Positions 1-64,000 of a stretch of DNA of 64,000 nucleotides are shown here, one piece after another. Within the stretch, counting starts at the first letter, position 1; every line of letters starts with the position of its first letter. The notes beneath the pieces were generated by a model that worked only from the letters and a program-made list of their open reading frames with translations, was not told the origin of the DNA and ran no database searches. Source of the DNA: Vicugna vicugna. Lineage: Eukaryota. The stretch covers positions 235,203-299,202 of the forward strand of contig MU057654.1 of the NCBI GenBank assembly GCA_013265495.1, in the 5' to 3' direction. Position numbers and translations under genes: made by a program.

Positions 1-715
1 ATACAGCAGTAAAAATGAATGCCCTAGACATATAAGATTCAGGCCACATGTATATCTGAAACCTGTAATGTTAAATCAAGTCATCAACTGGAAGATAAGG
101 ACAGCTATAGTAATGAAATATATGTGTATGTATATATATATATACAATCACATATATAAAACATTTTAAAAGATGCTTTCATTCATAGTAAAAGTATAAA
201 GCAATTTATGGAGACTATAAACACTTCATTCTGGTTATTAGAATCTGAGGGAGAAGGAAGGACAATGAAATAAAGGAAGGGATTCAAAGCAACTGTCAAG
301 TTTATTGCTTATAACCTGCATAGCAGGGTACACAAGTGTCCATCTTATAATTATCTATAAACTTTCATATATTTGATGGTTGATAAATAACAAACAAAGC
401 TTTTAGGGGCTGAAGTTTTTATCATAAATGTAATGGATATTCACTTTACCAAATGATTAAAATACAGTTAACTACAGAGATGAAAACATCAGTAATCAGC
501 AATTCCACCATCACTGGAAAAAAATTTTACTGAGTTCTATTCCCTTATTTTTAGTTTACTTGCATTTATTCAAATATATTGTAACATACATTACATTGAC
601 ATTTCATAGAACTACGGTATCATATATGAAGTTTTATGTTATTACTGTCTTGTTGATTTTTGCAATTACTACTAAATCATTTGATATGGTATGGGGAAAG
701 TATTTAACTTTGATT

Positions 716-985
716 TTTTAAAAAGACTATTATTTTACAGCAGTTTTAGGTTCACAGCAAAACTGAGAAGATACAGAGATTTCTCATATACTCCCTGCTC
801 CCACACATGCATGTCCTCCCCTATTATCAACATCTTGCAACAGAATTGTATGTTTGTTACCATTAATGAACCTATATTGACACATCATAATCACCCAAAG
901 CCCATAGTTTACCTTAGAGTTCACTCTTGGAGTTGTACATTCTATGGGTTTGGACAAATGTATAGTGACATGCACTCATCATTTT
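716..985 (-). mobile_element. Old LINE-1 (L1MC/MD-like) 3'-end fragment
   Basis: Typical antisense L1M 3' UTR text (gcagttttaggttcacagcaaaactgag...gttgtacattctatgggtttggacaaatg). Subfamily assigned from memory. Confidence 0.75.
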
Positions 986-1284
986 AACTTTGCTTTTTAT
1001 TGAAACTTTATAGCTGTACATTCCCATTTCCTTAGCTATGCATCTTAATCCACACTCTTGGAACTGCCACATTTCATATTAATGCTGTTTCATATTAAAT
1101 AATGTATATATCTGGTCCTGCTCATGAGCTTTCTAGTCTTTCTTTCTCTGTATGTCAACCAGTCTGCTCCCAACAGTGATGAGATTACAGCACCACAGAA
1201 CAATTATGGTTCCTGGCAATGTCGATCCAATCCACAGGACTCTCCTTTTGGATGGCTGGAGGAGTCATGGTAATTACAATGGAT

Positions 1285-1520
1285 ATTGCAAATATGTATT
1301 CAGCACTGAAGTTGCTGTGCATTGCTCTGAGTGCTTTCAATGTAGTGTTTCATTTGATCTTCACTGTACTCTTAAGCAGCAGGTACCATCCCGATTCCCA
1401 CTTAACACAAAAGAAACAGTGAGACTCAGAGAAAGGAAAATGTTTACTGAAGAGCACGCACCCTGCAACTAAAGGTACCCAGGGATAAACCCACACCTGG
1501 AACCACTGTCTGTACTGAGC
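1285..1520 (-). mobile_element. MIR SINE (part of the duplicated unit)
   Basis: Decayed antisense MIR core (tttcatttgatcttcac...gaaacagtgagactcagagaaagg). Confidence 0.6.
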
Positions 1521-1944
1521 ATTCTTCTGTGTTAAACTGAGGTCAGCACAGGGGAAGAGACTCACCCAAGGTCCTGTGGTTCAGCATGGGCACAGGCCTT
1601 CTGAAGCTAGCCTTTTGTCCAGCAAGCCTTTTATTGCTTTCTTATCATATAGACTCTTTATCTAAGGCTTAGTTGGAAACTGCCGCTTCAATTATCAAGC
1701 CAGAAGGTAAAAGAAGGGGACAGAGAATAACCTGGAATAAAAGCAAAGTATTTTCTTTTCTCTCTCAAAATTTGTGTAATTCGTCCTACAACACAGAAAT
1801 GACACCAAAACTCATGCACTAGGTAAATGTCTGTACGTTTCTCTTCCTAGGCTGCATTTCTAGGTGCTCTCTATGACAGACATGTTCCTTGATTTATTTA
1901 AAAGTCATCTCTTTCATGGAGAGAGGAGCAGGCTGGGTAGTACT

Positions 1945-2130
1945 AACGTTTGTCCTAGTCCTACAATGTGCCATATGTTTCCACAGGGTTTCTCCTTTTT
2001 TACCCACCAGAGCCCTGTGAGGAAGGTTTCATTGTTTCCATTTTATGGATGATAAATGGTAGGCCCACACGATACTTTTCCAAGATCATGCATCGAGTGA
2101 GGAGCAAGAATGGAGTTCTCTCTCTTTCCC
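1945..2130 (-). mobile_element. MIR SINE (part of the duplicated unit)
   Basis: ccctgtgaggaagg...ccattttatggatgataaa...ccaagatcatgc. Homologous MIRs lie at about 14970, 36365 and 51495. Confidence 0.6.
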
Positions 2131-2698
2131 TTCCCACAATGTACCCATCAGCTTCCCTTTTCAAGGATGAGTTTCCAAAGCTTAAGGACTGATTGTTTTA
2201 AACTCTCCTGGAATTGTGTCCACATGGCTATTTACTCAACACAATACTCATTGTGAGATGAAACCTGGTACCGGATGGTCAAGCTGGTCCCTGAAGTTTT
2301 AAGCAAGGCTGACGTGAAAGCAGAACTGCTGCTCTCCAGAGGATGACCCGAGAAAAGGTTACTGACATTTACACAAAGATTTTAATCAATAGGTACTTTA
2401 TATTTTATTTAATTTAATCCTTATGGCTATTCAAGTTGCTGTACATTGTTGACATTATTCAGATCAGGGTACAGGACTTATGAGAAGTTAGGCAAATTTC
2501 CCTAAAGAAATGAACCTTGTAAAATTATGCTCAGGAACTCAAAATCTGGAATTACACAGAGTGCCAATGTTTTCCTGCCCTACTATGTAGGCAGGCAGTC
2601 ACTGAAGCTAAGTGTATTGTTTAGGGGTTCTCTTTAACAATGAGCTTTACCACTTTTATATCTGAATATATGTATATATACGTGTGTGTGTTGTATGG

Positions 2699-2700
<2 letters not shown>

Positions 2701-2792
<92 letters not shown>
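2701..2792. repeat. Compound microsatellite (TC)18-(TA)n-(AC)n
   Basis: Read directly from the sequence. Confidence 0.98.
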
Positions 2793-4472
2793 TGTATATA
2801 CCTAAAAACAACATCCGTATAGCATAATGTAAAAGTACAAAGTATATAAAAGGGTGCAAGAAAATATTCACAACATGTATTGCAGATATGTTGTTACTAT
2901 CCTCCATCTCTTAACCAACAGAAAAATGAGCCAAAGATTACAACAAAGAATGTGCATTAAAAGCAATATAAATACCCAATGAAACACTTAAAATCATGCC
3001 TAAATATAACTGATGAAATGCCAAATGAGCTCTCATTCTAACTGAAATAAGAAAATATCAACACAGTTGTAGAGAGTGATCACAAGTTTGTAAAAGAAGA
3101 CATTTTATATTTGCATAGATATCTATATATTTTATTAAGATATATACTGGAAAGAATCAACAGATATGTATCAGATGGTTAATAATGAGTATTTTCTGGT
3201 TGGGGTGGGATTCTGGGCTAGACTATTAATATCCTGATACATTTATTTGGCAAAATGAATAAAATCTCCAAAATGCTATTTTCAAATACTAGTTATGGAA
3301 CACTCTTTTCAATAGAACAATGATTACCCTTATTCTGAAATGACTATTTTCCCTTCTTTCTTATTTGAAAATATAATTCAAATTAAGAGTTACCATATCT
3401 AAAGGGCTACAACCCCGTGCTGAGAAAGCCAGTGGACAAAACTGCCTAGGGTCAGAACACAGAAGCCACAAGGTGCACAGATGTAATTCCCCCAGAGCAG
3501 TGGCCTGGATCTCAGAAGGGGTTGGTGCCAGCATATGTCACCTCCCTAAAGGAAGAAGGGACCAGTCACAGCTCAGTAGTGGTAAGTCCAGCGTGGATGC
3601 CAGACCACCCTTTCCCAGGAGAGTATCCATAACATGACTGTGCAGGGGGAAAGGAGGCAGATGCAGGATCAGTGTGGGGCGGGGGTCTACACTGGACACA
3701 ACATATTTGCAACATAATTTACAGACATAATTAGTATGCCTGACATATAAGGAAATCTGACTAGCTAAAAGATTCATGTTCACATGTACCAACAAGTAAT
3801 TCAAAGAAATAAAAAGAATGACAATTAAAATATAAGTAAAATTGCTTCCATGCCAAGAATTAAAGAAATGTAATAACACGATACAGAACATAATGTACAA
3901 CATGACCTAAATTTTGAAGAATATATATTTTCATAAGAACATAAAATGTCATTTAAAGATATAAACAATCTTGCACAAATTTATCTGAAGAATATTAAGA
4001 AATATATCAGCTGGTTTGACATAGAAGTTGAAGACGAGAACTGCAAGATAATTCCTCCTATAAAAGCATACTTCTCCAGTGTGGGGGAACATGTACACTG
4101 ATTTTTAATTAGCAAAATAGCTAAGATAAAATTATGACAGCATGGGATAAACCTAGTTGTGCCTATATTTACAAAAGTAATACTGAAAAATATATATTCA
4201 GAATATTAAGAGATGTTAAATATACTGTAAAATTAAAAGGCTACACAGAGCTCTATATTTATAACCACATATATACAAGCACTCCTTTGTTTAATTTGAG
4301 AGAACACCCAAAGAAAACTTCTCGTCAAAGGAGTTAATATCCATGGATAACCATTTAATTCTTCCTTTGCCATATAAACCCCAGAAAGTTTCCTCCAGTG
4401 GGCTTCAACAGGGAAAGCCATCTTTCCTTCTCTCCTTCCTTGGTTGGCCTCTTGCTAAAGTGATGGCCAAGC

Positions 4473-4505
4473 TGCAGTTCTGGATTTGGTCACCAGATGG
4501 CACTG
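4473..4505 (+). promoter_or_regulatory. CTCF binding site with upstream U motif
   Basis: TGCAGTTCT-N5-TGGTCACCAGATGGCACTG matches the CTCF core (CCASYAGRKGGCR) with one mismatch, plus a TGCAG-type upstream motif at 5-bp spacing. Confidence 0.7.
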
Positions 4506-4846
4506 ACCTCCAATTCTAATTTTACTTTCCAAAGGAAAAAATAATCATTTGGCAAAATGAGCAAATTGTACTTTAAATAGAGGTTATGAAACAGCACGTA
4601 AAATAAAATCATGATTAATTCCTTATGCTTAGCAATAAAAGCTTTTCAAAGCATTCCTTCAAAACTTTGACAATGCAATGTACTGATTTCTTCATTGTAA
4701 AAATCAATGAGACTTAAAGATATTTTTTAATATAAGAAAAATTGGAGAGGAAATTATCTACATATACCTCAGAAAACACTTTTTATACCAAGAATTCTCT
4801 TGAAGTATGATACAGATAAAATAAAAACTAAAAACATCATAGAACA

Positions 4847-5474
4847 ATGATCTAGCAATCCCACTCCTGGGCATATATCTGGAGGGAACACTAATTTGAA
4901 AAGATATATGCACTCCAATGTTCATATCAGCACTATATACAATAGCCAAGACATGGAAGTAACCTAAATGTCCACTGACAGATGACTGGATAAAGAAGTT
5001 GTGGTATATTTATACAATGGAATGCTACTTGTCCATAAAAAAGAATAAAATAATGTTACTTGCAGCAACATGGATGGACCTAGTGATCGTCATTCTAAGT
5101 GAAGTAAGCCACAAAGAGAAAGAAAAATACCTTATATTACTCACATGTGGAATCTAAAAAAAAAAAGGACACTATGAACTCATCTACAAAAAAGAAACAG
5201 ACTTGCAGACATAGTAAACAATCTTATGGTTACTGAGGGAAAAGGGGATGTGAAGGAATAAATTTGGGAGTTTGAGATTTGCAAATGTTAGGCACATAAA
5301 AATAGATTTAAAAAAACAAACAAATTTCTCCTGTATAGCACAGGGAACTATATTCAATACCTTGTAATAACCTTTAATGAAAAAGAATATGAAAAGGAAT
5401 ATATGTATACATATGGATGACTGGGACATTGTGCTGTACACCAGAAATTGACACACTGTAACTGACTGTATAAT
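4847..5474 (+). mobile_element. 5'-truncated lineage-specific LINE-1 3' end with TSD
   Basis: ORF2 C-terminus and 3' UTR. 17-bp TSD aaaaa(c/g)atcatagaaca at 4830-4846 and 5475-5491. Confidence 0.9.
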
Positions 5475-6338
5475 AAAAAGATCATAGAACACTATAGGAT
5501 TGCAATTAACCTTATGAAAAGATATCCAACAACAATCAGTATACAAATAAAAGTTCTGGCAATTTTATCCTCAGCTAAAAAAAGGCAAATTGCATGATAA
5601 AGTTTGCTGTTATCCTATTCTCACACACAAAAAAATGTGTATATCTGCTCATACATATTGTGCATATGCATGTATTGTGTACATATATGTTTGAGAAAAG
5701 CATCTGCAGAATATGCTCCACACCATTAACAAAGGATATCTCAGCAGGGAGAAATAAGGGATACAGGATCATTTCATTTTCTACATATACATATCTTTAT
5801 TATTTGATTCCTATCAACTACAAACATACATTAGTTTTATAATTGAGGAAAGTAAATGAGATACATTTTTGAATACAGGAAAAAAATTGCTATAGTCCAA
5901 TCCCAGAAACTTATTTCATATAAATCTACTGGGCTAGAAAGGAATTCACAGCTGTTAAATTCAAAAACAAACAAAAAGCAATGTTTGCACATGATGTATG
6001 CACAGTTTAATCCTAGTTGCTGTTAATACACCTATGTGTATGTGCAAGTATATGCATAAAGCAAATGTGTCTAAAAATATATAACCAAAAATAGTACATT
6101 CTCACCACCCCCAAACAGATACACATTTCTTCAGAGACCTTCACCCTGGCAGCTTCCTCTTCATGAAACAGAGGTGGAACTTCCTGCCAGAAGCTCAGAG
6201 AACCAGGCAGCACCTGATTCTGCAGGAAGGCCTGCCTGTACCATTCAAACCTCTAGAAGGCCGCGTTTGTGGGTCAGACTAGAGACTCCTCCCTCCCCAA
6301 ATCCTTACTTACTTAGCCACCTCGCAGACATTGAGAGA

Positions 6339-6371
6339 TGTAGTTTTGGCTCTGACCAGAAGGTGGCGATC
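6339..6371 (+). promoter_or_regulatory. CTCF binding site with upstream U motif
   Basis: TGTAGTTTT-GGCTC-TGACCAGAAGGTGGCGATC. Paralogous to 38253-38285. Confidence 0.7.
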
Positions 6372-9300
6372 ATCTCAATTTGCTACCTTCGCTGCAAAGA
6401 AAATATATCAATTTTTGCAAACAAGCAAATACGAAATGAACAGTCCTAACTATATTTGAAAAAATTATATATACATACATATATAAATACTGAAAGTGTA
6501 GTAGTTTCATTTGGTGATGACTCCCAAAGCTGAGTCTCTCCTATCCATTTATTCAATACACATATGTGGGGCACTGCTAGCTTGAGTCTGTTTGTCAATT
6601 TCACTCTTCTGTCTGATCCCCAGACTCTCATTTCCAACCACCTACAGGACATGTTAACATTAACTCGGAGAAAGACAACTACAATTCCTTTCTCCGTGTG
6701 TGGAGTGCATGCGTGCATGTGTGTGTGTTAAACCGAAGAGTTAAGAATCAGACAGGATAGCTCATTAAAGAATAAAAAGAAAAAGGACAAATATCCTTTT
6801 CTCTTCCCAATCCCATCAGAAAACATATACTATAACAAAAACAACAAAATAGCACCACAGCCCATAAATGTGTGTACATTTCATGTCTTGCGTGTATATT
6901 TTCATATGCCATCTATCACAGCTATGCTATTTATTTTACATCAGAATCTCCTCATTTATGGAAGGAAGGATTCTGGGACTAACTTTTCTAACATTTCTTA
7001 AAGGCTCAGTATGTGCCAGATATGTTCTATAGATCATCTGATCTTCTCCATAAAAATTCTGTTAGCAGGATTTTTGCTACTTAGCAATATCTATTTCTTT
7101 TGTTATTATTTTCCATCTGTACATATGATAAAATATTATATATGTGCATATGATAATAAAGATATGATTATCTATGAAAACATTGTAGTGATGAAAGGGG
7201 TGAGGACAAAGCGAAAAGGTCACAGCCAACATCTGTCCCACCTCAGCAGTCACCAATGCTGGGAGCAACTTGGTGCTACAGGGTCAAGTAAGCCACCACT
7301 GTCCCTTGCCTCCCTACCCTACCTGACAAACACCCCATAACCAAAACCTCATGAAGGATAATGGTTGGACTGAGGGCAAAGCCAACCTGAGATACTGCAT
7401 ATTCTCAAGGGGACAGACGAAGGTGCTGGACTAGGCAAAGCCCAGTGCAGTGGGAGAATGACCAGACCAGTTATGCTGAGATAAAGGCCCTAAGTAGTTT
7501 TGTTCGTGTAGTGCTCAGTGAGCAAATTTGGATGCCACTATGCTAGAAGATAATCAAGTTGGAACTCTCAGTTTAATGCTTAATGTATAAATTCATATTT
7601 TCAAGTAGAAAGTCTATTATTGCCTTTTCATTGTAGATATTCACCTCTTCACTTTAATCTAGCACCCTGTATTCATGCCATCTGCAAAAGCATTTCTGTT
7701 CTCAGTGCATGAAAATTGATTGTCTCAATGGGAGAACAAGGATGCTTTGTATTCAGCCATATATTTTGAGAATTTAATAGAGAATATTCATAGTGAAACT
7801 TTTTTTTGGTGAAACATCCCTTAAATAAGAATGAAGACAACCTAATTTTGTTCTCAATTTGTATATTCTGAATTTATATTACCCACAAGCAAATATATTG
7901 TCATTCAATCTTAAATTGGTGGTTGCATTAAAATTAAAATATTTAATTTGAAGAAACATCATGCCATAAGAAATTATGTTTTTGTATGCTTCCTGCTTAG
8001 TTTTGACAATGAGATTTTTTTTAACTGGTGAATTTTTTTTTCAGGGTCAAATGAAAAATAGGTTTCTTTCTCTTGTAAACACTGTCCATGTATTAGCAGA
8101 TAAAACTTTATAAATTAAGGTAAATGGTGTCCTGATTCTTTCATGTCATAGGATTTTAAAAATAGTATTTAAGGCTCAGCAAAGACTAGTGCTGACTTTC
8201 TATAATCTAGACATCCGGTTCACATTTCCACCTTCACTATGTGAACTTAAAACTGAGATTTGCATGAATAAAAGGTTACTTATTTCTAGTCCTTTCTCTG
8301 TCACATCGTTTCTGCCCTTGATTTCCTGATCTATGAAATGCAGATAATCACTCCTTAATGAAAAGGGGACTGTGGTCATTTTACAAGAGCCTATAAACAG
8401 CATCTCTGTATAACACAAGAGAGTGGCATTTATACTACTCATAGCAGGTAAAAAATGAGAGCCATTCTTATTTTAGTAAGGCTTTTGAAGGCCAATTATG
8501 GTGTCCTTATTTTTCTCTTTGAATAATATATTTATCCTGGATAGTCCTGCTTTTCGGTAAACATTTTCATTACCTTCCATAATAACTCAAGCAATAAACT
8601 CTTCTCATCTCCTATTGTCTGAAAGAAGTATGTAATGTCAGCTTCTTTGTGTTTCTACTCAATTTCATTCCTTCTTTTTCTACTTCTAATTCTCTGATTG
8701 ACTTTTTGCTTATCTAAAGATAATTGCAAAATATTAATCAAATCTGCCTTTAGTCTTTTGATTTTAGCTTATCTGGTTTTGGTATCTTATATTCCTTCAA
8801 TTAATGTTAGTTTACAACAGAGGATAAAAATTGGTGATTTGAGGAACACCATTTTTTCCACACAATGTTTAATTTTTAAAATAGTTTCCAGCATCTGTAA
8901 ACTGCAAGATTTCATAGATAAATGCAGCTCCCTGGCTTATTTTGAAAAATGAGGTTTGGTCTCTCAGGGCCTACATTTTTACATTCCCTCAAGGAAACAA
9001 GTGGCTGGACCTGATAGCAGTTTCCTCATCCCATTCACCACAGTTCTTACCACTCTCTATTGTATGACCCTCCCATACACACGCTGACACAGAATGTTTG
9101 TTAGTTTCTATTTTACTATTATTGCTATTGCCTTTCTTACAGTAAAAAAAAAAAATTGAAATATTTCTTGCTTCTACTTAGTCAATCAAAACTGAAGGAC
9201 CAAAAAATAGAGAGTGTTTTTCATTTCAAGAAACCTGGAGAGAGAGAACATTTACCTGTAGAAGCAAAGGCTCTTCCCAAGATTTTTATAGACACCTACC

Positions 9301-10145
9301 TCCATTATTTACATTAGCAAAGTGGCCTCCATAGGTCTTTGAGTTTGGCCTTTCTGGAGTTAAAAGCTTTCCATTTCACACCACTAATTTGCCACACAGC
9401 CTTTCTGAGGAGAATATGATAAATATGTCCATTCTATAATCTTTAATAAGTAAAGAATAAGCATATTTGCAGCAACTTTTTGACAGATTAGACACATGTT
9501 TGATAGGATATAATGAACCATCATTTGCCAAATTTAGTGCTGTCATATTTTCTTACCAGAAAAAGGATTATAGTCTTCCTGCTGGCAGGTTACAATGGGA
9601 TTTTTGAAGATAATATGTTATCTGTACTTATTAGATAAATTCAGTTCTGCGCCAAGTTACCTCTGGCCATGATATATTCCTCTGACCCAATGAGTGAAAT
9701 TCTGTGGGAACAGCATTTCAATTGTGTCACCTCAGTTTTGAAGGTAGATATTGTTCTGGATTAGGAACTTCTAAGAGCTTCTTTGCCTATTTTCAGAGTG
9801 CTTTGCTTTATGCTCTTAGAAGAATTGCATTGCAAATATTCAATATAACTATAAGTGCCTAAAAGGGAATGTATCTAATGGACTTGAATTGTAGGTGACA
9901 GAAGCAATTCCTGCTACTTTCTACATTAGTAACTTTTATTTGTGAACCATGGGAAAGCATTAACTTAAACTAAATGCCCTTTCTTAAAATTTCAGATTTT
10001 TAATTTGTCCATATTCCCTGCTGGTCCTTGCTCATAACCAGCCATTTGGTAATGCCATGAAAACAGGTTTGTTTATATGCTTGTCCATTTGTTTCAAGCA
10101 ATTTGCACATTTATTATCTGTTTTGGTTTAAAAATGAACACATTA

Positions 10146-10717
10146 TTTGCAATTCCACTCCTAGTACACAAGAGAATTTAAAACAGGTGTTCAAATAATA
10201 ACTTATATGTGAATGTTTATAGCAGCATTATTTATAATTGCCAAAAGGTAGACATAACAGAGGTGTCCATCAATGGATGAATGAACAAATGAGATGTGAT
10301 ATATCCATATAATGGAATATTATTCAAGCATAAAAGCACTGTTACATGCTCCAACATGGATGAACCTTGAAACATTATGCTAAACAAAAGAAGCCAGACA
10401 CAAAAGATCACATATTGTATGATTCCATTTATATGACATGTCCCTAAATAAACATAGCCATAGAGACAGAAAATAGATTAGTGGTTGCTTAAGGCTGCTC
10501 GGGAGAATAAGGGGCCGGGAGAGAGATCGGTAAAGGTATAGGGTTTCTCTTTATGATAATGAAAATGTTCCAAGATTGACTCTGATGATAGTTGCACGTA
10601 TCTGTAAATATACTAAAAGCCATTGGATTGTACACTTTAAATAAGCTGTAAGGGATGTGTAAACTGTATACTATGTGAATGATATCTCAATAAGCTGTTA
10701 CAAAAATATAAATTTTA
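10146..10717 (+). mobile_element. Old LINE-1 (L1MB-like) 3' end with TSD
   Basis: gcaattccactcctag...agattagtggttgc...tatctcaataagctgtt. TSD aaa(a/g)tgaacacatta at 10131-10145 and 10718-10732. Confidence 0.85.
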
Positions 10718-10819
10718 AAAGTGAACACATTAGCCCACAGCTTTTGATCACTGAACTTTCAATTCAAGGAGTACTTAGGTCCACCATATCCAAGTTTTCA
10801 GATTGACTCACAGTGCAAC

Positions 10820-11060
10820 TTCAGCAGGGCAGAGATTTTTGTTTGTTTTGTTTACCACTGTATCTTCTATGTTGGGTACAGTGCCAATGAATTCCCTTTC
10901 GAACACTATGGGTAATTCTTCAACATTTAAAATCATTATCTACTAAAATATAAGCTTCAGGATGGTAAGGATTTGGGTCTGTTTTCTTCAGTGTTGATTC
11001 TCTTGACCTTGAATAATGCCTGGTACAAAGTGAGCACTTAACCAATATTTGTAAAATGAA
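10820..11060 (+). mobile_element. L2 3'-end fragments
   Basis: agggcagagatttttgtttgttttgtttaccactgtatc, then a second similar tail ending aatatttgtaaaatgaat. Confidence 0.6.
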
Positions 11061-11989
11061 TATACTGCTTTTCTGTCCCCCTACTCAATCGAAAACTGTA
11101 TCTAACATCCAACCAGGTAGTAAAATGGTGGGAGAGGAAAGTAAATGAATGAAAAGGAATTGATAATGAATAAAAACAGATCATTCTAAGAGGTGGCAAT
11201 GAAATGTGTGGAAAGTTTTTCACACTTGCTAACAATCGAAGGAATTAAAGGAATGCAAAGTGCAGGCTGAGTGCTCTGTGCACTTGCTGAAACTAAAGCT
11301 CTTGTCACCACCGCACTAAGATATTGAGCTTCTGCCTTCTCTACAGACACACAAGCATAGCTGGAGAGACAAACAGGAGACAAGCGACTTCTCACTTGGT
11401 GAAGGTGTAAGTGCATTAAAAGTGGCCCAGATAGCTGACTCTCCTGATGGGGGGGACTTGGTTGTCAAAAAAAGCCACACATCCAGGTTCTCTCCTCTCT
11501 TCTTTACAACTGACACCTACATTGGGATGTGTCTGTGTGTGCATATGTGTGCATTTATGTGTCTGCTGTGGAGTGAATAAGATCCAGGTCTTGGAAACCC
11601 CCTTCAAGCAGAACTTCTCATCTTACATTTGTTCATACGGTAAGATTTAGTTTAGAGAACGTTCATATCCGAGGTTCTCAAGAGAGTGCATGAGCTTTAT
11701 TACCTTCATTGCCAAAAAGAGGAGACAGTGAAACATAAAGCTGATGTAAAAAAAAAAGCCAAGGAAAACTTGAAGATCCACCCTAAACCCAAAGTTTTTA
11801 CATGTAATTCAACTGGTGAATGAGCAATCCACTGAACTGTTCAAGATGATGCAGTTAATTAATCAGAGAGAAAAGTCTGAGACTTGATTCTCAGAAATAA
11901 AGTGTGTCTATTAACTTGGACAGTAACTCAGAACATTTCTATCACCTGATTTATAACCATGGATTTACTGTTGAGACTCCATGACATCC

Positions 11990-12210
11990 TGAAAGACACA
12001 CAGGACTGGCAGTAAAAAGTACTTTAGTTTTTGTTTCTGTTTAACCACTTGGTGGCTGTATGATCCCAGACAAGATGATTCACAAATTTGTGCCCCAATC
12101 TCTTCACCTAGGAAATGGAAGTGATAATTCCCCACATCACAAGAACACAGAGAATTAAAACTGACAGCATAGATAAGGCAGCAGCCACAGTACTTGGTAC
12201 ACAATAAATA
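11990..12210 (+). mobile_element. MIR SINE
   Basis: tgtgccccaatctcttcacctaggaaatggaagtgataat...cagtacttggtacacaataaatact. Confidence 0.6.
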
Positions 12211-13119
12211 CTTGGAGTTCCCTCAGCTCACAAGCAGGCAAAAACCGTGTGTCCTATTTCTTGATTCTTCTGCTTCTTCCCTACACTTCAGCCTTCTGTG
12301 GTCCTAACTACTTTCCCCAGCACAATTAAACACAGAAATGGCAATGATGTTCCTCCAAGAGGGAAACTCTCAGGGGAAACTAATGCCAGCATGAATTTGG
12401 CTCCTCATTCTATTGCCAATGCTCTTGCTGACCTTAACATTAACCTCCAGATTGTGCATCTCCTTTTGTTCAACCCAGTGACCTCACTGAATATCAGCCC
12501 CTCCCCCTCCACTAGGCAGCCTCAATGCCATTGCTTCAACAATTCTTCTGCCAGTTTCTTCAATTCTCTCACCCCATCCTCCTTTTAAACCAACCATTGC
12601 TCAAAAAACCCCACACACTATAAGGTACATAGTGACATTATTTATCAAGCAAAAACCTGGAAACAAGACACAGATCAATTCCCAGAAATGTTATTATAAG
12701 TTCAGGCTTTTGGTACATTTAGTTTTTAAACAATATCATACTTTTCAAACATATTTACATTATTGGGAAATGTACTCAAATTTTAAAATGTGTGAAATTG
12801 AGACAATTAGCAGAAAAAAATAACAATCATGATCATGCCCCTGCCCAGCAATAACCATTCTTTTCTTGTTCTTATTGTTGTGAGGATTTCCATATACGTG
12901 CATACATGTGTATATGTATAGACATTTGTATATGTATATATACAAATGACACCAGCATGCATTGGGTAACTTCTCTGCCCCTGTGCTGAGAGGTAGATGT
13001 AAAAGTTCTGGGGTCAAAATCAAGAGGCCAGAACGATGTGTGGAAACTTGGAACATCACATTAATGATCAGAGCCACAGACTCCATGGCAGAGATACAAA
13101 TGATATCCTCTCCTTTTCT

Positions 13120-14389
13120 TTTTTTAAAACATTTTTATTGATTTATAATCATTTTACAATGTTGTGTCAAATTCCGGTATAGAGCACAATTTTTCAGTTA
13201 TACATAAACATATATATATTCATTGTCACATTTTTTTCGCTGTGAGCTACCATAAGATCTTGTATATATTTCCCTGTGCTATACAGTATAATCTTGTTTA
13301 TCTATTCTACATTTTGAAATTCAAGTCTATACCTTCCCACTCCCTGCCCCCTTGGCAACCACAAGTTTGTATTCTATGTCTATGAGTCTGTTTCTGTTTT
13401 GTATTTATGCTTTTGTTTTTTTAGATTCCATAGATGAGCGATCTCATATGGTATTTTTCTTTCTCTTTCTGGCTTACTTCACTTAGAATGACATTCTCCA
13501 GGAGCATCCATGTTGCTGCAAATGGCATTATGTTGTCAGTTTTTATGGCTGAGTAGTATTCCATTGTATAAAGATATCACCTCTTCTTTATCCAGTCATC
13601 TGTTGATGGACATTTGGGCTGTTTCCATGTCTTGGCCATTGTAAATAGAGCTGCTGTGAATATTGGGGTGCAGGTGTCATTTTGGAGTGGGGTTCTTTCT
13701 GGATATATGCCCAGGAGCGGGATTCCTGGGTCATATGGTAAGTCTATTCCTAGTCTTTTGAGGAATCTCCATACTGTTTTCCACAGTGGCTGCTCCAAAC
13801 TGCATTCCCACCAGCAGTGTAGGAGGGTTCCCTTTTCTCCACAGCCTCTCCAGCATTTGTCATTTGTGGATTTTTGAATGATGGCCATTCTGACTGGTGT
13901 GGGGTGATACCTCATTGTAGTTTTGATTTGCATTTCTCTGATAGTTAGTGATATTGAGCAATTTTTCATGTGTCTATTGATCATTTGTATGTCTTCCTTG
14001 GAGAATATGTTACTATATATAGAAAACCCTAAAAGGTCCACACAAAAACTAGTAGAGCTGATTGAAGAATTCAGCAAGGTAGCAGGTTACAAGATTAACG
14101 TTCAAAAAATCAGTTGCATTTCTTTACATTAACAATGAATCAACAGAAAAAGAAAATAAAGAAACAATCCCCTTTAAAATAGCACCCAAAGTAATAAAAT
14201 ACCTAGGAATAAATCTCACCAAGGAGGTGAAAGAATTATACACAGAAAATTATAAACCATTGATGAAGGAAATTAAAGAAGACTTTAAAAAATGGAAAGA
14301 TATCCCATGTTCTTGGATTGGAAGAATCAATATTGTTAAAATGGTCACACTGCCCAAGGCAATCTACAGATTTAATGCAATCCTTATCA
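13120..14389 (-). mobile_element. Young LINE-1 insertion with 5' inversion
   Basis: Antisense 3' UTR and ORF2 C-terminus (13120-14006) joined to a sense RT-region piece (14007-14389, MLLYIENPK...YRFNAI). Perfect 18-bp TSD gatatcctctccttttct at 13102-13119 and 14390-14407. Confidence 0.93.
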
Positions 14390-14429
14390 GATATCCTCTC
14401 CTTTTCTCAACACCCTCGGATAAGTCACC

Positions 14430-15170
14430 CTACCACTTTGAAATGGCCCTGGTCCTCATTCATAACATGATGGGTTCAACTTTCTTCTCACAGATTCTCA
14501 GACATACTTCAGAGGAATTATGGTGTCAGGCATCCTTTATGGGAAGATGGAGGAGGTAAGCCAAAGCTTGGATCAGCATTTTTTCAGGTCAGTTACATTC
14601 CAGACACTTTCTATGGGTTTTCTCATTTATCCCTCACCAAGATCCTGTGAGAAAGATGCAGTGAGCCTTATTTTACATATAACCCAACCAAGGCGAAAAA
14701 TGTCATCCATCCTGTAGGACACAGGGAGGGGTTCTGGGTCCCAACCCATAACACCCAGGAGCCTCCCATTTGGAAGCTTTGTGGGATTCCAAGCTCAAGG
14801 ACTGTTTGGTTATCTTAACTTGCTGGATTGGCTCCATGGGTTATATCACGCAGGTAAGTGGCCTTAGCATTGGTGGCCTTGTAATTTAGCTGATCCTCAA
14901 GTTCCTGAGGTAGTTTTGTAAAAGCACAGGCTTTATAATGGGGAAGAAAACCTGGGAGAAGGGTGAGAAATTAACTATTTTAGAGTCCTACCTACCTCAT
15001 GCCAACATCTTTTAGACTCTATATCCTAACCACATTCAGTGTAGGCCAGACCTATAATTCCTATTACAGATGAGGAAAGTAAAGCAAGGACAAAGAGTGC
15101 AAGATTCTTGAAAGCTGAACCAACCCTAAAACATAAGCTCCTTTCACAACATCCTGCTGCTTTTCCAGTA
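14430..15170 (+). repeat. Ancient tandem-duplication unit, copy II (partial, diverged)
   Basis: cagaggaattatggtgtcaggca (14510) matches cagaacaattatggttcctggca (1196), followed by the same two MIRs in the same order. Confidence 0.65.
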
Positions 15171-16334
15171 TGAAAATATCTCTCAATTTTGTGAGCATAT
15201 AACTTACAAGTGAGGGATTATGTTACAGCTAAACTAGGTGGTATCTTGAAGGGAATATGGGGTCACCAGTCAGAAATGTGTTGGTTACCATCTCTGCCTT
15301 TCTTTTTAGTGACTTTGACCCTAGAAAATATGTCTCTTGTTATCCAGCTTCAGTTTCTTCAACTAGAGAATAGAGATAATAATTACCTTTCTCACAGGAA
15401 TAAATAAAATACGTGGGGCAAATGCTCAGAGTTCCCTACAGGGCAAGGAACAGGAAACCTATATGCACTGGAACCATGCACTATTGGACATTTAAATAGC
15501 AATAATAATAGCAGTAAATTATTGGAAAATACAATCATCTATCAAGGTTATAATATAAAAGAACAGCAATTCAAACACCTACTGATAAACGAGTGAATAT
15601 TTGGATACAGTTTATATATATACAAAATGTACATATTGATTTATAATTTATATAACTGGATTAATACCATAATATAGATGGGGGGAAATACAAGATAATT
15701 ACTTGTTTTTAGCAAAAAAAAATAATTTTTTAATCAGTGAAAGTAAACAAAATAACATTTTGAAAATATAGGATAAGCCTGTGAGTTAAACCACAAAAAA
15801 TCGTTTTAGAAATGTATTCAATTACTTGAAAACTATGGTGTTATATGAAATAAGCACATTACAATCAGATGTTATGGTAAGATTACACTTTCCTTGGAAA
15901 ATATATTTTATATATCATATGTATACTAATATTTCACACATGCCTTTGTATGTGCATACACACATATGCAGAGTTATCTTCAGATGAGAGTGTAGCTCAA
16001 GGAAACTTGTTATCACTTGCTATTGTTTAGGACAGTGTATGTTGCGGAGGAAAGTCAATTCCAATAACTCATTATAAGAGGTCGCATATTTCTAATTCGA
16101 GGCATTCTGGTAAAAATAATTCACTTAAATTAATATTTTACTTTTCTAAATATATAGATCTATGTATGAAACCTATATATTTTTTACCCATACTAACTGA
16201 AAAATTCATCCTGATTTGTGTTCTCTGTTTCCACTGCAGTAGGCAGTCCTCACTTTCACAACTAAATTACCCGCTACCTCTTTAGACAAGAAAGCCAATG
16301 GTCTATTCTTTCCATAATTAAAGACACAGTATGT

Positions 16335-18015
16335 TTCAAAGCCAGTAATGACAGAGTAACTCATATTGGACCAATCCTCTCATAGCTCACAATTACTAAT
16401 TCTGTAAAAAGAAATTATCATGGCTATCTGAAAGCACTTGAGTAAAACGAAAGCAGGTAGAGGTTGGAGGGAATTTGACTTTTGAAAGAGGGAATAGAAG
16501 CTGGCTGCATGTTTTACAGATTTCTGCCTAGTTACATGTGGAGTGGTTGAAATTCAGTTGGACATTTGTAGTCTTACTAGTTGAGGAATCAATGGCCAGA
16601 TTTTGAGACAACAACAGCAGCTGGAAAATGAGGAAGGAACTTGCTGAAAGGTGAAAGCCACAAAGAGGGTGTCACAGATTCTTTGCAAAACCTTGGTTCA
16701 TTTAGACGGAGCTAAAATATTTCAGCTGGTACTAACTGCAGGAGAGACAGAGATTGGATTCAAAACTGAGCCAAGTTAACAGTTTGTTAAAACAAACCAA
16801 TACTCTTTAGAGGAACAAGATTTAGAATCTAAAAGGTATCTTTCACAATATCTATCATAGAGTCCACAATTCTTTGACATAGGAAGAAACAGGAAAATGC
16901 AACCCATACTGAAATGGAAAAGCAATCAAGAGACCAATGCCAAAGTGAGCTAGATATTGGAAATAGCAGACAACCTATTATAGCAATGTTCAGAAACATG
17001 AAGAAAAATATGCTCATAATGCATGAACAGATAAGAAATGACAACAGAGATATAGAAAATGTTTAGAAATGGAAATGTAAGAACTAGAAAATATATCTAA
17101 AAGAAAAAAGTCCTGAATGGGCTTCACAGAAGACTGGAGCTGATGAAGGAAATAGTCAGTAATCTTAAAGTTAGATCAATAGAAATTATACAGTCTGAAA
17201 AACAGGGAGAAAATGTTTGAAAAATTTTAAGAGTTGTGGCAACATGTGGACAATACCAAAAGGTCTAATATGTGTGTGCCTAGAGTGCCAGGGGAAAACA
17301 AGAGAGACAATGTGCAATAAAAAGTATTTGAAGAAATTATGATGGAAATTCCCCCAATTTGGTGAAATACATATATGTACAGATTCAAGAAGCTGAAAAA
17401 TTTCAAGCAAGACAGACAAAGAAAACCACACCTAAGAACATCATGGTCAAACTGATGAATGCCAAAGACAAAGAGAAAAATCTTGAAAACAATCAGATCA
17501 AGATGACCTATACAGAAAAGCAACAATACAAATGATAATTGACTTCTCTTCAGAAACAATGGAGGCTAGAAGATAGTGAGAAATCATCTCTAAGTAATTG
17601 AAAGGAAAAAAACCTATCAATCCATAAATCTCTATCCAGCAAAAATATATGTCACCAGTCAAAGCAAAATAAAGACAGTGTCATATAAACAAATCTAAGA
17701 AGTCATTGTCAATATAACTGCAAAAAAAGATATGCTAAAGAAAGTTTTTCAAGATGAAGAGAAATGATATCAGATATAAAATCAAATCTAGAGGAAGAAA
17801 TGAAAAGCAGAAGAAGTCAATAAATAAAATAAAATCCTAAAATATATTCATTTAGCCTAAAAGAAGGCAAAGAAGAAAAATCAGAGGAATATTTTTAAAG
17901 GAGATACTGTAAAAATGGCAAAATAGCACAATTAAATCCAATTTTATTGATAGTTACTTTAAATGTAAGTAGACACATCAACTAAAAGGCAGATATTATG
18001 AGAATGGATTAAAAT
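16335..18015 (+). mobile_element. Old LINE-1 5' region, ORF1 remnant and start of ORF2
   Basis: ORF1-like text near 17430-17500 (aagaacatcatggtcaaactgatgaatgccaaagacaaagagaaaaatcttg, resembling PRHIIVKL..KDKEKILK), with many stops and indels. Confidence 0.75.
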
Positions 18016-18024
18016 CCAAGTTCT

Positions 18025-18490
18025 AGGGACATTCTGTACAGCAGAAATTGAAAAATTGTAACTGGCTATAAAAAAAAGTTCTGGTCTATATATATAATGG
18101 AATACTACTCAGCCATAAAAAATAATAAAATAATGCCATTTGCTGCAACATAAATAGACCTGGAGATTGTCATTCTAAGTGAAGTAAGCCAGAAAGAGAA
18201 AGAAAAATGCCATATGATACTGCTTTTATGTGGAATCTAAAAAAAAAGACACAAATGAACTTATTTACAAAACAGAAACAGACTCACAGACATTGAGAAC
18301 AAACTTACAGTTACTATGGGGATAATGGGGTGGGAAGGAATAAACTGGGATGGGAAGGAATGGGAGTTCGAGATTTGCAGATACTAACTACTATATATAA
18401 AGTAGATAAACAGCAAAGTCCTACTGTATAGCACAGGGAACTATATCCAATATCTTGTAGTAACCTATAATGAAAAACAATATATATATG
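18025..18490 (+). mobile_element. Two adjacent lineage-specific LINE-1 3' fragments
   Basis: 51-bp terminal piece flanked by aagttct (18018-18024 and 18076-18082), followed by an L1 3' region (about 18085-18490) similar to 5010-5400. Confidence 0.85.
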
Positions 18491-21400
18491 TATACATACA
18501 CACATACACACATATGCTTTCCCTTAATCCCCTGGCTAATGTCTCCTTACCTCTCAGGTCTCAGCTTAAGCATCACTTGCTGTGAGAAACATTCTCAGAC
18601 ACAGCCTGACAGTTTGATTATTGTTAGTCATCTAAGAAAACCAACTCATCATTTCCAGATACAATATTTTGTTTGAAAGGGGTCCAATGAGAGTAAGTTC
18701 AAAATTTCTCATGAGCTGTGGTCTCACACAATGGACTGAAGACACGGAAGTTTTCAAATATCTTATCTGAAGATTCACTTAAAATTCTGTCTTCCATTTT
18801 CAAATGGGATGCTGGGAACACAGGTCAGTTCAGCACTGAGTAGTTCCCCAGACAACAATCGGAGAGTGTTCTTCAGAGAAGCTGTGGAGGCTGTGGATTG
18901 ATGCTCCAACCTCTGAAAGAGCCCATGAGAGTAGTATAGTGACAGTCTGATTTTTAGCAGATATATTTTTGCCTGACAAAGTTCATATGAGGTAGAGTTA
19001 CAGGTTTGAAAGTTTTAAAACTATTTACTTTGTGGCACAATCTATTAAATACAAAAATTCCAAAATTTTTGAATGAATTTGGGAAAGAGGAAAAGTTAAA
19101 GAAACAAGCCACATTCTCTATTAAGTTCTGGTTAGAGGTCACTGTTCTTTAAGTTTTCACTAATTCTGTGCCTAATATGACACTGGCTTATCTTTTAATC
19201 TACAAGGTACGCATGTTTTCCTCTTTGCAGATAAGGAAACTGAGCCTCACACCCTAAGCCTGACTGAGGCCAAAGCACCTCTGTGACCTTCGCTGCCTTG
19301 TAATTTCATAAAATGTCAACAAGAACCCTCTGAAGGAGGGTCCTCTCCTCAACCCCTGGCTAGGGAACCTGAGTCTCAGAGAGCTTAGTGCCCTCTCCTG
19401 CCATATGCCATTGGCAGAGCCCACAGTGGAACCCATGTCTTTCTGACTCCAAAGATCTTACTCCTTCCCTTGAGAATACTGTTATGAGCTTTGTTTCTGA
19501 CCATAACAGGAATTCACATTTAGTTTAGACAGTGCAGAAAATAGATCCAAGGATAAAGAGGAAAATATAAATAACCAGCAAACTCTACAACTCACTGACA
19601 GTTGACTTTTGGGGCTCCTTTCTGTGACAAACACTACTTAAAATCTAATTTCAATTTGCTGTGATGATTTGTGGCAACTCTATGTTTTCATTGCTATAGT
19701 ACTAAATCATATTACATGTAAATTGCTTTTAATATAGAAGGAAGCTATATATCATTTATCTTTGAAAATGAACTAACTATTGCAAGAATATCACTGGCAA
19801 AACCTGGCAGACACATTCAAGGAACATGGTTCCTTATTTCTTAAAGAGCTTCATTTTAAAGCAAATTACAATTAAAGTCTGTATAACAGCATGTTTACTT
19901 ATAGGCAATGCAAATTTCAGGGTATATTAATTGAAGCCAAAATTAAGTTACCTCCATACATATTCATAGGAATCTTGAAAGAAGGCCTTAAATGAGCCTA
20001 AATTGTTGAGCTATGAAGACCCAGTTTAAATACAATCCATTACTTTCTCCAAACAAATGTGGCCAAATATGTAATAATCCCTGTTCCCCCATGGAGACAT
20101 TCCATTTTTAAGAGGTAGGAAAAATGCAGAGGTGAATGGATGTGTGCAATGGAAAGGAAATTGATGTTCTACTGACAAAAGTATGATGTACTCATACTTT
20201 AGTATACTGAGTGCCATATTAAGCATGAGAAGAAAAAGGCTGAAAACTTGATTTATGACAAGCTGTCCCCTGTAGAAACCCCAAGTGTATGTTATAGTGA
20301 ACTGCATGAGAATAAATAATCACATCTCACTTATCCACACCCATCCTGAGCCTTAGCTGGCTACTGCAATCTAGGATCCGCCTCTTCTCTCACTTCCTTA
20401 CACACAAAAAACCACACTCCTCCCCCAGGATGAGCTGAGTCCCGACCCGTGTGCTGGCCTCATCTGTAAAAGAGGATAGTGCCAAATCTCAATGGTTAAG
20501 AGCCTGCACAGGGAAGTAAGGCATATCTGGGTTTGAGCCCTGGTTCCATTACCTCCTAGCACAGTGGTGCCCAAGTTTGCTCACCATGCTTTCAACTCAG
20601 ATGAGTAAAACTCTGTAGGATCTTTATCTCTGTATAAATGGCTCTTCATTCCTAATGCCCTCATAGTGAGCCCCCTATGGGTCTCCATGGGGTGCATTCT
20701 TCATTACTGCAATGAGGAAAAAGTCCAACTTTATTTCATTAAAGATGTCTTCCTGGTGGTCTTTTGGCTGGAGAACACAGACAGTAAGATGGTCCTGAAG
20801 TGGCTGGACACCCTGGGATAGCAATATAGTTTCTCAGCCCTATCACCTCTTATTTACACAGTAGCTGGTCTCCATCCTGATAAAAGATCTGCAAGGCACA
20901 AAGTCCATAGTAGATACCTGTACTAAGGTGTGGGTAGATTGTGATATGGTGTGAAGTGTGAGGTGGGAAGACTTTGTATGAAAGGCAGCAAACAGGAGTC
21001 CGGACCAGGAGGGTCCAGTGGCAGCTGCTCTGTTCATTTCTCTGGGCCCTGGCACACTTTGTGTAGGGATAGGGTACCAAGGAGGCTGGAACTGTAGAAT
21101 TCATGTGGGATTAGCTCCATGAAAAGGCATTTCCTGTATATGTCTTCTCTTCTTTCCATCAAGTACAAAGGCATCAAGCTCATGGACTTCCAATGAGGTG
21201 CACTTCTTACAGAGGCTGTTGGTGAGGGATGGGAGATGGGCTCTTCCTTGCCTCACATCAGGACCCAGAACCTCTGTAGGGAAGGAGCACCAAAGTGACT
21301 GCAGGAACTCCAGTGGGAGTGGCCTGATGATACCCTTTTCCATCCCTCATCTCCAACTAAGTTATGTGCCTTCCCTCAGTATACCTCCAGCTCCTGTGTG

Positions 21401-23519
21401 CTACTCTCTGCTCCCAATACTTTGTCCCAGAACTTGTCTCTGAACTGATCAGATACCCCTGGAATCTCTGCCTTGTTCCCCACCTCACCCACTAGTTCAT
21501 AACTGCAGCTTATCTTACTAATATGGGTTCCATTGATCCCACATAGCTCCTCATAACCTTTAGTGTCATCATGTCTTTAATGATCACACAATTCCCATCT
21601 ACTCATGGCCCCTTGTGATCCTAACACTCTGTAACCCTTGTACTAAAGAAACCAATGATTGGATGTGAACATGTCACCCAATCAGTGGCCATATCCAGTG
21701 TCAGAAAAGTCAGACCTAGATCATGCAAGAACAGACATTGTCTCATATTGCTACAAAATAAAAGAAAGCAGAGAAAAATGATGTCTGAATGCTCTTAGCA
21801 CCCTAACCTGCACAAAAAAGGTAATGAAATAATGGTAGGAAGAGTGACTTCTACCCAAGTACATTGTAGGTCAGACCAGGCTTTGATCTCACTCAGATTT
21901 TCTGAAAGCTCATTTAGCACCACAAAAAAAGCAAAAAGTATTAGTTCTGCAACCAGTCTTACACCTGGACTACCTTAGATCCCTTGAATGCTCAGTTATC
22001 TCTGAGTGCTGTCTGTTTACCTGGAGCCCCCACTTTTCATTTCAGTCAGAATGGACTCTCGGTCCCCTCCCTCCCGTCCAGCCCCCATAAGTCCTAGCCA
22101 TCATCCCAGACCCAGCTCTTTTTGAGGAGACTCTGATGACTCCAGTGATCCCTTCCTCCTCTTAATATATTAATGAAGAACTACAGAGGTGACCAAAACT
22201 TCTACAAGGCCCTGAACCATGTGAAACCATTACTGAGACCTCTGCATACCCTAGGTCACTGGAGGTGTAAAGAGTGACACATAGTCAATGAACACCTGTG
22301 TGTTAGCATACCTCCCTTCAGACCTAGTGACCTCTTTCTGGAGTTGTAAGAATTTTCAAGACCCTCAGGCTGTGTGTATGCTTGATATGAGTCTAGAGGG
22401 CTCTAACAAAGGCCAAAAAAACCCCACAATTATTCAATAGAAAAGGGGTGAAGACTACCCCCCCCATTCTGAGTCTTTTACACTGCGTATCAGAGATGGC
22501 ACTGAAATTCTAACATAATATAGATGAGTACAGGTGTTCCCTTCTTCATATATTCCCAAATACTCACTAAAATATAGTATTGTTACTGAGGCTGAGAAAC
22601 AACATCTTTGTTAATTATTGGAGTTGTTGATATGGGAAGACAGCAAACATTGGTGTCGTGAATGATGCGTCAATACCATGTTGGGATCTTTACAAAGGTT
22701 TCTTCTTGAACTCCTCAAAATGCTTCCTTGAGGTAGGGGTCAGAATTTCCTTTTACACATCAGGAAGGCAAGGCTTATGGAAGTTAAGCAGATTCCTCAG
22801 ACTCATTCAGCTACTAAGAGACAGAGTCATTATCATATCCCCTGTTTGCCTGTCTAGGGCCCATGTTTGGAACCAGAAACTCATCTTCCTCTTTAGATGC
22901 ATGATTTGGGCAAGGGGAACTGAAAAGTGCCACTGGTAGGTGTATAGCAACTAGGGCAATACCTAGTGAGTATCTAATAAAGCTGAAAGTGACCCTACAT
23001 AAGGATTCAGCATTTGTGTTCTTGGTACAACAACCTGCAAAATAGCTGACATTTGAGCACAGGGAAACAAATAATGAGACTATTTTTTGCCACATTATTT
23101 GTGATAATATCTGTAGGGGGAAAATGTCCATTAATAGGACATTGAAAAATACATTGTGGCATATTCATACCTTGGAATCACACATACTGGTGAAGCACAG
23201 AGGGAGAAAAACTACAGGAACCAGCACATAGAGTATCTCAAAAACATAAGGTGAGGTGACAATAGCAAGAGAGATAAGGACATCTATATTGTCAGATCTG
23301 TTCTGCTTAGGGATGGTAATGAAAGTATAAAGGAAAGCATGGGAATCAAGAAAACCAATTTCAACAGTGTTTATCTCTGGAAATGGGAAAGTACAATCAG
23401 AGAAAAGCATATAATGGGCTTCCAATGTAATTACAGCTATGAATTTCCCTCTTAAATTACTTTAGCTGCATTGCATATTTTTTGATATGTTGTGGTTTTG
23501 CTGTCATTCGTCTCAGAGT

Positions 23520-25920
23520 ACACATGGAACATTCTTCAGAACAGATCATATGTTAGGCCACAGTAGCTTTTAAAAAGATCAAAAGCATAGAAAGTGTCTT
23601 ATCTGACCACAATGGCATGAAACTAGAAATCAATAACATAATGAAAACTAAAAAATTCACAAATATGAAGATTAAACAATGAACTCTTAAACAGCTAATA
23701 GTCAAAGAAGGAATTACAAGATAAACTAAAAAAAATTGAAACAAATGAAAATAAAAATAATATGCTACAGCTTATGGGATGAAATGAAAACAATGTCCAG
23801 AGACAAATTTATAGCTATAAATGCTTACACTTAAAAAAGAAAAAGATTTCAAATCAGTAACCTACATTTACACCTTAAGGAACTAGAAAAAGAAGGGCAA
23901 ACTAAATTCAAGCCTAGCAGATGAAAGAAATAGCAAATATTAGAGCAGAGATAAGTCAATAGACACGACAAAACCAAAAATTGGTTCTTTGAAAAGATAA
24001 AAAGATGAACAAACCTTTAATTAGAAGGACAAAACAGAGAAGCTTAAAATAACTGAAGTCACTAATGAAAGTTAGGTCATTACTACTGACCCTACAGAAA
24101 TAAAGAAGTATTATAAGGGAATACTATGAACAATGATATGCCAACAAATTGTATAACCTGGGCGAAATGGACAAATTCTTAGAAAAATACAAATGAATGC
24201 AACTTATTCAACAAGAAAAGAAAATCTCAACAAAACTATAACAAGTAAAGAAATTGAATCAGTGATCAAAAACCTCCTGACAAAGAAAAGCCCAGGACCA
24301 GATGGCTTCATTGATGATTATGTCCAAACATTTAAATAAGAATCAACATTAATCTTTCTCTAACTCTTCCAAAAAACAGAAGAGGAGAGAATACTCACTA
24401 ACTCATTCTCTGGAGCTATGTTCCTCTGACCCTGCAAGAAAAATATAAACCAATATCCTTTATAAATATAGATGCAAACATCTTGAATGAAACACTGGTA
24501 AACTGAATTCAAGAGTATGGTAAAAGGGGGAGGGTATAGCTCAGTGGTAGAGTGCATGCCTACGATGCACGAGGTCCTGGGTTCAATCCCCAGTGCCTCC
24601 ATCAAAAAATAAATAAACCCAATTACCCCCCCCAAACAAGAGTATGGTAAAAGGATTATAAACCATGACCAAGTAGGATCTATTCCATGAATGCAAGGGT
24701 TATTTAACATAAGAAAATCAATAAATGTACTGTTCCACTTTTATAGAAAAAAAGGATAAATGGATGATCATCTCAATTGATGCAGAAAAAGCATCTGACA
24801 AAATGGAACACTCTTTCAAGATAAAAGCACTCAGAAAACTAGGAATAGAAGAGCACTTCCCCAACATGATAAAGGGCATTTCTAAAATCAGTAACAAGAT
24901 AAGGATGTTGGCTTTCACCACTGCTATGCAACATAATGCTGAAAGTTCTAGTAAGACCAATTAGGCAAGAAAAGAAATAAAAGACATGAAAATTGGAAAG
25001 GAAGAATTAAAACTATTTCTACTAACAGGTTACATGGTCCTATATGCAGAAAACCCCAAAGAATCCACAAAAGACTACTATAGCAAATAAACTAATTCAA
25101 CAAAGTTTCAGAGTACAAGATCATCACAGAAAAATCAGTTATGTTTCTGTACACTAACAATGGACAATTGAAAAGGAAATTAAGAAAACAATTTGATTTA
25201 CAATAGCATCCAAAATAATAATGTACCTAGAAATGAATTTAACTAAGGAGGTGAAAGACATGTGCAATGAAAACTACAAAATGTTGCTGTAAAAATTAAA
25301 GAAGATCTGAATAAATGGAAAGACATCCTTTCTGTGTTCATAGTTTAAAAACTTAATATTGTTAAGATAGCAATACTACTCAAAATAGCCTATAGATTCA
25401 ACAAAACACCAAGAGATATAAAAACACAAATCCACACAAACATTTGTACATGAATGTTCATAGCAGCATTATTCATAATAGGCAAAGAGCAGAAAAATCC
25501 CAAATGTCCATCAGCTGATAAATGGATTTAAAAAATGTGGTATATTCATTCAATGGTATATTATTTGGCAATAAAGAAAGAATGAAGTAAAATGGGGGAA
25601 TCTCAAATTAATTACGTTTAGTGAAAGAAGCCAGACGCCTCCTGCCCCTCAAAAAGAATATTTACTATACTATTCCATTTATTTGAAATTCTGGAAAATA
25701 TTAAACTATAGAAACAAGAATCAGATCAGAGGTTGCCTAGGACATGACTGGTGGGAGACGGGAGGAGATTGATTATAAATGGGTAAAACTGAACTTTACC
25801 AAATGATGCAAATGTTTATATCTCTATCACAGGGGAGAACACCAACCAATGCATTTGTCAAACTTATAGAGCCAAACATCTAAAAAGAGTCAGAATGACT
25901 ATACCTCAATAACTTGAGTT
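23520..25920 (+). mobile_element. Old decayed LINE-1 ORF2 and 3' end, interrupted by a SINE
   Basis: ORF2 motifs KSPGPDGF and [13 protein letters not shown], internal deletions, and an L1M-type 3' UTR. Confidence 0.85.
24528..24636 (+). mobile_element. Vic-1-type camelid tRNA-derived SINE
   Basis: gggagggtatagctcagtggtagag (A box), gggttcaatccc (B box), aaataaataaacccaattacccccccc tail. TSD caagagtatggtaaaagg at 24510-24527 and 24637-24654. Confidence 0.88.
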
Positions 25921-26289
25921 GAAAAATAAATAGACCACATTTAAGACCAGCGCTGAGTTGATACAGCTCTTAAGAGAAGAATACTTGTCAGAAACTACAG
26001 GAAACATTTAAAAACAACTAAGAAAGCATTTGTTATCATTTGGTTATCTTCCTTCCCCTCTGTGCAATCTTTCTGGTTTTAAAATAAAATGAGAAAACTG
26101 TAAAATAAACAAGCAAACAAAAAAACTTAGTGATAATGACTAAAACAATAAGTTAATATATAATTTCCTGAGAACTAGAATTAGACTAAGGAGTTAAAAG
26201 GGGAAAAAAACCTGAAAGAATCCAAAAGATTCCAGGAAAGTAGAAAAATAGGAGCATAGAAAAGGCAGGAAAATAGAAAGGATAAAATG

Positions 26290-27134
26290 AAAAGGTATAA
26301 ATAAGCCAAACATATAAGAAATCATACTAAATATAAGTAAACTAACCCAGCCATTTTAAAAAAGACAATATCTGATTGATCTTTAAGTCCAGTTATATGC
26401 AATTTGCAAAAAAACACACCTAAAATATAAAGGAGAATATAATTCCATCTATACGGAGTTAACAAGATTTACAACTGAAATATAACAGCATAAAAATGTT
26501 GAAAGTAAGAGGACAGAAAAAGATATGCCAGACAAACACTGAAAAAAAGAAACCTGATGTAACTATATTATTGTCAGAAAAAAATAGCCTTTAAGGCAAA
26601 AAGGACTATTAAGGATAATCAGGGTCAGTACTGAATGATGAAAGATATAATTCTCCTGGAAGGTATCACAGTTATAATGCTTTTATGCCTCCTAATAACA
26701 CAGCTTCAAACTCTACAAAGCAAAAATTGACAAATTACAAAGATAAATTGACAAATCTACCATTATAGTGAGAGTTCTTAACATTCCTCTCAGTAACTGA
26801 TAGATCAAGAAGGCAAAAAACAGTGAAGATATAAAAAATTTGAAAAATACAGTGAACAAGCTTGATCCAATGGGCTTAGGCTTCTACACCAACAATTACA
26901 GAAATTAAATTCTTTTAAAGAATTTTGTAAACAAAACATTTATAGAAATTGACATTATAATAGTTTGTAAAGTAAGTCTCAAAAAATTTGCAAGCTAACT
27001 CCAAAGTACATTGGGAAGAATAAAAGTGCCAGGAATGGCAAAGATAATTCAGAAGACAAAAACAAGGTAGGGAGACTTGCTTTACCAGACACCAGGACCT
27101 ATTAGAAATCTGTAACAATTAAGACAGCATGATG
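26290..27134 (+). mobile_element. Old LINE-1 ORF2 remnant, left part of the host of the young L1
   Basis: Decayed endonuclease-region text. It resumes at 31435 after the insertion. Confidence 0.75.
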
Positions 27135-30100
27135 AAGAAGAAAGGAACAAAGAGTAAATACCAAATCAACTGCAAAGATAAGCTCAAAATGGTAATAAAC
27201 ACACATTATCATTAATTACCGTAAATGTTAATGGACTAAATGCTCCAGTCAAAAGACATAGAGTGGCAGACTGGATAATAAAGCAAGAACCTTCAATATG
27301 CTGCATACTAGAGACCCACTTTAGGGAGAAGGACACATATAGATTGAGAGTGAAAGGATGGAAAAGGATATTCCATGCAAATGGAAAAGCCAAAAAAGCA
27401 GGCGTTGCAGTACTGATTTCAGACAAAATAGACTTTAAAACAAAGGCCATAAAGAAAGATAAAGAAGGACATTTTATAATGATTAAAGAAGTGATACAAG
27501 ATGAGGATATTACACTCCTTAATATATATGCACCCAACATAGTAGCACCTAAGTATATAAAACAATTACTAACAGAGATAAAGGGGGAAATTGATGGGAA
27601 TACAATCATTGTCAGAGATTTTAACACCGCATTGACATCACTAGACAGATCTTCCAGACAGAAAATAAATAAGGTAACAGAGAAATTAAATGATATAATA
27701 GTAATATTAGATTTGATGGATATTTTCAGAGCACTTCACCCCCCCCAAAATAGGATATACATTCTTTTGAAGTGCTCATGGAACATCTAAGATTGATCAT
27801 GTACTCGGGCACAAAAGAAGCCTCAACAATTTTAAGAAGATAGAAATTATCTCAAACATCTTTACTGACCACAATGCCATGAAACTAGAAATCAACTACA
27901 GAGAAACAAAGGAGGAAAAAAGGAAAGCATGGAGCTAAAAAAATATGCTATTAAAAAACCAATGGGTCAATGATGAAATCAAAGTTGAAATTAAAAAATA
28001 CCTTGAGACAAATAAAAATGAAAACACAAACACACAAAATTTATGGAACACAGCAAAGACAGTGCTGAGAGGGAAGTTTATAGCGATACAGGCCTTTCTC
28101 AAGAAAGAAGAACAATCTCAAATAAACAATCTAAACCACCAGCTAATAGAATTAGAAAAAGAAGAGCAAAAAAAACCCAAAAGGCAGCAGAAGGAAGGAA
28201 ATTATAAAAATCAGGGAGGAAATAAATAAAATAGAGATTTTAAAACTATAGAAAAACTCAATCAAACCAAAAGCTGGTATTTTGAAAAAGTAAATAAAAT
28301 TGACAAACCTCTGGCCAAACTCACAAAGAAGAAAAAAGAGAGAGCACAAATAAGCAAAATAAGAAAGGAAATGGAGAAATTACAACAAATAACATACAAA
28401 TACAGAACATCATACGAGAATATTATGAAAAACTATCTGGAACCAAACTGGATAACCTAGAGGAGATGGACAAGTTTCTGGAAACATACAGTCCACCAAG
28501 ACTGAACCAAGAAGAAACTGACCACTTGAACAAACCGATCACTAGAAATGAAATCGAATTAGCAATCAAAAACCTCCCTACAAATAAAATTCCAGGACCG
28601 GACGGCTTCACTGGGGAATTCTACCAAACATACAAAGAACTCATACCAGTCCTTTTCAAACTCTTCCAGAAGATTGAAAAGGAGGGAATATTCCCAAACT
28701 CATTCTATGAAGCCACCATCACCCTGATACCAAAACCAGGCAAAGACACCACCAAAATAGAGAATTACAGACCAATATCACTGATGAACATAGATGCCAA
28801 AATCCTCACCAAAATATCAGCAAATAGAATCCAACAGCACATAAAGAAGGTTATACATCATGATCAAGTGGGGTTCATCCCAGGAACACAAGGGTGGTTC
28901 AACATACACAAATCAATCAGTGTAATACATCACATCAACAAGAGAAAGGACAAAAACCACATGATCATCTCAATAGATGCAGAAAAAGCATTTGATAAAA
29001 TTCAACACCCATTTACGATAAAAACTCTCACCAAAGTGAGTATAGAGGGAACATATCTCAAAATAAGAAAAGCTATATATGACAAACCTACAGCCAGCAT
29101 AGTACTCAATGGTGAAAAACTCAAAAGCTTCCCACTAAGATCTGGGACAAGACAAGGCTACCCACTAACACCACTCTTATTCAACATAGTCTTCGAAGTC
29201 TAAGCCACAGCAATCAGGCAAGAGAGAGAAATAAAAGGGATCCAAATTGGAAAAGAAGAGGTAAAAGTGTCACTATATGCTGATGACATGTTACTATATA
29301 TAGAAAACCCTAAAAGGTCCACACAAAAACTAGTAGAGCTGATTGAAGAATTCAACAAGGTAGCAGATTACAAGATTAACGTTCAAAAATCAGCTGCATT
29401 TCTTTACACTAACAATGAATCAACAGAAAAAGAAAGTAAAGAAACAATCCCCTTTAAAATAGCACCCAAAGTAATAAAATACCTAGGAATAAATCTAACC
29501 AAGGAGGTGAAAGAATTATACACAGAAAACTATAAACCATTGATGAAGGAAATTAAAGAAGACTTTAAAAANNNNNNNNNNNNNNNNNNNNNNNNNNNNN
29601 NNNNNNNNNNNNNNNNNNNNNNNNNNNNNNNNNNNNNNNNNNNNNNNNNNNNNNNNNNNNNNNNNNNNNNNNNNNNNNNNNNNNNNNNNNNNNNNNNNNN
29701 NNNNNNNNNNNNNNNNNNNNNNNNNNNNNNNNNNNNNNNNNNNNNNNNNNNNNNNNNNNNNNNNNNTTGGTCAACTCATCTTCGACAAAGGAGGCAAGAA
29801 TATACAATGGAATAAAGACAGTCTCTTCAGCAAATGGTGTTGGGAAAACTGGACAGCAGCATGTAAAACAATGAAGCTAGAACACACCCTTACACCATAC
29901 ACAAAAATAAACTCAAAATGGATCAAAGACTTAAACATAAGACAATATATATAAACCTCCTAGAAGAAAATACAGGCAAAACATTATCTGACATACATCT
30001 CAGCAATATTCTCCTAGGACAGTCTACCCAAGCAATAGAAATAAAAGCAAGAATAAACAAATGGGACTTAATGAAACTTACAAGCTTCTTCACAGCAAAG

Positions 30101-31420
30101 GAAACCTAAGTAAAACAAAAAGACAACGTACGGAATGGGAGAAAAATTTTGCAAATGAAACTGACAAAGGCTTGATCTCCAAAAAATAAAAGCAGTTCAT
30201 ACGACTTAGTAAGAAAAAATCAAACCCAATCCAAAAATGGGCAAAAGACCTAAACAAGCAGTTCTCCAATGAAGATATACAAAAGGCCAATAGACACATG
30301 AAAAATGCTCAATATCACTAACTATCAGAGAAATGCAAATCAAAACTACAATGAGGTATCACCTCACACCAGTCAGAACGGCCATCATTCAAATACCCAC
30401 AAATGACAAATGCTGGAGAGGCTGTGGAGAAAAGGGAATCCTCCTACACTGCTGGTGGGAATGCAGTTTGGTGCAGCCATTATGGAAAACAGTATGGAGA
30501 TTCCTCAAAAGACTAGGAATAGATTTACCATATGACCCAGGAATCCTACTCCTGGGCATATATCCAGAAAGAACCCTACTCCAAAATGACACCTGCACCC
30601 CAATGTTCATAACAGCACTATTTACAACAGCCAAGACATGGAGACAGCCTAAATGTCCATCAACAGATGACTGGATAAAGAAGAGGTGATATATTTATAC
30701 AATGGAATACTACTCAGCCATAAAAACTGACAACATAATGCCATTTGCAGCAACATGGATGCTCCTGGAGAATGTCATTCTAAGTGAAGTAAGCCAGAAA
30801 GAGAAAGAAAAATACCACATGAGATCGCTTATATGTGGAATCTAAAAAAAAACAAAAGCATAAATACAAAACAGAAACAGACTCATAGACATAGAATACA
30901 AACTTGTGGTTGCCATGAGGGTGGGGGTAGGAAGGGACAGACTAGGATTTCAAAACATAGAATAGGTAAACAAGATTATGCTGTATACCACAGGGAAATT
31001 TATACAAGATCTTGTGGTAGCTCACAGTGAAAAAAGAATGTAGCAATGAATATATATATGTTCATGTATAACTGAAAAATTGTGCTCTACACTGGAATCT
31101 GACACATTGTAAAATGACTATTACTCAATGAAAAATATTAAATATAAATAAATAAACAAATAAAATTGCTGTATGCTGCATATGAAAGTTGTTAAGTAAA
31201 TCCTATGAGTTCTCATCATGAGGAAATATATAAATACATGTATTTTTTTCTATTTATTTGATTTTATATCTATATGAGATGATGGATGTTCATTAATCTT
31301 ATTCTGGTAATGATTTACTGATGATATAAGTCAAATCATTATGCTGTATACCTTAAACTTATAAAGTGCTATATGTCAATTATATCTCAATAAAGCTGGA
31401 AGAAAAAAATTCCACAAAAA
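27135..31420 (+). mobile_element. Young LINE-1, near-complete but disrupted ORF2 (EN, RT, C-terminal Cys-rich region) and 3' UTR, plus a 3' extension
   Basis: ORF2 ATG at 27189 with an immediate frameshift. Motifs [44 protein letters not shown] and HCWWEC, with several stops and frameshifts. 14-bp TSD aagacagcatgatg at 27121-27134 and 31421-31434. Confidence 0.95.
29572..29766. other. Assembly gap (195 N) inside L1 ORF2
   Basis: Run of N. Confidence 0.99.
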
Positions 31421-31434
31421 AAGACAGCATGATG

Positions 31435-32030
31435 TAGGCAAAGGGCGAACAAATAGACTTGCCAGGTAAAATACAGGAAGCCTAGTTAAGCTGGAATTTC
31501 AGATAAAAGAATGGATATGTATGCTATGTGCTAAATCTGGCAACCCCATAAATAAACAAACCTCTGGAACTTAAGAGCGAGCCTGAAAACAGAATCATCC
31601 AGGTATAGAACCTCAACCTATGACAGAGGTAGCAGATCTGGTCAGTGGGAAGAGATAGGTTATTCAGTAAGTGATACTGGAACAATTATTCACTTATATG
31701 AAAAATAAATTAAAATAAAATCGCATCTGTATCTCAGACCAACCAAATTCAGCCCCAGGTAGATCAAGAGTAAATGTGAAAGACAAATGTGAAACATTTA
31801 GAATTAAATATAGGAATTAACTTTTGACATTGGAGTAGGAAAACTTTCTAAAACAAGACACAAAAAGTACAAACCATAAAACAACTGACTGATAATTATA
31901 GAAGAATGCATTTAAAACTCACAAACCGCAAATTGGAAAAACATATTTGCAGCATAGTTAATGAACAAAGGATTAGTATCCAAATTTATGAACAATATGT
32001 AACATATGAATCAATAAGAAAAAGACACCA
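31435..32030 (+). mobile_element. Old LINE-1 ORF2 remnant, right part
   Basis: Continues from 27134 (aagacagcatgatgtaggc...ttattcagtaagtgatactggaacaatt...aaaacaagacacaaaaagtacaaaccataaaa). Confidence 0.7.
31455..31548. mobile_element. MER53-like hAT MITE, internally deleted
   Basis: Inverted ends ttgccag...ctggcaa and internal aaatacagg...agttaagctggaatttcagataaa. Confidence 0.65.
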
Positions 32031-34719
32031 CACAGTCTATGGAAGGTTCTAGAAGATTCAAATATCTTAACTGTTTTCAGTTTTGGGTAGCCTTTCTCTT
32101 CATCCTGTAGGTCTGGTCAGGTATGGATGTCTAGAAGCCCCTTAACCTGAAGAGGGATAGAATGTGAAGCAGTGTGAAGCTCCTTTCTCTGAATGGCTTC
32201 TATAAGTGGTAGAAATCCCTTTACATGGGTCAGAAGTCACATAATGCACCACTTTTCTCTTTTAAGCAAAAAAAGTTTTGCTTGGAATTTTAGAGTCCTT
32301 GTAAAAACAGAATCAGCCAAATGCTTTCACCTGCAGGCCTGCAGAAACAGATGCATAGTATCACATAACAGGGTCTTGGCAAGTGATGGAAACTTTCAGA
32401 TTTTATATGAAAGTTTATATGTCACTTATTTTTTAAGTTCTTAAAAGCACATATCATAAACAATACTATCATCTCATAATCCACATAATATAAATACAAA
32501 AATGACCTTATTTTATATTGCAAGGCTCTCCCATCTGTCTTTTCTCTGCAACATTCTGTCCCTTCCTTCTTTTTGAATTTTGCAGTGCATCTCACTTTAG
32601 CATATTTAGCTGCGTGGTCTGTACATTTTAGGAGGAGAAAAACATGATACTCTATGTACATGCACATTGAGAAATTTAAATCTCATTTAAAAACAAACAA
32701 TAGCAATCTCATATGAGAGTCAGTTCTGTAGGGTGGCACTTAGTAGTACAAAGTAATCAGGAAATACAGATTCAGGGAGAACTTTACATTTTCCTTTACA
32801 CATGTCTAGATTGTTGGCATTTAACAGGACGAGTAATGCTTTTTATTATTAAAATAATGTTGTGGAAAAGAAATGAAAAGTCAAAACGCTGAAATTAAAG
32901 TTTTCTCCTTTTGAACTTGATTTGCTCGCATCCTTCCTCAGTTACCTTTTATTTAACTAGAATTTTAATGTCCAGCCAAAACCATATATAATGTCATAAA
33001 TCAATGTTACCTCAATAAAATAAATTTTAAAAACACGTTTATTTGCTATGTTTAGTAAATTTTCCATGCTTTCTGCAGGCAAGCCCTTTACCAGGCTTTG
33101 CTTATTTCCAACATCTTGGCACTTTCCATTTGTTTCCATATGTACATGTTTTGCATTAAGAATACTCCATATACGATAATGTGGATTATATTAAGTAGGA
33201 AGAATGAAGCAGTAAATCCCACTACTTAGCAATGCAATGGCAGACATCTTTCAAAGAGAACACCCTCCAACATCTCACCCTGCTACCAACCAACCCTGCC
33301 CCTGATCAGAAAGTATTAAGTAAATCTTTTAAAAATTATTCTGTAAGCAACAGTGAGAACTTTAGATAAAATGTTTATGGGTTAAGGTGATTCTGATGAT
33401 AGACTCCATCTTCTTAATATTTACTTACATTTGAGGAAAATGTGGCACACAGATATGCAGTGACTTGCCCAAGGCCACAGAATATTATGCAGGAGGGAAC
33501 AGACTAGAATCTAGTTATCAGAAATGAATATAAATATTTCTACTCTATCATACAATAAAAGAAGATACAATACATACAGTAGAAGAAGAAAACATTACCT
33601 TATTTGTACAAGTCTGATCCACCACTAAGTTTTTTTATTATGTCAAGAACATGGAGTTTGATATCAGAAAAAGACAGGCTACAATCTCAATTTTTTTCAC
33701 ACAAAAGATGCACAGCCCCAGAAAAGCTATTGCATTTCACCCATTCTAGGACACACATTTGTTTCACTTTTTAACACTTCAATCATTAGTGTCCTACCAT
33801 TATAACAGCAAGCATTTTGTCTTTCTTAGTAGAGCCTAAAGTAGCACGTGTCTTTAAAGTGATGGCATGTTGGATTCAATGAAATACAATTCTTTACCTG
33901 TTGGAGTCTCAGTTTCCTCATCTAGAGAATAGAACTGAAAATATCCCCTTCACATAAATGTTAAGAGGATTAAGGGAGGTAAAACTATATATGGCAGCAA
34001 TCCTGGGCACAGAGCAGGCACCCAGAGTTCCCTGGGTTCCCTGGGGTTTGGGGGCCTGGACCAAGGAACCCATTATCTTACCCTTTTAATTTCTCCCAGT
34101 GCATCAGCCCCCTTAAATGTGGCATTCTCTTTCTGGATCCAACTTAGAGTCCAGGGCCTATCACTTCAACTGCTTCACTTCAGTAATCCTCAGTTCTCCT
34201 GCGTCTTGGTCCTTCTGCCTCAACCATGGGGTAAATCCCTAATATATAGTTCTGTGCAGATTGTCCAGCAGGACAAATTCCTGCAAGAGGAATTGTCGGG
34301 TTGAAGTGCACAAGTCCCTTTTTAACTGATTTGGTGTCTGTCCGGGAAAGATGAACTCTCATCCTTTGCTGGTGGGAGTTGGGATTGGTGTTAAACATTG
34401 AAAACTTACATTTGGCAATACGGTATGCTTCGATTAAAAATTTTTACTCTCAGGAACTTATCCTATGGAAAATCTTACACAAGTTCCAAAAATATATGCA
34501 CAATCAACATGATTGTACCATTGTTTCAAATAGGAAATTCTCAAAACAAGTTTTGTTGTAAGATAAATTCCTCAGGGCACAATGGCAGGATCAAGATTTC
34601 TCAAGATATAGAACATTTAATTAAATAGAAGAAAGTAAGAATTACTTAAAGAAAATTAAAATAAAAATTATCATCAGTTCTTCTGCCACCAGTCAGAAAT
34701 AACCATCTCTTTATTTTCT

Positions 34720-35150
34720 ATTACTGGTATGTATAATATTCATAGAAATTGGTTCCCAGGAGAGTGCCTACCATGACACTACGTTTGACCACTAACATCA
34801 TATATAATATTTCAAGGTCAATATTATCACCACATTTAAAGATGAGGAAACTGAGGATCTGAGGAGTGAAGAAACTTGTAGGAATAAGTAGCAGAGTCAG
34901 AATGGGATCCCAGGGGTACTTGATAATAAAGCACAGCACAATAATCTGTATTTGGGTAATTCCATCAATTTTTTTCAATAACCCTATAAATGAAAGGATT
35001 ACTTTCCTCCTTTTCAGAATGGGAAAACTGAAGCTCAGAGAGGTTAAGTACCTTACCTTTGGGTCACTCCTCAGTAATGGGTAGAGCCTAGATGAGGACA
35101 CAAAGTGTGTATGACCCCAAAGTCTTTTCTCTTTCCAACCCATCATACTG
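34720..35150 (-). mobile_element. Two tandem MIR SINEs
   Basis: Cores agatgaggaaactgagg (about 34840) and aaactgaagctcagagaggttaagt (about 35025). Confidence 0.75.
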
Positions 35151-35759
35151 CCTTGTGTTCCTTAACTATAAAAGCTTTTAGGCTTCTGTTTCTGACTATA
35201 AAACTAATTCATGTTCACTTAGGATAGTATCAAAAGCACAGACAAGTATAAAAAGATACAAATAACCTTCAATCTCACTCTCACTGATAAAGAGTGTTCA
35301 TGGTTTGTTACATCCCTTTGCAACCAGGAATATCCACATATATACGCATACATGTACAGCTGCACACACTTTTTATGTAACTAGTATCACACTAGATGGA
35401 TATGTGGTATTCTGTACTAATATTTTGGCCTTCATATTATATCATATGACATGAGGATAAGATCTCCCTTTCCTTTGTAGTGAACAGTTTACCAATGATC
35501 CAGTACCAATTCTTATTTTATGAATTCTCTTTTTATCAGATACTCAATATTTCTGTGCACTTGGTTCTGTTTCTTATTTTTCTGTTCTGTCCTATTAAAA
35601 TATATGTCAGTTCTTGCACTAGGATTGAAAAGTTTTAATACTGCATCTTCATAAAACCTTGTCATCTAAGGTAATACTCTACATCCCCCCCACCCCGGGG
35701 CACAAGCCCTTTAGCCTCTTGATTGGCTTGAGAAGGCTTATTATAAAAGAACATGAAGG

Positions 35760-35970
35760 TAACATTTATTGAGTACTTAGTGTCAGACATTTTATTAAAT
35801 TCTTTACATGCATTTTCTCATTTAATTTTCAGTACAACCTAATGAGGTTGTTGCTGTTGTAAAAGCCATTTGAAAGATTTTTGTAATGGGGCTCAGAAAG
35901 GTTAAGTAATTTGCCAAAGGTCATGCAACCTGAAAATAGTAGCACCCAAGCCCCAAACCCCTAACCATAG
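35760..35970 (-). mobile_element. MIR SINE (paralog of 1285-1520)
   Basis: aacatttattgagtactta...ggctcagaaaggttaagtaatttgccaaaggtca. Confidence 0.75.
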
Positions 35971-38252
35971 TTACATTTTGTGTGACTCCATATTAGAGAC
36001 GAGGGCAGCACAAGAGAAAAGACTCATGTAAGTTCCTGAGGTCCGTTATTATGCTTGATTCCCCTGTACTATCTCCTCTTTCCAGGGCTTAGTGGAAAAC
36101 TGTTTCGTTGGATGTTCAAATAGAAAATGAAGTAACAGGGACAGGAAATCACATGGAATAAAAGGAAACAGTGCAATGACTGTCTTCCCTTGCCCTAACT
36201 TCCTCAGATCCCACAGCACAGAAATGGCACTCAACTTCATACATTATGTAAATATTTAAACATTTCATTTATTGTTGCTATACTTCCAAATGCTCTCTCT
36301 GATAATTCTGCTCTTTGTTTGATGTGTCTCTTTTATGGTAGAGAGGAATCATGATGGGCAGAACAAAAATTTGTTGACGTCACATACTACGTGCCAAATA
36401 CTTGTTTAAGTTTTCTCATTTTCCCCACACAACTCTGTGGAAAAGGCATCAATTTGCCCCCATTTTACAGCAGATGAATTCACATTCACAGAGAGTAAAA
36501 GTTTCCAAAGTCACACATCTGCTAAGAGGCAGGAATGAGTTTCCAGCTCTTGCCCTCCCCACAATAAACAAAGAGAAGCCTCCCTTTTAGAATATGGGTT
36601 TCCAGAGCTGGAGAAATAGTTGAGCACACTTCCTGATATTGTGGCCCCACAAGTTCTCACTCATCAACCCGTCTGGATGAGGAACATGACATAGGAGATG
36701 AAATCTCGCCTCTTCTGCCAAGAGACCTGGGTATCTGGACCACATCTGTTGGCTCATCCCTGAAGCAGTGAGGGGGGTTTGGCAGAGGCTCAGGTTTTTA
36801 AACACTGGCAAGGTGGCCTGGGAGATGGAAATGAACACTCATGAAACATTCTATACCATAATAACTTCATATCTCATCTCCTTTAATCCTGAAAACAAAC
36901 ATCCAAGATAGAGATTACTATCCTCTTCCTAAACTGGAGCTCAAGCCAAACGATTCAGGTCAGCAGCATGAATGTAAATTATAGACCAGGGACTCTAAGC
37001 CTGGAATTGTTCCAAACCCAGGCTTTTCCTGCTGTGTCCTGTGGCCTCATGGGCTTTGAATGCTCTCTCTGCCTAATCTCCCAGAAGACTGACAATTACT
37101 CCACCCCAGTGTAGTCTTCAAATATTTATAATTAATCACATTGTTTGTAATAATAAAAATCAGTATGATTTTAAAACATCTGCATTGTAAGAAAATGAAA
37201 CAAAATATAAAATGGGAAGGAAAATTGTTCACATATACTACAGACATCGAGTTAATATTAATATCATATCAGAAAGTGACCATAGAACTTGATATACTCC
37301 CAATTTATGTCTTATTTTTTACCAGTGCAACTTTCACTCTCAAAAGTGCCCAGTTCAAGCAATGAATTATACAATCATCCTCAATATAAATAATTCTTTT
37401 TGACTAGTAAGAGATGGGTAAAGGGCAACCTGCAATTTTCATAAGAAGCAATGTAAGTGCCCAAAAAGTCTATGAAAAGATGACCCAAACACAATAATGA
37501 AAGAAATACAGATTAAAATCTAAAGGTTTCATAAGTGAAAAAAGGGAGAGGTGCTTATTAGAGTGTTGCCCGCCCCCTCCTTTTTCCCTGGAGAATGGAT
37601 ATGCAGAACAGTATATTTATATTGTGCATGTATGTATGCATTTTGTGCATATATTTGCACAAAGGTACTTATATACATTATATGGGGATAAAAACATTTG
37701 TAGAATATATTAGCACTTATTAAGAATGTTTATCTTAGGAGGGTAAACAGCACAGTTTCATTTCTATTTATACATTTTTCTATGATTTGATGTCCTCAAT
37801 GCACAAATATAATCATCTGATTCACACAACTAATGTTATAGAAATATTCACTTGGAACAGGAGAGACTATTAAGCATAGAAAGCAGATTATACACTGTGT
37901 TACAATATGATTCCAATTTATTACTGATAATACGCTTATGTTTATGAGTAAGTGCATGTTATAAAGCAAATGTGTCTAAAAGCTATGACCCAAAATAAAA
38001 AATATGTATCCCTCCCCCACACACACCCAGATAAACACTCTGTCAGAGTCACTCACACTGGTGGCTTTCTCTTCATCTGAGATAGGGGTGGAACTTCCTG
38101 TGGAGAGCTCAGAGAACCAGGCAGCATCTAATTCTGCAGGAAGGCCTGTCTGTGCCATTCAAGCTTCCAGTAAGCCGTGTTTGGTGGGTCAGACCAGAGG
38201 CCCCTCCCTTCCCAAATTCTTGACTTAGCCGCCTCTCAGAGATACCGAAAGA

Positions 38253-38285
38253 TGTAGTTCTGGCTCTGACCAGCAGGTGGCAGTC
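38253..38285 (+). promoter_or_regulatory. CTCF binding site with upstream U motif
   Basis: TGTAGTTCT-GGCTC-TGACCAGCAGGTGGCAGTC. The core CCAGCAGGTGGCAG is a full consensus match. Confidence 0.8.
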
Positions 38286-40019
38286 ATCTCAATATGCTAC
38301 CTTTGCTGCAATAGAAAAGCACCAATTTCTATAACGAGAAACACTAGTAATTGCTGTGACGTTAGTGACAGATTATGAAATAGTATGTACATTTTGATCC
38401 AAAATATATTTGAAAAATTGGCATGGATACGAAAATATCGAAAGAGTGTGATTTTTTTTAAATTTCATCATGATTACCCTCAAATCTGTACTACTCTTGT
38501 TAATTCATTCATTGCGGAAATATTTATTCAGAGGAAGGGACACTTTTGTTTGAGCTTTGCTACCTTTCTGTACAAGATTTAGTCATGGATAGAATAGTAG
38601 CATGGTGGATTGTCTTGGTAAGCTGTCTGTTTTACTTCCCTCTTTGCTTTTTGTGTCTCTACTTGTTTTATCTTGCCAAGCTGAGTTTTTGATTCAGGGT
38701 TTGTGGAACTTTGTGGTCACCTTTATCAGAAGGGTTGCCATTGTATATAGCTAACCAAGACTCACAAAATTTTACTGAAGAGTCGGTATGATGTAACTAA
38801 ATTGGACAAATATTTATTGAGATCTAACCATGATCTGGACATAGTGAATTCTCATAAAAGAGAGAGGTTCTATGTAGCCCTTTCTGATAGAACCGAATGG
38901 TAGATTTCCATGAGAGTTTTGGGCTTATCTCACCACTGTGAGGGTGATCCATTCAACTAAGAATCCATGTTGTTTGTTATTCCCAATGTCCTCTCTGAAA
39001 AGGGAAGCATTTTTTCTGCTTCAAGTCAGAGTTCCCTTCACAATGGCAGAGGAAATTCTAGGTGGTGGGAGTAGAGGGAGGTTAAAAACAAATAACATTA
39101 TACATGGGCTTCTTACGTTCCATGTGCTTTCCTGTCTTCTTATTTTACTTTCTGAATGTTAATATCAGAGAATCTATTTTTGTCCTTTAAAAAGCAAGAC
39201 ACTCATTGGAACAAAGCCACTACTTTGGCTTCTGGAGAGTCCACTTAAGTCAGAAGACTTCTCTGCATCCCAGTGACAGACTTAATCCAGTAATTCTTTG
39301 ATAACTTTGGGTACATCCCTTCACCCTTTATAACCGCAACTATCTGAATTTCACCTGCTCTGCCTCTCAACCACCCAGGATTGTGCAGGAGAAAAATGAG
39401 ATATATATTATAATCAAGTGTCTGTGACTATAGGGAATCAATGTATAGTAGCTTGGAGCTAATTACTGCTATTGGCACAGGCCTTGGACTCATTACCCTG
39501 GGTACCATTCCAGCTTTAGGAGAAGGATGTGAAAGTACTTTAAAGGCCCCTGGATCAAGGTTTTTGATTATCACTTTACTGCAAAATTGAACCCAGTTAA
39601 GCGTTTTATTCAGGGTTCAAGTCCCCATCAAACTGAAATACATCCTTTATTTTAAGATACACTATATAGCTCCCCTCCCATTTTATCTATGGTGTCTTCC
39701 TCTTCTAAACTAGAGGCCCTTTTCTATACTTAAGTGATAATGAAGTAATGAGGTGCACCTCTATCTTTTCTCACTAACACCAGAAGTTAAAATACAGACC
39801 AGGATTGCTCTTCAAAATAAACCTCTATTTCCATGTGCCATACATCTGTGAAATGAGATTATCATTGCTCAGGACTTTGGATACTGGCTTCACAACCAGT
39901 TTGTGATCCTCAAAATAACATCAGGGTCATTATTTTATAGTCATAGCCAATACACTCAGGTTTTGCTTGATTCATTCCTTAGCTTTTTTGTCTATTGTAA
40001 TTCCAACCCAAAGTCAAAA

Positions 40020-40549
40020 AATATTTAGTTTTCATCTGTCACCATACAGATGATCCCTATTACCCATTCCCACCCTCACACCCTGCAACCCTTTCTCTAT
40101 GGCAACCACTAATCTATTTTCTGTATCTATGGTTTATTTTTGTTTGGTTTGGTTTGTCCATTTATTTATTAGTTGCTTATATTCCACATATAAGTGAAAT
40201 CATATGGTATGTGTTTTTCTATGTCTGACTTATTTCACTTTGCATAATATCTTGAAGGTCCATCCATGATATCTCCAATGGCAAGATTTCATCTTTTATG
40301 CCTGAGTAGCATTCCACTGTGTATATATACAACATCTTCTTTATCCAGTCATCTATTGATGGGCACTTCATTATCTTTGCTATTGTAAATAATGCTGCTA
40401 TGAACATTGGGCTGCATATATCTTTTTGAATTAGTGTTTTTGTTTTCCTAGGATAAATACCCAGAAGTGGGATAGCTGTACCATATGATAGTTCTCTTCT
40501 TAATTTTTTGAGGACCCTCCATACTGTCTTCCATAGTGGATGCACCAAT
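40020..40549 (-). mobile_element. LINE-1 3' end (older L1MA-like)
   Basis: Minus-strand ORF 40219-40572 gives PLWKTVWR...MFIAALFTIAK...WIKKM. Confidence 0.88.
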
Positions 40550-41099
40550 ATTTTTTGCCTAGATTTTATCATTTTGTTGATATTGTAAATATAATCTTTT
40601 CCTCCATCATAATTTTAATCTGGCTATTTTTACATTAAAGTTCATTATTTTATATATTTTTAAAAGCCATTTCCAAATAATATACCTTGGATTACTTGGT
40701 TTATACTCTCATGCTTTCATATTTTTCTTATTTTTAGAGGTTCCTTTTAGAAAGAGCCCTGCTTCCTAAGTATTTAAGGGCATCTTTGCACATTCTTGCC
40801 ATTTAACAAGAGAAAAGAAGAAGAGAAACATAAGGCTGAGTAGTAGGGAAAACGAAATAATAAATTATAGGATGTAAAATAGAGAGTTCTTGACAATGAC
40901 ATCCTACTCACTTATTTTTACAGGTGACATAATGGAGCCCAGAGCGGTTCAATGACTCACTCAATGCTTTATTCTTCTGTAGCAGCTTGTCTTTTCAGGA
41001 CTCTATGGGAATCTTCTCTGGAATTAGAACTAAAACAAAGGGAAAGGGCTTTATTTTCTTACTGTGTCACCTGTATCATGCACATATGGTAACTAATGC

Positions 41100-44000
41100 A
41101 GTAACACTTTGTATTGATGAATGTAGGGCTGAAATATGCCCCTTGTGCTAAGACAGCTCAGTAAGAAGTCACATAAATTAGCTGAGATGGTGTAGGGTTC
41201 AGGCAGAAGTGTTGGTGTGGCAGTTTAGGGAGGTGAGATAAGGAGAATGAACGTAACATTTATATAATTTCTCTTATCTGAGATAAACATATTTCATCTT
41301 CTCTATTTTTAATAACCACCATTCAAGGGACTTAGTATTATCACCATTAAGCAGATGTGAACTATAAGGCTTGTAGGTTAAGTAATTTGTTCCAAGTCTC
41401 CAGGCTTGTAAGTGACAGGGGAAGGAGTCAAAACCTGTATGCCCCTAAGGCCCAAGATCTTTCTCAAGTGACCTGCAGTCTCCTAGGCACTGAGTCTAAT
41501 TGTCTGGGGGTGGGTTTACCTAGAGATGGTCAGGACAGTGAAGAATGCCCACCAATGCATTTCTAAACAACTGTTGTGTTGCCTTATAAATCAGAAAATC
41601 TAAATGGAGATTTTTAAATACCTACTGACAGAAAGAAATCTCACAGGGGAACACTATTGGCAATAAAATGTGAAAAATTCAATTACAACTAATTATAGAA
41701 GTGAAAATAAAAATAAATAGATCAATTCAGAATATTAGGGTTATATGATCCCACTTCTGCAAAGGAATGTATGATTATATGTGTATCTATATAATCTATT
41801 GATATATTTAAATTAGTATCTAATTAGCAAGGAAAAACATCTGGAGGGCCACATAGCCTGCTAGCAATAATGGTCTCATGGCATAAAGGGCTGTAAGGTA
41901 AGAGAGACAGAGGTTAAATATTACCTTCTAATAATTTATTGCTATATTGTTTCATTTTATTTAAATAACCACATGTTGATCTCACAATCTGAAAAAATAA
42001 TTGCATTGATACTTTCAACACACAGAAAACAGCTGGTTTTTTAAATTGAAGCATAGTCAGCTTACAATGTGTCAATTTCTAGTGTACAGCATAATGTTTC
42101 AGTCATACATATATATTCATTTTCATATTCTTTTTCATTATAGATTACTACAAGATATTGACTATTTTTGCCTATTCAGTATATATGTGCTATACAGTAT
42201 AAACTTGTGTTTATCTACTTTATATATGGTGGTTACTTTCTGCAAATCTCAAACTCCCATTTTACCCCTTCCCACCTCCTTTCCCCCTGGTAACCATAAG
42301 TTTGTTTTCTATGTCCGTGAATCTGTTTCTACTTTGTAAATAAGTTCATTTGTGTCTTTAGATTCCATTTATAAGTGATATCATATGGTATTTTTCTTTC
42401 TCTTTCTGGCTTACTTCACTTAGAATGATGATCTCCAGGTCCATCCATGTTGCTGCAAATGACATTATTTTATTTATTTTTATGGCTGAGTAGTATTCCA
42501 TAGTATATATATATACCACAACTTCTTTATCCAGTCATCTGTTGATGGACATTTAGGCTGCTTCTATGCCTTAGCTAATGTATACAGTGCTGCTATGAAC
42601 ATTGGGGTGCATGTATCTTTTGGAATTAGAGTTCCCTTGGATATATGCCCAGGAGTGGGATTGCTGGAGCATATGGTAACTCAATTTTTAGTTCTTTGAG
42701 GAATCTCCATACTGTTTCCCTAATGGCTACACCAAACTTCATTCCCATCAACAGTATATGAGGGTTCCCTTTTCTCCATACTTTTTCCAGCATTTGTCAT
42801 TTGTGGACTTTTAAATGATGGCCATTCTGACTGATGTGAGGTGATGCCTCATTGTAGTTTTGATTTGCATTTCTCTGATAATTAGTGATACTGAGCATTT
42901 TTTCATGTGTCTATTGGCCATTTGTATATCTTTATTGGAGAATTGCTTGTTTAGGTCTATTAAACTGAATCACAAAACTGATAATGTAAAATATAGGTAG
43001 TTATCTTGAAAGGTGTTTACAATATATTCTTCAAAAGGAAAAAAACTGAATTACAAGCCATGCAGTAGGATACCAGTATTTCAAAATAAATCAATGTATG
43101 TGTAAATTATGTTAAAACATAATATCCCAAATATTTACACACACACACACACTTCTTCCTTAAATGGGGCGGGGGCTGTCTGTTCTTCCTCTCTCAAGTC
43201 TGAGGCAGTTGCTGAGTTACTTAGCAATATTCTTGCTCCAGGAGACTTCCAGAAAGCTCTGTCTGGTTGATGGAGAACAGATATCTCTCTCCCTCATTCC
43301 TCAACTTCCTGCTTTACACTATTAAAACAGAAACTCTCATTAATATCAATAGGTATTCTTCTAAATTTTATTGAAATGAAAAAATGACTTTCTAATAATG
43401 AAAACAACAGTATTTTTAAAATCAGACTAAAGTGCAGATATCTAATACAATCTGAATCCATTTCAAAAGATACATATGGATAGAAACACCTTGAAAAGAT
43501 AAACAGTTTCATTTTCTCCTATCTTCAAAAATCTGTCATTCGTTCCATCCTTCCTCTCTTCCTTCCTTTATCCTTCCTTCCATTTATTACATAGTGTTTG
43601 AGTGTCTCCAGTATGCCAGCCAGTGCCAGCCTAAATCTCTGCCTCCTGACCTCATCTATCCTGAGCTCCAGAACTGTAACAGTCTACACTCCACTAAACC
43701 TGTCTAGTGTTAGTGTTCACCTCTACACACGTGACCAGGCTCAGACATCATAGCCTACCAGCATAAACCAAAGAATCCAGGAACCCTGGAAGAGGGAGGG
43801 AGTAGAGTAGAGCTATCCTGACACTTTGAGCATTACAGCTACCTTCTCACTCATGCGTTCACTTTTTCACATCTAATGATATGTGTCCTTCTCCTGATTG
43901 TGGCTCACTGCCAAGGTGGTGTAGAAAGGGTTAAAGTTAAAGCAACTCTTGGGAAGTCTCATTCTTGGTTTCTCTCATAGGCATGAACTGCAGAGTTCAG

Positions 44001-44110
44001 GCACTTTCTACAATCATGATGTTATGTTTCACGCAGTTTTCCGGACATGCCCAACTGCTGGGTAGTGGATTTCCACACAGGATTTCCCCAGGGATGAACC
44101 AGGTCAGAGA
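41100..44110 (+). repeat. Ancient tandem-duplication unit, copy IV (interrupted by L1, CTCF motif lost)
   Basis: cttccagaaagctctgtctggt (43246) matches cttccagtaagccgtgtttggt (38164). cttgtgctaagacagct (about 41142) matches cttctgccaagagacct (about 36712). Confidence 0.6.
42037..42958 (-). mobile_element. Lineage-specific LINE-1 3' end
   Basis: Antisense ORF2 C-terminus and 3' UTR of the same type as 4847-5474. No clear TSD seen. Confidence 0.9.
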
Positions 44111-44159
44111 GTATTTCCTGACTATTTTATCTGGCTAAGGTCTCAGATTAGCTTTGCCC

Positions 44160-44420
44160 TTTCTTTACTGAGCTAATGCCTCCTTATCCCTCAAGTCCCA
44201 GCTTAAACATCACTTCCTGTCGGAAGCCTCCCTAACACACCCATGACCAGTCAGGTACTTATGCTATCTGCTCTGTTCCCATAGCACCCTGACTTCCCCT
44301 ATTAAAGCAGCTACAACACTTCATCATTTTTGCTGGCTTCACTATCTTCCCCTTTAGAATGTAAGTTCAAAGGGCAAGGACGATGTCTGTGTTTTGTCTT
44401 GTTCTGCTTTCACCACTGCA
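44160..44420 (+). mobile_element. L2 fragment
   Basis: cagcttaaacatcacttcctgtcggaagcctcccta...tagaatgtaagttc...ttcaccactg. Confidence 0.7.
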
Positions 44421-47400
44421 ATGTATTATACCTTTAAGCCTTAATGTCTATATTTTTACTTAAGTTCAAAAGTAATGTGAATTCTCAGTGATGATTTTTG
44501 CTATACCAAAGAGTGTCCTCACCCTTTTGCACTTTCATTGTAATTTAATTTGATTTAGGTCATATCAGATGAGTTTCCACATGCTATTACAATTACAGAA
44601 GATTGTGTACTTATATTAATGAGAATCTTGCAATTTTTGATTGATACACTTTTGTTTTTTAATTTTATCTTTTATCTCATAACACCTACCCATGAAAGAA
44701 AAAATTGATATGAAAGGTCAAAATAACATAAATCTTTCATAATCCTACCACACAATGAGTGCATTCTTCTTGTAATAAACAATGGTGAGACGAATGACAT
44801 TCAGTTCCTGTTGCTAAAGAAGATGTTTCATATTTGCATTTAGAATAGATTCAGCTCACTTATGAGTGTGCTCCTGAAACTCATATGGATAATTTTTATG
44901 CTTTTGTGAATAGACCTTAATGTCTAGTCTGGTGTGTGTGCACACAAGTGCTTATGAGTGTGTGTTTGTGTCTTCCTAGAACACTTATCTGTGTTTCCAT
45001 ATATCCCTTCATTGATAGATATCCTTTCTGTTCTTTTTAATCCTTCAATAAATTTATGTTTGTGGTAAAGGTCGAAATTAGGCATTTAGTTGATGAATTT
45101 TATAGTTTCCATACACTTGTGCACATCCTTGACTATTTCCTTAGGGTACATTTCAAGACATGGAATTGCTGCCTCAAATGGTATACACATGCTTAATTTA
45201 ATTCCCCACCTGCCACCCAGAAAAGTTGTACCAATTTAAAGTCCATAAACTGGAATTAAGTGAAAAAAGCCTCAGGGAAGTGAGGAGCATGGTTGTACTG
45301 ATGTCCTGTTAGAAAATGCAAGCCTTAGATTCCACTGAGCATCAGCTTAAGGCCACAATAACAGTAAATACACCTAGAGCAATCAGTAGTGAGTGGCAAT
45401 AGTAAATACAGTACATCGTGATACAGCATGGGGGTAAATAATGGCAAGAGCATAGGACTTGGAGTTGCTAGTCCTGGATTATAGTTGCAGTTTGATGAAA
45501 AATATGAAAAACTGGTTTAAAATCCCTGTATTAATATTATTATGAGACAAATTGTTACCCTCCAGGCCAGTACGACATTTAGCCAGGGTTAATCCAGGTT
45601 CTCACTGAACCAATATGTGGATCAACTGCCCTCCCACTCTAGCTGGTTAGCAGAAGGAGATTGTTCTGTCCACTGATCACAAGAATCTTCCAAGAGGTGC
45701 TCTCCTAATCATCTGAAAATTCATTGTCAAATATTCCTTATAAACAGAAAGATGCTTGGACTTTGCAAGATGTTGCAGATGCCTGCTTAGAATCTCTCTT
45801 GAAACTAAAAAGTTGGTACTTTCATGTTTTGGTGTCCAAGAGATAGAAGGACTCAGATAAATGACTTGAACAGAGATTGCTGATTTTGGTGATGGATTAA
45901 CCTGGCCTGGTCTCCAAGAGAATCCTCTGAATAGTAAAAGGTTTATATAAGGGTCGGATGACTGAGGCGGAAAGCAATTAAGCAATACTAGACACTGTGC
46001 CTTAGACCCTGGGAAGAGAGAGCCATTTACTTTTCTACGTGAATGTAAGCTCTTCTTTCTCTTTTTCAGCAGATATAGTTTGGCGCAGCAGAATCCCTCT
46101 GAAACAGTATCACTCAGCCAGATGATGCAGAAAGAGGCCTGAAAAAGCAGGTTTGTTCCATTGAATTAAATGAGAATTTGAAATGAGTAGACAGACATTA
46201 TTACATAACACAGTTTTGTCATGAGGGCCAGACTTTCACATTTTACTTCAGACCCTCCTAGAATATTGAAATTTTATATAATTACCATCAACATTTTTTC
46301 ATACTTCCACTACCATATGTTACTTTTTGTAATTTGGAATTCAAAATAAAGTTTTAAAATGATCAAGATATAAAATAAGAGAGGAATTAAGAAGAAAAAG
46401 GCATTACCATGATAAATTGGGTTTTACAAGTCTTCTCTAACAAAATACCATTTTCTACTCTTTAATTTTCTATGCTTTTCTATGATGCTCTCTGTATTAA
46501 GCTCTCTCTGTTTATGGTATTCTGAATAAGTGATTTATGGACTGGTTATTATAATCATTTAAAGATCTTACAGCAGAGATTTCTTTTAAAAAGAGGCAAA
46601 CCTCTAATGCTTAAGCTACTGTTCAGCTATTGTCCATTATCCTAATATCAAAAAGAGGCATAAAAACTTAAAGGTATATGGAAGGTCCACTGAAATAATA
46701 CATCAGTGAATATAAAAAAGGATAAGGCATCTTGATCAATCCAGTTCCCTTATTTTTATGTTTGAAGAAACAGAAGCTGAGAGGTTCAGTGACTTGTAGA
46801 TGATAGAGCTGATTCGTGGACGAGAAATAACTAAGTATCGAAGTGGAAAACAACACTTCTAATGATTCTGAACAACAGGCATGTTATTTTCCACTGTCCC
46901 TGGGGTAGACATCCAAGTTGCCTTCAATTTCCCACCACTACAAATATATCCTTTCACATATTCCCTTACTTAACTATGTAAAAAATGAGTCTGAGATATA
47001 CACCCAGGAGCAGAATTGCTGGGTCATTGACCATGTATTCCCTTACTATGACTAAGCACTTCTATGTTCATCTCCAGAGAGAAAACACCAGTATGTACTT
47101 CTACCCACTGTTTGTTCAGGGCCATATAGCCCCCAGCAACACTTGGCATTATCCACCATTTTAATGTTTGCCTGTTTATGAGGTAAATGATATTTTTTTG
47201 CTGTTTCATAGGAAGCTAATAATGAATTTGAGTGCTAAATACTTAAAATACATGCTGTATAATTTGGTTATATTTCTGGAGTTTATTAGTAGTGGTATTA
47301 ACATTATTATCTACCATTAAGCTATATATTAGTTTTTACCAGTACCATGGCAGGTTTTTTAATTTAATATTTAATGGCATGAAGAAAGGATCAAAAGTTA

Positions 47401-48499
47401 TGTTTTTTAATTAAAAATTTACCAACTGACCCAATACCACTACCTGAATAATCCGTGTTGTCCACTGATTAGAAATGACAAGATTATCACATTTAAAACC
47501 TTCTTGGGACTGAGTTTTTATTCTGTTCCATTCAATTGTATCTTAGTTTTTCCACCAATCTTATCCTGTTTTAATATTGTTGTTCATAAAATATTTAAAT
47601 AGCTGAAAAATAACATTTCTTCCATTATTTGCTCTCTAGAAAGTCAAGAATTGTAACAACAACAATAACAAAAACAGTAAATGTAGCTAACATTTATTGA
47701 GCATTTGCAATGCATCTGACACTTTACTTACATTATGACTCTTAATCTTCAATTACAAATAATGCTGTAGATACTACTCTTATCCCCATTGGAAAGATGA
47801 GAAACTTGAGATACAGAAAACTAAACTGGTTTGATGTGGAACCTAGTCTTAAACTCATGTCTTATCACAGCAAGTTCATAATCTTAACCACTGTTTTATT
47901 AAAATGAACTGTAGGAAATAGTCAAAATTGGAGCATTTCTAACAAATAAAAATGTCAATTTCTTATTGTCTAACCTAATATACAGTATTTTGTATTTTAG
48001 AAATGAGGCCATCCAAGAGAAAATGTGCCCATGGCCCAGTAATTAATAACAAGTCTGCTATCTGGATCCATGAACTTCTAACTCCCATCTTCTAACCAGG
48101 AGGGTCATTATTGTCATTTATTTCTTGAACTCAATAAGAAGCTATTTCTCTGATGACCCACTAGAAGGTAATATAACAGAAAGAAAAGCACATGAAAGGA
48201 AATGGCATAGTGGTTATTTTTCTCATTACCTGTATTTATCAGGTAATCCATCCTACAACTCAGAAATTACACTGAAGCTCACAGATGATCAAAAATGCAT
48301 TGACATTCCACTTGATGCCATTATACTTTCAAATATTCTCTATAATAACTTTGCTATTTAATTTATATTAAAATCATATCTTTAATGGAAGAAGGGAGAC
48401 ACGAGTAATACTTGTTCAAAGACTACTATGTTTTAGACAATAGTAGAAGTATTGCAATTTTCACCTTGCATTAGCTCTGTGAGTGCACAGTGTATTATA

Positions 48500-51385
48500 T
48501 TTACTAAAAATATTTTCCACAACATAAACAAAGAAATATATTTTATTTACAAAAAGCATTTTAGGAAACAGCTTGCATAGAATTATCTCAATTCTATTTT
48601 CAATCACATAATTAAAAAGGAGATAGTCATTCAGTTTTATTTGCTGATTTGATGGTGACTAACAAATATGCATTTCTTTCTCTCCCTCTGTTTTTTATTC
48701 ATTCAACAAACATTTACTGTACACCTAGTAAGTGTAAGGCACTGTCAGACCAAATCATATCTTCATCACAAGCCTATTCTTTAGAGTTCCAGACCCTGTT
48801 ATTCAACTACAGCATGATGTATATTCACATGTATAACTAGGCATGAACAATTTATTAAGCCAATTGAAATGATACAGTCCTTGAGCTCTGAAAGTTTACT
48901 ATATAGATAGAAGTTCATGTCATAGTAGTAGTGGGAGAGTCTAGGGTTTGGAAATAGGCAAACATAGGTTAAAATTCCTGTTCTGCCACTTATTTAAGGT
49001 ATGCAAACTTAGAAAGTTTACTTAGCATCTCCAAGACTTAACTTTCTAATCTGTACATGCAGATTGTTATCTGTGTTTTGAAAGAAAGTCTATGGAATGC
49101 AGTACGTCCAACCACCTTGTCTGAAAATTTAACATATTAATTTTTTTCTTACTCTATCTTTTCCCTTTCTTAGTAGAAATGACTCTGCCATGAGTTCAAT
49201 TGCATAACTATATCATAGAAGACGTTCAGAAATGTAACAATGAAAGGAAAACTTATTATATTACGAATGTAATCCAATGGCATTTCTGTGTAATGGAACA
49301 AGTTGGCTGATAGAATTCAATCATTATATTTTTCCTAACACATTTGGATGTTCTAGATTAACATGATGCATTTGTATGGCTTGGGAGGTTCTAATATTCT
49401 TTGAGCCTCAGAATGTTAAGATATAACAGAAACATAATGAATAATGTTGGATCTGCATGAGGGACACAAGAACAAGAGTCAGGAAATCTATATAGGTCCC
49501 AATTCTTAAGTGATACTTTATGACAGAATAGAACACTCCCATACAGTCAGAAATGTGGGGATAAGTGAGATCCCCATTTCTGCAAGAATTCTGAATTCTC
49601 AGAAGGGAAGCAAGATGTTCTCTTATGTGTAAGGAATCAATTTGACAAGAATTATCTGTAAGAAAATTAGGCCTCTAAAGAGTAGTCATCCAATAAATGT
49701 CTTTTATTAATTTTATATTTTAAATGCCTTTTGTGCTTGGCAAGGTGTCTGGTAGAATTTAGAGACCACTCCAAAACACATGAAACATGCCCATTAGAGA
49801 ACAAGTTAAGGGAATGCTCACTATGATAACTCTTTTATGCGGTCAATTTATTTAATTATGTCAGCAAGCCTCTCAGAGAAATTGTTCTAAAAGGGGATTG
49901 TTCGGAGACAGTGGTGTTCTATAAATACACATACACAAGCATACACATGTTGTTTGTATCTCTGCTCCTGTCTACAATTTTCTACATGCCTATCTACAGT
50001 TTCATTGCTGCCCTCTTGTTGGGGATTTTCTTTTCTATCTCTAAATGTGGGCTTTTATCAAAGGATTTAAGCTCACTTTTAGGTGAATGTATAAAATCAT
50101 ACCTGAAATGGGTTCCCTTAATTGTAGCCACAGCTCACGTACAGCCTTTTTCACTGGATTTTGTAGTGAGAATCTGTTGGCAATTATGGAATACTGCACC
50201 CCATGGATACTGATCAAATTCTCCCTACCAAAATGAAAGAAGTCAGTGAAGGGTATGAAATAATTAGAGAGAAAGAGGCCATTTCATTCTTTTCTTTCCA
50301 TTTCAAAACCACGAGACCAATCTCACCACTCTTCAAAACAAAAACAAAAAACAGTCAGAAGGCGTCATATGCAGATGTTAGGCTCTAAAACTCATTAACT
50401 ACGTATTAGCATCTCTAGGAAACCCCTTCTTTTTTAACATTTGAAATATAGCCTGAAGCTTGTGTGTCTCTTTTCTGAGAGGCCCCGATATAGGAAAGGC
50501 TTTTTCATGGGGTGGGCCAGAGAGTCATGGTTCATCAGATCTTGAGAGCCTTTACAAACACATAGTCTTTCCAATATTCTAACAATCCAAATATTGACAG
50601 TACTTGGTTATTTACTGCTGCATAACAAATAACCCCAAATACAGGAGCTTAAAACATCAACAGGTTAGTCTTATTATTTGTCATGATTCTCTGAGTTAGC
50701 TAGGTTGTTCTTTTGTTTCAGGTGGGCTCAGCTAGAGAACTGGGATGGTCAAAAGATCGAAAACAGCCTTACTTATGTATTGTGGATTGGTGCAAGCTAC
50801 TGATGGGAGCAAAGAAGCTCAGTTCTCCACATGGGCCCTTCCACATCACCACTTTTGCTCCTCACAGCATGGCAGCTGACATCCAAAATAGGAGCATTCT
50901 AAGAAGCAAAGGTGAAAGATGAAGACTTCTTAAAGCACGGCCTTGGAAACTCTACATCATTTCTGCTGCATTTGCAAAATGGTCAAAAATAATCACTAGG
51001 ACAACCCAGACTCAAGGAAAGGGGAAATAGACTTCTTAATGGGATTGAAGCAAAGTCAAATCCCAAAAGATCATGTAGAATGAGAGAGATTGTTGCAGTC
51101 ATCTTTGGAAACGTGGTCTACCACAGCCAGCAGTCTGAAGCGCCCTCTCTCCCAGATCTCTACAATGACTCTTACCCCATCATCCACTTCAGGTTTCTGA
51201 CACAAAGATTCCACCTCTTCTCCTCATCTTCAACCAGAAATAGTCATGCTTTCCTCCCTCCTAGATATTTGTATTCTGTTGAGGAGTCCTCAGGCTTCAG
51301 TCATTCATACTATAAAGTAAGTACTACTTGACACAATGACTTAATGTTCAGATTCAATTGCCCCTCATTCAAGTTCAAGTTTTCA
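48500..51385 (+). repeat. Ancient tandem-duplication unit, copy V (distal half)
   Basis: atttgatggtgact (48647) matches atttggtgatgact (6509). Collinear with 53900-57700, e.g. gagagaaagaggcc at 50267/57091. Confidence 0.75.
50601..51125 (-). mobile_element. MLT1 (ERVL-MaLR) solo LTR
   Basis: Ends tacttggttatttactgctgcataacaaataacccc and gcagtcatctttggaaacgtggtctaccaca. 5-bp flanks gacag/gccag resemble a TSD. Confidence 0.8.
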
Positions 51386-51439
51386 CTTGAAATCTGGTAC
51401 TCATCTAAGTTGGGAGGTTTGGTGGAGAGGCTTGATCAT

Positions 51440-53230
51440 TATACTATGTAGTTTATGTCATAGTCATCTCTATAATGGAAGGAAGCTACGTGAAGTTAGA
51501 TAGCAACATCTGGAAGTCTTAGCACATGCCAGCACTTTCCACAGATTGCCTCATTTTCTCTTTGGAAAAAATCCTTTAAGGAAAGCCACATAATTCGTAT
51601 TTTTCAGATGATTAATCTCACGTTTATAGAAGATAAGTAACTTTTCTAAGGATGAGCACATAATAAATGGCAATAACAGGATTCTAAATCCTTCTCGTCA
51701 TCTGCTTTTCTATTAGATGTGTTTCCAGGGTTCACGGACTGGTTGTTTTAAACTTGCTAGCTGAAGTGTTCAGGTTAGATGAAAGAGAAGGGGTAGGGAG
51801 AGAGAAAAAATGACATCAACAGAGGATGTAAAATTATGGCCTGATAGAGGAACATCATATGGGTACCTTTTAAATATCTTTTAATAATAGTGAGAACTTT
51901 AGAGGCTCAGATAAGTTAAATATATATCCCAGATCACCAAGTGTGTAAATATGAGAGCAGGGATTCAAAACTAGGATTGTCACTGAAGGCCCTGCCCCTG
52001 ACACTGAGTCCTGTATTTCCCAGTTCTTTAATTTTGTAGACTTCTAATCTCCTGCTTAGCTGACTTTCCGGTTTATACAATTAGGAGAATGGTGAATGTG
52101 CTATTTGGTCCAAATTTATTTATGTTGAACTTTATACATACACAAAATTTTAACACATTCTACATGACAAAAATCATCATGAATACAATTAAGAACTATT
52201 AAAAAACTTGAGAGAAAATATCTCTAAAATGTCTTATAAAAGTAGTCAATATTCTTATTACATAAAGAGCTCTTACAAACCAACAGAGGAATAGCCTAAG
52301 GATATGAACACCCTATGTGTGTGCCTATATACATGTGTTAGCATAATAAATGCAAATAAATTATCAAAAGATTTTAAAATCAAAGGATGTCTTTGGAGGA
52401 AGAAGGAAATATAGACAGATTCACCTTGTGCATGTCTGTATTATTTAAATTTTTTTACAACAAGAGTGTATTTCTGTCACATGTTTTAGTTCTGAAAATG
52501 ACTGGAGATTCTAGGTTCTAGGAATATTTCCTTTACTAAATAGACTTCCACACAGATCTATCTACTGGATTAGAGCAATAATCCTTCCCTGACTCCTTCT
52601 TTCCATCTTTTGTCTAAAATATATATGTTTCATTTCTGGCTCTGATCAAGAGCTGAAATTCCACTGTATTTTATAAAATTCCTCCAATAAATAAATCTAA
52701 TTTTTACAGGGAGAAAAAAAATATGGCAGACATGAATTTTCAAGCCACGTAAAGCACTCAAGTACATACAAATTGTTGCTTTGTCTACTTTTCTGTATTG
52801 TAACTGAATGTAATTTCCAGTTTGAGTCCCAAGTCTGCTGTGAGTAGGAAGTATAATGTCTTCAATTCAGGATAAATACAGTTCCTTCTGGGTTTCCTTA
52901 GTTAATGTGTGATAAATTCAATTATATGCCAATCATATTATATGTCTCTACTTCTTATCACATGACATCTAAATTCTCAGAGCTTATATGTCTTAATTTT
53001 TAATGTCCTTGTTGACATCTCCCAAGATATTTGAATTCCCATCTAAACCTCAAACATGGTTCATATTGCCGTGTTTCAGCCTTGCATCTCAGCCATGAGA
53101 CTGGTTCAGGACTGTAGGCACTCTTGCTCAACTAACTTTTGTGCCCTACTGAGAACACAGCAAAACCAGAATGTGTTCCACACCTCTGAGGGATGTGGGA
53201 AACTCAGTAGGGCTACCTTGGGCCTTCTCT
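51440..53230 (+). repeat. Ancient tandem-duplication unit, copy VI (CTCF motif decayed)
   Basis: 51716-51754 matches 2166-2204 at 32/39 nt. ttctggctctga (52634) occupies the CTCF slot. Confidence 0.7.
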
Positions 53231-54349
53231 GACCCTGATGTAGAATTAAGCCATCTCTATTATACTTTTCCCACATTATGGTGACACCTAGAATTCTTGT
53301 GAAGCTATGGTGTCGCAGGTATCCAGACAGGGAGCTAGAAAGATCACAGGGTTAATGGTATATGTGAGGGAGCAAGAACTATGTCAGGTAATATTTCATC
53401 TTGCCACATTTCCTATCCCTAGGAAATCCTTGTTCCCCAACAAAGAAAATATATTTTTCATGTAGGTGTCACTCCCTCAAAGAAGGTAGGAATAGAATTG
53501 CTGTCCAAAATTTGTTTAGAATAGCAATCCTCATGTGCAAATCAGCAAGTAGATGTTGTCTTTCCCAGGGTCCCCTTCTGTCAGGGATAAAGCTGGATAC
53601 TGAACAGATTTTTCACTTCCCTCATTTAAAGGTGGTTACTTGTTCTTCTAGGCCTAACTAATGCCAGAGAAATCATTCTTACTTACTCCTTTCATTCATG
53701 ATTCAATGATGAAATATAAGTCCCCCACCTCTGGGACATAAATTCCAGCATAAATTTATTTAGTTCACATTGAATTGATTGAGAAAATCCTAAGGTGACT
53801 GAATTTATCTTCAATTGGCAAGATTAGGTTTCCAACAACTGGCAGAATGGGGCTCAAAATGCATACTAAGATCAGCTATATAAAAACAGAGATTTCTTTA
53901 CCAGCTGAGTTTTATATCCTGAAAATTTATACCCACTAAAAATCAATAAAAGATATTTCTAAAGAGATTATAAAACTGTACAGTATGATCTCAAATACTT
54001 TTGAAAATGAATATGCATTAAAAAAGGTTAGGAGGATAAACACTCAATTTCACTTCCTGGTGACTCTCAAAATCTATAATTCATCCAATAATTCATTAGT
54101 TCAAGAAATATTTATTGGGTATTATTATGCATCAGGTACTGGACATCCAATTCCATACTTCATCCCATAATATATTTCTTCTAAATTTCAGGCTCATATA
54201 GCAAACTTTCTACTATGTATGCCCATTTAAGGAAGATAAATAGTACTAAGCAATTGAATGTCTATGGCCCCCACATGGACTGTACCAAACAAGTTTAGAC
54301 CAACGTTGGCCCTGAATCCTAAAAGCTCACCATGTAAAAGGGAGGCCAT

Positions 54350-54600
54350 GTGTCAGAATGGAGAGAGCTTGGGTTTTTAAGTCAGACACAACTGGGTTAG
54401 AACTCCAGCTCTGCCTCTTATTAACTGTATAATCTTGGAAATATAATTAACTTCTCTGAGCTTCACAGAGCATATTTAGTGAAAAGATGAGTAATGAAAG
54501 ATATTATGGTATCTACTTTACAGTATTTTTCAGCATTTAAAGAGAAAAAGTACGTAAAGTGCCTAACAGTTTCTGACTCATATTAGGCACCTAGCAGAAG
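54350..54600 (+). mobile_element. MIR SINE (paralog of about 48915-49090)
   Basis: agtcagacacaactgggttagaactccagctctgcc...taacttctctgagcttca...gtaaagtgcctaacag. Confidence 0.75.
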
Positions 54601-54757
54601 TTTATTTCCCATCCCATGCCCTCCCTTCTGTGGCAGAGGTGGCACTGCCATAAATGAAATAGCACAAATATATGATAAAAAGCATTTGGAATGGCTAGAA
54701 TAGAAATAAAAACCAACATACATTTGTTATGTAAGAAATAAACTATATTCTTGGTTA

Positions 54758-54840
54758 TATTTGGCTAAACCACAAGAAATTGCTGATTTTCAAACATTTT
54801 TGACTTACCAAACAACAATTTCATATCTTTCAATCTAATA
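54758..54840. mobile_element. MADE2-like Mariner MITE
   Basis: About 80-bp quasi-palindrome tatttggctaaaccacaagaaattg...caatttcatatctttcaatctaata with TA ends. Confidence 0.7.
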
Positions 54841-54875
54841 GAATGATTTACATATTGAATTGAAAGAGGGGGACA

Positions 54876-55020
54876 GTGTGGGGAGGATATAGCTCAAGTG
54901 TTAGAGCACGTGTTTAACATGCAGGAGGTCCTGGGTTCAATCCTCATCATCTCCTCTAAAAATAAATGGATAAATAAATTACCTCCCCCCAAAAAAACAG
55001 CAAAAATAAAGTTAAAAAAA
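54876..55020 (+). mobile_element. Vic-1-type camelid tRNA-derived SINE
   Basis: ggggaggatatagctcaagtgttagagc...gaggtcctgggttcaatcc...aattacctccccc and an A tail. TSD gaaagagggggaca at 54862-54875 and 55021-55034. Confidence 0.88.
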
Positions 55021-57806
55021 GAAAGAGGGGGACAATCTTCACCCTTATTCTGTTGAATTGGGTTTTTCCCTCTCCTCTTTCTGTATCTCAAGATAGACAT
55101 CAGGATAGCACAGAATATATATGTCTCTGCTATCCTGTTAACCCTAGAAAGACTATAGGAGCACAAAGCTACAGTGATAGATCTGGCAGGCAGGATGCTG
55201 GATAGAGGGTCAGGAGAGACGCCAGGATTCTAGGACTGGAAGCATAACCTATGACAGAACCTTGATTGAGTCACTTCCCCTTTGCTAGCCTAGACAGATC
55301 ACCAGAATGAAATTGAGGAGCCTTCCCAGACATCCTGGAGTGTTGTGGAAACCCATGAAAACCTAAGCTGGGCAAGCACTCTAGGTTCTCAGCTGTGAAA
55401 ATCTGTTAAGGCCAAGGAATTAGTTTAACAGAAAGTAATTTGCAGCAATAACAGAACAGTACACATTAGGCACTCGAATAGCAATTATTTGTGAAATGTC
55501 CACAAATACTTTTAAAACATAAATGACACACAGATGGACATGGATACTGCTGTTTACAAAACTAAGGAAATTCAATGTGAACTCTACCTGCTAGTGTGCT
55601 ATGAGCTTTCCATGTGATGTTTCCTTTAATACTTAAGGAAAGCCTGTGGGGCAACATTTATTATTTCAATTCTTCAGATGGATATTTTTACATTTCATTA
55701 ATTGAATCTTAACTAAGTGACAGAGCCCAGGATTCACATTTGGTCTTTCTATTTCCCCAATCTATGCTCTTTCCTCTCTAGGACATTGGCATGGGGCTAA
55801 TCAAGTTCTTGGTGTGTCCAGCCCTAGAATTTTTATCCCAATGACAAGCACGTCTGTTACGAACACCACTGATAAGAATTTGATTGAGTGCGTGCTTGTG
55901 GCATATGACACAGTATGCAGATGGAACAACTTGAGCAAAAACATGGAATTCGAGGGAATGTTTGGCTTGCTTGGGTACTGGAACTGGACTGGAAACTCTG
56001 CAAAAGGGAGTTCTTCAGACTAGGATGGTCTCATAAGTCAAAAACCCAACTATATATTTCAGGCAGTTGTATAGCACAACTGGAAGCTAAATGAGTTGTA
56101 AAAATTATTTGAGGCTTAATGTTCTTCACTATCAGTTTCACATTCATAAATTAGTCCAAATTTTAAAAGCAAATTTAAACAGAAATAGAAGTATGGGTCA
56201 GAGATGCAACTGGGTCTTTATATCGGCCTAGAGCAGATGGGCAAAATTTGGAGGAAATAGCCTTCTCTTTGCTGTTATCCTCTAGTTCAAATTGCAAGTT
56301 GAATTTTCTCATCAGAATTATGGACCATGTCCTCCTTGTTCTTCATCAGACTCCCTTGGGTTAATAATGGACTGGGAGAGGAAAGCATCATCAGTGGTAG
56401 GGTGTGGGAGGTGTTTGTGTCTGCGGCTGTCCAGAGCGAGTCCTGCTGTTATTTTTCTCTGTGTATGAATGTGTGTATGTGTGTATGTTTTGGCCTCGAG
56501 TAATCCAGTGTCGTTCTCCTTCTTTGTTATTGCCAGTTTCTCAAAGTTTCTCCTTTGTTATCTAATTCATGTCTTTGTCAAAGAAGTTCATGCAAAATTT
56601 AAGTGGATATAAGAAATCATATTTGGCCTGGCTTCCTTGGCAGTTCTGCGTAATATGTCCTCGATGTAATCTTTGCTGACTGAGGAGTGGACAAAATGTT
56701 GATAGACATTATAGTGACAAGCTAGGATATCTGCCAGATGGCACATAACATTCTAGAGCTAGAAGTCCAAGAGTAAAAGGGAGAGTTTTAAAGTCAAGAT
56801 AGTGGAGTTTCCAGGCAGCCAATATTTGAATGCTGACCTCTATTTAAGAAAAATGGAACTTTATTTGTTTGTTTTCCCTTGTCCAGGGTATCCCCCATTA
56901 TTAATTCATTTATTTCTTTATTCACTCATATTATTTCCAACCCTGATAGTATCTAGAGTTCAGTACTTTTCACTGGTGGTTCGGCTGACATTTTGCTGAT
57001 GTGTTTAAGTTGCTATAACAACCCTTGTATATTGGTATCATTTTTCCTTAACAAAAGCAAGTAAAGAGTTCAAAATATAAAATGGCTAGTGAGAGAAAGA
57101 GGCCTTTTCATTCCCTCATTTCTTTTCCAAACTCACTCCTACAAACAACTTCTCAGAACAATCCTGGCAGTGAGAGACATCATTTGGAGACATTAAACTC
57201 CAGACCCACCACCTGTCCCTGCTGTGACTCATAATATAAACATAGACCCTCTGTGTAGCCTGTTTCCTAGAACTTTAAAATATAACTCACAGCTGGTGTC
57301 TCCCCTTCTGAGAGGCCCCTGTGTATGAGAGGCCCTTTCATGGAGTGAGCCAGATAGCTAATGGTACAGCAGAGCCTTGCATGAATTTCCAATCTTAAAA
57401 GGCTTCACAAATTTATGCTTTTCTCCAAATATATTAGTACAATCTGAATCCCCATCTCTCCCAGATCCCTACAGTGTCCCATGGGACATCCCCATCATCC
57501 ACTTCAACCTTTTGCCACAAAGATCCCATCCCTTCTCCTCACCTACATCCAGAGGCAGTCATGCTTTCCTCTCTCTTAGGCTTTTGTATTCTGTTGAGGA
57601 GTCCTCAGGCCTCAGTCATTCACACCTGTGAATTAGGCGCTGCTTGACACAACAGAATGGTCAAATTCAATTGTCTCTCATTTAGGTTTGGTACTGTGCA
57701 TTTTTTGCTTACTTTTAAAATATTCTTTAGAAAGAAATAAGAGTTATACGTATTTCTTAAACATATTGTCCCTAGGAAGACTGTAGCTCATTGAGAATGA
57801 AGATAC

Positions 57807-58422
57807 TGAAACCAAGGGTAGTCATCAGATCCATTAAACTATAATTTGCTTAGTAAATAATGAATGTAACCTGACTTCACTGATCAAATAGACTTTAATT
57901 GTTTTTATGAAAACTTGCATGTCCTCCAAGCATCACACAGCCTAAACAATAAGATGTTTGCCTAAGTTGTTTTTCAGGAAGTTGGAGTCAGCTGTGTTCA
58001 GTTTGAGCTCGAGCCAGTTAAGACTGGTTAGGACTACCAACCCTCCAACTGGGCATGTACAAGTGTCCACTCAGTGACCTCTTAATGTCAGAGGGCCAAA
58101 AATTCCACCCTCAGAACATGATAGCACCACCATTTTCTGAACATGTGTCCCACGAAGAAGCCTGTAGCTTAGCTGTGCCTGTGCAGGAGGATGATTACCT
58201 CACCTTTTTCTTATCTTCAGTTGCCTTTCCCCATACTCCCCACACCTCAGCTTTATCCCATTGATATCCCAAGCCTCTAGCCTTCGAGGAGACAGATTTG
58301 AGATTTATTCTCCTGTCTTCTTGCTTGGCTCCCTCATGAATAAACCCCTTCTTTGCTGCAAACTTTGATGTCTCAGTGTTTGGCTTGCTGCACAATGGGC
58401 AAAGGAAGCTGATTTGGTAACA
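57807..58422 (+). mobile_element. ERV1 solo LTR, MER41-like
   Basis: TG...CA ends, 4-bp TSD atac (57803-57806 and 58423-58426), AATAAA at 58339. The segment tcagagggccaaaaattccaccctcaga...ccattttctg resembles MER41 as recalled. Confidence 0.78.
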
Positions 58423-58571
58423 ATACCAGTCCCTAGGTTTGTGAATTCCAAAAAAATAGATAATGAACAAAAAGAACAGAAGACCCAATACAGAATTTGG
58501 CAGGCTGACCATGGAGTGGACATGCTGAAAGGATTATATTGGTTGTTCAATATCTGTGTTGACATCTAGCC

Positions 58572-58772
58572 CAGGGGTTGGCATACTGTTTTTCAGGAAA
58601 GGACCAGATAATAAATATTTTGGTCTTTGGGGGCCATGTAGTTTCTGTCTCAACTATTCAACTCTGCTGTTGTACTGATAAAGTAGTGCGGGTATGTTCT
58701 AATAAAACTTTATTTATAAAAAACAGAAGGTGGGCTGGATTTCGCCCATAGGCCACAGTTTACAAATCCCTT
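58572..58772 (+). mobile_element. MER58A-like hAT-Charlie DNA transposon
   Basis: caggggttggca...ccagataataaatatttt...taataaaactttattta...ggccacagttt. 8-bp flanks atctagcc/atctagta. Confidence 0.85.
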
Positions 58773-59334
58773 ATCTAGTAGACGGTGTAGCCCGCATATG
58801 CTTGTACCAGAATATCCAAGCAATCAATATGAAAATCCTAAGTGTTGGTTAAGAGGTGCGGCTTTTATTCCTCAATTCTCTGCCTATCATCTCACTGATT
58901 CATGTTATAAATGGATACTTACCATTGGTTAGCGCTCAGCATTTTTGTCGAGTTGATACTGAGGTTCCATGGGTACTTGTAAATCACCCCAATATCCTTT
59001 GGAAGCTGGAATCACTATCTCTTCACACGTGGAGAAAAAAGGTTCAGGATACTAAAAGATAACAGGGAAAAAAGTTTCTATTTCCTAACACTTGGCACCA
59101 CTCTTATAAATAACTCTTCAGTGTAGTAACAACACTTTGAAGTAATATTCTAGACCAGCCACCTATTTCTGCTGCTACTGCAAAATGCAAACGTAAATAA
59201 CCTTTAGATTCATTTTCTAGTTGGCAGTATTCTTGCTTTCTTTCAGACTGTAATTGTGAGCAATATTATGGTAATGTTAGAATAGGACCTCAAGTTTTGA
59301 ATGTTGAATTAATAATAAAATAAAATTAAAAGAC

Positions 59335-59625
59335 AATAATGAAAGACGCAATGTTGAACATGATAAGATAATTAATACTGCTGTATATTATAAATGGAAG
59401 TTGATAAGAGAGAAAATCCTAAAAGTTCTCAACACAAGGGAAAAATAGTTTTTCTATTTCTTTAATGTTGTATCTGTATGAGATGATGGGTGTTCCCTAA
59501 ACCTATTGTGGTAATCATTTCGTAATGCATGTAAATCAAATCATTATGTTCTACACCTTAACTTTATACAGTGATATATGTTAATTATGTCTCAATAAAT
59601 CTGAAAGAAAATTAAAATATAAAAT
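59335..59625 (+). mobile_element. Older LINE-1 3' terminal fragment
   Basis: tatgagatgatgg...caaatcattatg...ctcaataaa followed by an A-rich tail. Same family as 31166-31410. Confidence 0.75.
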
Positions 59626-60705
59626 AAGGTAGTAAGAATATCAATGATAATAATAAAGATTTCAAGATTTACCTAATCACGCTGCTATAATTTTTGCTCT
59701 CAGTTTAGGAAATCATACATTTGACATTTAGGCCCATTGGCCACTCTTTACATATATATATATACATACACTGTATGGTTTTTGCCTGTTTGCCTTTCAT
59801 AGACTGATTTTGCTTCTAAGTTAGACGGAGGGGTATGCTTTAACCTTCTCCCAGAGAGATGTTATCCCCCTTTATTTTCTTCTTAAGCAGACCTTCTTTC
59901 AGACATTATTTCAGTCTTGAGTATCCACTGATTAATTTTCAGTTTGATCACATTGCCCACATTGGGCCAGATTGGACACACATTTCTCTTACATCACTTC
60001 ATCCTAATTTTCTGGAGCTGGGCCTAAGTTCTGCTATGTGGAGTCTTATACAGTATGAACACATTGTTAGGGGAAATCTCCTGGTCTCTGAAGCTCTTGT
60101 CCAGGAAGGTATCTGCTTGAGAAGTCTCTATCCCATCTGTTGCTTGGTCATCTGTTTATATAAGTGGCCCTATAGATATTGGAATCAATCATCCCAAATA
60201 CATAGTCCTTTGCAACAAATTAGAGTTCCTCTAAACCTAGTGGTCTTTCTCACTATAGTCCTACATTTATCCACAAAGATGTTATACAGTCTGGTGGCTC
60301 ACTATGGTCATCTTCTCTTGCAGTTGCCTTTTCCTTAAAGTCCAGAGATCCAGTATATCTTAAATACAACTCCTTTTCCTCTTCTCAAATCTTTCTTAAG
60401 TTCTGTCACATCATGAGTTATATTTATGCCATCCATTCCTAGATTTTCTTTTAAAAAAATCTTTCTACATTTTCCCTAGGATTTCTGACTCCTGTTTTTT
60501 TTATCCTAAGCACCTAATGTGTCTCCTGGACACAGCTTAAATTTTGCTCAGTAAATGCAAGTGCATTTCAGCCCTGCTACCATAGGATTACTGCCAGTTC
60601 TCCTTGGTTGGAAAAATAAAGCACAAATCCTTCAATAATACATGTAGTGTTTATCTCCATCTTTAGTCCTAGAGTTGAATAACAATCAACATTCCCAATA
60701 GATTA

Positions 60706-63219
60706 CAAAAATCCTCAACAAAATACTAGCAAATTGACTCCAACAATGCATTAAAAGGATCATACACCATGATCAAGTCGGATTTATCCCAGGGATGCAG
60801 GGATTTTTCAATAGGTGCAAGTCAATCAATGTGATACACCACATTAACAAATTGAAGAATAAAAACCATATGATACTCTCAATAGACACAGGGAAAGACT
60901 TTGATAAAATTCAACATACATTTATGATCAAAACTCTCCAGAAAGTGTTCGTAGACGGAACATACCTCAACATAATAAAGGCCATATATGACAAACCTAC
61001 AGCTAACATCATACTTAATGGGGAAAACCTGTAAGCATTCCCTCTAAGATCAGGAACAAGGTTGTCCACTCCCACCACTTTTATTCAACATAGTTTTGGA
61101 AGTCTTAGTCATAGCAATCAGAGAAGAAAAAGAAATAAAAGAAATCCAAATTGGAAATGAAGAAGTAAAACTGTCACTGTTTGCAGATGACATGATACTA
61201 TACATAGAAAACCCTAAAGAAGCAACCAGAAAACTACTAGAACTCATCAGTGAATATGACAGTTTCAGGATAGAAAATTAATATACAGAAATCAGTTGCA
61301 TTTCTATACACTAGCAATGAAATAACAGAAAGAGAAATTAAGGAAAAGATACCATTTACCATCATGCCAAAAAGAATAAAATACCTGGGAATAAACCTAC
61401 CCAAGGAGGCAAAAGACCTGTATGCCAAAAACTGTAAGACACTGATGAAGGAAATTGAAGACAACATAAACAAATGGAAAGATACACCGTGCTCTTGAAT
61501 TGGAAGAATCAATATTGTCAAAATGGTCGTACCGCCCAAGGCAATTTACAGATTCAGTGTAATCTCTACCAAGTTACCAATGACATTCTGCACAGGGCTG
61601 GAACAAAAAATGTTAAAATTTGTATGAAAACACAAAAGACCTCGAATAGCCAAAACAATCTTGAAAAAGAAGAATAGAGCTGAGGGAATCATGCTCCCTG
61701 ACTTCAGACTATACCACAAAGCTACAGTAATCAAAACAGTATGGTACTGGCACAAAAATAGATACATAGATCAATGGAACAGGGTAGAAAGTCCAGAAAT
61801 AAACCCATGCATGCATGATCAATTAACCTATGACATAGGAGGCAAGAATATACAATGGAGAAAAGACTGTCTCTTCAATAAATGGTGCTGGGAAAACTGG
61901 ACACCTATCTGTAAAAAACTGAAATTAGAAGATTTCCTAACACCATGTACAAAAATAGACTCAAAATGGATTAAAGAACTGAATGTAAGACCAGATACTA
62001 TACCCCTCCTAGAGGAGAACATAAGCAGAAAACTCGTGGACATACATTACAGCAATATATTTTTTGAACCAGCTCCTGGAGTATTGGAATTAAAAGCAAA
62101 AATAAACAAATGGGATCTAACTAAACTTAAAAGCTTTTGCACAGCTGAGGATACCATCAACAACAAAAAAGACAACTTACAGAATGAGAGAAAATATTTG
62201 CAAATGATGTGACTGACAAGGGACTAATTTCCAATATATACAAATAGCCCATATATCTTAATATCAAAGAAACAGGCAACCCAATCCAAAAATGGGCAGA
62301 AGACCTAAACAAGCAATTCTCCAATGAAGACATACAAATGGCCAATAGGAACATGAAAAAATGCTCAGCATCGCTAATTGTCAGAGAAATTTAGAACAAA
62401 ACTACAATGAGATATCACTTCACACCAGCCAGAATGGCCATCATTGAAAAGTCTACAAATGATAGATGCTGGAGAGGGTGTGGAGAAAAGGGAACCCTCC
62501 TGCACTATTGGTAGGAACGCAGATTGCTGCATCCACTATGGAGGACAGTATGGAGGTTCCTTAAAAATCTGAAAATAGACTTAGCACGTGATCCACCAAT
62601 CCCACTCCTGGACATATATGCAGAGAAAAATAAAATTCAAAAAGACACATGCACCACAATATTCATAGCAGCACTATTTAAGACAGCCAAGACATGGAAA
62701 CAACCCAAATGTCCATCAACAGATGACTGGATAAAGAAGATGTGGTACATACATACATTGGAACACTACTCAGCCATAAAAAAAGAATAAAATAATGCCA
62801 TTTGCAGCAATATAGATGGACCTGAAAACTGTCATTCAAAGTGAAGTGGGCCAGAAGGAAAAAGAAAAATGCCATATGACATCATTTATATGAAGAATCT
62901 AAAAAATAATAACAATAATAATAAAGACACAAATGAACTAATTATTATTTTGATTTCTTGAATATGTGTAAGCAAATTTGACTGTCCTTTATGACTAGAT
63001 TACCACATTCTGTTTCTTATTTTGGAGTTGGCTTTATTCCTTTGATAACTATGTAAGTTTAAAAAGCTAAAGATCTAATCTGTTCTTAGAAACAATAATT
63101 AGTACATATATGAAAACTAAAAAAAGTGCAGTATACACTTTATATGTATTTACATGCAATATAATGTGTATATGCAGTTGAACTGTAATAATTCCACATA
63201 ATAAAACTGGAAGAAAAAA
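60706..63219 (+). mobile_element. 5'-truncated LINE-1 (RT to 3' UTR) with an atypical 3' tail
   Basis: Motifs [20 protein letters not shown] and FNKWCWENW, with stops and frameshifts. TSD aa(c/t)att(c/g)ccaatagatta at 60688-60705 and 63220-63237. Confidence 0.92.
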
Positions 63220-63499
63220 AATATTGCCAATAGATTATTATTCTTAAACTCTCAGGTTGTAAACTTATTTCCAAATTATTTGGGGGTTTGGGAAAACACT
63301 TTATTGTAGCTCTCATGTGTTTATATTATTCTCCTTATTTTTGGTCTTCTTTTAAAAATTAATAATTGATGGTAAGTATATGATCAGTTCCGTCAAACTG
63401 ATTGAGGAAATGGTCATATTTTTCCAGTCACTGGAGGCAGAGTTTGGGAAAGTATTATTCTAATAACCCAGTAGATTTTCTTATTACAGATCTCTGTCC

Positions 63500-63800
63500 A
63501 ATCCCAAGTCTCTCAAAGCATGCTTGTTGTCATCCTTCATACTAGCTTCCCTTTCAGAAGCCCTTTCTCTCAGAGGAAAGCAGGACATTTTGACAAGGCT
63601 GATTTGATGCGACCATTATGCCAGAGCTGCTCAAAAATGTCAGTGTTGAATCTCAAAAGACTGTTTTTGATTACCAAGCTATATACGTAACGACCATCCC
63701 TGACCCTCACCCTATCCTTGACCCTTTCTTCCAGAGAACAGACCAGCTTTTCTCTTAATATTTTACACTTTCAACGTCTGTGGTCAGTAAGTCTCTGTGG
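63500..63800 (+). repeat. Probable further diverged copy of the distal module
   Basis: ttccctttcagaagccct vs tccccttctgagaggcccct (57301), aatctcaaaagac vs aatcttaaaaggc, and ccagagaacagaccagcttttctct vs ccagaggcagtcatgctttcctct, all in the same order. Confidence 0.45.
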
Positions 63801-64000
63801 GATCTGGGGCTATTTTTAAAACACTCTTTATCCAGTCAGCTTCTCAGTAGAAAGTCTTACATTACATTTCCCCCATCATTCACATCTTGATGAGACCACT
63901 GGCATTTCTCCTGCATCCGATTTACATAGTTTATATGTACATTTTCCCTTTTTTGACGCATTATTATCGAAAGTTCAGATTTTCTTACATTCTACCTAAT

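What the first reader, a model, noticed from the sequence alone, without database searches (positions are those of the whole stretch)
1050..63800. Hidden ancient head-to-tail tandem array underlying the non-repeat DNA
Seen: short non-repeat anchors recur collinearly and on the same strand at about 1-7, 14.4-15.2, 35.7-39.2, 41-44, 48.5-51.4, 51.4-53.2, 53.9-57.7 and probably 63.5 kb. The module order is constant: splice-flanked block, MIRs, L1ME remnant, CTCF slot, L2 junction, distal block. The same MIR, L2 and L1ME fragments recur with the same unique flanks, so they were copied with the unit. Inference: this is the skeleton of an old tandem cluster (gene family, alternative first exons or insulator array) with no recognisable coding exons left. 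Repeat annotation alone would not reveal it.
Basis: partly seen in the sequence, partly recalled or inferred. Interest (0 to 1): 0.75.

Follow-up and report, generated by a model that had tools for sequence, protein, structure and literature searches.

The report
Ancient duplicated spacer DNA on X
This apparently gene-free stretch of a camelid X chromosome is built from very old, heavily decayed copies of one 4-6 kb piece of DNA, most likely a leftover of the duplications that created this placental-mammal-specific region, and three copies still carry a complete binding site for the genome-folding protein CTCF.

Summary
The hidden array is real. After masking young L1, self-alignment gave 28 same-strand and 4 opposite-strand hits at score ≥3300, against 0 in a reversed control. 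All 29 module copies passed leave-one-out profile tests. A 3.7-kb core (old repeat fragments, block alpha, a CTCF block) recurs collinearly about eight times, mostly truncated, at 58-70% identity. Three units contain an inverted arm, so it is not purely head-to-tail, and the 63.5-kb copy is unsupported. No coding exon, BGW promoter, CpG island or RNA family was found. Unverified scan notes place the window between an NXF2-like gene and ARMCX2, in the eutherian-specific Xq22 cluster. Gene calls from other mammals span an LTR junction that postdates one duplication, so the array is older than camelids. Two patches at 81-83% identity look like later gene conversion. Three copies keep a same-orientation bipartite CTCF site with published geometry. 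Neutral survival of such sites is unlikely (p about 0.001-0.05 at the likely divergence), but binding is untested. Verdict: a duplication relic in a region known for expansion and conversion, possibly with surviving insulator sites. The scan held no look-alike on other DNA.

The parts
388..4600 (+). Unit copy U1a: lead block, old L1 fragment, MIR-like, alpha core (1660-1926), MIR-like, post-MIR flank, mid block, L1ME-like piece, CTCF block (repeat names recalled)
4473..4502 (+). Bipartite CTCF-like site 1 (upstream motif + linker + core) in a copy only about 50-61% identical to the others
   Evidence: geometry as in PMC12885311
4657..6580 (+). Partial unit U1b (matches 37116-38538): L1ME-like piece, CTCF block, L2-junction block
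6017..6420 (+). High-identity patch C6 (83.3% to C38 over 6151-6405, flanks about 66%), probable conversion tract
6339..6368 (+). Bipartite CTCF-like site 2
6720..7070 (+). Alpha copy with start of the adjoining MIR-like element
14392..14962 (+). Truncated alpha + MIR-like + post-MIR copy, cut on the left by a young L1 insertion
19300..19735 (+). Copy of the MIR-like + lead block (matches 34956-35476)
22336..22900 (+). Alpha + MIR-like copy belonging to the inverted-arm clade
34950..38540 (+). Most complete core unit (reference): lead, old L1 fragment, MIR-like, alpha (36079-36346), MIR-like, mid, L1ME-like, CTCF block, L2-junction block
37921..38334 (+). High-identity patch C38
38253..38282 (+). 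Bipartite CTCF-like site 3 (best core match)
39045..39460 (-). Inverted arm 1 (alpha and upstream MIR-like piece); weakest arm
39412..40957 (+). Distal blocks 39412-39690 and 40640-40957, repeated at 45381-45645 and 46573-46794
40930..43565 (+). Unit U4: alpha fragment, mid, L1ME-like, decayed CTCF block (43243-43400), L2 junction; young L1 inserted at about 42.0-43.0 kb
45381..46794 (+). Second copy of the two distal blocks
47323..48720 (+). Unit U5: old L1 fragment, MIR-like, alpha (48121-48396), internal deletion, L2 junction
48805..49726 (-). Inverted arm 2 (post-MIR, MIR-like, alpha, upstream flank)
49951..50592 (+). Distal block beta (66% to 56941-57432) and preceding block
50600..51125 (.). 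LTR-like insertion (MLT1 type, recalled; ends approximate) between beta and gamma in this unit only; dates the duplication
51131..51375 (+). Block gamma (80.6% to 57440-57688); disrupted in other mammals
51425..54125 (+). Unit U6: truncated alpha, MIR-like, mid, L1ME-like, decayed CTCF block (52528-52714), insert bounded by inverted repeats, L2 junction
54270..55525 (-). Inverted arm 3, split by a tRNA-derived SINE at 54880-54996
56474..57688 (+). Second copy of beta and gamma, without the LTR
58900..59197 (+). Third, partial beta copy

Best explanation
The window is a relic of repeated local duplication in the eutherian-specific Xq22.1 region, in the gap between the NXF5/NXF2-like gene and ARMCX2. 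Steps: (1) MIR, L2 and old L1 fragments landed in a few kb of unique DNA (inferred; names recalled). (2) That 3.7-kb core, one arm of it flipped into an internal inverted copy, was duplicated in tandem into units of about 4-6 kb (shown as shared junctions and collinear chains; mechanism inferred: unequal crossing-over or replication slippage between repeats). (3) An LTR, young L1s and SINEs then entered single units, and deletions trimmed them (shown). (4) Most of the DNA has since drifted neutrally (shown: alpha is no better kept than the MIR beside it). (5) Two patches were re-homogenised later by non-allelic gene conversion (inferred). (6) The CTCF site in the ancestral unit survives in three copies, probably because CTCF still binds there (inferred).
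For: Collinearity and junction sharing. Neutral decay: alpha core 39-73%, adjoining MIR 30-60%, post-MIR flank 33-62% pairwise identity, near star-like tree; K2P 0.4-0.65 for most paired segments. Age: P0001 aligns collinearly to 50956-51485 (LTR end, gamma, truncated alpha; tblastn E 3e-21) and P0002 to the LTR-gamma junction. The LTR is absent from the sister unit, so the duplication predates the split from those mammals. Conversion: C6/C38 are 83.3% identical against 66% in flanks (p=1.5e-6). They share a stem of 0.33 (98/100) with tips 0.12 and 0.09, so root-to-tip equals the other copies (0.35-0.46), while in the right flank they form no supported clade. Gamma has two deletions in P0001 and a SINE-like insert in P0002. 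Context: GLA and GLRA4, which flank the 2.3-Mb region, are under 4 kb apart in chicken and 10 kb in opossum, and no gene is listed in the 172-kb human ARMCX2-NXF5 gap (PMC1274310, section 5 read). Conversion of non-coding patches is reported there (passages). No coding or RNA signal.
Against: Placement rests on unverified AI notes. No genome or repeat library was available, so the genome-wide copy number of alpha, beta and gamma is untested. Trees rest on 170-390 columns near saturation. The left-flank tree also separates U1b and the reference unit from two other copies (93/94), so part of their similarity is ordinary later duplication. Global identities of 58-66% are close to the aligner's null (56.6 +/- 3.6%); significance comes from local scores and profiles. 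CTCF motif survival argues that not all of it is neutral. P0001 and P0002 are translations of non-coding DNA, so the cross-species comparison is indirect.
Confidence: 0.66

Rival explanations
1. A working insulator array: the unit was amplified and kept because it carries a high-affinity CTCF site, and the same-orientation sites at 4.5, 6.3 and 38.3 kb form a boundary between the NXF gene and the ARMCX cluster. This is compatible with a duplication origin and differs in why the array persists.
For: Three sites match upstream motif + spacer + core (3 found, 0.11 expected, 0 of 100 shuffles). The geometry (10-bp upstream motif, 5-bp linker, TGG-like triplet, core) is that given in PMC12885311, where only 13-15% of CTCF sites have the upstream motif and insulators typically do (passages). 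The 4.5-kb copy keeps a perfect match although only about 50-61% identical to its sisters. Simulated neutral survival in 2 of 4 lineages: 0.13, 0.047, 0.019, 0.005 and 0.0013 for 0.2, 0.25, 0.3, 0.35 and 0.45 changes per site; tree tips suggest 0.35-0.46.
Against: 2 of 5 slots are decayed and two further units lost the slot. The core motif alone is not clearly enriched (4 vs 1.31, 7 of 100 shuffles). The spacing was set from the sites before it was checked against the paper, and the core degeneracy is recalled. The simulation assumes a perfect ancestral site. Three sites explain under 100 bp of the array. No binding data.
Confidence: 0.2
2. The units are husks of a gene or non-coding-RNA array, such as lost ARMCX, BEX/TCEAL, NXF or histone-type units or alternative first exons. 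Alpha would hold a fossil start exon, and the CTCF block or gamma an exon.
For: Neighbouring families expanded by duplication (PMC1274310 and PMC7586669, passages). An ATG sits at the same place in 5 of 8 alpha copies, and an acceptor-like AG precedes it in 4. The C patch ends at a minus-strand acceptor-like tract, and C38 has a 34-codon ATG frame ending at a GT. One gamma copy has an AG-52 nt-GTAAGT arrangement.
Against: None of 295 frames in the repeated blocks reached a Pfam cut-off. Among 200 further frames there was one hit, on a MIR-like translation. BGW half-motifs are at chance (9 vs 8.8, 5 vs 5.9), there is no CpG island, and the histone stem-loop is at chance. Rfam finds only SINE tRNA heads and low-complexity hits. 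No shared RNA structure. Mismatches by codon phase are 6/6/6 in C and the indels shift frames. Three protein searches with C frames found nothing. The gamma donor is absent from the sister copy and the block is disrupted in P0001 and P0002.
Confidence: 0.1
3. The anchors are independent insertions of old dispersed repeats (MIR, L2, L1ME and an unrecognised family for alpha), and the order is coincidental.
For: Much of the unit is repeat-derived: 27 MIR-like hits, 20 plus and 7 minus. Alpha occurs in both orientations. The pair 7456-8173 / 19637-20651 is probably such a case.
Against: Alignments run across repeat ends into shared flanks on both sides. Up to eight segments are collinear over 3.7 kb. 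The same-strand excess is 28 to 4 (p=2e-5). The CTCF, mid, lead, beta and gamma profiles score strongly only at slots predicted by the chain.
Confidence: 0.04

Closest known systems
BEX/TCEAL(WEX)/ARMCX(GASP) 'BGW' cluster of Xq22.1-q22.2 (PMC1274310: section 5 and passages read; PMC7586669: section 8, passages and supplement passages read)
   Same: Same chromosomal region (by unverified scan notes); expansion on the eutherian stem; patchy conversion between non-coding paralogous segments; old L1-family fragments built into the duplicated units.
   Different: No BGW motif, CpG island or single-exon ORF in these units; the passages read describe genes and 5' UTRs, not a gene-free repeated unit in the ARMCX2-NXF5 gap.
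Tandem CTCF-site insulator arrays, e.g. clustered protocadherins (PMC7087399, search listing and start of abstract only) and upstream-motif insulator sites such as IL3 (PMC12885311, passages read)
   Same: Repeated units each carrying a same-orientation CTCF site with upstream motif and 5-bp linker.
   Different: No variable exon or promoter beside the site; only 3 intact sites, irregularly spaced; binding and insulation untested.
X-linked CTCF macrosatellites DXZ4 and FIRRE (recalled, no call)
   Same: X-linked, kb-sized repeated unit, CTCF sites.
   Different: Those units are highly similar to each other, and DXZ4 is CpG-rich; here units are 58-70% identical, AT-rich, truncated and riddled with later insertions.
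SNORD115/SNORD116 tandem arrays (PMC12429941, listing and start of abstract only)
   Same: Eutherian-specific non-coding tandem repeats with gene conversion.
   Different: No snoRNA or miRNA family and no conserved structure here.

Membership tests
BGW-cluster gene unit (BEX/TCEAL/ARMCX) | BGW motif with E-boxes in promoter or first exon | tested here: not met
   Two 15-nt halves of the consensus in Fig. S6 of PMC7586669 match at chance level with up to 3 mismatches
BGW-cluster gene unit (BEX/TCEAL/ARMCX) | Single coding exon with BEX/TCEAL or armadillo domain | tested here: not met
   142 frames >=70 aa listed; 495 frames scanned against Pfam, none of these families; frames under 33 aa, and of 33-44 aa outside the blocks, were not scanned
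BGW-cluster gene unit (BEX/TCEAL/ARMCX) | Location in Xq22.1-q22.2 | not testable with these tools
   Only earlier AI notes on the same piece, whose order agrees with Table 1 of PMC1274310
Ancient local segmental duplication | Collinear multi-kb paralogy running through repeat-flank junctions | tested here: met
Ancient local segmental duplication | Copies confined to the locus, not dispersed genome-wide | not testable with these tools
   No genome held, no repeat library
Ancient local segmental duplication | Shared with other mammals (predates the lineage) | tested here: met
   For one junction only: P0001 and P0002 span LTR-gamma(-alpha)
CTCF insulator site with upstream motif | Core motif plus upstream motif at 5-bp linker | tested here: met
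   3 of 5 slots
CTCF insulator site with upstream motif | CTCF/cohesin binding and enhancer blocking | not testable with these tools
   Needs ChIP-seq, Hi-C or a reporter assay
Macrosatellite (DXZ4/FIRRE type) | Homogeneous, high-identity tandem units (criterion recalled) | tested here: not met
   Tandem Repeats Finder, limited to periods up to 500, gives only short arrays; units 58-70% identical
snoRNA/miRNA tandem cluster | Rfam family or conserved hairpin in each unit | tested here: not met
   4 Rfam matches at E<=1: two SINE tRNA heads, two low-complexity; best fold z-scores not shared among copies
Alternative-first-exon array (protocadherin/UGT1A type) | Conserved exon with splice donor in each unit, spliced to a constant region | tested here: inconclusive
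   Splice signals not conserved; no RNA evidence could be obtained

The most novel reading that the evidence does not exclude
The array is the readable fossil of how a roughly 10-kb ancestral interval grew into the 2.3-Mb placental-specific Xq22 region: a CTCF-bearing, partly palindromic 4-6 kb non-coding unit was amplified first and provided both the recombination substrate and the insulator scaffold on which the BEX/TCEAL/ARMCX/NXF genes spread. The same unit would then be found around those genes and once near the marsupial GLA-GLRA4 gap, and its surviving CTCF sites would still bound the NXF and ARMCX domains.
Probability: 0.15. Interest if true: 0.7.

Novelty: new member of a known kind. 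Interest (0 to 1): 0.38.

Why it matters
Ordinary annotation shows this interval as anonymous spacer. If the reading holds, roughly a third of its non-L1 DNA records early-placental duplications, with junctions that can order the events in a region absent from marsupials. It gives three specific, testable candidate insulator sites next to genes linked to X-linked intellectual disability. It is also a caution: high identity between non-coding paralogues here can come from conversion rather than function.

Tried and rejected
Coding exons: Pfam on 495 stop-to-stop frames and three homologue searches with CTCF-block frames gave nothing usable; these searches are word-limited, so this is weak evidence. 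Atlas searches gave only scores <=0.80 or no hit. RNA genes. BGW motif and histone stem-loop are at chance. A scan of metagenome contigs for the CTCF-block 20-mer gave 6 loci of 61-67% GC; in a blastn against the window 2 of them matched, over only 22 bases, so all are treated as chance. Expression therefore remains open. The 63.5-kb copy was rejected. The inverted pair 7.5-8.2/19.6-20.7 kb was left out of the array as a probable dispersed element. Constraint as the cause of the 81-83% patches was considered and ranked below conversion. Literature: ten searches listed no paper describing this unit. The library lacks most subscription papers, and the supplement of PMC1274310 (conversion table) could not be read. 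Earlier scan notes held no look-alike.

Full report
Setting. The window is mammalian, 36% GC, CpG-poor and rich in L1, with tRNA-derived SINEs. No genome is held for it. Earlier scan notes, which I could not verify, call the genome a South American camelid. They put TCEAL2/6 about 194 kb, an H2B.W relic 129 kb, ZMAT1 and an NXF2-like gene 17 kb before the window, and a truncated ARMCX unit beside ARMCX2 49 kb after it. That order matches, reversed, Table 1 of PMC1274310, which lists no gene in the 172-kb human gap between ARMCX2 and NXF5. The same section reports that the genes flanking this 2.3-Mb region are under 4 kb apart in chicken and 10 kb apart in opossum. PMC7586669 dates the cluster's expansion between the marsupial split and the placental radiation (passages).

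Noticed in passing
window 13102-14407: Young L1 insertion with an 18-bp target-site duplication and a 5' inversion: a reversed 3' end (92% to 30262-31152) joined to a forward ORF2 piece (97% to 29288-29571).
   Followed up: partly
window 23500-32000: Nested L1s: a young element with long ORF2 frames (27.2-31.1 kb, assembly gap 29572-29766) inside older L1 sequence.
   Followed up: no
window 24510-24654 and 54880-54996: Two tRNA-derived SINEs, 77% alike; the first has an 18-bp target-site duplication and a tRNA-like head scoring 51 bits in Rfam.
   Followed up: partly
window 7456-8173 and 19637-20651: Inverted pair at about 69% identity, not in the unit chain; probably two copies of an old DNA transposon (recalled, untested).
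   Followed up: partly
window 52790-52925 and 53750-53892: About 135-bp inverted repeats bracketing 0.8 kb that is absent from sister units; possibly the ends of an inserted DNA transposon.
   Followed up: partly
window 38057-38158 (minus): ATG-started 34-codon frame ending at a GT donor-like site inside the C38 patch, frameshifted in C6; no homologue found.
   Followed up: yes
window 34724-35161 (minus): A 146-aa frame over two MIR-like copies matches Pfam PF22376 at E 4e-5; that model may be hit by MIR translations in general.
   Followed up: no
window 11919-12297, 15172-15422, 33851-34113: Three minus-strand MIR-like copies whose alignments extend 70-130 bp into flanks; may be a further duplicated module upstream of the reference unit.
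   Followed up: partly
window 52630-52660: The decayed CTCF slot resembles a reversed histone 3' stem-loop by eye; the motif search did not list it and was at chance overall.
   Followed up: yes
window 18509-18610 and 44144-44247: 74% identical 100-bp pair, L2-like (recalled), outside the unit chain.
   Followed up: no
window 58090-58420 and 58565-58780: An LTR-like element with a polyadenylation signal and a MITE-like element (both recalled) between gamma and the third beta copy.
   Followed up: no

Follow-up and report, generated by a model that had tools for sequence, protein, structure and literature searches.

Two-part CTCF sites, in which a core is preceded by an upstream motif, have been estimated to make up a quarter to a third of CTCF sites (M1+M2; Schmidt et al. 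2012, PMC3368268) or, counted as core plus upstream motif, 13-15% of them (PMC12885311), and they are stronger and more conserved (PMC3368268, PMC12885311). With a cluster defined as at least two sites less than 10 kb apart, 57% of mouse CTCF sites fall in clusters, most of which are consistent in orientation, and boundaries typically consist of such clustered sites in a shared orientation, some gained and others lost (Kentepozidou et al. 2020, PMC6945661); duplication as an origin is nowhere mentioned in the text of that paper. In the protocadherin (Pcdh) and Igh arrays, each site is tied to a variable-exon promoter or a V segment and faces reverse enhancer sites (Jia et al. 2020, PMC7087399). 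In addition, interlocus gene conversion of non-coding DNA has been described in the BEX/WEX(TCEAL)/GASP(ARMCX) cluster (Winter and Ponting 2005, PMC1274310).

A sequence-only reading of a 64,000-nt stretch of Vicugna vicugna DNA (contig MU057654.1; hereafter the window) had placed core-plus-upstream CTCF motifs at 4473, 6339 and 38253, all on the + strand, and the letters claimed at these positions were found to match exactly. The window putatively belongs to Xq22.1, a region specific to placental mammals, with an NXF gene on one side of it and ARMCX2 on the other. All 3 sites had the same 33-bp layout, in which a 19-bp core is preceded, across a 5-bp spacer, by a 9-bp upstream motif (Table 1). 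With a core matrix that approximates JASPAR MA0139.1, and on which the bit scores depend, they ranked first to third among 11 matches above 9 bits on both strands of the whole window, the next-best core match scoring 14.7 bits. A score of at least 20 bits was reached by these three and by nothing else in the window, against a mean of 0.005 in 200 locally shuffled windows. The word TGYAGY at the upstream offset occurred at 0.17% of positions; site 1 carries TGCAG, and sites 2 and 3 carry TGTAG, which differs by one change. By these features, sites 1 to 3 are genuine two-part (core plus upstream) CTCF motif sites, at which binding is predicted. They resemble the described two-part sites in the 33-bp layout, the 9-bp upstream motif, the 5-bp linker and the TGG/TGA before the core, but differ in the TGTAG, not TGCAG, of sites 2 and 3 and in an origin that appears to be local duplication with no recognised repeat. 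Moderate reverse-strand motifs (13-15 bits) were located at 19404, 32340 and 50024, between and around the strong forward sites. As block paralogues, the moderate matches at 12042, 19404, 32340, 50024, 53584 and 56728 were rejected, 115-363 of 400 null windows being equally good.

Table 1. Predicted CTCF sites, block copies and flanking features in the window
Feature	Position	Strand	Remarks
CTCF site 1 (predicted)	4473..4505	+	upstream motif 4473-4481, 5-bp spacer, core 4487-4505, 21.6 bits
CTCF site 2 (predicted)	6339..6371	+	upstream motif, 5-bp spacer, core 6353-6371, 20.8 bits
CTCF site 3 (predicted)	38253..38285	+	upstream motif, 5-bp spacer, core 38267-38285, 25.0 bits, strongest
Block around site 1	4360..4609	+	about 60% identical to site 2 and 3 blocks
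Tract around site 2	6017..6414	+	81% identical to site 3 tract
Tract around site 3	37921..38328	+	81% identical to site 2 tract
Copy 4, decayed paralogous site	52629..52661	+	core -6.0 bits; motif-masked profile E 0.002
Copy 5, block with motif lost	43170..43361	+	best core -12.3 bits; motif-masked profile E 0.0024
Partial sixth copy	53962..54084	+	motif-masked profile E 0.0024; best core 5.1 bits, no site
Unit 1 upstream part	1243..2587	+	collinear with 35714-37041
Unit 3 upstream part	35714..37810	+	includes element E at 36071-36342
Site 2 upstream flank	5510..5827	+	collinear with 37468-37810, about 65% identity
Copy 5 upstream flank	41127..41623	+	collinear with 36696-37181
Element E copy	6684..6966	+	immediately follows site 2, where the next unit starts
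Element E copy	48115..48392	+	upstream of decayed copy 4; resumes at 51438-51483 past an insert
Inverted element E piece	49175..49315	-	other inverted pieces at 39110-39156 and 54624-54692

The three sites had also been read as paralogous, and this held with the motif left out of the comparison. The upstream flank of site 1, motif excluded, matched that of site 2 better than 400 of 400 random windows and that of site 3 better than 397 of 400, and a motif-masked profile of sites 2 and 3 recovered site 1 (E 0.006) and matched no decoy. Identity of the flanks among the site-bearing copies of this old non-coding unit was 62-70%. The implied set of three copies proved incomplete, as two more copies of the block, with decayed motifs, were found at 52629 and about 43330, which makes at least five in all; the motif is kept in 3 of 5 block copies and lost in 2. 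The spacer of copy 4 is identical to that of sites 2 and 3, the paralogy of copy 5 was equalled by none of 400 null windows, and the sixth copy is recognisable only downstream of the site position. In the block trees, only the grouping of sites 2 and 3 was resolved (100/99). The upstream part of unit 1 consists, in order, of a MIR-like piece, the 270-bp element E (1651-1923) and another MIR-like piece, the MIR label being given by resemblance, and an L1M-like 3′ piece of unit 3 (37468-37810; the repeat labels in this unit are likewise putative) matches 5510-5827. Collinear flanks and motif-masked homology bear out the proposed origin by duplication. The 4.4-kb flanks of the sequence-only reading were homologous piecewise (about 1240-4610 versus 35710-38400) and not as a single 4.4-kb flank.

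Contrary to what had been supposed, the flanks near sites 2 and 3 are not heavily diverged: 319 of 393 columns are identical over a tract of about 400 bp, and the mismatches are uniform along it (chi-square P 0.93). The tract around site 2 is rich in GC and CpG relative to the window; per 300 bp, 6 CpG were counted at site 2 and 4 at site 3, the window mean being 1.3 and the dead copies having 0 and 1, and site 1 had only 1. The tract has sharp edges and an LTR-like size, and no terminal or target-site repeats shared at its ends were found. Sharing this 81%-identical tract, sites 2 and 3 do not count as independent; their likeness would reflect either conversion or a younger copy. The tract is similar to those of PMC1274310 in being a short non-coding stretch more similar than its flanks, and it would lie in the same region if the Xq22.1 placement is right; it differs in being intergenic rather than part of 5′ UTR/BGW promoter elements, in containing a CTCF site and in being only 81% identical.

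No gene was found in the window by ORF listing and a simple splice model. Pfam searches of 282 ORFs of at least 50 aa outside L1 gave 5 matches, all below the cut-off, and none for 12 read-through frames from two candidate regions; no cysteine/Ig-V motif patterns were found, nor any CpG island in the units, which may contain short or non-coding exons. A BEX/TCEAL/ARMCX remnant was looked for and not found. A tRNA-like match at 24530-24601 (Rfam and ARAGORN search) was taken as a SINE head.

That the sites form a functional directional array of the protocadherin or immunoglobulin type, with site number and orientation selected to spread enhancer contacts over repeated promoters, is suggested by three strong sites that are all forward and paralogous, like the Pcdh/Igh sites that arose by unit duplication, and by the additive insulation of tandem sites. 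Pcdh/Igh arrays have many co-oriented sites; here there are three, spread over 34 kb and interspersed with moderate reverse motifs, together with two dead copies and gene-free units, in which Pfam, Ig-V and CpG-island searches gave no sign of repeated promoters, variable exons or V segments to which the sites could each belong. Sites 1 and 2 (1,866 bp apart) fit the cluster rule of Kentepozidou et al. by motif, are co-oriented and have neighbouring copies that were lost, whereas site 3, 31.9 kb from site 2, lies beyond the 10-kb limit. Because direct duplication alone gives co-orientation without selection, site 3 is 32 kb off and the units lack genes and promoters, the sites do not make a protocadherin-type array, and we consider such a function highly unlikely; the "directional array" of the sequence-only reading was thus not upheld, only sites 1 and 2 being within 10 kb and sites 2 and 3 not being independent. 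As predicted sites, the first two would make an ordinary CTCF cluster and the third a lone site nearby, rather than all three an array for promoter choice.

Differences among the sites had been said to fall mostly at tolerant positions. This was so for 7 of the 8 variable core columns and not for column 4 of site 1, which is T where a high-information column expects C; such a share of high-information columns (1/8) has P 0.037, and pairwise column tests for sites 1/3 and 2/3 were not significant (P 0.15 and 0.17). Neutral simulation on the five-copy tree kept at least three full sites in 0.1-4% of the runs that kept at least one, and with the core alone, an optimal ancestor and a shallow tree, three were kept in up to 26%. 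Purifying selection gains from the column bias and the simulation and loses from motif loss in 2 of 5 copies and from raw identity, which among these paralogues was not significantly higher in the motif than in the flank (Fisher P 0.22, 0.17 and 0.53 across site pairs). Orthologues of host origin were sought in metagenomes by two pattern scans, each with 0 matches. Because substitutions avoid high-information columns and three full sites seldom survive neutral simulation, selection at the level of motif function, not raw identity, is moderately supported.

Alternatively, the sites could be neutral relics of an ancestral strong site copied with the unit, three copies of which still match and may bind CTCF without being selected. 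Loss of the motif in two of five blocks, motif identity equal to that of the flanks, the uniform mismatches between sites 2 and 3, the explanation of two of the three matching copies by one conversion or younger copy, and the core-only neutral probability of up to 0.26 are in line with this; however, that probability is 0.001-0.04 once the upstream motif is counted, the column bias speaks against it, and site 1 and sites 2/3 keep both parts in register despite about 40% flank divergence, and we regard neutral relics as unlikely. It is more doubtful still that the block of 400 bp represents an ancient transposon, not recognised as such, that carried the motif in independent insertions, like B2, SINEC-Cf and fossil repeats. 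CTCF sites are known to come from repeats, and the edges and size of the site 2/3 tract would suit one, but flanks on both sides are collinear among copies, including common element-E/MIR junctions, and the tract ends lack shared terminal or target-site repeats. The single ancestral site may itself have been of transposon origin.

The explanation we favour, with reasonable though far from full confidence, is a duplicated ancestral CTCF site under selection in some copies, giving an ordinary cluster and a nearby singleton. Local duplication would have multiplied one ancestral two-part site together with the old non-coding unit around it; selection would preserve binding ability in some copies and redundant copies would decay, and a conversion event or younger copy would additionally have held sites 2 and 3 alike. 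The raised CpG counts at sites 2 and 3 and the usual make-up of boundaries also speak for this explanation; the single CpG and the column-4 mismatch of site 1 and the TGTAG of sites 2 and 3 speak against it. The element is of an ordinary kind and would probably help to wall off neighbouring X-linked gene groups. A more elaborate version, which we think improbable, is that a gene-free unit with one two-part site was copied 5-10 times as placental-specific Xq22 expanded through local duplication, that selection pruned the copies to three forward sites marking the boundary between ARMCX (broad) and NXF (germline), and that interlocus, GC-biased conversion refreshed two of them.

By itself the finding is modest, since CTCF sites commonly have two-part motifs, lie in clusters and share an orientation. 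In the mostly open-access literature searched on CTCF at this locus and on duplication-born clusters, no description of the sites was found; the conserved-site tables of PMC3368268 may include their human orthologues. If the sites are bound, the block, with three copies that have the motif and two that do not, would constitute a natural experiment in a region exclusive to placental mammals, and would allow a test of whether local duplication and gene conversion, beyond transposons, build CTCF boundaries. If the more elaborate version is true, a domain boundary would have arisen from tandem duplication of non-coding DNA and been upheld by concerted evolution, the dead copies serving as built-in controls.

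The three motif occurrences that the sequence-only reading had placed at 4473, 6339 and 38253, all on the plus strand, proved letter-exact, each comprising a 9-bp upstream motif, a 5-bp spacer and the CTCF core. Scanning both strands of the window with a core matrix that approximates JASPAR MA0139.1 revealed 11 matches above 9 bits, among which these three (sites 1 to 3) ranked highest, followed by matches of 14.7, 13.9 and 13.3 bits, all on the minus strand; 200 locally shuffled windows gave a mean of 0.005 matches of at least 20 bits. For moderate matches (13-15 bits), about 1.2 were expected by chance. Since TGYAGY occurred at only 0.17% of positions, its presence at the upstream offset in 3/3 sites is not attributable to chance; sites 2 and 3 read TGTAG there, not TGCAG. 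The layout is that of the published two-part CTCF site, which spans 33/34 bp, accounts for between a quarter and a third of binding events and shows stronger binding and better conservation (PMC3368268). Fingers 3-7 and 9-11 contact it across a typically 5-bp linker, and its upstream part is required for insulation at IL3 (PMC12885311).

Compared with itself, the window proved to be a patchwork of decayed local duplications separated by L1 insertions, with about 16 kb masked as L1-type DNA. In a recurring unit, an element of 270 bp (E) stood between two MIR-like pieces, and the CTCF block came last, after an L1M-like 3′ piece; the MIR and L1M names were assigned provisionally, by resemblance. 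Blocks around the three sites matched one another, and flank identity between unit copies was mostly 62-72%; the single 4.4-kb flank claimed earlier was not recovered as one piece. Site 1 remains paralogous to the other two when the motif is set aside: the 170 bases upstream of it matched site 2 better than 400/400 random windows and site 3 better than 397/400, and it was recovered at E 0.006 by a profile made from the other two sites with the motif masked, which gave no match in the reversed decoy. Element E gave 10 matches at E <0.01 (4 training copies, 3 inverted) and none in two decoys. The inverted copies carried the MIR-like junction, and therefore the unit was also duplicated in reverse; no CTCF block was recognisable beside them. 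Paralogue distances and an assumed neutral rate suggest a unit age of about 90-125 million years.

The set of three sites was real but incomplete, as two further block copies had been overlooked, so that the motif is kept in 3/5 blocks. Copies 4 and 5 were found at E 0.002 and 0.0024 with a profile trained on sites 1-3 alone, and their flanks are collinear with the other units. None of 400 null windows was as good as the copy 4 flank against site 1, the match being weaker against sites 2 and 3 (17/400 and 74/400), and none was as good as the copy 5 flank.

Features of the window (core scores from the matrix approximating MA0139.1)
Feature	Coordinates	Strand	Remarks
Site 1	4473-4505	+	21.6 bits
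Site 2	6339-6371	+	20.8 bits
Site 3	38253-38285	+	25.0 bits
Copy 4	52629		core -6.0 bits; spacer as in sites 2 and 3
Copy 5	43170-43361		best core -12.3 bits, near 43330
Sixth partial copy	53962-54084		only portion downstream of site position
Unit match	1243-2587 / 35714-37041		self-comparison
Unit match	5510-5827 / 37468-37810		self-comparison
Tract of sites 2 and 3	6017-6414 / 37921-38328
GGAACTTCCTG plus 21-bp identical stretch	6165-6180 / 38079-38100		upstream of sites 2 and 3
Inverted element E copies	39051-39338, 48842-49395, 54279-55297
Moderate core matches	19386-19404, 32322-32340, 50006-50024	-	no upstream motif; not paralogous to block
Moderate core match	12042-12060	+	same
Second duplicated block	48700-51375 / 54100-57690
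250-bp part of second block	51131-51375 / 57440-57688		78% identity vs 60% surroundings
Possible 124-bp exon, first copy of second block	51193-51316	+	good splice signals
Old inverted duplicate outside unit	7456-8133 / 19672-20651		E down to 3e-17
Nested L1, about 8 kb	23500-31440		long ORF2 pieces; quarter of site 2 to site 3 distance
195-base assembly gap	near 29570-29770		inside nested L1
L1 fragment	13115-14382		two oppositely oriented parts (5′ inversion type); 92-97% identity to 29288-31152
tRNA-derived SINE-like copies	24530-24601, 54880-54996		77% alike; first with Rfam tRNA match
CpG-enriched patches	58600-58900, 56350-56700		6-7 per 300 bp; away from CTCF sites

Site 2 and site 3 cannot be counted as independent of each other. 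They clustered at 100/99 support and shared a tract with 74 mismatches in 393 columns, bordered by 62-70% identity. The mismatches were evenly distributed (chi-square P 0.93), which fits interlocus conversion, or a younger copy, with an age of perhaps 50 million years on paralogue distances and the assumed rate. Their upstream 170 bases had 54% GC vs 34-45% in other copies, and CpG counts in 300 bp were 6 at site 2 and 4 at site 3, the window averaging 1.3; this CpG content would likewise suit an unmethylated, active element that is selected for. Besides holding a CTCF site, the tract may act as an enhancer or promoter. GGAACTTCCTG, upstream of both sites, looks ETS-like.

Purifying selection on the motif, as proposed earlier, was not borne out by raw identity; among these paralogues the 33-bp motif was no more conserved than its flanks in any pair (mismatches 4/33 vs 70/360, P 0.22; 9/33 vs 82/218, P 0.17; 12/33 vs 83/221, P 0.53). 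This comparison is the refutation test put forward earlier, here run on paralogues. Because the copies are direct, the shared orientation needs no selection. We consider it unlikely that sites 1-3 are neutral relics, unselected leftovers; column bias and simulation were moderately favourable to selection. Only 1/8 variable core columns was high-information (P 0.037 pooled; 0.15 and 0.17 in two of three pairs). Neutral simulations used a five-copy tree and counted only runs in which one or more sites survived; across 6 settings, at least three sites retained both parts in 0.1-4% of these runs, and judged by the core alone in 0.5-26%, figures that assume no indels, a guessed ancestor and thresholds picked after the data were seen. 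These patterns give moderate support to selection on binding ability, rather than on sequence.

An unrecognised transposon as the source of the block is improbable, as terminal repeats shared between copies were not found. Membership in the protocadherin or antigen-receptor class, suggested earlier, is very improbable; every Pcdh/Igh site goes with a variable promoter and is opposed by reverse sites at an enhancer (PMC7087399).

No genes were detected in the window by ORF, Pfam and GC checks, which could miss short or non-coding exons. Of the ORFs of at least 50 aa outside L1, 0/282 reached the Pfam cut-off (5 sub-threshold matches), as did 0/12 read-through frames of two candidate regions, and GC was at most 44% in every 2-kb segment. 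The 250-bp part of the second duplicated block may represent a non-coding exon or a further element that was conserved or converted. By a provisional placement, an NXF2-like gene presumably lies 17 kb and TCEAL2/6 about 194 kb before the window, and ARMCX2 some 50 kb beyond its end. This presumed order agrees with human ARMCX2 - NXF5 - KIAA1789 - WEX1/2 (172 kb from ARMCX2 to NXF5) in PMC1274310, which describes the 2.3-Mb region holding ARMCX2 - NXF5 as absent from chicken and opossum and as having non-coding gene conversion. Expansion of the region's gene families predates placental diversification according to passages of PMC7586669, in which CTCF is not mentioned.

In mouse, 57% of CTCF sites lie in clusters (<10 kb apart); conserved sites are consistently oriented in 84% of clusters examined, and 70% of new sites take the cluster orientation (PMC6945661). 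By motif, sites 1 and 2 fall within this spacing, whereas site 3, 31.9 kb off, does not. By analogy, the three may act as CTCF clusters do at the edge of a domain. No published description of these sites was found in a search, of incomplete coverage, on this locus and on duplication-born CTCF clusters. On balance, we think it probable that CTCF would bind stably at the three sites; being forward, they would point towards higher coordinates, the presumed ARMCX side, where stalled cohesin would provide insulation, and redundancy would have let the remaining block copies decay. The motifs, their paralogy and their loss in some copies are observed, and binding, looping and targets are inferred. 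Rather doubtfully, tandem copying of DNA without genes may have created a boundary here, in a region specific to placentals, with conversion renewing it since.
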